Virus record (IMG/VR): IMGVR_UViG_3300017917_003053 | Location: 1 to 64,000 of that record | Length of the DNA stretch: 64,000 bases | Reading direction: 5' to 3' (one strand) | Source: a virus | Position numbers and translations under genes: made by a program | Notes under the pieces: model-generated | Told to the model about the DNA's origin: nothing | The model's database searches: none | What the model saw: the letters and a program-made list of their open reading frames with translations, nothing else | Shown here: piece by piece, positions 1 through 64,000 of the stretch | How positions within the stretch are numbered: the first letter of the stretch is position 1 | Layout: each line of letters begins with the position of its first letter

Positions 1-7
1 AAAACAA

Positions 8-1667
8 ATGAGATTTTCACAAAAACGATTTGTTGATATTGGTCAGACTCTTTTTTTAAATTGGTTGCAGAAAATTTCTGCCCCACCTGATGTTACAGCG
101 GAAGATATGAGACAAGAGTTTAGCAAGGCTGCAAAACTGGCCTTTATGGCAGCAGAAGAATTTGCTTTAGTATTTGATGGTCAGGAGAAAAACAATGAAA
201 CTCTCTAAAGAAGAGATAGATAGTATCATAGTTAATGATATTATGATTGGTAATCATTTTAGGGCGGGATATTTAGAACTATATCCAGAACTATCTGAGG
301 ATATTGCTTTAGGAATCTCTTGTATTCAAGATTATAAGGATACTATTGATTGGGAGGATCAAGAAAAATATAACAGTATCAACACACGAATTCATAGACT
401 ATTACAATTTTACTACAAGATTTACGATTTAACTCATAGGACGAAAAATAAAAATGAAACTTAGAAAATTAATCATTACAGAAAAGATTGGCGAGATTGA
501 TTTTTGGTCTGATTTATGCGGATCTTTTGATCAAGTAATAGAAAATTTAAAAGTATGTAAAAATGTTTATAGTTCCAAGCATACCCTACAAGAAGGCGAA
601 GAAATTTATATAGACTATAATTCTACTTGGGATGAAGCAAGTTTAGATGTTATGCTTAAAAGATACGAAAATGATAAAGAATATGATAAGAGAGTAAAAA
701 AAGTACAAAAGGAAAAAAGTGTTAAGAAAAAGTTAAAAGAATCAGTAATAAACCAAGAACTTAAAGAGTATGAAAGGTTAAAAAAGAAATATGGATAAAA
801 TGAATCAATTAATAGCCTATTTATCGAATCAAATGGGCAAACCGGATTGTCCCATAATAATGGTTGATGATGTTACTGATTTTGGTATTGATGCTGTATG
901 GCAAAGGTGGGTAGAAATAAGATTCAATGATGGAACAACTCTGGAGTTGGTTGAAAAACCTGAGATGAAATGAAAGTTTATGCTATAGTTTGTGAATATG
1001 GTGCTGCGTCGATTTATGAGGGTGTAGAAATGGTTTGTAAAACTCGTAAGATCGCAGAGTCATACTATTTAAATGAGGATTTTATTGGTCGTCCTGTTCG
1101 TGTTGATGAGATGGTTGTTTGGGATAAAAAGTGGGAAAAGATTCCTAAAGCCCCTCAGTCCAGAAAGTCTGAAACAAGATTATCTAAGAAAAAGGCTAAG
1201 AAATGATAACCATACCTCGTTGGGAATATTATCTTCTTTATTTTATTGCGTTTATGCAATGTTTAAATTTTTTAGATAGATTATATGAATGGAGTATAAA
1301 ATGAAACTTGATATTGAAAGAAATGATTTGCTTCTTATTAGTGAAGCATTAGTTGTTTATCAGTCTGAGGTTGAGGATGATAAAACTGGCTATTATGGAT
1401 TTCCTTATTCAATAGAACGAATTCAAAAAGTATTAGACTACATAGAAAATGAATTGGATAATAATGATGAATAACTCCCATTCATTCAAAGCAGATTATT
1501 TTAACTTATTCATAAATAGTTATGATCCTGTTGATGGATTAAAGTATGAACATTCTATAATGCTTGCTCCTACAAAAAATCACGTTGTTAGTCCTCCTGT
1601 TACTAAAGACGAATTAAAGGCGTTAGCCGACTTTATTCTAAAGGTCGCTCTTGACAAGTGCCGATAA
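8..1667 (+). CDS. run of about 7 small hypothetical phage ORFs (8-208, 195-464, 454-798, 791-973, 970-1206, 1289-1474, about 1464-1667)
   Basis: Consecutive overlapping or abutting ORFs on one strand with ATGA-type junctions; no recognisable motifs. Confidence 0.7.
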
Positions 1668-1678
1668 GATGATATACT
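1651..1678 (+). promoter_or_regulatory. sigma70-type promoter with CCGATA spacer box
   Basis: TTGACA-agtgCCGATAagatga-TATACT, followed by SD AAGGAG and ATG at 1698. Confidence 0.85.
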
Positions 1679-1697
1679 TACGCCAAAGGAGACAAAT

Positions 1698-3095
1698 ATG
1701 ACCACAATGACAGAACAAGTGGCAAGTTATATCTATGACCATAATATAACTTTTGGAACTTATAACATTTTTGCTTGCTATGATAGCCTTGAAGATTATG
1801 ATGAGCGAAAAGTATCCTTTTATGATATTTATGAGAAGGATGGGTCTTGTGTAAATGAGGGCGATCCTCATTATACTTTTCCTTCTTGGCAAGAAATTTA
1901 TGAACTTTATTGGCTTCCATCTGTAAGAGAAGCATCCCAAACTTTCTCCAGAGATTTGAAAAAGGCTACAAATGAGGGACTTTAATACTGAACTTGATAT
2001 TGTGAGTGTTTTTATTAGAGATGCTCATAAATATGGTCTTGTACCAGAGGTTGTTCTTTTTGCTCTTATATATATGAAGGAGAATCCTGATAACAGTATT
2101 GAGGATGCTATGAATTATGGATTTTGGGAATGGATCAAGTAGCAGTTGACAACTGCCGATAAGTAGTGTATACTGGCAGCAGAACGAAGGAAACGAACTA
2201 TGGTATACTCATACAAAGGGTTAATGAGAGTTAATATGAACTATTACATTGAAAAGCATGATATGGAGATTATTCTTGACGCATTAGAGTTGCTTTACGA
2301 AAAAATGAAGCAAGAAAAAGATTATAGCAAGCATTACGCTATGCCATATTCTATTGAAGATGTTGATGGTCTTTTTCAGAGTTTTGATAACTCATTCAAG
2401 GAGGATTACGAATGATCTATCTTTATCTTAACGAAACAGAAAAATTAGCATCTATTGTGGCCGAACTTGTTAAACTGAATATGGGTGTTGTAGCCGAACT
2501 GCACGGTGATCGTTGGCATATTGAGGTAACTACATGAATACTGAATATTCTTTTAAAGATTTTGCTCACGAAGTTGCTGATTATATCGACGCCGAATATG
2601 ATGGTGCTGATATGATTAATCTTAATGATGATGAAAGAATGACTATTAAGAATATGCTGGATGCTCATTATCATTTTAATGATAGCGTGAGTAATGCTGC
2701 TAACTATGTTATTCGTTATCTTAGAGAAAGTAGGGCTTGGATTAAGGAAAACACGAATGAATCTGTTGACTGAAACTAAAAAAGTTCTTAAAGCGTATGA
2801 TAAAAATCCATCTGATGTTAAGTGGATTGGTTCACTCTCTTATGGTTATTTCGATTGGGAATATTTTTCAAAGATTGCCAATATTGATTATGACGATGGT
2901 TTTGGCGGTCAAGAGGTTGCCTCTGATCTAAAAATTGTTGGAGACGATTGGTGGCTTGAAAGACACGAATATGATGGTAGCGAATGGTGGGAGTTTAAGT
3001 CTCTGCCAAACAAGCCCGATCAACTCAAATATCCAAAAACATTAGTTGGTAGTGGTTGGTCAAGTCTTGCAGAAATGAATGATGAACAACCTTGA
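1698..3095 (+). CDS. small hypothetical ORFs (1698-1985, 1972-2142, 2236-2415, 2412-2537, 2534-2773, 2757-3095)
   Basis: ORF track plus two ORFs under 60 aa read directly from the sequence; ATGA overlaps. Confidence 0.7.
2146..2174 (+). promoter_or_regulatory. sigma70-type promoter with CCGATA box
   Basis: TTGACA-actgCCGATAagtagtg-TATACT. Confidence 0.85.
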
Positions 3096-3119
3096 CAACT
3101 GCCGATACTATGGTATACT
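3092..3119 (+). promoter_or_regulatory. sigma70-type promoter with CCGATA box
   Basis: TTGACA-actgCCGATActatgg-TATACT. Confidence 0.85.
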
Positions 3120-3158
3120 GCATCCATGACCTTTAACCCTAACATTGGAGATAAAACC

Positions 3159-3752
3159 ATGACTGATCTTAATATTCCGGCCTATTCGCTTATTTCTTAT
3201 TATCGTGACAAGAAGAATAATCCTCATGGAGTTCTTGTGGCTATTCCATCTGAAAGTGATGATGGTTTTAATATTGGATTTGCCCAGTGTCGAAAGACTG
3301 ATAAGTTTAGCAAGAAGATGGGTCTAAATATTGCTCTTGGACGAGCAAAGGTTGAGAGTCTTGAGAGTTGGGATAATGCCCCACATAATCTGCGTAAGAT
3401 GCTTCCTAAGTTTATTAAGAGATGCGAATCTTATTACAAGATTAAGGCACATTGAAAATAAAGGACTAATCCAATGACCGTTCAACAACTGCGTAATATG
3501 GGCTATAAGGTAAAGGTTCTTCATAATCGTCTTTATAATGGCTATCATGCTTGGCAAAATGGAGCAAGAGAGTATCTTTACAATAATGGATATACTGTTG
3601 ATCCAGATAGCAAGGGTGGTTCCACTCAGATAATTATTGATTCTCCAACCGGAGAACATTTTCGTGGCCTTGCTATTTGTAACAAGAAGGATAATTATGA
3701 TAAGAAAATGGGCGTAAGAATTGCTCTTGGGCGAAGCGGAGTTAATGTTTGA
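3159..3752 (+). CDS. two paralogous small proteins (3159-3455, 3474-3752)
   Basis: Both contain CxKxDx(F/Y)xKKMGxxIALGR. Confidence 0.7.
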
Positions 3753-4017
3753 GATGGATAATATCTTTGACTATTTTACTGCGTATCAACTTCGTCAAAT
3801 TTTTCAGCAAAAACATTGGCCTGAAGAATTTAAGGACGCTATGCACCAAGAAATAGCATACGAACTTTTAGATAGTTGGCTTGAAAGTGTTGACGAAGAA
3901 ACTTATAACGAAAGAATTCGTGGCATTATTGAGAATATGACTTATGGCTATGAGGATGATGATGGTAATGAGATGACTGATTTTGTTGTAAATGAGTCAA
4001 AATGAGTCAAGGCCGCA

Positions 4018-4046
4018 TTGACAAACGCCGATAACAGTGGTATACT
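4018..4046 (+). promoter_or_regulatory. sigma70-type promoter with CCGATA box
   Basis: TTGACA-aacgCCGATAacagtgg-TATACT; SD GGAGG before ATG 4069. Confidence 0.85.
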
Positions 4047-4269
4047 ACGTTCAACAACGGAGGAACTGATGAATTGGGTTTTTATTGTTTGTCGTGACAA
4101 CAGTATTGAACAGGTCAAGATTTTTAAGGATTTTTGGGAAGGTGCTAAGTTTACAGACTCTTTCCTTAGTCATATTAATCCTCACTTGAAGAATTTTCCT
4201 GCTTATAATCGCAATGAGAATTATAAGGATGGGAATTTGACTGTGGGACTCTATCGTGAGGGTGCGTAA

Positions 4270-4665
4270 TTGACTGGTTTAAATATCCAGTATCCTTGGT
4301 CTAATCTTTTAATTGATGGACTCAAAAGCGTAGAGACACGATCATATAGTTTACCATCAAAGTATGAAGGCGTTGAATTATATTTGGTCGAAACTCCTGG
4401 CAAACTTGGAAAATTTAAGGCCAGAGTTATTGGTACTATTACCTTTAGCCATAGTTTTAAATATCCAACTAAAACTGATTGGATTAATGACTATAATAGG
4501 CATCTGGTATCACAAGATGATCCACTTTATAGTTGGAACGATAAGCCAAAATACGGATGGGTAGTTTGTTCTGTCAAGAAATTTGACGAGCCTCTTGACA
4601 TTGTTGGCAAGCGAGGTATAATTTTTACTAGCGATCTGCGTACCATAAGGAGCGTATATGTCTGA
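4270..4665 (+). CDS. ASCH/PUA-like domain protein
   Basis: N-terminal LNIQYPWSNLLIDGLKSVETRS matches the ASCH signature (LxIxQPW...GxKxxExR). Confidence 0.8.
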   Translation: MTGLNIQYPWSNLLIDGLKSVETRSYSLPSKYEGVELYLVETPGKLGKFKARVIGTITFSHSFKYPTKTDWINDYNRHLVSQDDPLYSWNDKPKYGWVVCSVKKFDEPLDIVGKRGIIFTSDLRTIRSVYV

Positions 4666-7600
4666 TATTGATTACAAGTCTGCTGCTGCTGAATGTGCCA
4701 GATACATTTTTGATAGTGATTGTGAACAAATTAGTTATCAGGAATATATTGAGAATGGTAATGATCCACGCGATCATATTTTGTATCATGCTGCTTTTGT
4801 TTTGGGCGAATACAAAGAAGAATTTGATAATGATATTAGACTTTATTTGAATGAAATTTCTACTGGAGAATATAATCATGGGAATGGGTAGTTTTGCTGT
4901 TGGGTCTTTTGTGATCGAATATAAGGATCTAAAAAAGATTTGTCCAGATGAAATTAAGGCTATTGAGAAAGAGAAAAATTTTAAGGAAATTGGTTGGGGA
5001 AATATTGGACGATGGCTTGCTTGGGATGATCCAGATAATATTACCTGTATATTTGACGATGAAGTTGCAGAAGAACTTTTGCAAACTTACGATAAACTAA
5101 TTACTAATCTTAAAAACACTTTCAATAAAAAGACCAAACTAACTCTGTACTTTGATAGTTATGATGAAGAAGGTGGAGATAGATATGATAATCCCGGCGA
5201 TAAGGATGGTTGTATTTTCTGTGTAGAAGGAATGGTTCAACTGACTCCTGCTGGCGAGAAGTTTAAGGACATTATTACTGAAAGAAAATGGACCCAATTT
5301 GGGTGAAATATGGACAATCAACAAGAAAACAAATCTTGGGATACTCTTTATAATGAATATCCCGAAATGTTTAGTAATCGTAACAAGTCTCCGCGAGAAT
5401 CTTGCATGGCTTGGGGATGCGAGATAGGAATGGGTTGGTATGATATTCTGGATGCTATTTGTTGGAAAATTAAACAGCATGAGGAAAATATCGCTTGGGA
5501 TACAGAGTTCAAGCAAAAAAGTAATCCAGATTACAAGAGCGACTATGTTCCTGTCAAGTTTGACCAAATTAAAGAAAAGTTTGGTGGACTTAGGATTTAC
5601 TATTCTGGTGGAGATGATTGTGTTAATGGTATGGTTGCTATGGCTGCGACGATGAGTTATAAGATTTGTGAAAGTTGTGGAGAAAGAGGCGAACCTAATA
5701 AGAATGGATGGATTGTTACTCTTTGCGACAAATGTAGGAACAAAACTTATGACCAAACTCCACTCAATAATGGTGGATGATAAAGTTATTGAAGTCCATT
5801 ACAACAATAGTTTAAAAAACAAACCTTATCTAGTCAGAGTATTTGATTATGATAATTCTTATCCAAATGAATTTAGACTGAACGAAACTGAATTACAGGA
5901 CTTATACAAGATATTAAACTATAATGAGAACTTGGAAAACTAAAACCATTAAAACGGTTGATGATGTTCATTGTGACGCTTGTGGCAAAAGTACCACAAA
6001 CTATAATGATGTTGGGCCAGACTATGCAACCCTTGAAAGTTGCTGGGGATATGGTTCATCTAATGATGGAAGCAAGTTCAACATTGATCTTTGTGAAAGT
6101 TGCTTCTTTGAAGTATTAACTTTTCTCAAAGAAAAGCGACGAAAAGTATTAGGCCCATTCAAATATCCGTATGACAATGATCCTCTAGATGGCATAGAGT
6201 ATTTGTAATGGATAATTTCTCATATTTAACCGCCGCTAGTATCTTTGCTACTTATGTGGTGATAGATATGTTGTACGCTTGGTATATTATGAGCGTCAAC
6301 AAGAAACGAGCATTGACTGCGGCTTTCCTTACCGCTATAATTTACAGTCTGCTGGCTTTCGGAGTAGTATCATATAGTAAAAACATCTACTATTTAATTC
6401 CGTTAGCCTCTGGAGCATTTACTGGAACATATCTTATGGTAAGATTTAAGGAGTAATATGAAAGCCACATTTGAATTTGATCTGCCCGAAGATGAACACG
6501 AATATGATATAATGAACCAAGCATATAAAACGCACAGATTCCTTCAGCAATTTAGTGAAGAATTACGCACTTGGGAAAAATATGGACATGAATTTACAGA
6601 TGCACAGGATGCTGTATCTAAAATCAGAGAAGAATTTTACAAAATACTCAATAACTATCAAGTAAATCTGGATTTGTAAAATGACTTTAACTCAAGAAGA
6701 TATAAACGATATTAAATCTATCGTTGTTGAAATTCAACAGTTAGCAGTAGGGTTTGATTACCATGATAGTAAAGTTGCTGAGTTATGCTATCATGTTGAT
6801 ATGAGCATGAGAGCAATATTGGAAATAATTAATGGACCTAGTGGAAAGATAGAAAGAATGATATGAGTTGGTCATATAGAGTAATAAAAACAGTTACTAA
6901 AATTCCTCTTGGGGATATTGATACATCTTATGCTATTCACACAGTTTACTCTGATGAAAATGGAGACATTGTAAATATATCAGAACAACCAACATATCCT
7001 ATTGGTGACGATACTGAAAATCTAGTATGGCAATTACAAAGAATGATGGAGGCTTGTAAAAAACCCGTACTTGATTATAATACTGGAGAAGAAATATGAG
7101 CAACTATAAAATCTGCAAATTTGTTGATGGAAACGGATCAGAATGGTATCAGATAAAAAAGAAGGGCTGGTTATTTTGGAGTTATCTCTCAGGATATGAA
7201 TTTAGTCCATATGATTATCCTCCTTTAAGAAGAATATTCAAGTTTGAATCTGTGGAGAAAGCATCAGAATATATTAAAAATGATATAGAATACATGAAAG
7301 CAGGACAAATTAAGAAAGTAAACTGTTTTGATTATGATACAAATAGGTAATAGAGACATAAGCGATATTATTTCACTAATAGTATTAACAATAGCAATAT
7401 TTCTTTTTTCTCTAGTTTGTATAGATCGTTTCAGTTCTCTACATAAAAAGGATACAAAAAAACCCATCAAACCCAAACCAGTTGATAGACAAACAATAAC
7501 ATCAACAGAAATTACTGGGACTGCGGAAAGTATTCATCCTTGGGGACGCACAGAAGTTGTCCCCATGAAAAGCATAGAGTTAGAATATTTTGAATATTGC

Positions 7601-9463
7601 GATGAATGGGTTATGTATGGTGATGTTGTTCAGCCAGTTGGTCGCAAAGGTTATTTTATGCCTGTAATGAGAGGCAATCTTAATCTTAATGTTAAAGACC
7701 TTACTCAAACATGGGTTGCACATGAGAAATATGAAAGTGGCCTAATAGAAAACCCAGAAACTTTTGAGGATTTTAGAGTAGCAGATATTAGAGTAAAAGA
7801 AGGAAAAATTATTGATATAAACTACTTTCATTATAGATTATTACCAGACCATACATGGAATATAATAGCATCATGGAAAGCAATAGTTAATCCAGAAAAA
7901 ATAAAGGAACCAAATGATGAACCTAACAACTGAACAAAAGTTTGCTATCCTTTGGTGTTTCAATAATGCCATGAAATATATGGAAACTGATGAATATGAT
8001 TCTGACAAAACGATGGTTGTAAATGGAGTCAATATTAATCAAACTATCACAGAATTACTCAAAGATAGATTATTTGTATGAGTTACTATCCCTGCCCAAA
8101 TTGTGAAGAACCAATAGGCGATCTAATTAGTTGGGAAAATCTTACAGACCAATATAATAGTTCAAAACAGTTGTATTGTCCGCATTGTAAAATTCCACTA
8201 AGATTAAACTATGATGAGGAATGGGATGGAGAGGAAGAATATTGTTATTGGAGTTTTGAAAGGAAAGAAATAATATGAATGCAAAAGACTTTGAAAAACT
8301 AATACAGATACGAAAACTTCTTAAAGAAGCATATGACCATTATTTTGAGTTCAGCGATGGATACTGTAAAATTAGTGAAGGACATATTGGTTTAGATTTT
8401 GGAGACTACTGGAAAGACAAAGATTGTGAATGTAAAATTACCGGAGTTGAAATATACTCCTATGTTCTAGGGCCGTCCAGAAGCCACTATTTTGATAATC
8501 TGGACGAAGCACTAGAAGCAGTAAAAGAGTGGCACAGAAACGAAATGGCAGCATCCTATGATGAATACGGCGAACCACAAAAACAAGGATATTTGGAGAA
8601 TCCAGATGCAAATTGATATTAGCAAAAATGAAGCGTGGAAAATACTAGATGCGTTAGCCTCATATAAAAAAGACTACGCATTAAGTGGGGCTGTTGTTAA
8701 AACTATTGATAGTGCTATTAAGAAACTAAAGGATTTTATAGATGAAAATTAATAATAAAAAACATATATCTTTAACAGCAGAAGATGTTAAGGACTTACT
8801 AATTAAACAACTATATCACTCTCAGGGCATTAGTGGTATATTCAAAGTTGATTTTAAAATTGTAAAACAAGCAATTCCATCTCAATATCCACAAGACTCT
8901 AATTATATTAATATTTTTGATGGAGCAGAAATAACGGTGGACTTAAATGAAAAATGAATCTATAAATTTTCTGCTAATTATGATATCTTATTTTACTATA
9001 GGACTACTATTGTCACAAACTTATATCCAAAACCAGAGACTCAAAGTAATGAATGACTCTATTAATAGACTCATTATGATAGAAATTATTACAGAGGAAC
9101 AGTTCTCTATTCTTAGTGACAAAGTTCAACAATTAGAACGCAACAATAACAGAATTAGTCTAAAGTAAAGGTTGACAACCGCCGATAGTGTGTTATACTG
9201 GGTTTGTACGCTAACAGGAGACAAAAATGAATAGATTTGATCTAGAAGAAAAGATTAATCAGACCTATAATTTTGTAGATACTATTAACGATATTAGTTA
9301 TGGTGTTATGGAAGTGGGTATGACTAATGATGAAATTGTTAATGCTCTGGATGGATTAGCGGTTATGCTTAAACTTCATACTCAAAAACTATTCGATACT
9401 TTTACTCAGGTTCATCAACTTGATAATCATAAACCTAAATATGAAATAGATTTTCCGGGCTAA
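4658..9463 (+). CDS. array of about 18 small hypothetical ORFs, including small membrane (6208-6456) and Zn-finger-like (5310-5780, 5924-6208, 8078-8278) proteins
   Basis: ORF track; CxxC pairs; 5310-5780 carries the widespread phage motif QIKEKFGGLRxY...ICExCG. Confidence 0.65.
9172..9199 (+). promoter_or_regulatory. sigma70-type promoter with CCGATA box
   Basis: TTGACA-accgCCGATAgtgtgt-TATACT; SD AGGAG before ATG 9227. Confidence 0.85.
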
Positions 9464-9579
9464 TGAGTAAACCATTAACTAGAGAATTTTTGCTTAGTTG
9501 CGGTAAATGTTGTGGGCGAAGATGCGTAAATTGCCCATATATTCCGAAATACATAAAAGGAAATACAAAATCAAAATGA
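9463..9579 (+). CDS. 38-aa Cys-rich microprotein (DUF5522-like)
   Basis: MSKPLTREFLLSCGKCCGRRCVNCPYIPK...; CCGxxCxxCPY motif; fills the gap between neighbouring genes exactly. Confidence 0.65.
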   Translation: MSKPLTREFLLSCGKCCGRRCVNCPYIPKYIKGNTKSK

Positions 9580-10196
9580 GTATAACAATCATTGGAGATG
9601 TTCATGGTAAGTATGAGCGTTACCATAAAATTATTCGCCAAACTGAGCGTCATCCTTATACTATCCAAATTGGTGATTTCGGTTTTAAGTATGATACTTT
9701 GTCAAATGTTGATTCAACAAAGCATCTTATTTTACCCGGTAATCATGATAATTATGACACTTGCTATAATTACTCTCATTTCTTGGGCGACTATGGATAT
9801 ACAAGTCTCAATAAAATAGAGTTCTTTTATTATCGTGGTGCTTATAGTATTGATAGACAATATCGTACTATAGGCATTGATTGGTGGGAAAATGAACAAG
9901 TAGGTATTGAAGATTTTATGAAGGCAAGAGAATTTTACCGTGAGACTAAACCTGACATAATGATAACTCATGATTGTCCAACAGATATTGTTTCACAAAT
10001 GCTGAGTATGGATCAGAGAGTGATTGAAAATAATACTACATGGGCATTACAAGAGTTGTTTAATATCCATCAACCAAAGTTGTGGTTTTTTGGACACTGG
10101 CACAGGTCTAAAACTATCCAATATGGTAATACCAAGTTTATGTGTTTAGATGAGTTGGAAACATACCAGTTGACCAAAGAGGAACTGCTGGTATAA
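9576..10196 (+). CDS. calcineurin-like metallophosphoesterase
   Basis: GDVHG, GDFG, GNHD, THD and FGHWH motifs. Confidence 0.9.
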   Translation: MSITIIGDVHGKYERYHKIIRQTERHPYTIQIGDFGFKYDTLSNVDSTKHLILPGNHDNYDTCYNYSHFLGDYGYTSLNKIEFFYYRGAYSIDRQYRTIGIDWWENEQVGIEDFMKAREFYRETKPDIMITHDCPTDIVSQMLSMDQRVIENNTTWALQELFNIHQPKLWFFGHWHRSKTIQYGNTKFMCLDELETYQLTKEELLV

Positions 10197-10197
10197 T
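10170..10197 (+). promoter_or_regulatory. sigma70-type promoter (no CCGATA box)
   Basis: TTGACC-16 bp-TATAAT with extended -10 TG. Confidence 0.7.
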
Positions 10198-10505
10198 AAC
10201 AATGTTGATGCCGAAAGGTTGTGGTCGCGGGTATCCACTCAATCAACTTCCGTAGAGGTTTAAGCCCAATTTTCTGTATACATTGAAAACGAGGCTAACA
10301 ATACAATGAAAAATACAAAACAATATGACAAATTAAAACTCACAGTGGAAAAACTTTGTCTTGAAGCGATACAAAAGCAAAAGAAAAGAGAATCTACTGT
10401 AGGATATGGGTTAGACGATTACACGGAAGGCAGAATAGTAGGAGGTGCTGCGTTGGCACGAAAAATTATTAGGGAAATTAGGAATCAATTTTAAAGAGGT
10501 GATTT

Positions 10506-10801
10506 ATGAAAAGTGAACATTATTTTATTGTGGCAGCATTTGCTAGTTTCGTTTTTAGTGTTGGTCTTTGGTTCTTTGGCGATCCAGCAGTTGCTAAAGA
10601 TCAGGCTATTTTTGTGGGACTGTGGGTTCCAAGTATTCTTAGTCTAGGAAATTTGCTCAAATGAGCGACCTTACTATATTTATAGTTGGTCTAGTTGTAA
10701 CCCTTATCGCTGGTATGGGGGTTATAACTAGCCAAGTATTTGTTGCATATCAACGCAAACCAAAAAATTATGTTGTATCTGAGTCTATCCAAAATATTTG
10801 A
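10506..10801 (+). CDS. two small membrane proteins (10506-10664, 10661-10801)
   Basis: SD GAGGTG; hydrophobic ORFs MKSEHYFIVAAF...IFVGLWVPSILS and MSDLTIFIVGLVVTLIAG; ATGA overlap. Confidence 0.7.
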
Positions 10802-10867
10802 GGTTAGTCTTGGAATTATACTTGCAAGAACAATAATACATTTCTTGAAAAAAATTAATATACACAT

Positions 10868-13800
10868 ATGAAATACCGTACTAGTCCAGAACGATATTCT
10901 TTTCATCAAAAATGCGATAAGCAAAGTTTTGAAGAAGGAAAGATGAATCATGATACATATGTGCAATTTCTAAATTATTGGGAATTAGCAAAGGTGAAAA
11001 ATAATCTACCTACAAACGATTTACCAGATTTAGAATATGAACTACGAACTAGTGACTATATTCACAACAAGTGCGTAGCGTCAGAAGATTATTGCAAAGA
11101 TTTGTATGCAGCCTTATGTAATAATGAATTCTTTAAAGATAATAAAGAATGTAGTTATAGTTGGAGAAGAGTTGGCGGAATTATTGCTGACATCTTAGAA
11201 AAGGGCGATTATATTGATTGGTATCTTTCTGGAAATGAAGGATATGTTACTGACGAAATAAGACAAGATTTAACAAATATGGGCTGGAAGATAGCCCCAA
11301 TAGTATTGGATACAAACAATGATTAGATCACGAATCAAACACTGGACTTGCTCAAAACTTGCTGACCTTATAAGAGGCGAGAAAAAACCACTTGCTCTTG
11401 GATGGGACGAATGGGACGAATGGCATGAAGCAGCAGAAAGAAAACATCCTTTTCGATATTGGATAGCAGAAAATGGCTTGAAAAAGTTGCAAAATTTCTT
11501 TATGTTTCCAGTAGATATTTATAGGACAGTAGAGGTCTACATCAGAAATCGTTTTATTGATAAACTTCATTATCTTCATACCGGATTAAAGCCCGGAGAA
11601 TATTATGATCTTGATTATAGAATTCTTCATGGTTTATTTAATGAATTAGTATTTTTTGTTGAGACAGAATGTGCTTGGTCTTATGGAAAACCCAAAGAAG
11701 TTAAACATCTTTACAAATTCAAGAATGGATCATGTAAACAAGCCGGATTGGATTATTTGAACTGGGGTATCAAAGACAAGTACAAAGGAAAACTAACTCC
11801 TTTTGCTAAAAGTTGCAAAGAGATTAAGCGTTTGTATCTTTGGTGGACAGAGAAAAGACCAAACCGTAAAAATCCATACTTAGATAAGTGGTATGAAGAA
11901 GATACTAAAATGTTAGTTGATCTTATCAAGATACGAAAGGATTTGTGGATATGAATAAAAAAATGATGAATGATATTACCAATTTCTATAATAACGTTGG
12001 CGATTATATTTATCTAGAATACAAACTTAAATATCATAAAATGTTTTTTGACGATAACAATATTAATAAACTATTTGATATGGTTGGAGATTATTATATG
12101 GGCGGAAATAATGTTCCAGATACGGCGGGTATGATTGTTGACTATTTTAGGATGATAAAATGAATATTTTTCAAGAATTATGGGATAATTTTACAAATTT
12201 CAATCATAAGAGTACTAACGAGATTGTTGAACCTTCAGTATACGTTTATAATGATATGTATCCTTACACTTTTGAGCAGACAATAAGAGTTACTCATCAT
12301 AGTAAACCTAAAAGGCGTGATCCTGCAAGACAATGGAAAAAAATCAAGAATTACCGATTTTAGGAAATAGTATTAATGGGGATACTGAGCCATTTGCTGA
12401 AATATATTTACTGGAGTTTGAAGAATGGTACAGTGTAGAATGAATACTCTTGCAGATTGGGTTCAAGAAAAGAATAAATTTGATGGCGTAAGCATGGTAA
12501 GACTAATTCATAATGGTCAAGCACATGATTATACCAAGTGGAAATTTAGCGGCCAAAATATTTTCTTTTTTGAAAATGATATGAAAGTTGGTCACATTTT
12601 ATGGACAACCGACAAGATCAAAATTATTGATGAAAATCATATTATAGGTAATGAAGACAATGATAAATATGTATATGCTTTAACCATATACTATGGAGGA
12701 GCAATATTATGATGTCTTTTAAAGAATTTTTGGATTTGGTTGATAAAACATATCACGAACATAGTTTTGAATGGCGTTATGGTCAAACTCTAATGAATGT
12801 TTTACATGGTGTTGATCCAAAACAGTACGGGAATATAACACGAACAGATTATGATTGTTATTATGATGATGGCATTGTTCGTTTCACACTAAATAAATTA
12901 GAAAAAGAGTGGTGCAATGGATGTTGATGATTATATTAATTCTTTGATTAAAGAAAATGAAAATCTCAAAAATACTGTCGATAGTCTGAAACTAGAGATA
13001 AGAACCCAAAGAAAAGAAATTGCATTACTTAGAGAAGAAAGAAGAACAATCATTCATAATGATCTACCTCCGGGTTTTGATCCAGAATGGAATGTCCCAG
13101 ACTCAGAACAAGACGCTAAAACACTAGGATTAAGATGATTAATTGTAAACCACAACCTTATAATAGCGTATGGGTTTGGGCCGATTCTCAAGACGAATTG
13201 GGCTTAACTTTCATGCGTTTTCAAGAATACTATGAAAGTGCTAACCCGGATTTTAGAGAAAAAATCTTTACTCAGGGACAATTGAGACGATGGTATTCTG
13301 AAACTTATGGTAGCAATAGTTACCACAGTCATTGGGTAGGTTTTAATTTTCCTAGTAAAGTTTTAATTCCCTTCAAAGAAGGACTGTTTGATCCACTAAC
13401 GGTGGAAGAACAAAGACTATTAGATTTATTTAAATACCGTAGTGATAATTTCTATATTATAGGTGCTCAAAGTAATTCCACTTTAAGACACGAACTAGCA
13501 CATGCACTATATGCTTCTAATCAAAAATATCGTGATGAAATAAATAAATTCCTTAATAAAAATAAAAATAAACTAAAATCAACATCAAAATATATTTTAA
13601 ACAAAGGATATTGTCCAGAAGTTTTGTATGACGAGATACAGGCTTATATTACAGATAATGACGATAATGAATTAATAAATAATACCTGTCCATCAATTAT
13701 TGCTGGAGTCAATAAAATTTTTAATAAGTACAATACAGAGAAAGTTAAAAAATAATGTGCAATAATAATGAAGAAATGTGCGATGAAGAAAAAAGTTACC

Positions 13801-14740
13801 ATGAATGGGTGGCTAACAATTTAGAATTTATGCAACAAAATAAATCACATATTAGTGTGATGAAAAAACTTTATATGCAAGGTTTTGCAGCAGGATTTGA
13901 ATATAAGAAGAAATTAACAGCACAGGAGTATCTGCAAAAATGAGTCCAATGTATAATCCAGATGATTGGAGCGAGGAATTTGACATTGTTTTAAAGTACG
14001 AACCGATGAGCGAAACCAATGTTAATAGAATTTTGGTTCAATATAAACATGATGATGTTCTAGATTATATTAAACAATTATGGAATTTAATTGATTATCA
14101 ACGCAAATATATTGCAGAACAGACTAAAACAATTGTGGCTATAAAACATAAAGTAGCATGGAAAAGATACGACAAAGATGAATCTGTTTTCACAGAGCAT
14201 CTTGACAAACCCAAACGAACTGATACAATGGGTTGTTGATATGTTCAAGATTACAGAAATCAAGCGTTGGGCCAAAGAAAAAGGATATACTATCATTAAA
14301 GAAAAAGATGATAGTATTAATGGTGCTAGTTATTATTGGTGCAAAGATAATGATCCATCTGTTACTGGTGTTGCTTTGAGCGTTAGTAAAGTTGCTATCG
14401 CAATTTATAATCATCTTAGCGACAATAAGTGGTTGGATCATCAAAAACAATTTCAAGAAAATAAAGAAGCAATAAAATTTACTACTGGTGATTATTGACC
14501 ATTATGTATGTAAAATTCATAGCAAAAACCAATACTTGGTTTGATGTTGGAACAGAAGTTTTTGATGCTTCAATATGTGATTGGGGCAGAACCAGTAAAA
14601 GATTAAATAAACAAGACTATGAAAATATCTGGATCAAAGCAGGACACATTCTTGGCAGAGGTTTAAGAAATGGTTTTTGGGATGAAGAATTATGTCCTTT
14701 AGAAGAATTTGAAATATCGTATACAAAGGATCAAATATGA
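10868..14740 (+). CDS. array of hypothetical ORFs; 13135-13755 carries an HExxH (LRHELAHALY) metallopeptidase-like motif
   Basis: ORF track, contiguous packing. Confidence 0.65.
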
Positions 14741-15384
14741 ATGTAAAGTTAGTAAGTGTGACTCCAGATGCTGAAAAGTTAATGGCTTATTGTGCGAGAG
14801 TAAGCAACCCAAGCAATCAAAATAATGAGAACTATGCTAAACTACTAAAGTATTGCATAGATCATCAGCACTGGAGTATTTTTGAGCATGGATTTATGAC
14901 AGTAGAGATAAACACTACTAGAGGACTTGCTGCTCAGATTCTTCGTCATCGAAGTTTCACATTCCAAGAATTTAGTCAGCGTTATGCCGATACTACATTA
15001 TTAGCAGAAGAAATTCCACTATTTGAACTTCGTCGCCAAGACACTAAAAATAGACAAAATAGTATTGATGATATGGGAGATGAGATACGAGCAAAGTGGA
15101 ATACTAAAATTCGTGAGCATTTTGGTAAAGCAAAAGCAATATACGATGGAATGATCGTTGATGGTATTGCTAAAGAGTGTGCTAGATTTGTACTTCCACT
15201 AGCAACTCCTACTAGACTATACATGAGCGGTACAGCACGTTCATGGATTCATTATATCCAATTACGTTCTGGTCATGGAACTCAAAAAGAACATATGGAT
15301 ATTGCTAACGAATGTAAAACTATTTTTGTAGAACAATTTCCTACTATTGGAGAGGCTTTGGGATGGAAAAATGAAACAGTATAA
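14737..15384 (+). CDS. thyX: FAD-dependent thymidylate synthase
   Basis: HWSIFEH and the RHRSFTFQEFSQRY ThyX motif; ARFVLP. Confidence 0.97.
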   Translation: MNVKLVSVTPDAEKLMAYCARVSNPSNQNNENYAKLLKYCIDHQHWSIFEHGFMTVEINTTRGLAAQILRHRSFTFQEFSQRYADTTLLAEEIPLFELRRQDTKNRQNSIDDMGDEIRAKWNTKIREHFGKAKAIYDGMIVDGIAKECARFVLPLATPTRLYMSGTARSWIHYIQLRSGHGTQKEHMDIANECKTIFVEQFPTIGEALGWKNETV

Positions 15385-15543
15385 CGTGACTGCTCAAGTT
15401 TATAATAAATTTGATCCAACAAAACAAACTATTCTTATGAATGAGATTGTTCCTGCAATTTCAAAACATAATGCTATAGATTATTTTACAGAAATATTCA
15501 CAATAGACTATTTCATAATGAAAATTTATAGCGTTGAAGAGAT

Positions 15544-16278
15544 ATGACTACTAATTTTATAGTATTCATTTTATGTAAGAATATTTCAGATAGAATTGAA
15601 ACATTTTCTCAAATATTAAGACTCAATCATATAGAATATTCTATTATTTGTGATGATTGTTCTATCAAAGATGATTTAAGTTTGCTAAATCAAGGTTTTT
15701 ATAATTTAACGCGATCTCCATATATTAAAAAGCCCAGTGCTTGGGATAAGTCTTTTTATTCTATAGATAAATATGCTTGGCTAGAAAAATATCAATATTT
15801 CTATTTTATAGAAGAAGATGTTTATAGTAAAGACTATCATACAATAGTCTCTTTTATATTATATGCTCAAAAACTTGTAAACATTGATTTTTTATCCCAA
15901 AAAATTAAACCTAAATCTCATCATCCAACATGGAAACATTGGAAAGAAGATTATATTTCACACCTAAAAAGTCCACATCAATCATTTAATCCATTATGTA
16001 GACTATCCTCTAAACTTATTAAACAGGTCTTAGAATATAAATTAATACATAACCAATTTAATTTTCATGAGATATTATTTCCATCTTTATGTATTGAACA
16101 TAATATGACTCATTTAAATTATATGGAAGATGAAAAATTACAAAAATATGTTGGATACATTAGATATAATCCTATTATTTTAGAAAATGATATTTCAGAT
16201 AATCTTATATATCATCCCGTAAAATATTCCAAATCTGACAGAGAAAAAAGTATAGTTCCGCTTGACGAAAGACGATAG
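15544..16278 (+). CDS. putative GT-A-like glycosyltransferase
   Basis: AWDKS...YFYFIEEDV (ExD motif), CRLS, HEILFPSL, IYHPVK; very AT-rich. Confidence 0.55.
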   Translation: MTTNFIVFILCKNISDRIETFSQILRLNHIEYSIICDDCSIKDDLSLLNQGFYNLTRSPYIKKPSAWDKSFYSIDKYAWLEKYQYFYFIEEDVYSKDYHTIVSFILYAQKLVNIDFLSQKIKPKSHHPTWKHWKEDYISHLKSPHQSFNPLCRLSSKLIKQVLEYKLIHNQFNFHEILFPSLCIEHNMTHLNYMEDEKLQKYVGYIRYNPIILENDISDNLIYHPVKYSKSDREKSIVPLDERR

Positions 16279-16289
16279 TATGGTATACT
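16262..16289 (+). promoter_or_regulatory. sigma70-type promoter with variant (GA)CGATA box
   Basis: TTGACG-aaagaCGATAgtatgg-TATACT; SD GGAGG before ATG 16307. Confidence 0.8.
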
Positions 16290-16306
16290 CCCATTCGGAG
16301 GCTGAT

Positions 16307-17218
16307 ATGAAATATGGTTTGTGTTGTATTTCGCTTAAACTTAAAGAACAAGGCATTGGTCATCAGACCATGACTTTTAAAAGATTCAATTCTCTTCCAA
16401 GAGAAGAAGCATTACAGATTCTTGGATATAGAATTCTTAACAACTTGAGAACTACCAATGAAACAATCAAATTTTGCGGAAATCATGGGTATGTTTACAG
16501 GGTTAGTAGTGATATTTTTCCTCTTATTACTTATGATGCAGCAAATGTTTCGCTAGACGATCTTCCTAATCATGATGAAATTCAAGACGAGTTTGATAAT
16601 ATTGCACAAACTATTACCAGTAGTAATGTTCGTGTTTCTTGTCATCCTAGTGAATTTAATTCACTCTCCAGCCTCACCGATAAAGTTGTGGAAAAAACAA
16701 TCACAGAACTCAATTTCTACAGCAGTTTCTTCGACAGAATCGGCTTGCCAGCAAATACTCTCAGTCCAATGAATTTGCACGTTCATAATAATAACGGTAC
16801 TAGAGAAGAAATTTCTCGCCGCTTTTATGAAAATTTCAAACGTCTTGATGAGAATTGTCAGGCTAGACTTACTATTGAAAACGACGACAAACTTAATTGT
16901 TGGAGTGTGCGTGAACTGGTAGATATTTTTCATCCTATTACTCGCATCCCCATTTGCTTCGACTATCTGCACCATAAGTGTCATCCTAATAACTTAACAG
17001 AAGTTGAGGCTATTAATATGTGTTATGATACTTGGCAAACTCGTCCTCTTTTTCATTATAGTGAAAGTCGAGAAGGAAATAATCCAAGGGCTCATGCTGA
17101 TTATGCTGAAAATATCTTTGATAATTATGGATTAGAATTTGACGTAGACATGGAATTGAAAGCAAAAGATCATGCAATCGAAAAATATGAACAAATAACT
17201 AAAGGAGTATTAATATGA
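16307..17218 (+). CDS. uvsE: UV damage endonuclease (UvsE/UVDE)
   Basis: YGLCCI, YRVSSDIFP, RVSCHP, IENDDK, FDYLHH, HYSES, AHADY and ELKAKD motifs. Confidence 0.95.
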   Translation: MKYGLCCISLKLKEQGIGHQTMTFKRFNSLPREEALQILGYRILNNLRTTNETIKFCGNHGYVYRVSSDIFPLITYDAANVSLDDLPNHDEIQDEFDNIAQTITSSNVRVSCHPSEFNSLSSLTDKVVEKTITELNFYSSFFDRIGLPANTLSPMNLHVHNNNGTREEISRRFYENFKRLDENCQARLTIENDDKLNCWSVRELVDIFHPITRIPICFDYLHHKCHPNNLTEVEAINMCYDTWQTRPLFHYSESREGNNPRAHADYAENIFDNYGLEFDVDMELKAKDHAIEKYEQITKGVLI

Positions 17219-17363
17219 GTGCTTGGCTAATAGGACTAACAGGTTGTATTTATTTGTATGTGGCATTAGAGCAATATCTTGTTCATCGTAATATTGGTAT
17301 GCTAATTACATACATAGGTTATGCTTTTGCTAATGTTGGTTTGTATATGCTGGCAAGTAAGTA

Positions 17364-17822
17364 ATGAAAATCATTAATAAAACGATTCGTAAATCTTACC
17401 AGAATTGGAGTCCTAATCCTATGATTAGGTGCTACCATTATGCTGCCGCATTTGATGGTAACAAGATGATTTGTTTTAGCAAAAACAACCCGATTAAAAC
17501 CAATGCGAGAGCGTATCGTATTGGAGAACAATTTAATTTGCCTAAGTATAAGGAATTCCCATTTGTTCATGCTGAATCTCATCTTATTTCTAAATTGTTG
17601 GATAAGTATAATACCATTGATTCTAATTGGTCAGTTGTTGTTATGCGAATTAATCGAAAAGGACTAATTTTAGGAAGTAAGCCTTGTGAGAATTGTGGAA
17701 AACTTTTATGTGCAGTTGGTCTGAATACAGTTTATTATAGTAATGATGACGGCACTTTTACTGACGGTGTTGGCAATTTGATTGAAGCAGAGTCCTTGAC
17801 AATGCCGATGCTCATGGTATAA
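17364..17822 (+). CDS. cytidine/deoxycytidylate deaminase-fold zinc protein
   Basis: HAE...SKPCENC zinc motif; VYYS. Confidence 0.85.
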   Translation: MKIINKTIRKSYQNWSPNPMIRCYHYAAAFDGNKMICFSKNNPIKTNARAYRIGEQFNLPKYKEFPFVHAESHLISKLLDKYNTIDSNWSVVVMRINRKGLILGSKPCENCGKLLCAVGLNTVYYSNDDGTFTDGVGNLIEAESLTMPMLMV

Positions 17823-17823
17823 T
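17796..17823 (+). promoter_or_regulatory. sigma70-type promoter with CCGAT box
   Basis: TTGACA-atgCCGATgctcatgg-TATAAT; SD AAGGAGG. Confidence 0.85.
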
Positions 17824-17842
17824 CCGTTCAAAGGAGGCTACC

Positions 17843-18061
17843 ATGAACTGTATTTATTGCAATGATATTATTCCAGAAGGTCGAGTTGAATTTTTGGTTG
17901 ATACAGGACGTAAAATGACTTGTAAAGGATGTACTATGGAAAGTCGTGCTGTGGGATTTATGGATTGGGGACATAAAACCGCCCCTTCTCTGGTAATGGT
18001 CCCAGCAAATGCAAAAGAAACTATTCGTATTCTTGATAGAGCCAATAGGAGAGCAAGATGA
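17843..18061 (+). CDS. DksA/TraR-type C4 zinc-finger protein
   Basis: CIYCNDIIPEGRVEFL...TCKGC resembles CxxCGxxIPxxRL...CxxC. Confidence 0.65.
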   Translation: MNCIYCNDIIPEGRVEFLVDTGRKMTCKGCTMESRAVGFMDWGHKTAPSLVMVPANAKETIRILDRANRRAR

Positions 18062-18498
18062 AAAATAAAATGACTTGGTTAGATTTATATAATTTTCTTT
18101 ATGAAAAGGCTAATGATATTAATGGTGAAGGAAGTTTTCCTTGGCAAGAATCTGTACAAGTATTTGATTTTGAAACCCTAGAATATTATAATACAGATTT
18201 TATTGAAATGCCAAATAATAAAATTTCTCTATCCATTGATACTGCACAAATTACGGAGCCAACTTATGGATCTTGAAATTGAAAGCCTTCTTTTTAAGCA
18301 AGTAGAAAAACCAAAACATCATCTTATGACTAAGATTATTAATGTTTGGGAAAATCGTTACAGAATTAATGTCTATATTGAAATTGAAGAAGATAATCTA
18401 ACTAAGAAGCGTATTCATAGTAGTTATTTTTGTCACTATAATCCTGGCAAACTTCAAATTATGAGTGGCTCTAGCGGAATTTTTCTAAAGACTACCCC

Positions 18499-18526
18499 TT
18501 GACAGGACCGATAACTGAGGTATACT
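18499..18526 (+). promoter_or_regulatory. sigma70-type promoter with CCGATA box
   Basis: TTGACA-ggaCCGATAactgagg-TATACT; SD AGGAG. Confidence 0.85.
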
Positions 18527-18556
18527 TAGAACATAACGCTAACACAGGAGATAACC

Positions 18557-18964
18557 ATGCCAAAGGGTAAAAAGACTTGTCCGAAATGCAATCACGAAAC
18601 TGGACCGCGAGCCTATTGCTGTCCTAAGTGTAATCATGTTTTTGCTTTTAAGCCCAAGAGCAAAGAAGCCAAAAACACTAAGATGATTCAGAATGTTAAT
18701 TGGCGTGAATTGGTTAAGGGTGATCGTATTAAGGTTAATGGAGGCCCGTACTTTGTTAGTAAGGGGGAATTTATCCCTATGGGTTATAGAGGACGATTTG
18801 TGGTTGAGAGTGTTGATAAAAATGGTATTCTTGCTTGGGGTATTGACAAGAGTGCTGGATTCTGCCATATTTATATGGGCGGAGATATTCAGAACAAGGA
18901 AACTGGTGTTTGGAAAACCAAGCACAAGTTGATTAAACTCAAACAGAAAGAGCCTGTGTCGTGA
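18557..18964 (+). CDS. zinc-ribbon protein
   Basis: KTCPKC...CPKCNHVF at the N-terminus. Confidence 0.7.
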   Translation: MPKGKKTCPKCNHETGPRAYCCPKCNHVFAFKPKSKEAKNTKMIQNVNWRELVKGDRIKVNGGPYFVSKGEFIPMGYRGRFVVESVDKNGILAWGIDKSAGFCHIYMGGDIQNKETGVWKTKHKLIKLKQKEPVS

Positions 18965-19245
18965 ACGATAAAAAAGCAGCACTAGAAAAACTACTCTGTA
19001 AAAGAGATCAAATATTTAATGAATTAGCCGAAATTGAGTCTTTACTTCAAGTTTATTTTAGTGATGATTTTTCCGTTGCGTATCAGCATTGGATTCCTCA
19101 GATTAAAACTGCATTGACCGATAATACAGTATGGTTGCCAAGAGGACAGTATAGTATGGATTATACTATTAAGTCTATTTTGGATAGGTTGTCGATTGAC
19201 ACTAATAAAGGTGTATCTAAATTTATCAAATGATTGGAGTATACA

Positions 19246-19662
19246 ATGAATGAAGAAGAAATGTATGCTATTACTAATTTAGAGGGCTATGCTCTTGAAA
19301 TGAGACAGGCTGCTGCTAATAGTTTGTGTGAAAATAATGAAGATAATTTAGATGATTATATTAGTATTTCTCAAATGATTAATCTTGTTAAGGAACATTG
19401 TGTTGGTTTCGATAGCAACAATAGACCTTTATTGAATGAAGATACAAATGAAGAAATTTATGAATCTACAGTAATATGGATACAAAATGTGGGTTTGGCT
19501 AAACTAGCCGCAAAAGATTTGGTTCAGTGTGCTTGGGATACAGATACCAACGAAATGGTATTTTGGGCTAATCCAAAAATAACAGACACAAAAACCAAAA
19601 AGAGAAAAACTCATGGTACAACTAACAAACGAAGAAATAAGAAGAAAGATCAGGGATCTTGA
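19246..19662 (+). CDS. hypothetical protein, paralog of 34040-34444
   Basis: Shared C-terminal LxxLxxxxLVxxA(W/Y)DxxxxxxVFW. Confidence 0.65.
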   Translation: MNEEEMYAITNLEGYALEMRQAAANSLCENNEDNLDDYISISQMINLVKEHCVGFDSNNRPLLNEDTNEEIYESTVIWIQNVGLAKLAAKDLVQCAWDTDTNEMVFWANPKITDTKTKKRKTHGTTNKRRNKKKDQGS

Positions 19663-19806
19663 AGATAAAATACATGATTGTAAATCATATATCTCATCAG
19701 ACTTCTGCGTAAGTTGTAATGAAATGTATAATAACATTCAAAAATATGAAGCAGAAATATCGACACTAAAGCAATTGTATCACAACGATTGATTTTGTTT
19801 CAAGTG

Positions 19807-19834
19807 TTGACAGGCCGATGGACGATGGTATAAT
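19807..19834 (+). promoter_or_regulatory. sigma70-type promoter for the tRNA
   Basis: TTGACA-ggCCGATggaCGATgg-TATAAT, 10 nt before the tRNA 5' end. Confidence 0.85.
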
Positions 19835-19844
19835 ACAAGAACAT

Positions 19845-19918
19845 GGGGCGTTGCCGCCGGTAGTGGCACATACTCTTATAAGGTATTCAAAAGGTAGGTT
19901 CGACTCCTACACGCCCTA
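19845..19918 (+). tRNA. tRNA-Ile(UAU), atypical D arm
   Basis: Acceptor GGGGCGT/ACGCCCT+A; anticodon arm ATACT-CTTATAA-GGTAT; T arm GTAGG-TTCGACT-CCTAC; CCA not encoded. Confidence 0.75.
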
Positions 19919-20159
19919 TTCCATATTAGGTGTATTCTAATATAGCCTTCCAGATATTATCCCACCTAATAGAAAGAAAAACATGAAATATAGATTATTG
20001 TTTATTTTTTTAGTTGCCATTTTATTTGCTTCATTAACTATGAATGTTATTCATTCAGAATCTTTAGATGCTGCACATAAAACAATCGAAATACATGATA
20101 TGGTTCAAACAAAAGTAATCAATAGTCTGCATGATAGACTTATGCAATTGGAAGATTGA

Positions 20160-20514
20160 GGGTGCGTAAAGGTTTCGACTACATATCGGAGATTATATTA
20201 GCAAGTAGTGGTTGATCGACAGGCCACTTTAAAAGTCGATTAAACGCTTTAACTGGCGAAACTCAGTTAGCACTTGCTGCCTGACAAAAAAGGGCAGTAA
20301 CAGACTGCGATACCGAATGAGGGTAGGGATCAAAAGTCTGTCGTTAAATCCCTCTGCACTTACAATATCCAACGGGTTGTAGGTTAAGAGCAGTTGGTAA
20401 GGCTAGAAAAATCTTGTGTGTTCTATATTCTAGTTTAACTCATGAATACAATAAACTTGTAGAAGATGTTTTTGATGCTATGATAGGACGCGGGTTCGAC
20501 TCCCGCCGCATCCA
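20160..20514 (+). ncRNA. ssrA: tmRNA
   Basis: Acceptor GGGTGCG/CGCATCC with G3-U70; T arm GCGGG-TTCGACT-CCCGC; tag frame 20255-20284 encodes (A)GETQLALAA-stop; about 355 nt. Confidence 0.93.
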
Positions 20515-20556
20515 TTAAAAAGTGTATTTATTAGTATTTACTTACTACTAATAAAT

Positions 20557-21156
20557 ATGTTTAAATTAATTACAGCCTATAATAATAGATATGAAACATT
20601 AGCCAAAATTGTTACTCCAATTTTTCGTGACTATTGTACATATCATAAATATCAATATCAGGAATATATTATACCAGATAACTATTCTAGGCCAGCACCG
20701 TGGGCAAAAATAGAATATCTTCTTAAAGAAATAGATCAAAGACCCAATTACTATACTTTATGGATAGATATTGATGCTGTTATAGTCAATAAACAAATTG
20801 ATTTATGGTCATTTATCAAACCTAATAAATTTTTATATCTGTCCAAAGATCACAACAATATCAATAGTGGAGTTGTATTGATAAAAAATCATACAGAAAT
20901 TAAAAAACTTCTTAAAAAAACATGGACATTAACACAATATCTTAATCATGAATGGTGGGAACAGGCGGCTTTAATACATCTTATTGACCAAAACTTTAAT
21001 AATATCAAATATCATATTGAATATATTCCATCCATAAAATTTAATACCATAGATCAAGAACCTAGTCAAAGTTCTTTTATAGCACATTTGGCGGGTCCAT
21101 TTATGGAAAGAAAATTACACTATCTTACAAAATATTCTCAGACGTACTGGACTTGA
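20557..21156 (+). CDS. GT34-like (galactosyltransferase GMA12/MNN10-type) glycosyltransferase
   Basis: PWAKI, WIDIDA (DxD), INSGV, WWEQAAL and FIAHLAG motifs. Confidence 0.8.
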   Translation: MFKLITAYNNRYETLAKIVTPIFRDYCTYHKYQYQEYIIPDNYSRPAPWAKIEYLLKEIDQRPNYYTLWIDIDAVIVNKQIDLWSFIKPNKFLYLSKDHNNINSGVVLIKNHTEIKKLLKKTWTLTQYLNHEWWEQAALIHLIDQNFNNIKYHIEYIPSIKFNTIDQEPSQSSFIAHLAGPFMERKLHYLTKYSQTYWT

Positions 21157-21205
21157 CAAGACGCAACCATAGTGGTATATTGCATAGACACAGGAGTAAA
21201 ATTAG

Positions 21206-22522
21206 ATGATCCACGATTTTGATTATGTTTGGAATATGGTTCGTGATCTTAGGGCTACTAGTAGCACTATTGATAAGCAAGAAATTATTGAAGATTATTG
21301 CGGTCATAATTCTGCCGCTGCAAATTTTGCTAAGAAAATTCTTCTTTATACCTATCATCCATTGTGGCAGTATAATGTTACTAGCGATAATCTCAAGAAG
21401 AAAAACTCTTTGAGAGGAAAGTCTTATAAGAATTTTTTTGATCTTCTAGACGATCTAAAGAGTCGAAAGATTACTGGTCACGATGCTATCGGGGCAGTCC
21501 ATACTTTTATTGATAGTCAGTCAAATAAAAGCAATATTGAAGAACTGATTTATTGCATCATCGACAAGGATTTGAAAACCCGTGCTGGTGATAAGATTAT
21601 CAACAAGGCTATTCCTGACCATATTCCAGAGTTTAGTGTTGCTCTTGCTGATAAATACGAGCCTAAACTTGTAAGTTGGAAGGATGGTTGGTATGTCTCA
21701 CGAAAAATTGACGGTGCTAGATGCGTTGCTATTGTTGATAGTAATGGTGACGCTACCTTCTATTCCCGCACAGGAAAAGAGTTTGATACTCTTGGCGTTG
21801 TCGCTGGTGGCATTAAGGCTCTTGGCGTTAAGGATGTAGTATTTGATGGTGAACTTTGTCTGGTTGATGACGAAGGTAATGAGGATTTTCAGGGAATTAT
21901 GAAGCAACTGAAAAAGAAGGATCATACTATTCCTAATCCATCATATAAGATTTTTGATATGATCTCTCATGATGAATTTTATAGTAAGAAGGGCGAGAAA
22001 AATAAGCCATATTCTGTTCGTTTATCTAATCTGAATGAAGTTATGAAAAAGAATGAGTGTCCATGTCTTACTGTTCTTTATCAGGAATTGATTGAGGACG
22101 ATGAACATTTTGCAGAGTGGTCTGTGACAGCACAAAATGATGGTTGGGAAGGACTGATGCTTCGTGCTGATGAACCGTATAAAGGCAAGAGGTCTAAAGA
22201 CCTCCTCAAATTTAAAAGTTTCTTTGATGACGAATATGAAGTTGTAGACGTTGAAATGGGGCCATTTCGTTATGTATTGAATGGAAAGGAACATGAGGAA
22301 ACTATGCTTAGTTGTGTGATGATTAAGCATAAAGATCATATTGTTCGTGTTGGTAGTGGTTTCTCTATTGACCAAAGGCAGGAGTTTTATTGCGATCCAT
22401 GTAAAATTCTTGGAAAAATTATTACCGTTCAATATTTTGAAGAAACTAAGAACCAAGATGGTGGGATCAGTTTGCGTTTTCCAACATTTAAAATTCTGCA
22501 TGGAACTACACGATCAATCTAG
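21206..22522 (+). CDS. ATP-dependent DNA ligase
   Basis: KIDGAR (motif I), FDGEL, IFDM, EGLMLR, LLKFK, SLRFP; upstream promoter TTGACA-17-TATATT at 21153-21181. Confidence 0.95.
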   Translation: MIHDFDYVWNMVRDLRATSSTIDKQEIIEDYCGHNSAAANFAKKILLYTYHPLWQYNVTSDNLKKKNSLRGKSYKNFFDLLDDLKSRKITGHDAIGAVHTFIDSQSNKSNIEELIYCIIDKDLKTRAGDKIINKAIPDHIPEFSVALADKYEPKLVSWKDGWYVSRKIDGARCVAIVDSNGDATFYSRTGKEFDTLGVVAGGIKALGVKDVVFDGELCLVDDEGNEDFQGIMKQLKKKDHTIPNPSYKIFDMISHDEFYSKKGEKNKPYSVRLSNLNEVMKKNECPCLTVLYQELIEDDEHFAEWSVTAQNDGWEGLMLRADEPYKGKRSKDLLKFKSFFDDEYEVVDVEMGPFRYVLNGKEHEETMLSCVMIKHKDHIVRVGSGFSIDQRQEFYCDPCKILGKIITVQYFEETKNQDGGISLRFPTFKILHGTTRSI

Positions 22523-23494
22523 ATGAAAAATATACTATTAATTAAAAATACAGAATATCATTTTGAAGTACTTTTAGCACTATATCAAACCATTAAAAAT
22601 ATAGGCTATAATCCTATTATTTATGAAGCCGCCCCGGATGTATTCTGTCAACATAAATTTTTACAGACACATAATTTATCTATTAAAACAGATCATGATA
22701 TTTCAGATATCTATTGTGGTATTATAGTCTCTACATATCCGAATCCGACCACCAATAATAGAGATCCTATTCCTTATTTAAATGATCCTATATTTGATAA
22801 ATTGAAACGAATAATTTATCTTACTCATAGGTTTAAATATTCAGAAGATTTTACAGGGTTTATTAATTCTTCAAATACAATATCTTTATCTCCTTTGTCT
22901 AAAAAAGTTAATATAGATCATCTACACTTATTAGATTATCCATTCTCTGGAAAGAATAACTTTGATGAAAAGAGAATAAAACTTACAGTACAATCTCATT
23001 TTCAATACAAAAATCGTAATCCAAAAATTCTACTCAATATAATAGAACAGATACAAAATAAAATACATATTAATATCATCGGAACACATACCGATACAAT
23101 ATATTCTGCTATACCAAAGTCATTAATTCAGTCCAAAGACATTACTTTTTCAATACTTGATTCTGTTACGGAACATAAATTATATGAAATCCTAATAAAT
23201 TATACAGATTTTATTGTGAATTGTTTTGATAGTTCTACAAGATATAGCACTTATTATACAGAAAGATATAGTACGAATTTCTGTCATTCTATGTGCCTCA
23301 ATAAGCCAATCATTTGTCATGAATTTTTTCAAAACATACACCATATACCAGGAATCTATTACTCTAATAAATTACCTCATACATATATATCAAACAAAGA
23401 TTATGACAAATTCATCTATGATTTTAGTTTAATCAAACCTAAATTATATGAAGAAAACATAAATGTCTTTGATCAAAAAATTCAAAAGTTATAA
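22523..23494 (+). CDS. hypothetical protein, possibly a GT-B-like glycosyltransferase
   Basis: AT-rich, adjacent to a GT2 gene; C-terminal KPII motif is weakly GT-B-like. Confidence 0.4.
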   Translation: MKNILLIKNTEYHFEVLLALYQTIKNIGYNPIIYEAAPDVFCQHKFLQTHNLSIKTDHDISDIYCGIIVSTYPNPTTNNRDPIPYLNDPIFDKLKRIIYLTHRFKYSEDFTGFINSSNTISLSPLSKKVNIDHLHLLDYPFSGKNNFDEKRIKLTVQSHFQYKNRNPKILLNIIEQIQNKIHINIIGTHTDTIYSAIPKSLIQSKDITFSILDSVTEHKLYEILINYTDFIVNCFDSSTRYSTYYTERYSTNFCHSMCLNKPIICHEFFQNIHHIPGIYYSNKLPHTYISNKDYDKFIYDFSLIKPKLYEENINVFDQKIQKL

Positions 23495-24229
23495 ATGATA
23501 ATGAATAAATTTGTTTTTATTATACCATCATTTAATAATGAAAAGTGGTGTGAAAAAAATATTCTATCTATCTTAGATCAAGATTACCAAAATTGGAGAA
23601 TAATTTATATAAATGATTGTTCTATAGACAATACGGTATTTCAGATCAATTATTTAGTCGATAAATATCATTTACAAAATAAGTTCACTCTAATTCATAG
23701 CGAATATAATGAAGGTCCGGCTGCATCAAGATACAAAGGATATACACAAACTGAAGATAATGAAATATGTTGTTTTTTAGATGGAGATGATTGGCTATAT
23801 AGTAAAAAAGCGTTAAATATTATTAATGCATGTTATGAGTATGGGTATAATTATACATATGGTTCTTATGTAAGATTTAAAAATAGTCAAATACACAGCC
23901 ATCCTTTACCAACTATTAGTATAGACTATCCTTTTATTAGATCATCATCTCAATGGAGATGTCAGCATCTAAGAACTATGAGGTCTTATTTAATTAAAAA
24001 CATAGACTACAAAAAATATTTACAAATTAATGATCAATGGATTAGATACGGGACAGATATGGCTGAGAGTATCTATGTATTAGAACAAAAAGATGTTTTT
24101 CCATATATGATTACAAGTCCATTGTATGTCTACAATATAGACAATTCTATCTCCTACGATACCTCATATTTTTGTAATACAAATATCATATATAAGGATC
24201 AAATCATCAAACATATTAGGCATCTATGA
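23495..24229 (+). CDS. family 2 glycosyltransferase
   Basis: FIIPSFNNE, INDCSIDNT and FLDGDD motifs. Confidence 0.9.
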   Translation: MIMNKFVFIIPSFNNEKWCEKNILSILDQDYQNWRIIYINDCSIDNTVFQINYLVDKYHLQNKFTLIHSEYNEGPAASRYKGYTQTEDNEICCFLDGDDWLYSKKALNIINACYEYGYNYTYGSYVRFKNSQIHSHPLPTISIDYPFIRSSSQWRCQHLRTMRSYLIKNIDYKKYLQINDQWIRYGTDMAESIYVLEQKDVFPYMITSPLYVYNIDNSISYDTSYFCNTNIIYKDQIIKHIRHL

Positions 24230-24735
24230 TAATAGATCAAAATAATATCATATATCTTATTAAATATATTTCTCAATTATTTGATAACAAATGTATTCTA
24301 ACAGGTAGTGCTGCTGATTTTTTGCATTTAAACTATCAATATGTACAAGACATAGATTTTGTAGTCGAACATAATTTATATTATGACATTAGAAAATTAT
24401 CTAGTATCAATAAAAATCATCCATTTAATTTATTAACAAGAATAGGATCGTTAAAAAATACAAAAGACCATCATTTGCTACATACTTATTTATATGATAA
24501 TATTTATCAAATTGATTTACTAATTAAAGAACAAAATCTCATAAGTAAAAATATACAAACACTACAAATCAATACTCAAACTATAAACTTATTCAGTCCA
24601 GAAACCAGACTTGAACAACTTAAAAAATATAATTATAGAAATACTATTCCTGAGTTTCATATAAAATATGCCAATATTATGGCTAGGATTGCTCAATATA
24701 ACGAGATGCTAGAAAAACTGAATAGTGGCGATTGA
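24226..24735 (+). CDS. putative nucleotidyltransferase (pol-beta superfamily)
   Basis: ILTGSAA...DIDFVV (GS...DxD). Confidence 0.55.
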   Translation: MIIDQNNIIYLIKYISQLFDNKCILTGSAADFLHLNYQYVQDIDFVVEHNLYYDIRKLSSINKNHPFNLLTRIGSLKNTKDHHLLHTYLYDNIYQIDLLIKEQNLISKNIQTLQINTQTINLFSPETRLEQLKKYNYRNTIPEFHIKYANIMARIAQYNEMLEKLNSGD

Positions 24736-24760
24736 CAAGCCGATACCTGTATGATAGAAT
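24732..24760 (+). promoter_or_regulatory. sigma70-type promoter with CCGATA box
   Basis: TTGACA-agCCGATAcctgtatga-TAGAAT. Confidence 0.8.
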
Positions 24761-24788
24761 CAGAGCATACACGCTTTTGGAGGAAGTT

Positions 24789-25493
24789 ATGATTGTTGCA
24801 AACACTGTTATTCCGATTCAGAATACTACAATGGACAAGACCAAGGCCGATATTTTCTTTCAAACTTTTCCGCGAGACAAGGTTGTTTCGTATAAGGAAT
24901 ATTGGGAGAGTGTTCGTCCTCAAAATGTCGAAGATATTTTTCGTCGTTATCTTTTTGCTTATTGCTCTGTTCATACTACATGGAAGGGCAATTGTGCAGG
25001 ATATAACGCTATCAAGAATTTTGATGAGTGGATCGACAGCAAGGAAACTCTGCTAAATAAACTACACAAAAGCGGAGTCGGTCTACACAATAATCGTACT
25101 AATTATATTTGGGATTTTAGTGAGAAGTTTTGGGCTAATCCTAAAGATTTTTATTTTACTACCAAGAAGGGTCATGTCAAGAAGCGTGATAGTATTCTGA
25201 GCAAGATCAGCGGTATTGGTTTGGCTAAAATTAGTTTTGCTCTTGAGATGATCCATCCTAATGAGGCAAGAGTATTGTGTGGTGATATTCATCAACTTCG
25301 CCTTTACGATATGGAGCATCTGAAATATAATAAGAGTAAGAACGGATCGACCATGTATAAAAAAATGGAACGTCATTGGATGGTTAATTGTGGTAAGCAC
25401 AAGGTTCCATCCTATATTGCAAGATCAATCTATTGGGATCATTTGCAAGATAAAGATGATAGCAGATACTGGAGTTTTGTATTGGAGAACTAA
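24789..25493 (+). CDS. HhH-GPD superfamily DNA glycosylase-like protein (Ogg-like)
   Basis: HhH motif ISGIGLAKISF followed by GDIHQLRL; SD GGAGG at the 24789 start. Confidence 0.65.
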   Translation: MIVANTVIPIQNTTMDKTKADIFFQTFPRDKVVSYKEYWESVRPQNVEDIFRRYLFAYCSVHTTWKGNCAGYNAIKNFDEWIDSKETLLNKLHKSGVGLHNNRTNYIWDFSEKFWANPKDFYFTTKKGHVKKRDSILSKISGIGLAKISFALEMIHPNEARVLCGDIHQLRLYDMEHLKYNKSKNGSTMYKKMERHWMVNCGKHKVPSYIARSIYWDHLQDKDDSRYWSFVLEN

Positions 25494-25608
25494 ATAATGT
25501 CTAATGGCAAAGGAAGTAAATTTAGGCCGAAAACTGTGGATTACGGCACATGGGATAAAAACTGGGAAAAAATTTTCGGCAAACAGAAAAAAAATTCAAG
25601 GACGGGTG

Positions 25609-25636
25609 TTGACAAGTCGATAACACAGGATAGAAT
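25609..25636 (+). promoter_or_regulatory. sigma70-type promoter with TCGATA box
   Basis: TTGACA-agtCGATAacacagga-TAGAAT. Confidence 0.8.
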
Positions 25637-25713
25637 GAAAGAGTCAATGAGAGAGAATCAGTCGCGTGACTGACTCAAATTGACAAAGGTTGGAAATGAT
25701 TTGGAGGTTGATT

Positions 25714-25995
25714 ATGGCTGAAGTTACTACGGTTGAGAAGCAAAAGCGTGTTCGTTGTTCCGATGAGCAGTTCCTTGAGGCTGTTTATTCTTCCAGAACT
25801 TATGCGGAAATCGCAAGTAAGACTGGTCAGAAGGTTGCCTCAACAATGGCACGATATGCTCGTACCAAGGATGCTCTGAAGGAAAAGGGTATTGAACTTC
25901 CTACTATGGAACGTGCAAAGCCCGTTAAGACTGTCGATAATGTTGAGGCTATGGCTGAAGTGGTTCGTAGAATCAAGGCTAGCACTAACACTTGA
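25714..25995 (+). CDS. putative helix-turn-helix DNA-binding protein
   Basis: RTYAEIASKTGQKVASTMARYAR is HTH-like; SD GGAGG. Confidence 0.55.
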   Translation: MAEVTTVEKQKRVRCSDEQFLEAVYSSRTYAEIASKTGQKVASTMARYARTKDALKEKGIELPTMERAKPVKTVDNVEAMAEVVRRIKASTNT

Positions 25996-26085
25996 CATAC
26001 TTGTAATCGACTACTATAGTTAATATGATGAGGCACACTAATATCAACCTCAAATCAAAGATTATAGTAGTCGGTTACTTTTTAT

Positions 26086-26158
26086 GGGAGTGTAGTCCAA
26101 AGGCAGAGACAGTGGACTTAAAATCCATACAGTGTGGGTTCGACTCCCACCACTCCTA
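26086..26158 (+). tRNA. tRNA-Leu(UAA) with short variable loop
   Basis: Acceptor GGGAGTG/CACTCCT+A; anticodon arm GTGGA-CTTAAAA-TCCAT; T arm GTGGG-TTCGACT-CCCAC. Confidence 0.9.
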
Positions 26159-26181
26159 CTAATTTATCTTAATATAAACAA

Positions 26182-26565
26182 ATGTCTAGACAAACTAAAA
26201 AATGCAATAAATGTAAAATAGAGTTAGACATATCGTGCTTTTCTCCTTCTGGTGGAGGGAAATACAAAAGACCGGAATGTAGAAAATGTGCATCTAAATT
26301 AGCAAAAATTCGTAAAAAAATTAGATCAGAATCTGGAAATCCTCCACAAGATTACCAATGTCCAATATGTCATAGAAATGCAGATGATCTTCATGGTACT
26401 GGTGGACGAGCAGGAACATGGGCAGCAGATCATAATGACGAAACTGATAGATTCAGGGGTCATTTATGCCACAATTGTAATCGTGCAATAGGTAATTTCA
26501 ATCACGATAAAGAAAGATTGTGGAGAGCAATAGAATATTTAATGAAAGATGAGGCATCACAATGA
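26182..26565 (+). CDS. endonuclease VII-family (His-Me finger) nuclease
   Basis: CPIC...DHND.TDRFRGHLCHNCNRAIG plus an N-terminal CxxC..CxxC finger. Confidence 0.85.
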   Translation: MSRQTKKCNKCKIELDISCFSPSGGGKYKRPECRKCASKLAKIRKKIRSESGNPPQDYQCPICHRNADDLHGTGGRAGTWAADHNDETDRFRGHLCHNCNRAIGNFNHDKERLWRAIEYLMKDEASQ

Positions 26566-27163
26566 ATCAAAATTCTAATCCAATAGATTATCTCATAGAA
26601 TTATGTGAGACTGCTATCAATACTGGTAAATGGAACTTAACCAAATTTACTATTCTTAATGCCAAAGACGAACTTCGTCGCCTGAGACAAACAAATAAAA
26701 ATGTCAATTATGATAATGTCGCTTGGGCTAGTATTAATGATCGTGGAGATTTGTTTAACTTGACTACCCACTATAATAGGTTCCAAGACGAAAATACCAT
26801 TTTACCTCTTTACTGTGACAAGCAGGAGTTTAAAGAAAAATATGACAAGTTATCCAAACAGACTATTTAGAGGTTGGTGTTCTAATGAAGGTAATCAACG
26901 ATCTCATATTCTTCATTATCATGTATATACTGTTAGAGATATTACTGACTATAATGGTGGAAAAATTCCAGAAGAAGTAAATACCCTAGAAGAATACTTT
27001 AATACAGACTTGTTGGGTATAGATGAACCATACTATGCGGTATATGCCACATTCAAAATGGACATACCAAGAGGGCCAATTAAAATTTTTGAAACACCCG
27101 ATTTGAGGGTTGCAATTTATGTTGTGGAACAACTCACTGGGAATAAGGTAAAAGAAAACGAAC

Positions 27164-27631
27164 ATGAAACCTTGGATGGATGATAAAGAGATAGATAAAA
27201 TAGTATCTTATTTAAGACCAGAACATAAAGTTTTTGAATGGGGATGCGGAGGATCAACATTATATTTTAGTCAATATGTTTCGTCATATCGCTCTATTGA
27301 ACATAATAAAAAATGGTACTATGAGTTATACAAGTTAAAAACGCCCAATATTGACCTGCATCACTATTCTATCAAAAATAATCCTGATGAATATATTAAT
27401 GCTATATCTAATTATCCAGAACAATATGATATTATTTTAATTGATGGCAGATACAGAGTTAAGTGTGCTTTAACAGCAAAAAAGTATTTGATAAATAATG
27501 GCATTTTATTAGTACATGACTATTTCAATCGACCATATTACTCTGATATAGAAAAATATTATTCTCTAATAGATTCAATTAAAGATACAGAACAAACACT
27601 GGCTATTTTTAAAAATGAAATACACAATTGA
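27164..27631 (+). CDS. class I SAM-dependent methyltransferase
   Basis: VFEWGCGGST, SIEH, DIILIDGRYR and LVHD motifs. Confidence 0.85.
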   Translation: MKPWMDDKEIDKIVSYLRPEHKVFEWGCGGSTLYFSQYVSSYRSIEHNKKWYYELYKLKTPNIDLHHYSIKNNPDEYINAISNYPEQYDIILIDGRYRVKCALTAKKYLINNGILLVHDYFNRPYYSDIEKYYSLIDSIKDTEQTLAIFKNEIHN

Positions 27632-28136
27632 TACAGAGAGTGATGGGGAGGGCGGTTGTGCTGAGTTCTATAGAATAAAAGAAAACCCAAATTTAGGATT
27701 TAAACAATTTAGAAATAAAACATTTGCTACATCAGCATATAAGAAGCAAAAAATGCTGAGTAAGTTGGGATTGGCTCCCAAAGTATATGGAAAAGTTTGT
27801 AAAATCAAAATTGAATATCCTCATTTTTCATCAGAAACAAATTGGGGATATATCACAGAAAAAGCCAAAATCTGTAAACCAAGTTTAATGGAAAAAAGAT
27901 TGAAACAAATTCAGTCATTGGTTGAAGATATTGAAAAAAATACCAAATTAAAATTTTGGGATTGTCATTATTGGAATATTGGATATATAACTAGAAAAAA
28001 TAAGGCTAAACTAGTCTGTATAGACACTGGCACAGAAAGTTTTGACCCAGATTGTAATGCTTGGGGTAACGAAAACCCTGGGCCAAAATGCACAGAATGT
28101 AATAACTTTTTTTGTGAATGTTCCAAATACTACTAG
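27615..28136 (+). CDS. minimal protein-kinase-like fold protein
   Basis: Gly-rich GEGGCA, GFK, APKVY, DCHYWN (DxHxxN) and CIDTG. Confidence 0.6.
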   Translation: MKYTIDTESDGEGGCAEFYRIKENPNLGFKQFRNKTFATSAYKKQKMLSKLGLAPKVYGKVCKIKIEYPHFSSETNWGYITEKAKICKPSLMEKRLKQIQSLVEDIEKNTKLKFWDCHYWNIGYITRKNKAKLVCIDTGTESFDPDCNAWGNENPGPKCTECNNFFCECSKYY

Positions 28137-28738
28137 TGGTGTATAAAACTAGACGAGTTATTTAAATTTTATTAGGAGATAAAATATGTCAAATGACTAT
28201 TCAGATATCGTAAATCAAATTAAGGAAATGAAAGAAAATGATCTGAATGTGTCTAAAGATATACTCAAAATAAAAAAATCAATCAAAGATATTGAAGACA
28301 AAATATATAATATTGATGATACAGTAAGCAGAATGTTTGAGATATTAAATACTATCTCTCTATTTATAGAGGAAGCAGAAGAACAGGGCGATTTGGATTC
28401 AGACGAAGAAGCAGAAGAATCATGGAATCCATATAGTATACAATCAGAATATGATGAATATTATGATGACGAAGATGATGACTCAGAGAGTGGATATTAA
28501 TGGCTAGTTTAGCATTGTTGGTTACTTTAATGCTTTTATTTGTGGTTTTATTGGGTCCAGCCACATACTTATTGAGTTTGTCATCTTATATTCCTGAATT
28601 TATTATTTGGATATTAGGATTATTGAGCATAGGAATAGGGATATATTGGTTTTTCTTGCCCATTAATTTTTTAAGATTTTTTGGATTACTTACAGCATAT
28701 TTAGGATGGTTAGCGATACAAACTAAAGACAAAGGGGG

Positions 28739-28766
28739 TTGACAACCGATAACAGTATGCTAAGAT
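28739..28766 (+). promoter_or_regulatory. sigma70-type promoter with CCGATA box upstream of rIIA
   Basis: TTGACA-aCCGATAacagtatgc-TAAGAT. Confidence 0.8.
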
Positions 28767-28809
28767 AGGACTATCACAGGAACGATTCACAGGATTTTGG
28801 AGAAAAACA

Positions 28810-31470
28810 ATGAAGTTGGCTGATCGCGTTATTGAGACTCATAGTGCTGGTATTCAGAGTGCGTCGGGTTTTACGATTGCTCAAACCAGTAAAATGTTTA
28901 AGATTCTGTCGGACTCTCTTTATTCCGACAAGGTTATGGCAGTTATTCGTGAACTGTCTACTAATGCTTATGACAGTCATATCAGTGCTGGCAATAAGAA
29001 TCCTTTTAAGGTGACGTTGCCTACTGCTGCTAATCCTAATTTTATTGTGCGTGACTATGGCACAGGTCTTAGTCAGGCAGATATGGAGAACCTGTATACT
29101 ACTTATGGTGCTTCTAACAAAAATGACAGCAACGATTTTGTTGGTTGTCTTGGTCTAGGGTCTAAGAGTCCTTTTGCTTATACTAAGAGTTTTACGACCA
29201 GTTCTTATTACAACGGTCAAAAGTATACCTATATCGCCGCTATTGATGATAATGGTGTGCCTACTCTTAATCTTTTTAATGTGTGCGATACTGACGAGCC
29301 TAATGGTCTTGAAATTAGTTTTGCTGTTAAGCAGTATGACTTTAGTGAGTTTAGTCAGAAGGCTATTCGTATCTTCCATTATTTTAAGATGAAGCCGATT
29401 ATTGAGGGTGGTGTTATTCCTTCTCTCAAGGATCATGCTTATAGCAATAAGAACATTGTGATTAGTGGTGAGGGTTGGAGGGTCTGCCGACTTTCTAATA
29501 GCACCGACCATTATCCTAGCACATATCATCGTATTGATAGTGGTATTGTTGCTCTTATGGGTAATATTGCGTACCCTGTTGTTGCATCTCAACTTGTTGG
29601 TGAACAAAAAGCCGATCAACCTGAACATATTGCCAAGTGGAATAGGGCTTTTGGCAAGGCAGATATTGATAGTTGGAAGAGTTTTGTGACAGAAATTCTT
29701 AACCAGAATCTTTATCTTGAACTGGATTTTGGTATCGGGGAACTTGAGATGGATGTTTCCCGTGAAGGATTGCAGTATACCAAGGCTGTTATTAAAGCCC
29801 TTCGTGAAAAGACTCAGGGTATTTATCTTGAGATGAAGGAAGAATTTAGTAAGAAAATTGCTGCTGCAAAGACCAGAATTGAAGCGATCAGCACATATTA
29901 CCAGTTGAATGATCTTGCTGGTGGATGGGGCGTTGGTGCTTCATGGACTGATAATAAGGGCAAGGTTCATAATATCAACAGCGGCGAAGATATTGAGTAT
30001 AAGATTCCCGCAGGAAAGGCTCTGTATGTTTTCAACTACAGAAGTGCTGGGTATCGTTCTCGTCGCATGGTTTATATGACGAATCATCTTCACCACAATA
30101 CTCTTACTGGTAAGGGTGAATACTACTATAGTAGTCAGCGTAAAACTGGGCCACTTAGTTTCTTTGTATGTGATATTAAGAGCGAAGAAACAGCCAAGAA
30201 GATTGTGACTCGTTATTGCAACGAGAAGGACTGTTTTGCATATCTGATGATTGATACTAAGGATACTTCAAAGTCTAATGAGGGTTTTGACAAACTCATT
30301 GAAGATGTTGGTAGTCATAATATTCTCAAGGTCAGCGACTATAAGGACTTGATTAAGAGTAACTCTCCAAGAAACTCTGGAGTCAGAGGTTCTAAGGGTA
30401 GCGTTAGCGATCAAGATGTGTTCTTTATTGTTGGAGAGTCTAAGAATTCTGGTAAACTTAGTGTAGAATACAATGATGCTCTTAATCTCAAGACTCTTAC
30501 AAGTGACGAACTAGATGACTTTAATGATAGTGATTCTATCATTTATGTGCCTATTCTTCGTTATCAAAGCACACCAGAGTTTCCAAAGATCAAGAATATT
30601 GTATCATTGTTTAATAATGAGAATACTAAGAATCTTTTTGGGGATGTCAAGATTTATGCTATCAAGAGCAATTTTGTAGCAAAAATGACTAGTGAAGGAT
30701 ATAATCTGATTGATTTCAATACTTGGCTCAAGAAGATTCTATCAACAACAATCAAAGACTATTTCAATAATACTAATGAGTATAACTCTATTGTTGAATT
30801 CTACAAAAAGGAATTTATCACTAGGGATGACGAACAATATAGTCATTACTGGAATCATGGTACATTGGTTAATCAGTTCTCTTGTCATATGTTGAGTATT
30901 TTTGGTCTTGATTATAAGAACTATATCCAGAATACTGAACTGTGCAATATTATTGACAATTTTCTTGTTATGGAATTTTTTGCTGATACTGTTCACAGAC
31001 CGACTTTTGATCTAAACTTATTCACTCAGGCTGAGTATTTTAATCATATTAATACTTTGCTAAAAGATAGAGGTATTGATAATCTTGATAGCAAGGAACT
31101 TAAGAAGAAAAATGTACAATACAATACTCTTGTCAATAAGATTGAGCATGAGATGTTTGACCATTCTGATGATATTGAATCGTATATCAAATTGTTTAAG
31201 TCTGGGACTAAAGCAACCAAGCATAAGTTGACTAAGGTGGCGGACTTGAAGAAAATTCTTAAAGTTGAGGTTGACAAGAACCCGATGTTGAAGTATATTA
31301 TGGGAACCAACCAGAATAAGGGCAATCTTAGAGATTTGGATAGCAAGAACAATCCTATCTCTCAATTTGGCGACTCTTACTATGGTAAGAAAAATAATAC
31401 TTGGATTGAGAGTATGGATAGTGATAAGGTTGAGTTGTTTAAGATTCAGTTGAGTAGTCTTATTAAGTAA
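28810..31470 (+). CDS. rIIA: rIIA-like protein (N-terminal GHKL ATPase)
   Basis: ILSDSLYSDK..VIRELSTNAYDSH, RDYGTGLS, GCLGLGSKSPFAY, SREGL; followed by rIIB. Confidence 0.9.
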   Translation: MKLADRVIETHSAGIQSASGFTIAQTSKMFKILSDSLYSDKVMAVIRELSTNAYDSHISAGNKNPFKVTLPTAANPNFIVRDYGTGLSQADMENLYTTYGASNKNDSNDFVGCLGLGSKSPFAYTKSFTTSSYYNGQKYTYIAAIDDNGVPTLNLFNVCDTDEPNGLEISFAVKQYDFSEFSQKAIRIFHYFKMKPIIEGGVIPSLKDHAYSNKNIVISGEGWRVCRLSNSTDHYPSTYHRIDSGIVALMGNIAYPVVASQLVGEQKADQPEHIAKWNRAFGKADIDSWKSFVTEILNQNLYLELDFGIGELEMDVSREGLQYTKAVIKALREKTQGIYLEMKEEFSKKIAAAKTRIEAISTYYQLNDLAGGWGVGASWTDNKGKVHNINSGEDIEYKIPAGKALYVFNYRSAGYRSRRMVYMTNHLHHNTLTGKGEYYYSSQRKTGPLSFFVCDIKSEETAKKIVTRYCNEKDCFAYLMIDTKDTSKSNEGFDKLIEDVGSHNILKVSDYKDLIKSNSPRNSGVRGSKGSVSDQDVFFIVGESKNSGKLSVEYNDALNLKTLTSDELDDFNDSDSIIYVPILRYQSTPEFPKIKNIVSLFNNENTKNLFGDVKIYAIKSNFVAKMTSEGYNLIDFNTWLKKILSTTIKDYFNNTNEYNSIVEFYKKEFITRDDEQYSHYWNHGTLVNQFSCHMLSIFGLDYKNYIQNTELCNIIDNFLVMEFFADTVHRPTFDLNLFTQAEYFNHINTLLKDRGIDNLDSKELKKKNVQYNTLVNKIEHEMFDHSDDIESYIKLFKSGTKATKHKLTKVADLKKILKVEVDKNPMLKYIMGTNQNKGNLRDLDSKNNPISQFGDSYYGKKNNTWIESMDSDKVELFKIQLSSLIK

Positions 31471-31499
31471 ATTTCACAGGTAACAAAGGAGTTATAATT

Positions 31500-32372
31500 A
31501 TGGCTGTTCCATTTATGTTCGTTGATGGCAACCTTACGGTTGTTCTGAATAATAAGAGTTATCAGGTTCTTCCTGACCACATTAACTATAAGATGATTCT
31601 GGAAGCACTTCCTACAGCAACCGCTGATGAACTGCTAAAGATTGTTGATGTAGAAAAGGCAGTCGCCGCATTTAGCGACGGTCTTGTTGAGATTAAGAAT
31701 GGCAAGGTTTACTACGAGGGTGATGAAGTTCATGGCAGTATTAGTAAGCGTATTCTAGAGTTTATGAGTAAGGGTCTGCCTTTCCAGCCTCTTGTCACAT
31801 TCCTAAATAACCTTATGACAAATCCTAGTATGCAGAGTCAGAAGGAACTTTATGATTTCCTTGAGCATGAGCATCTGCCTATTACTGAGGATGGTCATTT
31901 TCTTGCCTATAAGGCAGTCAGGAATGACTACATGGATAAGTATCGCGGAATTTTCGACAACCATGTTGGAAATGTTTGCGAAATGACACGATCAAAGGTT
32001 GACGATGATCGTGGCCGAGGTTGTTCTAATGGACTTCATGCTGGTGCATTGAATTATGTTGCTGGTTATGGTAGTCTTGAGGCTGGCGATAAGATCGTCA
32101 TTGTCAAGATTAATCCCCGTGATGTTGTGAGTGTTCCTAGTGATTGTAATTTTGAGAAACTTCGCACTTGCCGATATGAAGTAGTCGGAGAGTATCAAGG
32201 CGAACTTCTCAAGCCACTTTATTCGGCTAGTCTAGATAATGGTGTTGAATATGACTATGACGATGAAGAGGAATATGATAACGATTATGATTGGGGATGG
32301 AATGATGAAGAAGAAGATATTGATGATGAATACTATGAAGATGATGAGGAAGATTACGACGATTATAACTAA
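31500..32372 (+). CDS. rIIB: rIIB-like protein
   Basis: PITEDGHFLAYKAV, CSNGLH, VKINPRDVVSVP.D, KLRTCRYEV; acidic tail. Confidence 0.92.
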   Translation: MAVPFMFVDGNLTVVLNNKSYQVLPDHINYKMILEALPTATADELLKIVDVEKAVAAFSDGLVEIKNGKVYYEGDEVHGSISKRILEFMSKGLPFQPLVTFLNNLMTNPSMQSQKELYDFLEHEHLPITEDGHFLAYKAVRNDYMDKYRGIFDNHVGNVCEMTRSKVDDDRGRGCSNGLHAGALNYVAGYGSLEAGDKIVIVKINPRDVVSVPSDCNFEKLRTCRYEVVGEYQGELLKPLYSASLDNGVEYDYDDEEEYDNDYDWGWNDEEEDIDDEYYEDDEEDYDDYN

Positions 32373-32384
32373 TCGTTGAAATGA

Positions 32385-32440
32385 AGATGGGCTGCTGGTG
32401 CGGATACTAGTTATTGATTGGTTCGATTCCAATCCTATCT
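32385..32440 (+). ncRNA. 56-nt tRNA-like element lacking one arm
   Basis: 7-bp stem AGATGGG/CCTATCT, one internal hairpin GCTGGT-GCGGAT-ACTAGT, canonical T arm ATTGG-TTCGATT-CCAAT. Confidence 0.55.
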
Positions 32441-32508
32441 TTTTGCTGATTATGATAGTAATGGGGTTGCTATCCCGGCATGGTTAATTAATTACAGGAA
32501 TAAGAATT

Positions 32509-33654
32509 ATGTTTAATGGAAATCTTGGGTTTAATCCTTATAGCAAGACTAACGACGTTTGGAATCAAAATGATTGTCAAACGAGAGGAAAGTTCATCAA
32601 CTCTTTTGGTGGTCAGCAAATTTATTGTTACAATGGTAATCCTCGTAAGAAGATTAGTAGCATGGCTCATACAGACAATCTAACCACAGCGGTTCATGCT
32701 AATCTGAATAACGACTCAGATGTTTACTTTTATGTAAATGGTGGACGAAAGCAGTATGCTATTAATGAGGTACGAGCCTGTTTCGTTGATATTGATGCTG
32801 GACGAGATACTAATGGAAATTATCTACCTTCTAAAGAAGTGATGGCTAAGAAGCAAGAGTTTCTTGACAAGATCAACAACTTTCCTGTTAAACCTAGTTG
32901 GGTAGTTGATACTCGTAATGGTTATCAGGTTTATTGGGTTCTTGATAAAATTAGCAGACAGTCTCTTAATAAGACTCGCTGGAATGGTATTCAGAAGAAA
33001 CTGGTAAATTACTTTGGTGGAGATGCAAGAGCCATCAAGATTAATCAGATTTATCGTGTTCCTTATACTTGGTGGCGTAAGTGCTGGGAGAAGAAGGCTC
33101 CTTATTACTCTACTATTCTTCAAGGATCAACTGGTCAAACAGTTAATGTTAAAGATTTGATTGAGGCGTTAACTGGTCAACCAGCAACAGTTAATATTGT
33201 TCCTAACTCAACAAGTGATGCTTGGTTTGACCAATGGAGAAAGAAATATAAGCAGTCTGATATTACAGGAGTTCCTGTCTCTCATAATGCTGCTGCTGAT
33301 ATTTGTAGAGCACTATCTGGTCAGGATTGTGGTCAAAAGAATAGTGTTAGTATCAATTCTAACAAGATTTGGTCTGATTTTACTGTTGATGATAATGGCG
33401 AATATACCACAATTGATGTTACCAACCTTGGAAGAATTTACGAAAAGACTTATGGTGATCCGTCGCCAGTGCTTCCCTCTCATGCTGGTAACGGCCATTT
33501 AGATTTGAGTGAGTCCCAGGCCAAACTTTTAAAAACGGTGGTCGAGTACCTCAACCAAGCGTCTACAGCGTTGTATTTCAGCAACAACCGATTCCTTTCT
33601 GGTGCTGCCCGTGATCTGGCAAATCAGATTAGCGATCAATTCTGTATTGGATAA
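32509..33654 (+). CDS. RepB-like DNA primase (AEP superfamily) domain protein
   Basis: ACFVDIDAG (DxD), PSWVVDTRNGYQVYW, GGD...IYRVPYT. Confidence 0.75.
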   Translation: MFNGNLGFNPYSKTNDVWNQNDCQTRGKFINSFGGQQIYCYNGNPRKKISSMAHTDNLTTAVHANLNNDSDVYFYVNGGRKQYAINEVRACFVDIDAGRDTNGNYLPSKEVMAKKQEFLDKINNFPVKPSWVVDTRNGYQVYWVLDKISRQSLNKTRWNGIQKKLVNYFGGDARAIKINQIYRVPYTWWRKCWEKKAPYYSTILQGSTGQTVNVKDLIEALTGQPATVNIVPNSTSDAWFDQWRKKYKQSDITGVPVSHNAAADICRALSGQDCGQKNSVSINSNKIWSDFTVDDNGEYTTIDVTNLGRIYEKTYGDPSPVLPSHAGNGHLDLSESQAKLLKTVVEYLNQASTALYFSNNRFLSGAARDLANQISDQFCIG

Positions 33655-34447
33655 TTATGCACGAACCTTACGATGATGATATGTCTGACGATCCTTATAA
33701 GTTTTACTTTCAGTTTGATACTGAATGGATAGCAAAGTATATTGATGAGATAGTCAAGAAGTTGTCGGAGTCAGGTTGGGATTATAAAATAACTAATATA
33801 GAAGGATTTCCATACAAATCGTTACCTGTGAATAGTTGGCTCTCCAGTACAGCGGGGGATAAAAACTCCCTGTACTTGGGGAACAACTATTGGAATGAAG
33901 GAGTATGGAAAAAACAACATTTTATAACAGATAAATTACAAAACGAATATGTATTACATTTACAATCTAACGCTGGGTATTTTTTACGCCAGCCTAAATA
34001 TTATAAGGGACTTTACGAAATACTTAACTAGGATATATTATGGATTTTACCAATGATGAATGGTTCGTAGTCAAAGATATAGACGGTTTTATAAACTCGT
34101 CTAGAGCATTAGTATTTAATGGGTTTGGTAAAACTAAGGAACAAAGCAAGGAAATATTAGATATAGAGATTGATGATAAGGATCAAGAAGAATTAGATAA
34201 AGTTCTATCGTTCAATGAATCCAAAATTATTATAATTGATATTCTAGAAAAAGAATACCATAAGAATTCTAAAATCAAATATTTATTGAATGATAATTTG
34301 TTTATCAAGATAATAGAATCTCTAAACGACCGAATGACTAGCAATATTTTAAATAGTCTGGTCAATAGAGGCTTAGTGGAAACAGCATACGACGCAGAGC
34401 AAGATGATTTTGTTTTTTGGATTAAAGATCAACAATTGGAGTAAACA

Positions 34448-35338
34448 ATGGCAAATTCTATCAGACCTACACAGTTTTCAGACATTATTGGACAATCAGA
34501 CGTAATTAATAGACTCAATATTATTATTTCTGGATGCAAAATTACTAATAGCGTAGTACCTCATATATTAATTGACGGTCCTCCTGGCCTTGGTAAAACA
34601 ACTATTGCTAGTGCTATTGCAAATGAACTAAATGTAAATCTGCACACTCTTAACGCAGCAAGTATTAGAAGTGCTAAGAATATTGTTCCATACCTTATGG
34701 GTATCGCCCCAAGGTCTATTCTTTTCATAGACGAAATCCATAGACTGCCTAAGTTAGTAGAAGAATTTTTGTATCCTGTAATGGAAGATTTTGTTCTAAC
34801 TTTATCAGATAAAGACGATCAAGAAATCGTAGAGTTGCCCATGTTCACTTTTGTTGGGGCAACAACTAGTGGAGGTAGTTTAAGTCAACCTTTTTATGAT
34901 AGATTTTCTATCAAAGAACATTTGTCTTTTTATAATGATGATGAGTTAGCCAAACTAGCAGGATTGAACGCCAAAAAGTTCGGACTAAATGTTTCAGAGG
35001 ATGATCTATTAGAGATTGCCAAAAGAAGCAAAGGAACTCCTCGCATCCTTAATGCCAGACTACAATGGTACAGAAATTGTGTACTCACACAAAAGAGTAG
35101 TATGTCCGTAGATGAAATTTTTACTATCCAAGGCATAGACTCTAACGGATTTGATATTTATGATCGTTCATACATTAGTGTTCTAAAAAAGAATATTGGC
35201 AATCCTCTTGGTCTGAAAAGTATTTCATCAATAACAGGCATCGCTATAGACACCATCGAAAATAGTATAGAGCCTTTTTTACTCAGAAAAGGATTCATAC
35301 AGAAAACAAGCAAGGGAAGGGTTTTAGGTAAAGTATGA
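34448..35338 (+). CDS. ruvB: Holliday junction branch migration helicase RuvB
   Basis: RP..F.D.IGQ, GPPGLGKTT, FIDEIHRL, GATT, DRF, GTPRI, EPFL..GFIQKT.KGR. Confidence 0.93.
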   Translation: MANSIRPTQFSDIIGQSDVINRLNIIISGCKITNSVVPHILIDGPPGLGKTTIASAIANELNVNLHTLNAASIRSAKNIVPYLMGIAPRSILFIDEIHRLPKLVEEFLYPVMEDFVLTLSDKDDQEIVELPMFTFVGATTSGGSLSQPFYDRFSIKEHLSFYNDDELAKLAGLNAKKFGLNVSEDDLLEIAKRSKGTPRILNARLQWYRNCVLTQKSSMSVDEIFTIQGIDSNGFDIYDRSYISVLKKNIGNPLGLKSISSITGIAIDTIENSIEPFLLRKGFIQKTSKGRVLGKV

Positions 35339-35655
35339 CTATAAAAAATATAGATATTATCCATATAGTATTAATTATTCTAAATATAGCCTTTTTTCTT
35401 TTTGGTTATATTTTAGGTCGATTAAATAATACCAATGGTGTATATCATAGTCAGAATAATACCCAATCCTTTTTCACAAAACATAAAACCCAAGAGCAGG
35501 ACAGTAACAAAAAAATTGATATTGACTCTACAAAAGTAGTGATAGATATCAAAACGGACAATATGCAAAAAAAATATGATAATCTTGGAGAAACCAAACA
35601 AAGTAACGAACAAATATCTTCAGCAATAAATAAACTAAAAAATATGAGGGGATAA
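35335..35655 (+). CDS. single-pass membrane protein preceding the actin-like gene
   Basis: N-terminal TM IIHIVLIILNIAFFLFGYILG; basic, possibly amphipathic C-terminus. Confidence 0.75.
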   Translation: MTIKNIDIIHIVLIILNIAFFLFGYILGRLNNTNGVYHSQNNTQSFFTKHKTQEQDSNKKIDIDSTKVVIDIKTDNMQKKYDNLGETKQSNEQISSAINKLKNMRG

Positions 35656-35656
35656 T

Positions 35657-36658
35657 ATGGCAAAAGGTTTAGATGTAGGCACAAGTTTTATAGTACTTTC
35701 TTCAGATTCTGAGAATGGTGTGATCTATAAAGATTTCAGAGATGCTTTTTATATTATTAAACCTACAACACCAGTAGCCACAAAAATGATTGAAAAAGGA
35801 TTATCTGGTAAAATCTTTATTAAAGATGCTGACGGATCATTTATTCTCTTAGGCAAAGACGCTATAGAGAAAGCCATAGAAAGAAATGATACAGCCAAAA
35901 GACCCATGTTTAAAGGCGTAGTGTCAGCAAAAGAAAAAGACGCAAAAAGAATCTTAGCATTTATACTGAAGGAAGTAGCGGGTCAAGCATCAGAACCAGA
36001 TGAAAAACTAGTCTTTTGCGTTCCTGCTCAACCAGTTGACCAAGAAGATGAAGATTTTGATGTCGGGTATCATGAAGACGTAGTAAAAACTATTTTAGCA
36101 GAATGTGGTTATGATGCAAAAGCAATCAATGAAGCAGAAGCATTATGTTATGCTGAATTAGAAGATACAGATTATACTGGAATAGGTATTAGTTGTGGTG
36201 CTGGAATGACAAATGTTTGCGTCATGTTAAACGGTGAACCTACTGTGGTTTTTAGCACAACCAAGTCAGGAGACTGGATTGACCGTATGAGTGCTGTGGC
36301 GACCGGAGAGCCTGACAGTGTTGTTCAAGCAGAGAAAGAGGGCGGGAACTTTAAAATAGGTGAACCTAACGAAAATCCAGTATTAGCAGCAGTATCTGCT
36401 TACTATGATAGACTCATTGATTATACAACAAAACAATTAAGTTCTGCTTTAACAGGACATAAACTTTTACCAAAATTTAAAGACCCTCTGAATATTGTTG
36501 TTGCTGGAGGGACATCACAGGCTAATGGATATATAGAAAAATTTGCAGAAAAATTGAAAGATAATAATTTCCCCTTGGCTGTTAAGGAAATCAAACACGC
36601 AGCAGATCCATTACACGCTGTTTCAAAAGGGTGCCTAATAGCGTCAAAAGTTTTATAA
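35657..36658 (+). CDS. actin-like ATPase (MreB/MamK/Mad28/Salactin-like)
   Basis: Phosphate-1 GLDVGTS, connect-1 INEAEA, phosphate-2 ISCGAGMTN, adenosine VVAGGTS, connect-2 PLHAVSKG. Confidence 0.88.
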   Translation: MAKGLDVGTSFIVLSSDSENGVIYKDFRDAFYIIKPTTPVATKMIEKGLSGKIFIKDADGSFILLGKDAIEKAIERNDTAKRPMFKGVVSAKEKDAKRILAFILKEVAGQASEPDEKLVFCVPAQPVDQEDEDFDVGYHEDVVKTILAECGYDAKAINEAEALCYAELEDTDYTGIGISCGAGMTNVCVMLNGEPTVVFSTTKSGDWIDRMSAVATGEPDSVVQAEKEGGNFKIGEPNENPVLAAVSAYYDRLIDYTTKQLSSALTGHKLLPKFKDPLNIVVAGGTSQANGYIEKFAEKLKDNNFPLAVKEIKHAADPLHAVSKGCLIASKVL

Positions 36659-36682
36659 ACCTTTTTCACGAAGGATCGTACA

Positions 36683-37489
36683 ATGAGACAATTCATGATA
36701 TTTTTATGCTTGTTTTTTGTCTCATACAGTATAGTTCTTGGAGGAACAAGACATCCTCATACTCCAGACTCAAGACATCTTGAATACGGTAAAAAATTTA
36801 AGTGTGTTGCTAAATTAGCCGGAACATATAAAGATAAAAAATATTATGAAGCATCTTCTGTCATAATTCGACCAAAAGTTATATTGACAGCAGCACACGT
36901 TGTATCCAATAGTCAAGAATGTTATGTGGTCCTTAATGACAATAGAATTTATTTGAATAAAATTATTATTCCCAAAGACTTTAAAGAACATGCTTTTGGC
37001 TTAAATGATATAGCAATAGGATTTACATCTGAAGATATGAAACAAGATTTTTATCCAGAGTTATATACAGATAGAGATGAAGTCGGCAAAGTGGTTTCTG
37101 TTGCAGGATTTGGAGTATATGGAACATTTGATACTGGAGCAACAGATGTTGATGTTCAAAGAAGGGCAGGGTCAAATGTTGTAGATTATATTGATCAAGG
37201 ATTATTAATATGTAAACCAGATGATCAAAACAGAACATCTTTAGAATTTTTAATTGCAAGCGGAGATAGTGGAGGTGGATTGTTTATAGCTAAAAAAATA
37301 GCAGGAATTAATTCTTGTGTTATGGCTTCAGACAAAATAACTAATTCGTCATATACTGACGAGTCTGGACACACAAGGGTCAGCGACCATGCAGAATGGA
37401 TAGAAAAAATTATTGCCCTTGAGACAGAAGGACTTGACAAAGAACTGCCTTCTGCTACAATAGTATTGAATACTCTACAAAGTAAATAG
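36683..37489 (+). CDS. secreted trypsin-like (S1) serine protease
   Basis: Signal peptide-like N-terminus; LTAAHV, NDIAI and GDSGGG triad motifs. Confidence 0.9.
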   Translation: MRQFMIFLCLFFVSYSIVLGGTRHPHTPDSRHLEYGKKFKCVAKLAGTYKDKKYYEASSVIIRPKVILTAAHVVSNSQECYVVLNDNRIYLNKIIIPKDFKEHAFGLNDIAIGFTSEDMKQDFYPELYTDRDEVGKVVSVAGFGVYGTFDTGATDVDVQRRAGSNVVDYIDQGLLICKPDDQNRTSLEFLIASGDSGGGLFIAKKIAGINSCVMASDKITNSSYTDESGHTRVSDHAEWIEKIIALETEGLDKELPSATIVLNTLQSK

Positions 37490-37883
37490 ATATTATGTAC
37501 AATAACGATTTTGAAGATAGAAAAAATTACCGTCGAGAAAAACTGTCTAATAAGAAAAAGACCTCCAAAGACCTGGATCAATCTTATAGAGACATTAAAA
37601 AGATCAAGAAAGAATATAGATCAAAAATAGAAGAGATGGAACAGGAAGAATTATGGGAAGAGTGGGAGAATGAAATACATAGAAGAAATTGATATTGGCA
37701 GTGCTTTTGCATATCAAAATAGTATTTTCATTCTTACGTCTGACTTTAAACATAATGGACAACGAAATGCTATTGACTTATCTAATGGATTGTCAAGATG
37801 GTTCGCAGGAAATACTATATGTGAGGTTATAGATTTATTTGTCTTAGACAAAAACAATAATCTCATTAAGGTAAAAACGACAC

Positions 37884-38135
37884 ATGAAACTATTATACAA
37901 AGTCAAAACATTTTGTAGATCTTTATTTTGGCATATTTGGGCAGGATTTCCAAAATCCACAAAGGAACAAATACAGTATAGATTTAATATTTGCAAAAGT
38001 TGTGATATGTTTGACGAGAAAAATAGTCAGTGTTTAGTATGTGGATGTAATTTATCTACTAAAAAGGTTTTTATGAACAAATTGGCTTGGGCAGATCAAG
38101 AATGTCCACAACAAAAATGGAGTAAGATCTCATGA
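37884..38135 (+). CDS. small Cys-rich zinc-binding protein
   Basis: RxxICxxC...CxxCGC...K...CPxxKW. Confidence 0.65.
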   Translation: MKLLYKVKTFCRSLFWHIWAGFPKSTKEQIQYRFNICKSCDMFDEKNSQCLVCGCNLSTKKVFMNKLAWADQECPQQKWSKIS

Positions 38136-38668
38136 AAATTAAAAACAAAAATGTTGAAACAAAATTTCCTATTCTGAAAACAGACATCTTTCGAGCAGCA
38201 GCAGAAAGAATTAATGCTGGACGTAATGGTTCAAGCGTAGTTATTCCTCATGTTTGTAACAATGTAAATGTTTTTGGAGGAGGATTTACTAGAGATCTAA
38301 GTATTAACTATCCTTTAGTTAAAGAAAACTTTCATATGTTATCCAACCCTAAATTGGGTAAGGTACAGTATGTTGAAGTTGCTAAGAATAATGTCTATGG
38401 TTACAAAATTATTGTAGCCAATATGATAGCACAAAATGGAACTATTGGACAAAAAAATCCTAGACCTCTTAATTATGCCGCATTAGCATTTTGCATGACG
38501 GAAGTAAAGCAATATTGCTTAGATTTAAGGAAGTTATTGGATTCTACTAAGGTAGAAATTCATGCTCCAAAATTTGGTTCTGGTCTTGCTGGTGGAGATT
38601 GGAACTTTATTCAAGAATTAATCATAGATACATGGAAATCATTCGATACCTTTATATACATAAAATAA
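38132..38668 (+). CDS. macro domain (ADP-ribose binding/hydrolase) protein
   Basis: IPHVCNNVNVFGGGF, VANMIAQ and HAPKFGSGLAGGDW. Confidence 0.88.
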   Translation: MKIKNKNVETKFPILKTDIFRAAAERINAGRNGSSVVIPHVCNNVNVFGGGFTRDLSINYPLVKENFHMLSNPKLGKVQYVEVAKNNVYGYKIIVANMIAQNGTIGQKNPRPLNYAALAFCMTEVKQYCLDLRKLLDSTKVEIHAPKFGSGLAGGDWNFIQELIIDTWKSFDTFIYIK

Positions 38669-39008
38669 TATGCCAAACTTAAATAACAAAGAGATAATTA
38701 CAAATTTTTCATTATCTACAATGAATATCAAAGTCATTACACAGTCTTCTCTTAATCAAGAAGAAAGTGTGAGGGAACATATGTCTGATTTTAATCGTAT
38801 GTCAGCGATCTTTAAAAAATATATGTCTGCCACCATAGCAAACATTGACGCTATTCTTGCAGAACTATCTAGTATAGATTCAATTAGGAGTGTAGAAATT
38901 ACTAATCCCAATAATAACAATGGTTTCATCTTTTACTTTGGGCTATCATGAATATTGATATCAAGCTTTATTATATCTTTATGGCAATAATACTATTAGG
39001 AATTTTAA

Positions 39009-39563
39009 ATGGACTCGGATGTTTCGGACAAAAAGAATAGATTATTAAATCAGAGAGTTTATTTGGCTGGGGCTATGGACAGAGTTGCAGATAGAGGGAA
39101 TGGATGGAGAGATAGTATAACTCCCTTTTTGCATAGCCTGGGCATTATTGTGTTTAATCCCATCAAAAAACCAACAGACATAGGCAAAGAAGATAATGAA
39201 GTTCATAAGCATAAAGTTTACTTAAAAAAAGAACAGAAATATGCAGAGTTATCTTCTTTAATGAAGACTATACGATCTGTTGATTTGAGGCTGGTAGATA
39301 TTAGTGATTTTTTGATAGTGAATCTAGATTTAGATATTCATCCTTGTGGCACTTATGAAGAAATTTTTTGGGCAAATCGACAGAAAAAACCTATAATAAT
39401 CCATATGGTTCAAGGTAAAAATCATGCTCCTGATTGGTTATTTGGAACAATACCTCATGAAATGATTTTTTCATCATGGAATGAAGTTCAAGATTACTTA
39501 ATAAGTATTAACAATTCACCAATAATCAACACTTTTAATAGATGGTATTTTTTTAAATCATGA
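39009..39563 (+). CDS. nucleoside 2-deoxyribosyltransferase-like / nucleotide N-hydrolase
   Basis: VYLAGAM, VFNP, DLRLVDISD and GTYEEIFWA..KKP. Confidence 0.8.
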   Translation: MDSDVSDKKNRLLNQRVYLAGAMDRVADRGNGWRDSITPFLHSLGIIVFNPIKKPTDIGKEDNEVHKHKVYLKKEQKYAELSSLMKTIRSVDLRLVDISDFLIVNLDLDIHPCGTYEEIFWANRQKKPIIIHMVQGKNHAPDWLFGTIPHEMIFSSWNEVQDYLISINNSPIINTFNRWYFFKS

Positions 39564-40042
39564 CAGAAAAAATAATTACATTACACGGTGACACAAAAGT
39601 AACTAAAGAATATGATTTTGTACCTGTTTATAAAATCAAATTTGGACATTCTTCTGTAGGAGGTAGAGGCGTATTTGCCACAGATAATATTGAAGAAGGT
39701 GAATTAATTGAAAGATGTCCCTTAGTACCTTTAGAACATCGTTCCAGATACCAAGCAGATCCATCAATATGGAGATACTGTTATACAAAACCCATGTGCG
39801 ATTGTTCTGAATGTAAAAACCATGGATTTATGTTTTATATGGTTTTAGGACACGGCATGATTTATAATCATCAAGATAATCATAATGCAGATATGAAGTT
39901 TCATCATAAAGATTTATATGTTGATATTATTGCTAATCGTCCAATAGCAAAAGATCAAGAAATTTTTGTTACATATGGCGATAAATACTTCAAGAATAAA
40001 GAAAAAGTTGTTGTAGAAAAAGAAAATATCTCCAATGAATAA
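39560..40042 (+). CDS. SET domain protein
   Basis: GRGVFA.DNI.EGELIE, YNH..NHNA, A.RPI.KDQEIFVTYG. Confidence 0.9.
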   Translation: MTEKIITLHGDTKVTKEYDFVPVYKIKFGHSSVGGRGVFATDNIEEGELIERCPLVPLEHRSRYQADPSIWRYCYTKPMCDCSECKNHGFMFYMVLGHGMIYNHQDNHNADMKFHHKDLYVDIIANRPIAKDQEIFVTYGDKYFKNKEKVVVEKENISNE

Positions 40043-40739
40043 TCTCTCGATAGGAATAACGTTTACAGCGTTTAGAAGATTAGACTATCTGAAACAAACG
40101 GTTGAGGCTTTACACAGAAGTTTTAAATATTGTAATATATATTTACCAATTCTATTTTCTATAGATTATTATGATGATTCCATACTAAACTATGTACAAA
40201 ATATAGATTGGTCAGATATAACCTTATCTGTTAATAATCCCAGTGTTGGTTGTAATAAAAATACAAAACTCGCCATCTCTATGGGCTTAAATGAATATGA
40301 TGCCATTATTCATTTAGAAGATGATACAGTACCATCAAAAGATTGTATTAGGTTTTTTGTTGATAATATACATAGATATTATTCAGACGAAGACATTTTA
40401 TGTGTAGGAGGATACAATAAAACCTTAGAGCCAAATACGACCTTACTTGATCAGGTTACTAAAAACATAGGATTTACATGTTGGGGTTGTGCCTTTTGGA
40501 AACACAAAAGTCAAATTTTATTAGACAATTGGATTCCTGCTATGAATAGAGAAAATAATTCTATGTCATGGGATTCTCATTTAAATGAAAATGTTTTTTT
40601 AGCCAAAAAATTATATCAAATTCGCCCACTGATATCTCGTATACAGAATATTGGGGCAGAAGATGGTACTTGGGTTCCTAATGCGGTATTTCATCAGAAC
40701 AGTCATCATACCCCGTATACTTCGGATGACATATTATGA
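40035..40739 (+). CDS. GT-A glycosyltransferase
   Basis: AFRRLDYL, IHLEDD, CWGCAFW, SRIQNIG. Confidence 0.8.
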   Translation: MNNLSIGITFTAFRRLDYLKQTVEALHRSFKYCNIYLPILFSIDYYDDSILNYVQNIDWSDITLSVNNPSVGCNKNTKLAISMGLNEYDAIIHLEDDTVPSKDCIRFFVDNIHRYYSDEDILCVGGYNKTLEPNTTLLDQVTKNIGFTCWGCAFWKHKSQILLDNWIPAMNRENNSMSWDSHLNENVFLAKKLYQIRPLISRIQNIGAEDGTWVPNAVFHQNSHHTPYTSDDIL

Positions 40740-41056
40740 AACTATTTCATCTGAAAAATTTTATAGGCGGTTGGGTTGTTGGTAATTTTGATCCATCAAT
40801 TATTAAAACAGATCAATTTGAAGTTGCTATCAAACATTATAAAGAAGGTCAACTTGAACAGAGACACTTGCATAAACTTGCAGAAGAAATTACTATCATT
40901 GTGAGTGGTAAAGTAAGAATGAACTCTGTTATGTATACTTCTGGAGATATAGTCTTTATAGATAAAGATGAATCAACCGATTTTGAAGTTTTACAAGACA
41001 CAATAACATGTGTAATTAAAATACCGTCCATTTTAAATGATAAATACATAATATGA
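40736..41056 (+). CDS. cupin domain protein
   Basis: HxHKLAEEITIIVSGK...GDIV. Confidence 0.8.
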   Translation: MKLFHLKNFIGGWVVGNFDPSIIKTDQFEVAIKHYKEGQLEQRHLHKLAEEITIIVSGKVRMNSVMYTSGDIVFIDKDESTDFEVLQDTITCVIKIPSILNDKYII

Positions 41057-42420
41057 ATACAAAATTAATTATTTTTGATATGGATGGAGTTTTGGTTGAT
41101 ATTAAAGATATACATTTCCATACGTTGAACGAAGCCTTATTGTCTGTCAATGAAAAATATGTGATTAGTTACGATGAACATCTTTCTACTTTTGATGGAC
41201 TAAAAACCATAGATAAGCTTAAAATTTTGACAGAATCTAAAGGGTTGCCCATAGAATATCACAACCATATTTGGAATATTAAACAGCAAAAAACTATATC
41301 ATATCTCAAAAAATTAGAATGTAATCCTAAGATTTTTGATACATTAAAGAAACTCAAACAACTAGGATTAACAATAGCCGTAGCATCAAATTCTATCAGA
41401 GAAACAGTCAAACATGTTTTAGTATCCACTAAATATATTGAACATATAGATTTTTTCTTATCAAATGAAGATGTGAAAAATGCTAAACCAAACTCTGAGA
41501 TATATTTGCAATGTATGATTAAAGCAGGTGTGTCTCCCAAAGAAACTATTATATTTGAAGATTCTCCTCTTGGTATTAAAGCGGCACAAAACACAGGAGC
41601 AGAAGTAATTATGGTTAAAAATACTAAAGATATTAACGAAAATATTTTTGACAAAATTAATAAAACACATACTCCTCAGAATAATAGCAAGTGGCTCAAT
41701 AAGAAACTAAATATTGTTATACCTATGGCTGGTGCTGGCTCTCGTTTTGAACAGGCTGGGTATACTTTTCCAAAACCATTAATTGATGTTAATGGCGAGC
41801 CTATGATAAAAGTTGTAGTAGATAATCTTAATATTGATGCAACTTATACTTTTATAGTACAAAAATCTCACTATGAGAAGTATAATCTGTATCATATGTT
41901 AAATTTAATAACTCCAAAATGCAATATCATTCCTATTGATGGAATCACAGAGGGTGCGGCATGTACAGTATTGTTGGCCAAAAAGTTTATTGATAATGAT
42001 AATCCTTTGCTGTTAGCAAATTCTGATCAGTTTATAGAATGGAATAGTCATGACTTTATGTACACTGTAGAAAATTCTACAACAGATGGAACTATTTTAA
42101 CATTTAAATCAACTCATCCCAAATGGTCTTTTGCTAAATTAGACAGTAATGGTTTTGTTGCTGAAGTAGCAGAAAAAAAACCAATATCAGATATCGCCAC
42201 TGTAGGTATTTATTATTGGACGAAAGGATCAGATTTTGTGAAGTATGCAGAACAGATGATACAAAACAATATCAGAGTAAACAATGAATTTTATGTTTGT
42301 CCAGTATATAATGAAGCCATAGCAGATGGTAAAAAAATCAGAACATATAATATCAATAATATGTATGGTTTAGGTACTCCAGAAGATTTATCTATATTTT
42401 TAAAATCACATGGTAGATAG
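41053..42420 (+). CDS. HAD phosphatase / sugar nucleotidyltransferase fusion
   Basis: FDMDGVL, ASNS, KP, FEDS (HAD); IPMAGAGSRF...PKPLI, EKKPIS, GTPED (NTP transferase). Confidence 0.9.
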   Translation: MNTKLIIFDMDGVLVDIKDIHFHTLNEALLSVNEKYVISYDEHLSTFDGLKTIDKLKILTESKGLPIEYHNHIWNIKQQKTISYLKKLECNPKIFDTLKKLKQLGLTIAVASNSIRETVKHVLVSTKYIEHIDFFLSNEDVKNAKPNSEIYLQCMIKAGVSPKETIIFEDSPLGIKAAQNTGAEVIMVKNTKDINENIFDKINKTHTPQNNSKWLNKKLNIVIPMAGAGSRFEQAGYTFPKPLIDVNGEPMIKVVVDNLNIDATYTFIVQKSHYEKYNLYHMLNLITPKCNIIPIDGITEGAACTVLLAKKFIDNDNPLLLANSDQFIEWNSHDFMYTVENSTTDGTILTFKSTHPKWSFAKLDSNGFVAEVAEKKPISDIATVGIYYWTKGSDFVKYAEQMIQNNIRVNNEFYVCPVYNEAIADGKKIRTYNINNMYGLGTPEDLSIFLKSHGR

Positions 42421-43030
42421 TATGAAAAAAATTATATTTGATGTTGGTGCTAATCATGGAATTGATAGCATACCAAGAGCACAAGAGGATATAGAAAATA
42501 CAATTGTATATGCCTTTGAGCCAACTCCATTTTTGATAGATGTGCTTAAACATAAAGCATCATCTTTATCAAACTATATTATTGTAGAAAAGGCAGTATC
42601 AGATTTTAATGGAACGGCTAAATTCAATGTTGCTGGAAATGATGATTGGGGATGTAGTTCATTACTAGAATTTTCTGAACAATCTTTTGTTCAATGGCCA
42701 GGAAGGACAGACTTTAGTGTTACAGATATTATAGAAGTAGAAGTAATAAGATTAGATAATTTTATTTCTCAACATAATATATCTCAAATAGATTATTTAC
42801 ATATTGATACGCAAGGGTCTGATCTAAAGGTATTGCATGGATTGGGCCAGTATATTGATTTAGTAAAAGAAGGTTTGATGGAAGCCGCATACAAGAAGGA
42901 CATTCTATATAAAAATCAGAATACTGTAGAAGATTCAGTGGAATTTTTAAAACAGCATGGATTCTCTATTACCGCAATTACCTCAAATGATATATTTAAT
43001 AATGAAGCTAATATAAGGTTCGTAAGATGA
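42410..43030 (+). CDS. FkbM-family methyltransferase
   Basis: FDVGANHG, YAFEP and IDYLHIDTQG.DL.VL.G motifs. Confidence 0.9.
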   Translation: MVDSMKKIIFDVGANHGIDSIPRAQEDIENTIVYAFEPTPFLIDVLKHKASSLSNYIIVEKAVSDFNGTAKFNVAGNDDWGCSSLLEFSEQSFVQWPGRTDFSVTDIIEVEVIRLDNFISQHNISQIDYLHIDTQGSDLKVLHGLGQYIDLVKEGLMEAAYKKDILYKNQNTVEDSVEFLKQHGFSITAITSNDIFNNEANIRFVR

Positions 43031-43779
43031 GAATTGCTCTTTGTCTGTCTGGTCATTTAAGAACATATAACTCTTCAATGGTTCATCAGTCATTTATAGA
43101 TTTTAAAAATTATTTATCCCGATTTGGCTCTATTGATATTTTTATAGCATCATGGAATCGACAAAATACAAAAAATAGTTGGTCTGCATCTCATAATTTG
43201 AATGATGTAAACACTGCTGATTGTATAGTAGACAGTACTCTGATCCAAAAACACTATGAAACAGAGAATGTTTGGTTGTATAATTATGATTACTATGATG
43301 ACATTAATTATAGTCCTTTAAAATACTACTATTTTACTAATAAAGAATATATTTGGGATAGTAGAGGGATTAATAATGAGATTATACATTCTACGAAAAT
43401 GTTTTACTTGATATATCAATGTAATCTCAAAAAGATGCAATATGAGTATAATAATAAATTTAAATATGATTGTGTTTTTAGAATTAGACCAGATCATGCT
43501 TTTGATATGAGCCAATGCCAACAGATTAATCTAGAGAATATTAAATCTGATAGATTATATATTCCTAAACATAATGATAGATTTGCTTATGGATCATCTG
43601 ATATAATGAACAAATATTCATACTCAATACATCATATGTCTCACTTTTTTCAGCAAGGAATATTTGGAGATCCTGAAACTATACAAAAATCCTGTATAGA
43701 ATCTGTGATTAATCCGGATCATATAGTATACATACCTATGTGCGGAGTGTTGGTATCAGATACAGGATATATAAGATAA
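43027..43779 (+). CDS. putative glycosyltransferase-like protein
   Basis: RIALCLSGHLR, YDCVFRIRPD, NDRFAYG; family commonly seen in polysaccharide loci. Confidence 0.6.
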   Translation: MRIALCLSGHLRTYNSSMVHQSFIDFKNYLSRFGSIDIFIASWNRQNTKNSWSASHNLNDVNTADCIVDSTLIQKHYETENVWLYNYDYYDDINYSPLKYYYFTNKEYIWDSRGINNEIIHSTKMFYLIYQCNLKKMQYEYNNKFKYDCVFRIRPDHAFDMSQCQQINLENIKSDRLYIPKHNDRFAYGSSDIMNKYSYSIHHMSHFFQQGIFGDPETIQKSCIESVINPDHIVYIPMCGVLVSDTGYIR

Positions 43780-43799
43780 TATCAAAGTAAGATATAATA

Positions 43800-44456
43800 A
43801 TGAAAATAGCCATACTGTATTCTGGATTGCCTATTTGTAATGAATCAATACTTCTGTCTCACAAAAAATATATCTGGGATCTATATGATACCGATTTATA
43901 CTTATCAACATATTCCCAAAGTGCTTTTGACCAAGATATAATTGATCAACTGTGCAATTTTACATCTTTTAAAACGATACACATAGAAAATTTTGATACT
44001 GTCTATGCGAATTGTTTATCTTCCATTGAACAAAATATACACATCAAAAAAGATGAAACAAAAACTATTAACACTCTGTCTATGTTTTATAAAATTAGTA
44101 GTTGTTTTTCTTTAGTCCCTGACTCTTATGATATCTTAATAAGACATAGACTTGATGTAACAGTAGACGAACCTCTTACTTTATACAATAACGACGGGGT
44201 TAATGTACCACGCGGAGGAGATCATCATGGAGGATTGCTTGACTTATTTGCCTTTGGTTCATATACTTCTATGAGCGTATATTGCCGATTGTTCAATCAT
44301 TTGCATCACTATATTCATAATTTGTCTTGCGTTTTTCATCCAGAAAGTTTATTGCGTTTTCACTGTAACTATCACCAATTACCAATTCACAGGTTTAATT
44401 ACAACCTCTATCTTAGAGGACAACTTTTTAATACCACAGCACCATGTGTAGAATAA
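43800..44456 (+). CDS. putative glycosyltransferase-like protein, paralog of 43027-43779
   Basis: KIAILYSG, YDILIRHRLD, DLFAFG, HPE. Confidence 0.6.
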   Translation: MKIAILYSGLPICNESILLSHKKYIWDLYDTDLYLSTYSQSAFDQDIIDQLCNFTSFKTIHIENFDTVYANCLSSIEQNIHIKKDETKTINTLSMFYKISSCFSLVPDSYDILIRHRLDVTVDEPLTLYNNDGVNVPRGGDHHGGLLDLFAFGSYTSMSVYCRLFNHLHHYIHNLSCVFHPESLLRFHCNYHQLPIHRFNYNLYLRGQLFNTTAPCVE

Positions 44457-44457
44457 T

Positions 44458-45576
44458 ATGCAAAAAATAATTAATGAAATTAAACTAGATTTTGATGACG
44501 TTCTAATACGACCTAAAAGATCAACTCTTAACAGTAGATCAGAGGTTGATTTAACAAGAGAGTTTAAATTCAAATACTCTCCGAGAAAATTATCAGCCGT
44601 ACCAATCATGGTGGCTAATATGGATACTGTTGGAACTTTTGCTATGGCAAAATCATTAGTCAAGCAAAATGCTATCACATGCTTACACAAGCACTATTTA
44701 CCATATGAATATATTGAATTCTATAGTGATCCAAATATTCCTAATAAAGATTTAGTTTTTTATTCGATAGGCACTGGACAAAAAGATCTAGAAAAACTCT
44801 CTTACGTTCACAACCATCTTACAGAAGGTAAGCATTGTCCAGGACCAAATATATGCTTAGATATTGCAAATGGATATACTGAACAATTTGTTAAAACAGC
44901 AGCAAGTATAAGAAAATTATTTCCAGATTCTATATTAATGGCTGGAAATGTTGTTACTCCAGAAATGACAGAGGAATTGATCATTCATGGTAAAGTTGAT
45001 ATAGTCAAGGTTGGTATAGGTTCGGGTAGTGTGTGTACCACTCGTTTAAAAACTGGCGTGGGATACCCTCAATTGAGTGCTGTGATGGAGTGTGCTGATG
45101 CTGCCCACGGTCTTGGTGGACATATTTGTTCTGATGGTGGTTGCAAAGTAGTTGGAGATATTTGCAAAGCATTTGGTGGTAATACAGACTTTGTAATGTT
45201 GGGCAGTATGTTTGCTGGTGCTGATGAGTGCGAAGGAGAATGGAAATATGAATATCGTACCAGTATGGGATTTTGGCAACCTTTAGACCCGGAACACGAA
45301 TTTGAATGTGAGAAAAGAAAAGTATCATTACAATATTATGGTATGAGTAGTGAAAACGCTATGAATAAACACCATAATGGAGTAGCAAGATATAGAACAG
45401 CAGAAGGTAAATGTACAACTGTTTCATATAAAGGAACCGCTGAAAGTATCATTCAAGATATTTATGGCGGTTTAAGAAGCTCATGTACATACATTGGAGC
45501 AACAAAAATCAAAGATTTCGGTAAAAAAACAACATTTATACAAGTCAACAATACCCATAATAAATTATATGAATAA
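44458..45576 (+). CDS. guaC: GMP reductase
   Basis: KLDFDDVLIRPKRSTL.SRS, ANMDTVG, DIANGY, KVGIGSGSVCTTR, YGMSS, GGLRSSCTYIGA. Confidence 0.95.
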   Translation: MQKIINEIKLDFDDVLIRPKRSTLNSRSEVDLTREFKFKYSPRKLSAVPIMVANMDTVGTFAMAKSLVKQNAITCLHKHYLPYEYIEFYSDPNIPNKDLVFYSIGTGQKDLEKLSYVHNHLTEGKHCPGPNICLDIANGYTEQFVKTAASIRKLFPDSILMAGNVVTPEMTEELIIHGKVDIVKVGIGSGSVCTTRLKTGVGYPQLSAVMECADAAHGLGGHICSDGGCKVVGDICKAFGGNTDFVMLGSMFAGADECEGEWKYEYRTSMGFWQPLDPEHEFECEKRKVSLQYYGMSSENAMNKHHNGVARYRTAEGKCTTVSYKGTAESIIQDIYGGLRSSCTYIGATKIKDFGKKTTFIQVNNTHNKLYE

Positions 45577-46657
45577 ATCTATACTAATTAATAGTCCTAT
45601 CGGATATACTGGTTACGGAGTAGTTGGATGGAATATATGCAAAGAATTATATTCTAGACCAGATGTAGATCTTACTGTGTTTCCTATCACAACTCAAAGA
45701 TTTACAAATATGCCCAAACTAGATAGCGAAGAAGAAGACCAAATACTGTCTAGTATGATGCACAAGAGTTTTGATCCCAAAGGAGCGTGTGTTAGGATTT
45801 GGCATCAATTTGATTTAGCAGAAAGGATCGGCACAGGGAAATATATTGCTTTCCCATTTTTTGAATTAGATACATTTAATCCTAGGGAGTTGTTACACCT
45901 TAAGGTTCCTGATCATTTTGTAGTTGCGTCTAATTGGGCTAAGAATATATTAATTTCTAACAATGTTAATACTCCTATAGACGTTGTACCATTGGGGGTT
46001 AATACAGAAATATTCGATCATAAATTATGCAAAGATAAAAACGATGATGACCCATATATATTTATGGTTGGAGGTAAGTGGGAAATTAGAAAAGCTTATG
46101 ATGTATTATTGGATGTATTTACTAAAGCATTTACTAAAGATGACAATGTTGAATTATGGATAGCAGCATCTTCTGATAAAACATGTTTTTCAGAAAAAGA
46201 ATTGACAGATTGGCATAATTATTATTTAACATCTACTTTAAAAGAAAAAATTACTATTATCCCAAGAGTAAAAACTCAAAAGGATGTTGCTGAGAAAATG
46301 GCAAAAGCAGACTGTGGTATATTTTTATCCAGAGCAGAAGGTTGGAATCTGGAATTGTTAGAGATGATGAGTATGGGTAAACCAATTATCACAACTAATT
46401 ATTCCGCACATACAGAATTTTGCAATAGTCAGAATTCTTCGCTGATAGAAATTACAGAGACAGAACCAGCATTTGACGGAAAATGGTTTTTTGGTAATGG
46501 AAATTGGGCTAAGTTAGGCAAAGATCAAATAGAACAAGCCGTACAGTATATGAGAAGTATGTATAAGGAAAGAAAAAGAACCAATCCAGAAGGTATTAAA
46601 ACTGGTCAAGTGTTCTCTTGGAAGAATTCGGTTGATCAACTCTTAAAGTGTATATAA
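45569..46657 (+). CDS. GT4 (GT-B) glycosyltransferase
   Basis: TGYG, PLGVN, SRAEGWNLELLEMMSMGKPII. Confidence 0.9.
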   Translation: MNKSILINSPIGYTGYGVVGWNICKELYSRPDVDLTVFPITTQRFTNMPKLDSEEEDQILSSMMHKSFDPKGACVRIWHQFDLAERIGTGKYIAFPFFELDTFNPRELLHLKVPDHFVVASNWAKNILISNNVNTPIDVVPLGVNTEIFDHKLCKDKNDDDPYIFMVGGKWEIRKAYDVLLDVFTKAFTKDDNVELWIAASSDKTCFSEKELTDWHNYYLTSTLKEKITIIPRVKTQKDVAEKMAKADCGIFLSRAEGWNLELLEMMSMGKPIITTNYSAHTEFCNSQNSSLIEITETEPAFDGKWFFGNGNWAKLGKDQIEQAVQYMRSMYKERKRTNPEGIKTGQVFSWKNSVDQLLKCI

Positions 46658-46675
46658 AGATTAAGGAGATACTAT

Positions 46676-47188
46676 ATGCCAATTCCTAGCCCAGAATCAA
46701 ATGAAGATAAGAAAAAGTTTGTTTCTCGCTGTATGAGCAGCGAAGTAATGAAAAAGGACTACCCAGATACTGCTCAAAGAGTTGCTATTTGCTTGGGACA
46801 AACTAAAAAAAATAAATCTTCATTAATAGAAGAAGTACATGATGAGTTATTTGCTAAAAATTGCTCATGGGATGATGAGTGGGATGAATTTGTTTGGGAA
46901 ATTGAAGCATCGGAAATTTATGATGAAGAGGGCAAGGTTATAGCCGCAGAAAAAGAAGGCAGAAAAGTTACTCTCAATAAACCTTTTCGCACTCCTGATG
47001 GGCCAAAAAAGTTTAGTGTTTATGTCAAGAATGAGAAGGGTAATGTAGTCAAAGTCAATTTTGGCGATCCCAATATGAAAATAAAGAAAAATATTCCAGA
47101 ACGTCGAAAAAGTTTTAGGGCCAGACATAATTGTGACAATCCCGGCCCTAAGTGGAAGGCTCGCTACTGGGCTTGTAAAGCATGGTGA
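46676..47188 (+). CDS. modular phage protein
   Basis: N-terminal PIPSP..E.K.FVSRCM..QRVAIC module; C-terminal KKF.VYV..V.FGD..RRKSFRARH.C..ARYWAC module; both recur in large-phage proteins. Confidence 0.7.
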   Translation: MPIPSPESNEDKKKFVSRCMSSEVMKKDYPDTAQRVAICLGQTKKNKSSLIEEVHDELFAKNCSWDDEWDEFVWEIEASEIYDEEGKVIAAEKEGRKVTLNKPFRTPDGPKKFSVYVKNEKGNVVKVNFGDPNMKIKKNIPERRKSFRARHNCDNPGPKWKARYWACKAW

Positions 47189-47192
47189 AATT

Positions 47193-47732
47193 ATGAAAAA
47201 AATAGAAGAATTACTCAAAGAACAAGAAAGTCATCCTATGCAAACGTCTGCACAAAGTATAGAAAATTATTCTAGTCCTAATATAGTAGATTTATTAAAA
47301 CAGTCATTAAATATACACTGGCAACAAACTACTGCTCTTTCTGCACAGGCTGTTCATCTTGACAGATGGGGTTATAAAAAATTAGCTGCCATAATTAAAG
47401 AAGATGCTTTACAAGAGCATGAACACGCAATGATTAATTTATCTAGATTAGAATTTTTTGATGCAGATTATCAACCATTAATAGTTTCTCCTCCAACTTG
47501 GAGCCGTCATGATATGGTTGCTATGATAAAATATAATCTAGATTCTGTAAGAGAAGCAGCATCAGCAGAAAAAGCAACCATCTTGGCAGCAAGATCTGCG
47601 GGAGATGAAATTACAGCAAATATTATGATTCCATTACTACAGGGTAGTGAAGATGGTATTGCTCTTTATGAAGGATTCTTAAAGCTAATTGACCAAATGG
47701 GTATTGACAACTTCTTAACATTACAAGTTTAA
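47193..47732 (+). CDS. divergent bacterioferritin-like protein
   Basis: WGYKKLA, ExxH (QEHEH), RLEF, GDEITA, C-terminal LIDQMGIDNFL.LQ. Confidence 0.75.
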   Translation: MKKIEELLKEQESHPMQTSAQSIENYSSPNIVDLLKQSLNIHWQQTTALSAQAVHLDRWGYKKLAAIIKEDALQEHEHAMINLSRLEFFDADYQPLIVSPPTWSRHDMVAMIKYNLDSVREAASAEKATILAARSAGDEITANIMIPLLQGSEDGIALYEGFLKLIDQMGIDNFLTLQV

Positions 47733-47735
47733 CTC

Positions 47736-48167
47736 ATGTTTAGATCAAGAGCAGAAGAAATATTAGACAAAGTACAAAATAATATAGAGTGTCCTCCAGC
47801 GACACAAGATATTAGTCTAAACTTATCTAATAGAAAAATTTGTGTAGATAAAGCAAACTATGGACCAGCAAATCCTAATATAGATAATCTAGATTTTTGG
47901 AAGAAGAAAGCGGAATTATTTAAAACATCGGTACAAGAAGCACAAACTATGAGATGCAAAAATTGTGCTGCTTTTGTTATTAAAGATAAAATGCGTCAAT
48001 GTATTGAAAAAGGTATTGCTTCTCAATCTATTAAAGAAGAAGATATAGCAAAAGAAATTGTAGACGAAGCTAATCTAGGATACTGTGAATTATTTGACTT
48101 TAAATGTGCTGGTGATCGTACTTGTGATGCTTGGATAACTGGTGGCCCTCTATCTAATCAAAGGTGA
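47736..48167 (+). CDS. Cys-rich protein, HiPIP-like motif
   Basis: RCKNCAAF...GYCELFDFKC....TCDAW. Confidence 0.55.
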   Translation: MFRSRAEEILDKVQNNIECPPATQDISLNLSNRKICVDKANYGPANPNIDNLDFWKKKAELFKTSVQEAQTMRCKNCAAFVIKDKMRQCIEKGIASQSIKEEDIAKEIVDEANLGYCELFDFKCAGDRTCDAWITGGPLSNQR

Positions 48168-48171
48168 TATT

Positions 48172-48645
48172 ATGGATCGTATTCATGACATTTTAAATTC
48201 TGTTAATCAAACCGTAAGTAAAAAAACTGCAAAAGCAGACGATGGAGACTTTACCAAAATAGAGGACACAGAAATTGAGACTCCAGAAACAGAATTAATG
48301 GAATACAAGAATGATTTTTATCAAATGAGTATAGGATCTCTCAAAGCCATAATGAGCCATAGTCAGGCCATTTTGGAGGCCCTTGATGATCCCAAAGTAA
48401 AAGAAAACTTGACAGAAAGTTGGCTACAGGGTAAAATCGCCATTACTGAGGATTACATGAGAACGATTCACGATTTTATCATGTATGTCTCTGAGGCTGC
48501 CGATACTATATCTGCTGCTGACAAGCCCGGTCTTTGGGAAAACATTCGTAAGAAAAAAGAGAGGATGGGTAAAAATTATAAACCAGCAAAGCCTGGAGAT
48601 AAGGATAGGCCAGATAGTGAACAGTGGAAGAAGTTGACCAAGTAA
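48172..48645 (+). CDS. modular phage protein
   Basis: WLQGKI..EDYM.TI module and GLWENIRKKKER module. Confidence 0.65.
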   Translation: MDRIHDILNSVNQTVSKKTAKADDGDFTKIEDTEIETPETELMEYKNDFYQMSIGSLKAIMSHSQAILEALDDPKVKENLTESWLQGKIAITEDYMRTIHDFIMYVSEAADTISAADKPGLWENIRKKKERMGKNYKPAKPGDKDRPDSEQWKKLTK

Positions 48646-48688
48646 ATATTAATTAAAAGATTTTAGGACTTTACATTAAGGGGATTTT

Positions 48689-49249
48689 ATGGAATTTGAT
48701 ACTCTGTCTAATTATACAACTATAGCTAAAAAAACTATTTCAAAGTTTGGATCAAAAATGTATCCTGGCTTAGTTAAGGAAATGCTATCTAATGACGAAA
48801 CTGTCTATGAGATTGCAGAAGCGATTATGATGGCTGATTGGAACTGGGATAAAGATAGAAAAGGACTTAAGTCTGGTAAAGGTAAAAACTTATATTCTTA
48901 CAGAAACCAGTGTGCTATTTGGGCGATCAAAACTTATGTAACACAAAAATATAAGAAAAATCAAAAAAGCAAAAAGCAAATGGATTATTTGATTGATAAT
49001 GCTGACTATGTAGATTATAATAATCCAGCAAAGCAAATAGAGCACCAAGAATCACAAGCAAATCTTGTTGAAGATATGCAAACTCTACTTAATATAGCAC
49101 CGCTGTCTGGTAAGCAAAGAGAACAGATTAAACTTTATTATTATGACAATAAGACTCTATCAGAAATCGGTAAAGAATATGGAGTTACTAGAGAAGCCGT
49201 TAGACAGAATATCAACAAAGGAATTAATATCTTAAGAGAATTATGCTAA
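48689..49249 (+). CDS. phage-encoded sigma70-family (ECF-size) sigma factor
   Basis: Region 2-like ADWNWD.DR...YSYRNQCAIWAI; region 4 LS.KQRE.IKLYY...TLSEIGKEYGVTREAVRQ. Confidence 0.8.
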   Translation: MEFDTLSNYTTIAKKTISKFGSKMYPGLVKEMLSNDETVYEIAEAIMMADWNWDKDRKGLKSGKGKNLYSYRNQCAIWAIKTYVTQKYKKNQKSKKQMDYLIDNADYVDYNNPAKQIEHQESQANLVEDMQTLLNIAPLSGKQREQIKLYYYDNKTLSEIGKEYGVTREAVRQNINKGINILRELC

Positions 49250-50449
49250 AAATAGTAAATATAGAATTTATACTGTATTCAAATAATGAAGAAAATTTCT
49301 GTCTTTTGTCAACAGACTCAGACAGTTTGGTGCTTCCTAATATCACATTCCATAATATAGACCCTGTTAAACTAATGGATCGTACTAAAGAGTTTTTCAT
49401 AGAACAAACATTCTCAAAGTATGTATCTTTAGACTATAAATGGGCCAATCTGAGATTATTAGACTGTGATATTCAAAGTGATGGAGAAAATATTTATACT
49501 CATATCTTTTATGGGTGTTTTGTTCCCAGACATAGTATTACAAAAGATGCGTTTTGGATCGTATCTAATGATCTCTTAAAAACTAGTAAAATCATTAAAA
49601 AAATTCTTATATGATCAATTATATTAGACAGTGGTTTCGTAGATCATCTGATAAACCTAAAGTATTAGAAATATCTAATGATAAAAATATTATAGATATT
49701 AATTTTGTATTTGATTTAGAAACCGAAAATATTATTCCTGTTTTTCAGGTGGATCCATACGATTTTGCAGCAGAGGAAGATCAGTTTTTGTCTCAAGCAG
49801 AGTCTTTCGCCACTTTACTTAATTATTTTTGTGGCGATAATAACTATATGCGAGAATTATTAATTCAGTCAATGGAGATTCTATCCAAAGAGTCTGATAA
49901 TCATTCTTTATTTGTTAGCAACGTATTATTTTATTGGAAGTCTCAATACGAAATACAAAAACAAAAAGATAGAAAAAATAAACTACCATTAGTAAGACCC
50001 ATAAACGTATTCAGAAATAAATAATGAACAATAAAAAAATTATATGGGAAAAATGGAGAGATCCATTCTTAGGTTATGACGAAAATGAAATAGATATAGA
50101 AAATACAAATTTTACCAATACTATTTCTGATAATTTTGACAATGATGATGAAGAAACCTCAGAAACAGAACAACAAACAGTAAAGCATAGTGATCCTGTG
50201 CGAGTGATAGCCACTCCTATGGGAATTATACCTTACAATGAGTATACAGCAAGTAGTAAAATATTCAATTTTTGGACAGGGCATACAAACTTCAACATTA
50301 TTGATTCTGTAGCTTTTGCAATAGAAACCACAGATGGAGTTGAAACGTTAGATATCTTTACTAGATATAGATTCCGAATTGGAATAGGAAAAGCTTTTGA
50401 AGATAGACAAGTCATGCAAGCCATAGAAAAAAAACTATATAAACTATGA
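49243..50449 (+). CDS. three hypothetical proteins (49243-49614, 49611-50024, 50024-50449)
   Basis: ORF track, overlapping starts and stops. Confidence 0.7.
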
Positions 50450-51132
50450 CAAATTCAGCAGAAAAAACCACAATAGAAACAGCACTTAACTCAATTCATC
50501 TATATAATATTGATGTCTATAATAGAGAAATATACCTACATTCATATTATGGAGATGAAGAAGAAGGTGGTGTGGACTATAGAAGTGCTGTAACATTAGA
50601 AAAAAATATTAGATATTTAGATAGTATTTCTTTAGAACCTATTTTAATTCATATGCACCTTCCTGGTGGTATGTGGTCTGATTGCTTAGGTATTTATGAC
50701 GCTATTAGATTTTCAAAGTCTAAAACAATAATTCTTGCATATGGGAGTGTTGAGTCCGCGAGTAGTGTAATTTTACAATCTGCAAATCTTAGAATATTAA
50801 TGCCTAATACTAATGTTCTAATTCATTATGGTTCTTTTAGTATTAATGATGAACACTCCAAGGCTGCTGCTAGTAGCATACAGTGGAACGAAAGAGAGTG
50901 TGATAAGATGGTAGAAATATTTACAGATAAATGTATGACAGGAAACTTGGCCAAAGACAAAAATTGGAAAAGGATGATGGCAAGAAAACATATCGTTTCA
51001 CAGTTGGCCAACAAATGTGATTGGATATTAAATGCTGATGAATCAGTCGATTATGGTTTTGCTGACGGTGTATTAGGAAGTAAACAGTTTCCTAATATAG
51101 ACTATCTCAAAACATATATAAAGAAAAAATAA
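50446..51132 (+). CDS. ClpP-like serine protease
   Basis: PGG...IYDAI, ESASS (Ser), LIH (His), DWILNA.E.VDYG.AD.V (Asp). Confidence 0.85.
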   Translation: MTNSAEKTTIETALNSIHLYNIDVYNREIYLHSYYGDEEEGGVDYRSAVTLEKNIRYLDSISLEPILIHMHLPGGMWSDCLGIYDAIRFSKSKTIILAYGSVESASSVILQSANLRILMPNTNVLIHYGSFSINDEHSKAAASSIQWNERECDKMVEIFTDKCMTGNLAKDKNWKRMMARKHIVSQLANKCDWILNADESVDYGFADGVLGSKQFPNIDYLKTYIKKK

Positions 51133-51133
51133 A

Positions 51134-51811
51134 ATGAAGATTATTGAATTTGGTCATTATGATACAGCAAGTAATGACGCTGAAGTAAAAAATCTTATAT
51201 TAGATGTGATCAAGTATGGTCCTCAAACTATATCTGTTTATCCTCACAATTTAAAATTAATCAAACCATTACTACCAAATTATATTAAACTATCTTCTGT
51301 TATAGATTATCCATACGGGCAGTCTGATATTAATACAAGATTATCTAGTGCTGAGTTTTGCATCAAAAATGGGGCAAAGATTTTAGAGGTTGTGGCACCC
51401 AACAATTATTTATGCAATAGAAAGTATGACAAATTTAGAGATGATATTGCTTCCTTTAAAGAGCTTTGTGTCAAAAATGATGTAGAATTAAGATATGTAT
51501 TAGAGTACAGGGTTTTTACATTAGAATTGATGTATAAAGTTGCTCAAATATTACTTGAAAATGAAATTTCTACAATCTATCCGTCTACGGGTAATTTATT
51601 TGATGATATTTCAGACAATATTATTGCTACCGTATTAGTTAATAAAAAGGTTCCAAATATTAAGATAATATCTACAGGTAATCTTTGGAATGATAAACAA
51701 GCACAAAATATATGCAAAAATTCAGACATATACGGATTTAAATGCTTTGCACTAAACAGTTTGAGCAGAATAAACGACTGTTTACACTCTTTAAATAATA
51801 GGTCAAATTAA
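51134..51811 (+). CDS. DeoC (deoxyribose-phosphate aldolase)-like TIM barrel, catalytic Lys missing
   Basis: SVYP, VIDYPYG, GA..LEVV, YVLE, YPSTG in place of KTSTG. Confidence 0.7.
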   Translation: MKIIEFGHYDTASNDAEVKNLILDVIKYGPQTISVYPHNLKLIKPLLPNYIKLSSVIDYPYGQSDINTRLSSAEFCIKNGAKILEVVAPNNYLCNRKYDKFRDDIASFKELCVKNDVELRYVLEYRVFTLELMYKVAQILLENEISTIYPSTGNLFDDISDNIIATVLVNKKVPNIKIISTGNLWNDKQAQNICKNSDIYGFKCFALNSLSRINDCLHSLNNRSN

Positions 51812-51892
51812 TTTTGATAAAAAACCATTAAAATCAAAATTTTAGGGGTATTATAGATATGGAATTAAATACCATCTTTCATGGAGATTACA

Positions 51893-52474
51893 ATGGCCTC
51901 AATTCAACAAAATGGTAGCCAAACCACAGGCACTTATTGGCTCGGCACATCAACAAAGAACACTGGCGGTGCTGCTGTAAATACAGGTTCAGTATCAACT
52001 CTTATTGACCAAGTATCTCTAGGTAAGACTAAAGATACAGGTTTCGGTTCAACTGTAGTAAACAACAATTCTGCTGATCCAGCCGTTTCTGCTGGTACTT
52101 TTAAGTACGATAACCAAAGACCAGTAGCCAAGAGATTAACAACAACACTTTCTGGCGTTAGTAACACCGCTCTTCAAAGCGGAGCATCTAAGCCAGCACT
52201 AGTGAGAAGTATTCATAAGCTTGAAACTCTACGCACACGCAGACTAACAACTGCTATTAGAGCTGGCCTATGGAATATCTACTCTGGCAAGTTTGCTAAT
52301 AACCAAAATGGTAATGTTCAAAATCCAACAGTTGCAGTCGATACTCTTGCTACAGACGTTGCCGCAACACCAACTCAGGCTGCTCCTGGTCAACTTGTCT
52401 ATATGACAGGCAATACCAAGCCAGTTTCTGGTAGCGATGCTAATTCTGCATACAAGAACAAGACTAACTGGTAA
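51893..52474 (+). CDS. T/S/N/G-rich protein, probably virion structural
   Basis: SD GGAG; no Cys; many AAC/TAC codons; own terminator. Confidence 0.6.
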   Translation: MASIQQNGSQTTGTYWLGTSTKNTGGAAVNTGSVSTLIDQVSLGKTKDTGFGSTVVNNNSADPAVSAGTFKYDNQRPVAKRLTTTLSGVSNTALQSGASKPALVRSIHKLETLRTRRLTTAIRAGLWNIYSGKFANNQNGNVQNPTVAVDTLATDVAATPTQAAPGQLVYMTGNTKPVSGSDANSAYKNKTNW

Positions 52475-52501
52475 ATTTTACTAAGGCTTTAAAATGGAAT
52501 T

Positions 52502-52537
52502 AAGCCATCATACTGAAAAGTATCGGTGGCTTTTTTT
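52502..52537 (+). terminator. intrinsic terminator
   Basis: AAGCCATC-ATACT-GAAA-AGTAT-C-GGTGGCTT hairpin plus T run. Confidence 0.85.
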
Positions 52538-52554
52538 CTTGAAAGGGTAAAATC

Positions 52555-54716
52555 ATGAGCGAAACTATTATACATTTTTGGGAGAATATAGCCACCACAA
52601 GTATTGGTATAATTGTAACCATGATTGGTTTTTGGGTGGCCATAGGTAAAAATATGGCAACTAAAGCAGAAGTTGCTGATATGATAGAGACCAAATCACC
52701 ATATCTGCAAGATCGTCAGTTTATTATGGAAAGACTTGCTATTAACAAAGAAAGTCAGGCAGCACTAACCAATATGCTTCAGAAAAATACTGAAGTAATG
52801 AATGAACTTAAAGTTCAAATTGCAATGTTGGGTAAAACATTAGAAGCACTAGAAGACAGAATAGAGAATAAATAGTTTGGTGTAATATAACTTATGGAGA
52901 AAACAAATGACTAACGATATTCAAAAAGCAATTTCTACAAACGATATTAAAAACGGCACTCTTGTCGTAACAACATCATGGACAGGAAAGTATTCTACAT
53001 ATAATCAATATGTAAATAATGCACCGTCTTTAACAAATATTCAATCTAAATTTGATGCACGATTTGACGATCCAAGTTACTACTATGGTAATGGTGTTAA
53101 AGGTTCATAAAAATGATAAAACCTGGATATAAAACAAGTGAATTTTGGTTCACTCTAGTTAGTTTTATATTTAGTGGTCTGTACTTAGTGGGCCTCATTG
53201 GTGATAGTAGTCAAAAAGAAGATTTGATTAGAGATGTTAGTCATGGTGTTGAAAGCATCATACTGATTGGTGGTCAATTGGCTATCTTATGGAAATACAT
53301 AAATAGTCGAAAACAGATCAAAGAAACATGGTGGAGTACAGCAACTCCAGAAGAAAGAATCACCACTATCAAATCTGCTCCAATAAAATCACCACCCAAA
53401 AAAGCTAAAAAGATTACTAAATCTAAAAAAAGGACTACTAAAAATGACCCCAAAAGAAATACTACAAGCTGAATCAGAACTTTTAGTTGTTAAAGCAAAA
53501 GAGTCTGTTGGAAATGTTAAAAAAGTGGCTATGGATGAGGCTTGGAAAATATTACAGATAGCAACAGCATCTGTTGTTCAAGTTATTGAAAAAACAGCTA
53601 TTAATTTAGAAGGAAAAGATAAAAAGACTTTAGCATTAGAAGCATTAAACAGTTTTTATGATAAAGTTTTCGTAGTGATTGACATTCCTTTTGTTCCTCA
53701 ACTTGTTGAACCTATTATACATAGGTATGTTAAAGCGATACTGATGATTATGGTCTCAGCATCAATTGACGCTACCGTGACGATTTTTAGAAATACTGGT
53801 GTTTTTATCAAGAATAATCTTAATAACAAGAATGAGGAGATCAAATGAATTACGCTCAAAGTTTTGAAGAATTCAGCAAGTCTGTCACCACTTTAGATTT
53901 AGCTTTGTATGCTGGAGCAGGATTAGTGATCTGGGTTTTATTCAAAGAAAAACTTAGTCCTGTACAACAGTTTATTGCTAGTTTAGTATCAAAGGCAAAG
54001 AATAGTCTACCTGCAATAAAGACAACAGAAGCAACAGTTACTCCGGTAACAACCGTTGTTGAAGTAGATCAGAGTAAACTATTTTTTGATTTAATAGCCT
54101 CATGGAAACAAACACGAGATTTAGCTATTAAGAGTAATTGTCCAGAAGCCGTAAAGGTTGTTGACCAGATGTTTCCATATCTAAGTCCAACAGTATGCGG
54201 ATCAAATAAGGAGAATAACTGATGAATAAGAATGTTTTGTTAGCTGTGGGCGTAGCATTAATAGCAATAGGTTTGTTCAAACCTAATCTTGAGTCTTGGG
54301 TTAAGCCAACCAATGTTGATACCCCAGCAGTAGTTATAGTAGATAAACCAACCAATAAAGATTTGGCTGCATTAGCTGTTGATGTTGTAGACTCTCTACA
54401 AGAAGGTGGAGCAGATCGTAAGCAAGATGGAGTCAAATTAGCACAATTATATAATGATTTAGCTACTTTGATTTCATTAAATGGAGAAGATATTGTTATT
54501 AAAAATACTGATGAAATACGTCAAGCTAATTCTTTAGCTGGACTAATGTTGAAGATGGATATGAAAAATAAATATTCTAACTTGGCTAAAGCTTGTAATA
54601 ATTTAGTTGTTAGTGTTATTGGAGACGATTCAGTTCCATTAAACGATGATCTACGATCCAAATCTGTAGAAGCCTTTAAGGCTTTATCATGGGCCTGTTA
54701 TGAAGGAAGCAAATAA
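52555..54716 (+). CDS. cluster of membrane-associated proteins (52555-52875, 52907-53110, 53113-53472, 53444-53848, 53845-54222, 54222-54716)
   Basis: TM segments; 53113 begins KPGYKTSEFW with two TMs and a basic tail (holin-like); 52555 is TM plus coiled coil. Confidence 0.7.
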
Positions 54717-55645
54717 TGCCAAGATATACTCCTGAAGAATTATATAATAATTATAGAAAAGGTTTTAGCGGCTGTTTATGGGAACAGCACGTTTTTGATC
54801 ATTTGATGGAAAATAGTAAATATCCATTATTTGGAGACGGTGCTAGTAAAAGATTAGTTGGTAGTGGTAAAGGTAAATTATCTACTCCATATAAGAGCGT
54901 ATTAAAATTTGATAAAAAAGCTTACGAAGAGAGACAAACTACTGGTGATTGCGTAAGCCATGGAACAAGAAACGCATGTGATGTTAGTCGTGCAGTAGAG
55001 ATTGATGTAGTTGGAGAAAGAGAAGCATGGATTGCAAGAGGTGCTACAGAAGCAATTTATGGTGCTAGAGGTCATGGTGGACAAGGAATGAGTTGTTCCA
55101 GAGCCGCAGAATTTGTTAGTAAAAATGGCGGTATAGTTTTAAGAAAAAATTATAAAGGCGTAGCAGACTTTAGTAAATATAATGGTAATCTAGGTGCTGG
55201 ATGGGGTGCTAGGGGATTGCCAGATCCTGTTATTGATCTTGCCAATGATCATCAAATTAAAACTGTCAGTTTGATACAAACCATAGAAGAAGCTAGAGAT
55301 GCTCTTGCTAACGGTTATGGATTAGCTGTATGTTCTAATTATGGTTTTAGCAATAAACGAGATAAAAAGGGTATTGCTAATGTAAGTGGTAACTGGGCTC
55401 ATTGTATGGCTTGGATAGCCTGTGATGATACTGGAAGTGAACCACTATTTTTAGTGCAAAATAGTTGGGGTAAGTGGAATGATGGTGGTCATCCAGAATG
55501 GGGTCCAATTCCTGACGGTTCGTTTTTAATACGAGCAGAAGTGGCTGCTGGTATGTTAGCGGCTAATGGAAGTTACGCTTTTAGTAACTTCGATGGCTTT
55601 CCTGTACAAAAATTACCTTCTTATGGCTTTGAGGATTATCTATGA
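54716..55645 (+). CDS. papain-like (C1) cysteine peptidase
   Basis: Q..GDCVSH (Gln/Cys), WAHCM (His), VQNSWG (Asn). Confidence 0.85.
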   Translation: MPRYTPEELYNNYRKGFSGCLWEQHVFDHLMENSKYPLFGDGASKRLVGSGKGKLSTPYKSVLKFDKKAYEERQTTGDCVSHGTRNACDVSRAVEIDVVGEREAWIARGATEAIYGARGHGGQGMSCSRAAEFVSKNGGIVLRKNYKGVADFSKYNGNLGAGWGARGLPDPVIDLANDHQIKTVSLIQTIEEARDALANGYGLAVCSNYGFSNKRDKKGIANVSGNWAHCMAWIACDDTGSEPLFLVQNSWGKWNDGGHPEWGPIPDGSFLIRAEVAAGMLAANGSYAFSNFDGFPVQKLPSYGFEDYL

Positions 55646-56191
55646 GTAATATATATGTTTCTTGTGCTGGAAGCACAGAAGTCAATGGTCTTTATACTCC
55701 CATAGTAGGAGGTTATCAAAACTCAAGTAATTCTTCCATAACATTAACTGTGGACGGAAATTATTGGAAATTTATAGATAACTCTTATTCTGTAGGTTTA
55801 GTATTATATAGATTATATCAAGCCACAATTACAGATCCATTGAGTTTAACTGCGTGGGAAGTTGTGGGCGGTATTGCTCCAACACCAAAAACAGCATTAG
55901 GTAGTTATGCTTCTTGTTCTAGTGAAGGAGGAGGAGGAGCCTCAGCGGGTTCATATACTCTTTACAGACAAAATAACACAAACTACATATATAAAAATAA
56001 TAATACCTTTTATATTAGAAAAAATTAACTATGAAAATTTTGGATCAAATAGTATTGAATAGATTAATTAGTATTATTACCAACTTTATCTTGGGCCTAC
56101 TCAAGATATTTGCTCCAAAGTCTGTCGATAACATAGATATTCCTCCTGTTCCAAAGAAACGCAAAAAAATATTACCATGGAGAAAAAACAA

Positions 56192-56530
56192 ATGAATTAT
56201 TTCATTTTAATCTTAACTTTATTTATGTTTGTTTCTGGAACTGTGGAAACTTTTGCCGTATCTCCAACAGCAGCAGTAACCGTTGCCGGAAGCATTATTA
56301 AATCCAAAGATGCTGATACTGTCAAAAAATATAAACGTAAAGATTGTCCAGTATGCAAAGGCAAAGGTTGGTATATCAGTGGAGATGGTATTAAAAAAGT
56401 AGATTGCGGATATTGCGAACCAGAAAAAGCCGAGCCGCCAAAAACAACAGTAATAGTTCATCCGCCAGCAGTTATAAAACAAGAATGTCAGAACGGAGTC
56501 TGCTCACCTCAATATAGAAATGTGAGATAG
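56192..56530 (+). CDS. secreted protein with DnaJ-like CxxCxGxG zinc finger
   Basis: Signal peptide; CPVCKGKG...GDG...CGYC. Confidence 0.65.
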   Translation: MNYFILILTLFMFVSGTVETFAVSPTAAVTVAGSIIKSKDADTVKKYKRKDCPVCKGKGWYISGDGIKKVDCGYCEPEKAEPPKTTVIVHPPAVIKQECQNGVCSPQYRNVR

Positions 56531-56917
56531 ATATGAATTATGACAAAGATGTAAAGAATGTAGCCGAGAGAGTTTTAAAACAATCAAATATTCCAGATGA
56601 TCAAAAATTTGGTAGTGTTATTGCTATTCTCATGATGATCAGTATAGTCTTAACAGTGATCCGAGTGCTACAAGAATGCAATAAAAATAAAACACAAAAT
56701 ATGACCTGTAAAGATAAATCTTCTGTATATGGAGAAGCCATAAGAACTTATAGTAAGAAACGAGGATGGTTCACTAGATTACGAATCAAGAGAATCTTAA
56801 AGAAACAATTATCATCAGAAGATTACAATAAATATGGTATCAAAATTACCGAATCATTAATGGATGTTGGCGAAAATCTCACGGATGAAGAAGTTTATTC
56901 CTTAGTGGAGGCATCAA

Positions 56918-57166
56918 ATGTTTAATATTCTTGTGTGGTGTGTATACGGTTTATTTGTCGGATCTATTGCTAAAAGCATAGTACCCGGTGAAGAAAATTT
57001 CGGCTTTGTTAAAACCGTAGCGTTGGGAGTTGCCGGTTCATATATGGGCGGTGCAATATTGTATCTTTTAGGACAATACAATGCTGTATCACCAGCGGGT
57101 ATAATAATGGGCATAGCCGGTGGTATCATAACGCTCATTTTGTACAATAAGCTCACAACAAAGTAG
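56918..57166 (+). CDS. GlsB/YeaQ/YmgE-family (transglycosylase-associated) membrane protein
   Basis: GLFVGSIAKSIVPG...TVALGVAGSYMGG. Confidence 0.85.
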   Translation: MFNILVWCVYGLFVGSIAKSIVPGEENFGFVKTVALGVAGSYMGGAILYLLGQYNAVSPAGIIMGIAGGIITLILYNKLTTK

Positions 57167-57168
57167 TC

Positions 57169-57196
57169 TTGACTTAGACACAGACACCACTATAAT
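57169..57196 (+). promoter_or_regulatory. sigma70-type promoter, probably giving a leaderless or near-leaderless mRNA
   Basis: TTGACT-16-TATAAT, 6 nt before ATG 57203. Confidence 0.7.
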
Positions 57197-57202
57197 AATT
57201 CC

Positions 57203-57670
57203 ATGCGACCAACATGGACTGACTACTTCTTAGGACTTGCTAAAGTGGCTTCTCAAAGGAGCCATGATATACATACTCAACATGGTTGTGTGATCACTGA
57301 TCAATACAATCATATTTTGGGCATGGGATATAATGGATTTCCAAAAGGTTTAGATGATGCTGTATTGCCATTAACTAGGCCGGAAAAATATAAGTGGATG
57401 ATACATGCTGAACGAAATGCTTTATCCAATTGTATTGTTCGTCCAGAAAATGGTATAGCATATGTCACTGGTCAATGCTGTAACGATTGTATAATGGCCT
57501 TATGGCAAGAAGGAATTCGCAAAGTGGTCATGAGCAATAGTCACGGCACACATCAATTTGATGAAGAGGCACAAAAATTATTTGACACCTTTATTAATCT
57601 TAGTGGCCTAAAAATAGAAAGAGTAACACCAAATCTTAGTTGGCTGAAAGAGTTGTGTGGTGTATTATGA
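57203..57670 (+). CDS. dCMP deaminase
   Basis: RP.W.DYF...RS.D, GYNG.P.G, HAERNA, CxxC. Confidence 0.92.
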   Translation: MRPTWTDYFLGLAKVASQRSHDIHTQHGCVITDQYNHILGMGYNGFPKGLDDAVLPLTRPEKYKWMIHAERNALSNCIVRPENGIAYVTGQCCNDCIMALWQEGIRKVVMSNSHGTHQFDEEAQKLFDTFINLSGLKIERVTPNLSWLKELCGVL

Positions 57671-57826
57671 GATTAGAAAAGGTAATGTTTTATATTTTAT
57701 GTTTGATTTTTTTCTATAATGGTATTACTGAAAATATAACAATGATAGAACGCTCTTTTAAAGGAATAGTAATACTCGGCTTTATAAACGTATTCAACGA
57801 TCTTGATAAATTAAATAGGAGATAGT

Positions 57827-60022
57827 ATGTCGGCACTTCAAGAACTTCAAAATTATACATTTGTTAGTAAATATGCTCGTTGGTTAGAAGATAAAAATCG
57901 CAGAGAAACATGGAAGGAAGCGGTTGATCGTGTGCGTAATATGATGCATACAAAATATGCTGATTTCGGAATTTCCGAAGAAATTGATTGGGCATACGAT
58001 ATAATGTATAAAAAGAAGGTGCTTGGTAGTCAGAGAGCATTACAATTTGGAGGTGAGCCGATTTTAAAACGTCATGCCAAAATTTACAACTGCACAAGTT
58101 CATACTGTGATAGACTTCGTTTCTTTCAAGAATGTTTTTGGTTACTATTGTGTGGTAGTGGCACAGGATTTAGTGTTCAAAAGCACCACGTTGCTAAATT
58201 GCCAACATTAGAACACGAAGTAGATGAAAACGCAGTTGGCGTTAAATATGTAATAGAAGATAGTATCGAAGGATGGGCTGATGCTCTAGGCGTTCTTCTT
58301 AGTAGCTATTTTAGTAAGCCTGTTGAAGAATTTAAAATGTATAAGAATAGTTATGTAGTATTTGACTATTCACAGATTCGTGCCAAAGGTACATCATTAA
58401 GTTCTGGCGTTGGTAAAGCCCCAGGGTTTGAACCACTACAAAATGGTCTAGAAAAAATAAGAGCACTATTAGATCGTTGCATCGCTAATGGACAAAAGAA
58501 ACTTCGTCCTATTGACGCTTACGATATTGTTATGCACAGTAGCGATGCTGTTCTTAGCGGCGGTGTCCGTAGAAGTGCTTCATTAGCATTATTCAGTCCA
58601 GACGATGAAGAAATGGCCAGAGCAAAAACTGGTAATTGGTACATTGAAAATCCACAAAGAGCAAGAAGCAATAACTCAGCCTTACTGCTAAAAGAAGAAA
58701 CCACTTTTGAAGAATTCCAAACACTAATGGAAAGTGTGAAAGAATTCGGAGAGCCAGGATTTATCTGGAGTGAATCTACAGAGATGATTTTTAATCCTTG
58801 CGTAGAAATAGGCATGTGGCCTGTTGACGAAGAAAGCGGAAAGAGTGGATGGCAAGGATGTAATCTTTCTACAATTAATTGTTCAAGTGTAGAAGATGAA
58901 GATGATTTCTTTGAAAGATGTCGTGCTGCTGCTATTATCGGTACATTACAGGCTGGTTTTACCAAGTTAGATTATTTAGGTGAAATTAGTCAAAAGATCT
59001 TTGAAAGAGAAGCCCTATTAGGAGTATCGTTAACTGGTACTATGGAAAAGCATGATCTAGTATTAACAGAAAAAGTACTTACCAAGGGTGCTAAAATTGC
59101 TGTTGAAACTAATAAAGAGATTGCCAAAAAGATCCAGATCAATCAGGCTGCTAGAGTGACTTGCTTAAAGCCAGAGGGTACTAGTAGTAGTATGCTTGGT
59201 ACAAGTTCGGGTATTCACCCGCATCACGCCAAACGATACATACGCCATGTACAGGCCAATGTTTTAGAAGCACCATACCAACACTTTAAGAAATATAACC
59301 CACAGGCTTGTGACAAGTCAGCATGGTCAGCCAACAATACTGATGAGATTATTAAGTTCCCAATAGAAGTACCAGACGGTGCTAAACTTAAGAATCAATT
59401 ACCAGCAGTAGAAATGTTGGCAGTAGTAAAAGAAACCCAAAAGAATTGGGTAAATTCTGGTAAAAATAGAGCATTATGTACTCAAGATTATCTTAGCCAT
59501 AATGTTAGCAATACTGTCACAGTTAAACCTGATGAATGGGATGATGTCACAAAGTATATCTATACTAATAGAAAATATTTTGCTGGTATTAGTCTTATTC
59601 CACAAAGCGGAGACAAAGACTATCCACAAGCACCATTCACCACAGTTTATACTAGTCGTGAAATTGTTAAGGAATACGGAGATGCCGCCTTGTGGTGCTC
59701 TGGATTAATTGAACTAGCATTAAATGCTTTTGATAATAATCTATGGGCTGCTTGTGACTATGTAACATTAAATCAAGCAAATAAAGAAGATCCAGAACCC
59801 AAATTAATATTTGTTACCAAAATGAAAAATTTTGCTGGTAAATATTTTGATGGGGATACCAAAAGGCTAACATACTGTATGAAGGATGTTCATAACTGGA
59901 AGTTATACTGTGATTTATTCGGTAGTTTCAAAAAGGTTGATTATACACAACTATCTGAGACTGAGGACAATACGGTTGGTATAGAGGAAATTAGTTGTGC
60001 TGGTGGCGCTTGTCTAATTTAA
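57827..60022 (+). CDS. nrdJ: class II (adenosylcobalamin-dependent) ribonucleotide reductase
   Basis: SKYAR, RETW.E.VDR, YNCT, GGVRRSA, NPCVEI, CNL, KPEGT, C-terminal CAGGAC. Confidence 0.93.
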   Translation: MSALQELQNYTFVSKYARWLEDKNRRETWKEAVDRVRNMMHTKYADFGISEEIDWAYDIMYKKKVLGSQRALQFGGEPILKRHAKIYNCTSSYCDRLRFFQECFWLLLCGSGTGFSVQKHHVAKLPTLEHEVDENAVGVKYVIEDSIEGWADALGVLLSSYFSKPVEEFKMYKNSYVVFDYSQIRAKGTSLSSGVGKAPGFEPLQNGLEKIRALLDRCIANGQKKLRPIDAYDIVMHSSDAVLSGGVRRSASLALFSPDDEEMARAKTGNWYIENPQRARSNNSALLLKEETTFEEFQTLMESVKEFGEPGFIWSESTEMIFNPCVEIGMWPVDEESGKSGWQGCNLSTINCSSVEDEDDFFERCRAAAIIGTLQAGFTKLDYLGEISQKIFEREALLGVSLTGTMEKHDLVLTEKVLTKGAKIAVETNKEIAKKIQINQAARVTCLKPEGTSSSMLGTSSGIHPHHAKRYIRHVQANVLEAPYQHFKKYNPQACDKSAWSANNTDEIIKFPIEVPDGAKLKNQLPAVEMLAVVKETQKNWVNSGKNRALCTQDYLSHNVSNTVTVKPDEWDDVTKYIYTNRKYFAGISLIPQSGDKDYPQAPFTTVYTSREIVKEYGDAALWCSGLIELALNAFDNNLWAACDYVTLNQANKEDPEPKLIFVTKMKNFAGKYFDGDTKRLTYCMKDVHNWKLYCDLFGSFKKVDYTQLSETEDNTVGIEEISCAGGACLI

Positions 60023-60044
60023 CTCTATAGTCAAAGGGTAACCA

Positions 60045-60782
60045 TTGAGAAAAAATACTAAAGGCAAAAAGAAAAAAGTTTTAGATGCTACTAATGATTT
60101 ACAACAGCCTCAAAATACGGGCCATGCTTATAGAAATAGACTGAAACCTCGTACAGACAATCAAAAAGAATACATTAGAACCATAGCAGAAAACACAATT
60201 ACTTTTTGTCAGGGTTTAGCTGGAAGCGGTAAAACACATATTGCTATAGGTATGGCTTTAGAATACCTTTTGGAAAACAAAGTTAAAAAAATTATTATCA
60301 CCAGACCTGTTTTAGAGGCTGGCGAAAAAATTGGATACTTGCCAGGAACAGCAGAAGAAAAACTTCATCCATATTTATTACCTATATTAGATGAAATTAA
60401 TCATTTTATTAGTCAGGCTCATTATGCTAGTCTAAAACTTGCAAATAAGATAGAAGTTGTTCCTTTAGGTTTAATGAGAGGACGAAATTTCCACAACTGT
60501 TTTATTGTTGCTGACGAATGTCAAAATGCTACATATGAACAATTGAAAATGCTCTTGACACGCACAGGTAATGATAGTAAAATGGTATTAACCGGAGATG
60601 CTGGCCAGAGCGATTTGCACAGACATATCAGGGGCGGTTTTACTGATATGATTGGTGCTCTTTCTAATGTGGAAGGCATAGGTATTTCCGAATTGGAGCA
60701 CAAAGATATTGTGAGAAATCCAATCATAGTTAAAATATTAAGTCGTTTAGATTCTTACGAAAATGCAGCCACAAAACAGTAA
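60045..60782 (+). CDS. phoH: PhoH-like ATPase
   Basis: GLAGSGKT, TRP, GYLPG, MRGR, DECQN, TGD..QSD, DIVRNP. Confidence 0.95.
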   Translation: MRKNTKGKKKKVLDATNDLQQPQNTGHAYRNRLKPRTDNQKEYIRTIAENTITFCQGLAGSGKTHIAIGMALEYLLENKVKKIIITRPVLEAGEKIGYLPGTAEEKLHPYLLPILDEINHFISQAHYASLKLANKIEVVPLGLMRGRNFHNCFIVADECQNATYEQLKMLLTRTGNDSKMVLTGDAGQSDLHRHIRGGFTDMIGALSNVEGIGISELEHKDIVRNPIIVKILSRLDSYENAATKQ

Positions 60783-61347
60783 ATGTCTAGTCTTAAATGC
60801 GGATTATACTCCATTAACCGTTATTGATTGGACAAAAGCTATTATATGGTCATTAAAATATAATGAAAATAAATCTGTAGGTATAGAGATCATTGATTTC
60901 TATAAACACGATTATATTTTAGGAGCCAACAATAAAAAATACCCTATACCAGCAGTAGCTAAAACAGCCAAATATTTTAGGATATCGAATTATAGAGTTA
61001 AATTCTCACGGAAAAACCTTTTCGTTAGAGATGATCACACATGTCAATATTGTGGAAAAATATATGATATCAAAGATTTAACATATGATCATGTAATTCC
61101 CAAATCTTTATGGTCTGATAGCCACGGAGCAACTCCAACAACTTGGACAAACATAGTGACATCATGCGTACATTGTAACAGAAAAAAGGGCAATAAGACC
61201 CCCAAACAAGCCAATATGCCATTAAAGAATCTTCCATGTGTACCACAGAAGCATTTCAAATACTTGCCAATCACCCATCACCTGCTTAAAATAAAAAGTA
61301 ACATACCGGATGAATGGTTAACTTACTTGCCAGAATCATATACATAA
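60763..61347 (+). CDS. HNH endonuclease
   Basis: LVLNADY.PL; RD...CQYCG..DHVIPK..W.NIV..C..CN..K. Confidence 0.92.
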   Translation: MQPQNSKCLVLNADYTPLTVIDWTKAIIWSLKYNENKSVGIEIIDFYKHDYILGANNKKYPIPAVAKTAKYFRISNYRVKFSRKNLFVRDDHTCQYCGKIYDIKDLTYDHVIPKSLWSDSHGATPTTWTNIVTSCVHCNRKKGNKTPKQANMPLKNLPCVPQKHFKYLPITHHLLKIKSNIPDEWLTYLPESYT

Positions 61348-61700
61348 TGCCTACTTATTCATACCAATGTGAAGATTGTCATAAGTCTTTTGAGTTATTT
61401 TTTTATATCAAAGACTATGTTGCAAATCCTGCTTGTATTAAATGTGGTTCATCTCAAACTAATAGAGAATATGTCAAGGATGTAGCTACACAAGCATCGT
61501 CAGTCAGAAAATCTGATAGTGAGTTAAAAACTCTAGGAGATTTAGCTAATAGAAATAGAGATAGATTGTCTGATGATCATAAGCAAGAATTATACAAAAA
61601 ACATAACGATTACAAAGAAGCCGAATCGGACAAACCCTTACCAAAGGGTATGAGCAGAATGAAGAAACGACAAGGGAAAATTAAATGGACAGAATCTTAA
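61347..61700 (+). CDS. FmdB-family zinc ribbon protein
   Basis: MPTYSYQCEDC...FE...CIKCGS. Confidence 0.85.
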   Translation: MPTYSYQCEDCHKSFELFFYIKDYVANPACIKCGSSQTNREYVKDVATQASSVRKSDSELKTLGDLANRNRDRLSDDHKQELYKKHNDYKEAESDKPLPKGMSRMKKRQGKIKWTES

Positions 61701-63207
61701 CAGACTCGATTGCTCAAGATCTAATTACTTCAGTTATTTCTATAGAAGATTTGATGACGTATTTTCAATTAAGAGAAAAGGTCATAGAAGCAGAAAAACT
61801 ATTAGCAGCAAAAGAGTATGAAGTAAACAAATCTCTATATGAGCCAAATAATGAGCAATATTCTGGCCCAGTGCCATATACTGTAAAGATTAATATCACT
61901 ACAGATATTTTACAAGCTCATAATGATAAATATAAGGAACCAAGACTAGTAGAAAAAATTAACAAAGATTATATTATTGATTTTATAACAGAAGATTATT
62001 CTAAATTAATAGATGAATTTTATGCTTCTATACAAAAAACATTAGAACAAGCGTGTGCCAAAATTTTCCAAAAGGAGGAAGTGAAAGATGGGAATATACA
62101 ATCCGAAGCCTGAAGAAGATCAGTCCAGAACAGTTTATGCGTATACGATACTAGGCAAACAACAATCGTTTGACCAGGATAATAATCCTCTAGTATCAGA
62201 AGAATCAAAAGATGCACTAGCCAAGAAGATCGAATATGCCGACAGAGCACGATATTTTATTAAGGTTGGTGCTCATGGTAAGATTTATAATCCAATTGGT
62301 ATATTTTCAGAAGGACGAGGAAACAACTTCTCTAAAAGAACAGGAAAGCCAGAATGGGATTTTACAGAAGTAAACCAAAAGATATTTGATATGTATTTAT
62401 CTTTTCTAAGAACAAAAAACGTAGCACATCTCAATATTGCAGAAAGAGAACTCCGATGAAATTAAATAAAACCCAATCTTATGCTATACAGTATCTATTA
62501 TCTCAAAATAAGACAGCAATAGATATTTCTACTGAACTTAAGATACCTTTAGCGAATGTAGAAAAGTTTATAGAAAAGAATAAGCCAGCGGCGGTAGAGA
62601 ATGCTGTTCCTACTACAACCTCTAAAGTAACAGCAAGCGATTTAATGATCAGGCATACTAGAGACAAAAAGACTAATAGTGTTGCTATTATGACCAAGGA
62701 GGCTTCGGAACTGTCCGACGCTGCCAGAGCAACCTATGTTAAGAAAACAGACTCAAATCATATTTACAAGCCTAGACCCTGATATAGATGCAAAAATATC
62801 TATCTAAGTATTCAAACGGCAAGAGTGTATCTGCTGCTCAATATATTACAGAGATAATATGCGAGCATCTGGCCCTCAAGGATAAAAAAGATTTACATTA
62901 TAAGTTTTGGCTGAATAAAGAATGGTCTAAATTTTATAGATCACAAATTTTTACTGCCAATAAGTTGCTTAAAACGTATCATCCTAAAGCGATTATCAAT
63001 GCTTTGAAAACAACGAAGGCTCAAAAAATTTATTCGTTGAGGGCACCACACCTACTTGCTATAATACAACAAGAACAAACCAAATTGGATCAACAGACTA
63101 CTGAGCAAACTCAAGACATCAAAAGAGTTTCCAACTCTAGTGGTGAAAAACACATCAAATCAAAGAACATATTAGATCTTATAAAGGAAATAGATAATGA
63201 GCACTAA
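61685..63207 (+). CDS. four hypothetical proteins (61685-62113, 62088-62459, 62456-62782 HTH-like, 62788-63207)
   Basis: ORF track; 62456 has TAIDISTELKIPLANVEK (HTH-like). Confidence 0.65.
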
Positions 63208-64000
63208 ATTAAAAGATAGCGTAACTAAAGATTTTGGAGCAAATATTATACTTAGTGCGGCGTCGGTTGTAGATAAAAAATCTATTATCATTCCGGTAAG
63301 TCCATCTTTAGATATGGTTCTTGGAGGAGGTATTCCAGAGGGAAGTTTTGTTGTTTTAACTGGCCAGCCAAAATGCGGAAAGACCACAACTAGTTTAGCA
63401 TTTGCAGCAACCGCACAAAGACCAGAATACGGATCAGACTCTTTTGCTGATGGCAGAAATGTGTACTACCTAAATATTGAAGGTAGATTGAAGAAGAGAG
63501 ACTTAGAAGGTATCCCAGGATTAAATCTAGAAAAATTCCAGGTTATTGGATCTCAAACAGGTAAAATCCTTCATGCGGAAGAATATTTGCAAATAGCAGA
63601 AAGAATTATTAATCAAGAGCCAGGAAGCGTACTTATCATAGACTCCTACTCTGCATTATGTACAGAAGCAGAGATTACAACTGATATGGATAAAATGCAA
63701 AGAGCAGATGGAGCTAAACTATTAGCTAAATTTTGTCGCAAGGTTGCTAACGTTATTCCTGTAAACAAAAATGTTGTCATAGGTATTACTCACCTTATGG
63801 GGAACCCCACAGGATACGGAGCAGAATTTAAGGAAAAGAGTGGACAGGCTATTGCTTATCAGACAGACATTAAACTAAGAGCAAAAACTTTCAAGCCTTG
63901 GCTATTAGGAACCGATAATACCCAGATCGGACAAGAAGTAGAATGGCAAGTTATATGTTCAGCATTGAGTCCTCCGGGTGGTGTTATTACATCCTACTTA
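63197..64000 (+). CDS. recA: RecA/UvsX recombinase (5' partial, runs off the window)
   Basis: Read directly: MSTKLKDSVTKDFG...SLDMVLGGGIPEG...GQPKCGKTT...IIDS.SAL; open to the end of the window. Confidence 0.9.
   Translation, partial: MSTKLKDSVTKDFGANIILSAASVVDKKSIIIPVSPSLDMVLGGGIPEGSFVVLTGQPKCGKTTTSLAFAATAQRPEYGSDSFADGRNVYYLNIEGRLKKRDLEGIPGLNLEKFQVIGSQTGKILHAEEYLQIAERIINQEPGSVLIIDSYSALCTEAEITTDMDKMQRADGAKLLAKFCRKVANVIPVNKNVVIGITHLMGNPTGYGAEFKEKSGQAIAYQTDIKLRAKTFKPWLLGTDNTQIGQEVEWQVICSALSPPGGVITSYL

Follow-up and report, generated by a model that had tools for sequence, protein, structure and literature searches.

The early region of an uncultured lake phage (153-kb genome, 34% GC) carries, in addition to its sigma-70-type promoters, a second two-box element that is real, strand-specific and limited to that region. 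The window analysed here, a single stretch of 64,000 nucleotides, comprises bases 1-64000 of record IMGVR_UViG_3300017917_003053. The element has the consensus (C/T)T(A/C)AAG(T)TT - 12/13 nt - G(C/T)CGATA(A/T) and was searched for as T[A/C]AAG-N15/16-[G/A][C/T]CGATA; distances are counted from the TMAAG pentamer to the 8-mer box, 15 nt corresponding to a 12-bp and 16 nt to a 13-bp spacer between octamers. Judging from its sequence, we give an even chance to the reading that the element is an independent second promoter, sigma-28 (FliA/SigD) in class, whose -10 half is the CCGATA box and which a host FliA-type sigma would read. No paper describing a sigma-28-type element nested in phage early promoters was found in the literature.

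The two-box element and the sigma-70 promoters

All twelve box-bearing promoters listed by the sequence-only reading are indeed present (Table 1), with a -35 hexamer of TTGACA in 11 and TTGACG in one, and with TATACT, TATAAT, TAGAAT or TAAGAT as the -10. The mostly 16-bp spacer and the TG extended -10 ascribed to them are borne out (16 bp in nine and 17 bp in three; TGn ahead of the -10 in nine), and the set fits the sigma-70 class with extended -10 (TTGACA, 16-18 bp spacer, TATAAT-like -10, TGn). A box of the form [N][N]CGAT[A/G] begins 0-3 nt past each of these -35 hexamers, and it is absent from all seven promoters that had been described as box-free (4595, 10170, 14202, 21153, 25992, 37434 and 57169). 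An upstream TAAAG or TCAAG had been assigned to eight of the twelve. In seven of them (-35 at 1651, 2146, 4018, 9172, 18499, 25609 and 28739) the pentamer lies exactly 15 or 16 nt 5' of the 8-mer box, completing the bipartite element, and the 15 nt given for 9172 is correct; in the eighth, at 19807, TCAAG lies outside this register. The box therefore stands alone in five of the twelve, no TAAAG or TCAAG pentamer being found at 15 or 16 nt for 3092, 16262, 17796 and 24732.

Table 1. Promoters carrying the box, and one further site, in the window (distance is from the TMAAG pentamer to the 8-mer box).
Feature	Position	Strand	TMAAG	-35	Box	-10	Distance	Remarks
Composite promoter, class 1	1639..1678	+	TAAAG 1639-1643	TTGACA 1651-1656	GCCGATAA 1660-1667	TATACT 1673-1678	16 nt	24.5 bits by relatives-only PWM
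Composite promoter, class 1	2135..2174	+	TCAAG 2135-2139	2146-2151	GCCGATAA 2155-2162	TATACT 2169-2174	15 nt	start codon 45 nt past box; orthologous site in relatives L035 and L075
Sigma-70 promoter, box only	3092..3119	+		3092-3097	GCCGATAC 3101-3108	TATACT 3114-3119		no TMAAG at 15 or 16 nt
Composite promoter, class 1	4007..4046	+	TCAAG 4007-4011	4018-4023	GCCGATAA 4027-4034	4041-4046	15 nt	orthologous site in relative L090
Composite promoter, class 1	9161..9199	+	TAAAG 9161-9165	9172-9177	GCCGATAG 9181-9188	9194-9199	15 nt	start codon 46 nt past box
Sigma-70 promoter, degenerate box	16262..16289	+		TTGACG	GACGATAG 16271-16278	TATACT 16284-16289		no in-register TMAAG
Sigma-70 promoter, degenerate box	17796..17823	+			GCCGATGC 17804-17811	TATAAT 17818-17823		no in-register TMAAG
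Composite promoter, class 1	18486..18526	+	TAAAG 18486-18490	18499-18504	ACCGATAA 18507-18514	18521-18526	16 nt	20.0 bits
Sigma-70 promoter, degenerate box	19807..19834	+			GCCGATGG 19814-19821			5' of tRNA-Ile + tmRNA gene; TCAAG at 19800 out of register (9 nt)
Sigma-70 promoter, box only	24732..24760	+			GCCGATAC 24739-24746	TAGAAT 24755-24760		
Composite promoter, class 1	25596..25636	+	TCAAG 25596-25600	25609-25614	GTCGATAA 25616-25623	TAGAAT 25631-25636	15 nt	17.7 bits
Composite promoter, class 1	28724..28766	+	TAAAG 28724-28728	28739-28744	ACCGATAA 28745-28752	TAAGAT 28761-28766	16 nt	5' of rIIA; box abuts -35, TAAAG shifted upstream to match (gap 10 nt)
Possible sigma-28-type site without sigma-70 promoter	63890..63918	+	TCAAG		ACCGATAA (site 63911)		N15	within ORF; 12.4 bits

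Across the whole window, CCGATA by itself is weakly enriched (22 found, 13.7 expected). The claimed enrichment in promoter spacers is clear, since YCGAT occurs within the first 10 spacer nucleotides of 15 of the 31 strong early promoters, whereas shuffled spacers gave 0.3 on average and never more than 3. All 16 copies of the full bipartite element in this genome lie on the + strand, with 0.075 expected by chance, and none lies on the - strand. A weight matrix (PWM) trained on the relatives alone finds no site scoring 16 bits or more on the - strand, as against 13 on the + strand, several of which precede a start codon by 27-75 nt. A regulon thus exists; it had been described as genome-wide, and is confined to the early region (record 144.7-153.0 kb plus 1-29 kb), with one of the 16 sites lying outside. 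That site, within an ORF, may be a chance match because its score is low (Table 1).

The distance between the two boxes is tightly fixed, being 15 nt in 12 and 16 nt in four of the 16 sites of this genome, with no other spacing. In the spacing histogram that had been proposed as a check, drawn over the 189 kb of early regions of six genomes, 36 sites fall at 15 nt and 25 at 16 nt, no other distance between 4 and 30 nt exceeds two sites, and the opposite strand of the same 189 kb has none at 15 or 16 nt. The position relative to the sigma-70 hexamers is free: in the six genomes the box begins 0-3 nt past the -35 in 35 sites and 5-8 nt past it in three, lies directly 3' of the -10 in 11 and in tandem upstream in three, and in the remaining 10 no good sigma-70 promoter accompanies it. 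Against the sigma-70 -35 the box therefore shifts by 0-3 nt, or by about 22 nt, and the spacing of TMAAG from the -35 changes to make up for the shift. Since the inter-box distance is constant while the register varies, the element behaves as an independent promoter-like unit, and the earlier suggestion of two overlapping promoters, one of sigma-70 and one of sigma-28 type, is supported at this level.

The nested element and the sigma-70 promoter overlap too closely to be occupied simultaneously, and in the class-2 form the element covers the sigma-70 start point. Such an arrangement would also suit a binding site that acts on the overlapping sigma-70 promoters, either as an operator to which a phage or host protein binds or as a decoy that titrates the host sigma-28 holoenzyme. 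We consider this improbable, because the element is asymmetric, is invariably oriented with transcription and pairs its two boxes as a promoter does, because some copies stand in tandem upstream of a sigma-70 promoter or lack a good one altogether, and because start codons follow it at the distances usual for promoters.

Conservation of the element extends through a large family of uncultured phages. Of the 18 related IMG/VR records searched, 15 contain sites, 132 lying on the early strand versus one on the opposite strand, and a reversed control pattern gave five sites in the related records. The conservation is position-specific and persists between genomes that share only 30-60% protein identity. 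This bears on the view that the likeness is passive, the promoters being copies of a mobile regulatory cassette, homogenised by recombination, with a box that has no reader. Repeated promoter cassettes do build the early regions of large phages, as with the PeSL (promoter-early stem-loop) cassettes of the T4-type phages RB49 and phi1 (PMC2839356), and several class-2 promoters at 144.7-147.6 kb are closely alike. Like PeSL, the promoters described here are strong, sigma-70-like, repeated, and punctuate a region of small accessory genes; unlike in PeSL, the extra phage element is a second two-box promoter-like signal. Self-complementarity in the boxes is not obvious by eye. We regard a readerless cassette as very improbable, given position-specific conservation despite that protein divergence, the free variation of the sequence between the conserved boxes, and a half-site spacing that is kept while shifting against the sigma-70 hexamers.

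Resemblance to sigma-28 promoters and candidate readers

The positions left free by the search fit the sigma-28 consensus C/T-TAAAG-TTT ... GCCGATA-A/T. The -35-type half corresponds to TAAAGTTT, with TAAAG in 43 sites and TCAAG in 18; C or T occupies the position 5' of TAAAG in 94% of the sites in the six genomes, and T is found at frequencies of 48%, 45% and 60% at the three positions 3' of the pentamer, which the search did not preset. The -10-type half (62 sites, six genomes) corresponds to GCCGATAA, reading G in 90%, then C/T, CGATA and A/T in 83%, where the R, Y and CGATA of the box were preset by the search pattern and the flanking positions were left free. The 11-bp octamer spacer (TAAA-N15-GCCGATAA) never occurs, the spacer being 12 bp in 59% and 13 bp in 41% of sites. 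The sequence-only reading had taken TAAAG-N15 for the established sigma-28/FliA spacing, which was mistaken, as the E. coli arrangement is TAAAGTTT-N11-GCCGATAA, that is, TAAAG-N14. Compared with the class 3 flagellar promoters of E. coli and Salmonella FliA and B. subtilis SigD (TAAAGTTT-N11-GCCGATAA and TAAA-N15-GCCGATAT), the phage element shares both half-sites, the flank preferences, the orientation and the two-box geometry, but it has a spacer 1-2 bp longer, lies in the early region of a lytic-type phage and is nested in sigma-70 promoters.

No FliA-family gene is found in the phage (best score 22.9 bits versus a cut-off of 189.6), and its two sigma-like proteins appear to fit poorly as readers of the element. 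The first, of 186 aa, has homologues in two of five relatives and a DNA-reading helix (VTREAVRQ) like that of RpoD (VTRERIRQ) and unlike that of FliA (VTESRVSQ); one 91%-complete relative has 13 sites yet no region-4 sigma at all. The second, a gp55-like sigma (record 143109-143777, - strand), consists of region 2 only and is the sole sigma-like protein common to all six genomes.

A phage-encoded reader would make the element a phage-specific 'middle' promoter, recognised by the gp55-like sigma, possibly together with an adjacent HTH protein, and early-gene expression would be prolonged once the host sigma-70 promoters are shut off. T4 offers a precedent in MotA/AsiA and in early genes that also bear middle promoters. 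The gp55-like gene is followed by that conserved 271-aa HTH protein (142318-143133) in syntenic order in six of six genomes, and the 15/16-nt spacing departs from most bacterial FliA promoters, as that of a reader with another geometry might. We nevertheless find a phage reader, the leading alternative, doubtful. The gp55-like protein is not FliA-like (FliA_WhiG E = 0.075, its top matches being generic ECF and SigB/F/G region 2), it has no sigma region 4 for TAAAG, and its gene heads a leftward block into the terminase and virion genes, a strand that has no bipartite site. The 186-aa sigma is RpoD-like in its -35 helix and was found in some relatives only, and an exact sigma-28 consensus in both halves is more simply attributed to a cellular FliA.

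The comparison with T4 can be taken further. Its middle promoters combine a MotA box at -30 with a sigma-70 -10 and work with AsiA, and the phage element is similar in placing a second initiation mode at early genes. In contrast to the MotA box, it does not replace the -35 from a position at -30; the -35 hexamer is kept, and the box has no fixed place, lying also at +1 or upstream.

A possible dual-sigma early programme

Early transcription in phages is usually ascribed to capture of the host housekeeping sigma. Here a whole family of large uncultured phages appears to put a second, motility-type promoter on the same early genes. If a host FliA-type sigma does read the element, the family would be laying a sigma-28-class promoter over or beside strong sigma-70-type early promoters, both holoenzymes could initiate at every early transcription unit, from start sites about 11-13 nt apart where the two promoters are nested, and early expression would be secured both in sigma-28-dominated cells (flagellated, free-swimming, non-growing) and in growing ones. 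Since the early promoters carry this second, sigma-28-like signal, two forms of host RNA polymerase can probably start the early genes. The physiological state of the host, swimming or growing, would then be built into the phage's first step. The promoters would also be compact natural dual-sigma promoters for study.

Spacing and the identity of the host

The motif predicts that the host has a FliA-type sigma with a preference for spacers of 12-13 bp. The attack-phase FliA promoters of Bdellovibrio bacteriovorus, whose 5' ends have been mapped, read TTAAG-N16-CCGATA (PMC3627812), which in pentamer-to-8-mer terms is 15 nt, the modal spacing of the phage. Three Bdellovibrionota genomes hold 113 exact sites versus four controls, with about 70% of the sites spaced at 15 nt and about 28% at 14 nt; they use both TAAAG and TCAAG variants, as the phage does, and 12 bp is their modal octamer spacer. 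Unlike them, the phage has 16 nt, rare there, in 41% of its sites, and never has 14 nt, the canonical distance of E. coli, B. subtilis and most Pseudomonadota sites (among the matches listed from 301 Pseudomonadota genomes, the spacer is 11 bp in 17 of the 24 of TAAAGTT type). The C. difficile fliC promoter also has 15 nt, like the phage mode. The spacing difference between bacterial phyla could serve as a host-lineage marker.

Because the modal spacing of the phage is that of the Bdellovibrio attack-phase FliA promoters, the host may carry a Bdellovibrio-like FliA. In Bdellovibrio, FliA acts as a global regulator and sigma-28 dominates transcription in free-swimming cells, and the attack and growth phases are an analogue of the swarmer and sessile cells in which use of the two promoters had first been imagined. 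From this analogy one might suppose that the phage family infects bacteria with sigma-28 as a global life-stage regulator, for example Bdellovibrio-like predators, and that the dual promoters are an adaptation to non-growing, sigma-28-programmed cells as well as growing cells; we rate this as rather unlikely, and if true, these would be the first large phages tied to predatory bacteria, and theirs the first early programme of a phage to be coupled to a flagellar sigma factor. The metagenome-assembled genomes (MAGs) that hold contigs of the relatives belong mostly to non-flagellated lineages (Rickettsiales, Alphaproteobacteria, Flavobacteriales, SAR202). FliA is present in one of the six, a Silvanigrellaceae MAG, with a GC content of 51% versus 34% in the phage, and the bacterial genomes with many sites likewise lie at about 51% GC.

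Register of a bipartite element in the early promoters

The phage record (153,002 bp, 34% GC, rated 100% complete by IMG/VR), of which the window is positions 1–64,000, has one plus-strand gene block, which starts at about 144 kb, continues over the ends of the record and stops at about 84 kb, and a set of virion genes on the minus strand between 84 and 144 kb; its gene content includes rIIA, DNA ligase, ribonucleotide reductase and a split DnaE-type polymerase. All twelve box-bearing promoters of the sequence-only reading were found at its positions. The −35 hexamer is TTGACA in eleven and TTGACG in one; nine have a 16-bp and three a 17-bp spacer, and a TGn precedes the −10 in nine, in line with the mostly 16-bp spacer and extended −10 described there. 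The box, [N][N]CGAT[A/G] in these twelve, starts 0–3 nt downstream of the −35, and it is indeed absent from all seven promoters listed as lacking it. For bare CCGATA the window shows only slight enrichment (22 observed versus 13.7 expected). The predicted enrichment in promoter spacers is strong: of the 31 strong early promoters, 15 have YCGAT within the first 10 spacer nucleotides, whereas shuffled spacers give a mean of 0.3. Further promoters of the same type occur at the far end of the record (148344, 149110, 149666, 150005, 150616 and 152875); therefore the box is a feature of the early region, and not of a genome-wide regulon as had been proposed.

When the box is searched together with the upstream pentamer TAAAG or TCAAG, the pattern T[AC]AAG-N15/16-[GA][CT]CGATA gives 16 sites on the plus strand and none on the minus strand of this genome, with 0.075 expected, and no site was found at a distance (nucleotides between pentamer and 8-mer box) of 11–14 or 17 nt. 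The fixed spacing of near 15–16 nt anticipated earlier was borne out by 189 kb of early-region sequence from six genomes (this phage and five large IMG/VR relatives): 36 sites have 15 nt and 25 have 16 nt, no other value between 4 and 30 nt accounts for more than two sites, and neither 15 nor 16 nt occurs on the opposite strand.

The register of this element relative to the sigma-70 hexamers is variable. Counted from the −35, 35 sites have the box start at +0 to +3 (class 1, box inside the sigma-70 spacer) and 3 at +5 to +8; the box lies just 3′ of the −10 in 11 and upstream in tandem in 3, and 10 sites have no good sigma-70 promoter. In this genome, five promoters at record 144.7–147.6 kb form class 2, in which the box (GTCGATAT or GTCGATAA) follows immediately 3′ of TATAAT and the pentamer sits within the sigma-70 spacer, with the 15-nt distance kept. 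Where the box is nearer the −35, the pentamer is shifted equally far upstream (box-offset/pentamer-gap pairs of 1/8–9, 2/7–8, 3/6–7, 0/10 and 5/5). Because pentamer and box move together relative to the −35, TAAAG cannot be a MotA box or a UP element anchored to the −35, nor can the box belong to the sigma-70 promoter as a feature of its spacer. The bipartite element is independent of the sigma-70 hexamers.

Polypurine leaders (AAGAGAAAGAAAGAGAGAAAGAGA-like) were seen downstream of the GTCGATAT box in class-2 promoters at record 144786–146790, and the same leaders occur in relatives at equivalent promoters.

Likeness to sigma-28 promoters and its spacing

The published sigma-28 consensus is TAAAGTTT-N11-GCCGATAA (PMC2859248), and that of B. 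subtilis is TAAA-N15-GCCGATAT (PMC5200910). Positions left unfixed by our search agree with this published pattern: the base 5′ of TAAAG is C or T in 94% of sites, the three bases 3′ of it are rich in T, and the last base of the 8-mer box is A or T in 83%. With a matrix derived only from the relatives, 13 sites on the plus strand of this genome score 16 bits or more, several of them 27–75 nt upstream of start codons; the minus strand has none. The element thus looks like a sigma-28 promoter, and the earlier idea of two superimposed promoters, one of sigma-70 and one of sigma-28 type, is supported at the sequence level. The consensus spacing quoted with that idea was off by one, since the canonical sigma-28 distance in our notation is 14 nt (an 11-bp spacer between octamers).

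Canonical promoters differ from those of the phage family, which have 15 or 16 nt (12 or 13 bp) and never 14 nt. Among the matches listed for 301 Pseudomonadota genomes, 17 of 24 of the TAAAGTT type show the 14-nt distance, and 16 nt does not occur. The 12-bp spacer does have cellular precedents, since 15 nt is seen in B. bacteriovorus, in other Bdellovibrionota and in C. difficile fliC (PMC3865298). In B. bacteriovorus, where FliA governs two thirds of the attack-phase program, 5′-end sequencing gave TTAAG-N16-CCGATA for the attack-phase promoters (PMC3627812), which is 15 nt in phage notation and matches the 15-nt class. The exact motif is frequent across 101 Bdellovibrionota genomes (up to 42 sites per genome), and three of these genomes, in which TAAAG and TCAAG both serve as pentamer, as in the phage, contain 113 sites versus 4 controls, about 70% at 15 nt and about 28% at 14 nt. 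Six Bdellovibrionota genomes (G344, G350, G366, G374, G376 and G378) carry 16–42 exact TAAAGTT-N-GCCGATA sites each, with a spacer mostly 1 bp longer than that of Pseudomonadota. The Bdellovibrionota pattern suggests a large FliA regulon with a phylum-specific spacer optimum. For the 13-bp class, which makes up 41% of phage sites, no cellular precedent was met within the bacterial samples reached, among them the Pseudomonadota and Bdellovibrionota genomes.

Distribution and candidate readers

The bipartite element is a family trait. Whole-record searches found sites in 15 of 18 related records, 132 on the early strand and 1 on the other, compared with 5 matches to a reversed control pattern in the same 18 records. 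An IMG/VR scan with TTGACA-N3-GCCGATAA gave 133 matches; in 55 of them TATA[AC]T stands at the right distance, and 30 of these 55 have the pentamer as well. Five relatives (G013, G016, G018, G019 and G003) share an orthologous site, TAAAG-GNCAC...GGGAAATG-GCCGATA, without an internal sigma-70 −35, which is a candidate sigma-28-only promoter; no counterpart was found in this genome. Searches of a phage collection with nucleotide and protein sequences gave no close cultured relative, only remote matches, and the terminase has no more than a remote relationship to its Bacillus and Clostridium phage counterparts. In BLAST, a composite promoter matched ordinary sigma-A promoters of two Bacillus phages, pW2 and Sophrita; these show no enrichment, since their genomes contain just 1 and 0 bipartite sites. 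Literature searches gave nothing relevant on phage promoters read by sigma-28, and no paper was found describing phage early promoters of the nested sigma-70/sigma-28 kind.

On balance, a cellular FliA-type sigma would be the simplest reader of the element. No gene of the FliA family is present in the phage (highest score 22.9 bits, cut-off 189.6), and 13 sites occur in a 91%-complete relative in which no region-4 sigma was detected. The 186-aa sigma has a region 4.2 recognition helix (VTREAVRQ) near those of RpoD and RpoS and unlike that of FliA; this sigma may read TTGACA-type −35 boxes, and its homologues were found in only two of the five large relatives (49–51% identity). The gp55-like protein, the sole sigma-like protein common to all six genomes, shows no specific FliA likeness, and its gene leads a leftward block into the terminase and virion genes, on the strand without bipartite sites. 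Since the gene for a 271-aa HTH protein follows it in all six genomes, a two-part phage reader made of these two proteins could also be considered; the pair may be a sigma system, late or two-part, or may include a small terminase subunit.

In the virion block, TATATAG lies upstream of three minus-strand genes, in a T-rich context (TTTTTATATAG) in two. TTTTTATATAG resembles T4 TATAAATA and is a possible late promoter, with too few copies to judge; as a late motif for the gp55-like sigma, TATATAG was likewise dropped, its copies being too few to count.

Positions of sigma-like genes, late-motif candidates and RNA genes
Feature	Position	Strand	Description
186-aa sigma	window 48689–49249	+	sigma-70 family, ECF size; TIGR02937, 55 bits
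gp55-like protein	record 143109–143777; locus L013 3109–3777	−	region 2, Cys-rich insert, without HTH
271-aa protein	record 142318–143133; locus L013 2318–3133	−	conserved; N-terminal sigma-4-like HTH
TTTTTATATAG	record 113985 and 133310	−	precedes two virion-block genes by 60 and 89 nt
TATATAG without T run	record 116340	−	117 nt upstream of third virion-block gene
tmRNA	window 20160–20517	+	full-length, one-piece; Rfam 116.6 bits; tag peptide GETQLALAA
tRNA-Ile(TAT)	window 19844–19919		
tRNA-Leu(TAA)	window 26086–26159		

Host clues

The tmRNA was rejected as a host indicator and points to no host. It does not resemble the cellular tmRNAs of Flavobacteriales or Silvanigrellaceae MAGs, and nearly all its matches in 131 Bdellovibrionota genomes span the generic 3′ end only; a similar second tmRNA (tag ADTSVLALAA) lies in a Flavobacteriales MAG, on what is probably another phage contig. 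Terminase relatives occur in MAGs labelled Rickettsiales, Alphaproteobacteria, Flavobacteriales, SAR202, Silvanigrellaceae and ‘bacterium’, lineages too inconsistent for the binning to serve as host evidence. The Silvanigrellaceae MAG, the only one of those with FliA, also has flagellins; it was rejected as host, having about 51% GC and no exact TAAAG...GCCGATA site. A cluster of sigma-54-like boxes (TGGCA-N6-TTGC), with seven in 3.6 kb at record 144697–148287 (five on the plus and two on the minus strand) versus one elsewhere, hints at a host with a rich sigma factor set.

Follow-up and report, generated by a model that had tools for sequence, protein, structure and literature searches.

A volactin-family actin and a putative single-pass membrane partner encoded as an accessory pair by a tailed phage

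Introduction

What would a tailed phage do with an actin-like ATPase whose gene starts one nucleotide after that of a small protein with a predicted membrane helix? Known phage cytoskeletons are built from tubulins (PhuZ/TubZ) or from actins that act with a DNA adaptor (AlpC). An earlier sequence-only reading of the locus proposed a filament with a membrane anchor and described phage actins as little characterized, to which it must be added that they have a precedent in AlpC of prophage CGP3. Here we examine the family of the actin, the architecture and linkage of its partner, and the functions that the pair may serve.

Results

Genomic setting and gene layout

The pair is found on a 153,002-bp virus record (IMGVR_UViG_3300017917_003053; CheckV 100%, without end repeats), whose first 64 kb constitute the window analyzed here. 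The record carries a terminase large subunit, rIIA/rIIB, RecA, DnaB, DnaG, SSB and a two-piece DnaE, and is therefore that of a tailed phage that encodes its own replication proteins. The two genes sit within a plus-strand run of replication and recombination genes, the morphogenesis genes lying on the opposite strand from ~84 to 144 kb. The features of the locus are as follows.

34448..35338, plus strand: ruvB, given for context only (NF000868, above cut-off)
35335..35655, plus strand: partner P0002, a putative membrane anchor of 106 aa (TM helix ~5-31, variable linker 31-60, conserved tail 61-106)
35347..35427, plus strand: transmembrane helix of the partner, from hydropathy and the AlphaFold model; the N-out, tail-in topology is a prediction
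35515..35652, plus strand: conserved tail of the partner, a predicted actin-binding element (extended segment, then C-terminal amphipathic helix, residues 94-104)
35646..35651, plus strand: Shine-Dalgarno-like GAGGGG within the partner's last codons, 5 nt upstream of the actin start, as read from the sequence
35657..36658, plus strand: P0001, volactin/Mad28-family actin-like ATPase of 333 aa (PF25216, AlphaFold, Foldseek, VIA-align, dN/dS)
36683..37489, plus strand: trypsin-like protease with signal peptide (PF00089), a frequent neighbour and not a required part

The overlap of the 106-aa reading frame with ruvB, which measures 4 nt, and the 1-nt gap before the 333-aa frame are as first read. 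Shine-Dalgarno words precede 43% of the genes of this phage versus 9% in the background, and the one within the partner's last codons suggests that the actin is translationally coupled to its partner. A promoter scan of the phage came out near chance (63 versus 50 +/- 7).

The actin belongs to the volactin family

P0001 matched the Pfam family Volactin (PF25216) over residues 1-329, on model positions 1-320, with 219.2 bits against a cut-off of 35 (E 1e-64), while the MreB, MamK, BeeR and salactin models all stayed below their cut-offs. All five actin-fold motifs on which its first identification rested are present (D6/G8/T9, E159, S179-x-G181-x-G183, G284-G285-T286 and G325) and are invariant or almost so across 80 relatives of 31-92% identity; no substitution occurs at D6, G8, E159, G181, G183, D209, K227, G284, G285 or G325, while S179 is kept in 90% or more. 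The Ser in phosphate 2 (S179, in S-x-G-x-G) and the x-E-x of connect 1 (E159) are both shared with Mad28. The placement in a Salactin/Mad28-like branch was thus half right: mamK-linked genes in the mad28 position are of the same family (PF25216, 29-31% identity), whereas a salactin identity is rejected, NF053533 giving 29.3 of 400 bits where true salactins score 570, and BLAST against salactin finding short local matches only (E ~1e-3).

The AlphaFold model of P0001 (pLDDT 95.3, pTM 0.91) was closest in Foldseek to the MamK filament (TM 0.74), followed by Mbl/MreB and BeeR. VIA-align ranked BeeR (Z 27.6, rmsd 3.1, 295 aligned) and MreB (Z 26.4) above crenactin, BiP, actin, ParM and FtsA (Z 22.7-23.9). 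Although MamK, BeeR and MreB are the nearest solved folds, membership in their families is rejected by the NCBIfam scores (MamK 26/400, BeeR 28/530, MreB 12/293), and membership among the ParMs by the rank of the ParM/Alp structures below these filament formers. The modelled actin fold does not by itself show polymerization.

Both genes are intact and under purifying selection: against one 96%-identical relative, by simple counting on that single pair, dN/dS was 0.022 for the actin (dS ~1.0, dN 0.023) and 0.134 for the partner. Together with the Pfam E value of 1e-64, these ratios show that the module is not a chance arrangement. Actin identity ranged from 78 to 96% across ~150 loci; in loci ranked by actin similarity, which biases the actin figure upward, median identities were 86% (actin), 87% (rIIB), 69% (RuvB) and 46% (partner). 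Searches of PDB sequences, PHROGs and BFVD returned no close relative.

Relatives in GTDB at 33-40% identity come mostly from Planctomycetota metagenome-assembled genomes, and others from Omnitrophota, Acidobacteriota, Elusimicrobiota, Nitrospirota, Methanosarcina and Thermoplasmatales. Among 301 Planctomycetota genomes, 111 have a PF25216 match at E<=1e-20 and ~93 at E<=1e-60. Two Nitrospirota genomes carry a 406-415-aa member (~288 bits) ~1-2 kb from mamK, which we take to be Mad28 from its position, its extension and its phosphate-2 Ser rather than from comparison with a named Mad28 sequence. The stretches read around mamK in genomes G531 and G533 held no Mad28, and the genes were found instead by an order-wide search. 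Since these mamK-linked, Mad28-type genes match PF25216, we place volactin and Mad28 in one family.

In both trees (FastTree or quick IQ-TREE, the salactin row left out) P0001 groups, at support 98-99, with sampled sequences that stand in phage-like contexts, and this clade is separate from those of the archaea and of Mad28 and from the main planctomycete clade. The archaeal rows form a clade of support 100 that excludes P0001, which does not branch as a haloarchaeal VolA orthologue. AU tests rejected the joining of its 5-row subclade to the archaeal (p 0.016), Mad28 (p 0.005) or main planctomycete (p 0.037) group, but add little, having been run on a quick tree with groups named post hoc and without its other viral sisters or the long-branch planctomycete and MreB rows. 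The contigs of all ten deep representatives examined look viral, and so do two records from huge phages (485 and 595 kb). At the level of sequence, P0001 is confirmed as a member of the volactin family (PF25216) on a phage branch distinct from the cellular clades. A recent capture of the actin from a haloarchaeon or a planctomycete is rejected, and we claim neither donor nor direction of transfer because the backbone of the tree is poorly resolved.

A single-pass partner with a conserved tail

The single N-terminal transmembrane helix first read from P0002 was borne out both by hydropathy (Kyte-Doolittle 19-mer of 2.57 at residue 8) and by the AlphaFold model, in which helices span residues 5-31, 46-52 and 94-104 and the remainder is extended (pTM 0.31 for the partner alone); a basic residue directly follows the membrane helix. 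What had been called a charged tail does have a net charge of +3, but is more aptly seen as a conserved segment, extended for the most part, with a terminal amphipathic helix. Column identity is 0.72 in the tail compared with 0.51 in the membrane helix and 0.45 in the linker, and I63, I72, I94, K100 and L101 are invariant in the tail. A tail that is conserved yet modelled as unfolded on its own has the look of a binding peptide. The partner has 563 homologues at E<=0.001, no family in Pfam or PHROG, and matches in the ESM Atlas to viral clusters alone, all under 0.9.

Three phages encode fusions of a signal peptide, a trypsin domain, the membrane helix and the tail, in proteins of 51-57% identity, two of which were seen directly before the actin. 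These fusions, if made as read, would place the protease outside and the tail inside, alongside the actin, and together with hydropathy they suggest that the partner resides in the inner membrane with a cytoplasmic tail. In them the initial Met of the partner is retained or a duplication marks the junction, and they may be accidents that the phages tolerate. The trypsin fusions were the only longer forms of the partner; no fusion of partner and actin was found, and the N-terminal extensions of distant actins have neither tail nor membrane helix.

The two genes form an accessory unit

Conservation of the partner next to the actin, the check on which the pairing depended, held in close relatives: the partner lies directly upstream of the actin in all 79 close phage loci with a whole actin, at a gap of 1-5 nt in 77 of them. 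When 80 loci were instead picked by the partner, the actin was adjacent in 69 and followed a 0.6-kb insert in 7 (endonuclease-like in the two inserts examined); in 3 more it lay ~5 kb further along the contig, and the last locus ends at a contig edge. The overlap with ruvB, by comparison, is real here but incidental, ruvB adjoining the partner in 46 of the 79 loci while other genes intervene in 33.

Loci chosen independently of either gene, namely 18 picked by rIIB and spanning ruvB to the downstream anchor genes, carried both genes (8) or neither (10) and never one of them. The pair is therefore an accessory unit, and its lack at the locus in 10 of 18 relatives means that it is not essential. 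Its presence changes at least three times on the rIIB+RuvB tree, and one locus without the pair (L487) is almost identical to two that carry it (L005 and L482). No volactin was found elsewhere in four of the rIIB-picked records, which are 22-48% complete, so that its absence from them is not proven. By contrast with the pair, ruvB persists in all 10 loci without it and the trypsin-like protease in 9 of these 10, as well as in all 8 with the pair. Both are accordingly rejected as required parts, ruvB also because of the genes that come between.

Hundreds of related phage contigs carry the pair. Farther out, genes with the membrane helix-linker-tail layout stand upstream of phage-context actins of 36-55% identity at four loci (L085, L380, L383 and L384), the one at L380 matching the phage tail profile at E 2e-4. 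Soluble tail proteins precede the distant phage actins of L083, L087 and L088 and, behind an inserted gene, that of L381, whereas no tail partner was seen at L084, L089 and L382, and L385 is cut. The soluble partners of L083, L087 and L088 stand among virion-type genes, while the pair described here stands among replication genes. As some distant phage actins thus have a soluble partner or none, and as planctomycete partners have no membrane helix, membrane tethering is not universal in the family.

The tail resembles those of cellular neighbours

Cellular tails were defined by position, as the C-terminal 75 residues encoded by the gene upstream of a cellular family member. Of 58 such tails, 35 cluster on a C-terminal motif, an amphipathic helix at the very end with a Lys-Leu-Lys core. 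The motif was seen again in 18 of another 20 planctomycete loci, several of them close kin of the training set. A tail-like end was present in a neighbouring gene at 56 of 79 cellular loci (E<=1, the 35 training loci included). Because it sometimes lies in the gene downstream of the actin, or two genes upstream, the motif tracks the actin and not a fixed position.

Run against the 194 ORFs of this phage, a profile built from planctomycete tails only put P0002 at the top (E 0.031, next 1.6); on 1,424 ORFs of related loci the best 42 listed were all partners, which are homologues of one another. A haloarchaeal-only profile of seven neighbours, the Haloarcula member of which matches DUF7139, again ranked P0002 first of the 194 (E 0.14, next 0.72). 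Profile-profile comparison gave E values of 0.00064 (planctomycete-phage), 0.00023 (haloarchaeal-planctomycete) and 0.0056 (haloarchaeal-phage), and 22 control phage families reached 0.057 or worse against the 0.00064 of the partner. Counted against these results were hhalign probabilities of 7-44% for the cross-domain tails and the nature of the motif, a short amphipathic helix; the reverse search, with a phage-only tail profile on the cellular tails, was not significant (best E 0.3). Given the weak scores and the reverse search, homology of the tails of phage, planctomycete and haloarchaeal neighbours is likely, not proven.

Host

We slightly favour a host among the Planctomycetota. Another protein of this phage has its nearest ESM Atlas clusters in that phylum (0.95, 0.93) and a 40% match in one Planctomycetota genome. 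The use of Shine-Dalgarno words found here (43% versus 9%) argues against a Bacteroidota host. Against a planctomycete host, P0001 is not nested among planctomycete copies, and a 78% relative is binned in a Flavobacteriales metagenome-assembled genome; its contig (L090) looks like a binned phage piece.

Discussion

Proposed mechanism

During infection, both genes would be read from the replication and recombination run and probably be translationally coupled. The partner would insert in the inner membrane of the host, its tail facing the cytoplasm, and this tail would likely fold on binding the actin. By analogy with its family, P0001 likely binds and hydrolyses ATP and polymerizes: volactin forms dynamic filaments in vivo, bound to the membrane by their tips through factors not identified in that work (PMC10869688), and Mad28, which has the same Ser at phosphate 2, forms filaments in vitro with ATP-gamma-S (PMC10653835). 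Like volactin in Haloferax, the phage filament would be tied to the membrane, probably by its end, and we regard such a membrane-tethered filament as probable overall.

The use to which it is put is the weakest step. Chances are about even, in our view, that the accessory, membrane-tethered filament serves as a spatial scaffold, bringing phage DNA replication and capsid assembly together or to a set position in the cell. We favour a scaffold because of the precedents of AlpC and PhuZ, the replication context of the pair here and the virion context at L087 and L088; AlpC with AlpA in prophage CGP3 is the precedent for a phage actin in replication (PMC4446434). Counted against it are that no DNA-binding adaptor linked to the pair was found and that the cellular relatives with known roles (shape; magnetosome chain) handle no DNA.

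Alternative readings

Foremost among the alternatives, though unlikely, is that the tethered filament acts on the host, altering shape, holding the envelope or delaying division for a higher phage yield, perhaps with the secreted protease. Volactin is a shape factor (PMC10869688), and the putative anchor would reach a membrane and not DNA. The protease-membrane helix-tail fusions in three phages point the same way, as does a LysM-TM protein with a tail-like end that lies downstream of a cellular homologue (L146), and an accessory distribution with rIIA/rIIB nearby would suit a host-manipulation gene. However, the protease is kept in 9 of 10 loci without the pair, the fusions with their retained start Met or junction duplication are perhaps accidents, and the soluble partners of L083, L087 and L088 stand among virion-type genes.

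A 1:1 coupled membrane partner with a short conserved tail is what PilM and PilN show, and P0001 might in the same manner, or in that of FtsA and FtsN, be a non-filamentous or merely oligomeric ATPase on a membrane-protein tail that organizes a small envelope complex. The layout of the pair fits, the structural matches include PilM, FtsA, EutJ and BiP, and the usual phosphate-2 Asp is replaced by Ser. We nevertheless consider this improbable: the top structural matches are the filament formers MamK, BeeR and MreB (Z 26-28 versus 21-23), both studied members of the family form filaments, Mad28 with the same Ser, and near-uniform conservation (78-96% in ~150 loci) suits a polymer.

Quite improbable, too, is a decoy that jams a volactin-family system of the host by co-polymerizing or by competing for partners. 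Targets would be at hand if the host is a planctomycete: close family members, with a tail-bearing gene beside them, occur in ~93 of 301 Planctomycetota genomes (E<=1e-60; 111 at 1e-20). Yet the phage actin shares only 33-40% identity with any cellular homologue, belongs to a separate phage-context clade, has its own cognate partner and keeps all catalytic positions under strong purifying selection. DNA partition of the ParMRC/AlpAC type for a plasmid-like prophage state can be largely set aside, even though volactin dynamics resemble those of ParM (PMC10869688) and AlpC-AlpA is a known phage actin pair, since the linked gene is, as first read, no ParR-like gene but that of a membrane protein with no DNA-binding family or fold, 31-41 kb holds no centromere-like repeat array (again as first read; only chance-level pairs), and ParM/Alp structures rank lower.

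Relation to known systems

Volactin (VolA, HVO_2015) of Haloferax volcanii is of the same Pfam family over its full length, the phage protein being 35-36% identical to haloarchaeal members, and likewise has an adjacent gene of the membrane helix-linker-tail kind; the C-terminal profile of such haloarchaeal neighbours ranks the phage partner first. The phage copy is accessory and phage-encoded, whereas volactin is chromosomal and apparently essential, and the two fall in separate clades. The CdpA-like 4-TM gene beside volactin, HVO_2016, has been remarked on without a mechanism (PMC12126565). Its domain DUF7139 has 3-4 membrane helices and two tail helices where the phage partner has one of each, and P0002 has no DUF7139 match, the similarity being confined to the C-terminal helix region.

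Mad28 of deep-branching magnetotactic bacteria (PMC10653835, PMC12713370) shares the phosphate-2 Ser with the phage actin at 29-31% identity. The phage protein differs in having no N-terminal extension (333 aa, starting at phosphate 1), no magnetosome genes around it and a different clade, and no tail-bearing neighbour was seen beside the mamK-linked Mad28-type genes. The highest cellular identity (33-40%) is reached in operons of Planctomycetota, Omnitrophota, Elusimicrobiota and Nitrospirota, where the neighbour ends in a similar tail but is mostly soluble and 180-800 aa long, compared with the single-pass partner of 106 aa. In AlpC-AlpA-alpS of Corynebacterium glutamicum CGP3, a phage-encoded actin and a co-transcribed adaptor are needed for efficient phage DNA replication (PMC4446434). 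AlpC is of a different actin family (from that paper and Pfam rather than a direct comparison), and AlpA binds DNA at alpS where the phage partner is a predicted membrane protein. Salactin (NF053533, PF25229), a dynamic haloarchaeal filament, has the actin fold and is of another family; the PhuZ spindle of jumbo phages may be a functional analogue, in that a filament made by the phage organizes the infection, but is an unrelated tubulin.

The actin family and the neighbour layout were already known; the phage setting and the single-pass miniature anchor are new. A search of the literature outside subscription journals on volactin and on Mad28, MreB-like and phage-encoded actins returned no report of this module; papers naming volactin were, by title or abstract opening, on subjects other than phages, and phage actins led to AlpC and to tubulins.

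Implications

Tentatively, and at somewhat less than an even chance, we suggest that an old phage-specific radiation of volactins with cognate adaptors, spread over many unrelated large phages, constitutes a widespread cytoskeleton parallel to PhuZ, that the C-terminal helix of the adaptor is a general element for binding volactin which phages, Planctomycetota and euryarchaea have all retained, and that HVO_2016 ties the tips of volactin to the membrane. If true, phage cytoskeletons would come in a third design, the membrane-tethered actin, present in hundreds of aquatic phage contigs, and the shared tail would point to the C-terminal region of volactin's CdpA-like neighbour as the tip-to-membrane factor. 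At 106 + 333 aa, the phage pair is compact and lends itself to reconstitution. Our analysis puts volactin, Mad28 and the unstudied actin of about a third of Planctomycetota genomes in one family, which bears on cell organization in FtsZ-less planctomycetes.

Genes near the pair and elsewhere on the phage record

Beside the actin and its putative membrane-anchor partner, the phage encodes two tRNAs, a tmRNA and rIIB:

window 19844-19919, plus strand, tRNA-Ile(TAT)
window 20160-20514, plus strand, phage-encoded tmRNA with a 9-residue tag
window 26086-26159, plus strand, tRNA-Leu(TAA)
window 31500-32372, rIIB

Among related phages, rIIB has a median identity of 87% and is as conserved as the actin, while rIIA is far lower, at 57%. 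Beyond the window, DnaE occupies two ORFs, separated by one for a 3'-5' exonuclease (G000:C1 69774-71651, 71827-72525 and 72509-74065; L307); the two pieces may reflect a split intein or may be separate subunits.

Three diverged phages carry in-frame fusions with the order signal peptide, trypsin, TM helix and tail (L079:4848-5993, P0402 and P0403), and the junction in P0402 bears a 9-residue duplication. At L529:14821-15120 the partner ORF is without the C-terminal helix, apparently lost through a frame change, and no actin is present within 5.5 kb downstream; this state of the partner represents either decay or sequencing error.

Volactin-family actins in other phages

Volactin-family actins are also encoded by huge phages of 485 kb (L083, LR745208.1) and 595 kb (L084, LR756511.1). 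The L083 actin groups with the Planctomycetota clade in one of two trees and falls outside it in the other. At L384:1549-1773, a phage-context volactin gene and a ribosomal protein S21 gene are neighbours. A phage-type actin, 78% identical, was found on an 8.9-kb contig (L090) binned in a marine Flavobacteriales MAG; this contig is probably a phage fragment.

Inteins and cellular loci

P0123, P0130 and some ten further representatives of the volactin-family actins, 680-770 aa long, contain LAGLIDADG inteins, inserted at about residues 180-205, at phosphate 2 or just past it; Pfam confirms the assignment in two of these actins.

A distant planctomycete actin clade of about 20% (L547-L558, from G110, G132, G260 and others, L272 and L282) is preceded by proteins of 600-800 aa, the majority of which have a single TM helix and end in a conserved helix; this is the layout of the phage pair but with a different tail. 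Coiled-coil proteins with C-terminal ends of another type lie upstream of the actin in a second planctomycete volactin-family clade of 32-34% (L560, L561, L562 and L563).

At L146:2905-5310, a MinD-like ATPase gene is followed by those for a tail protein, a volactin-family actin and a LysM-TM protein whose end resembles the tail. Tandem volactin-family actin pairs accompanied by a tail-bearing gene occur in Omnitrophota (L119, L129, L147 and L166) and Planctomycetota (L092, L113 and L128); upstream of the L119 pair lie genes for a HEAT-repeat protein, ParA and a coiled-coil protein. These tandem-actin loci are a cellular system so far undescribed.
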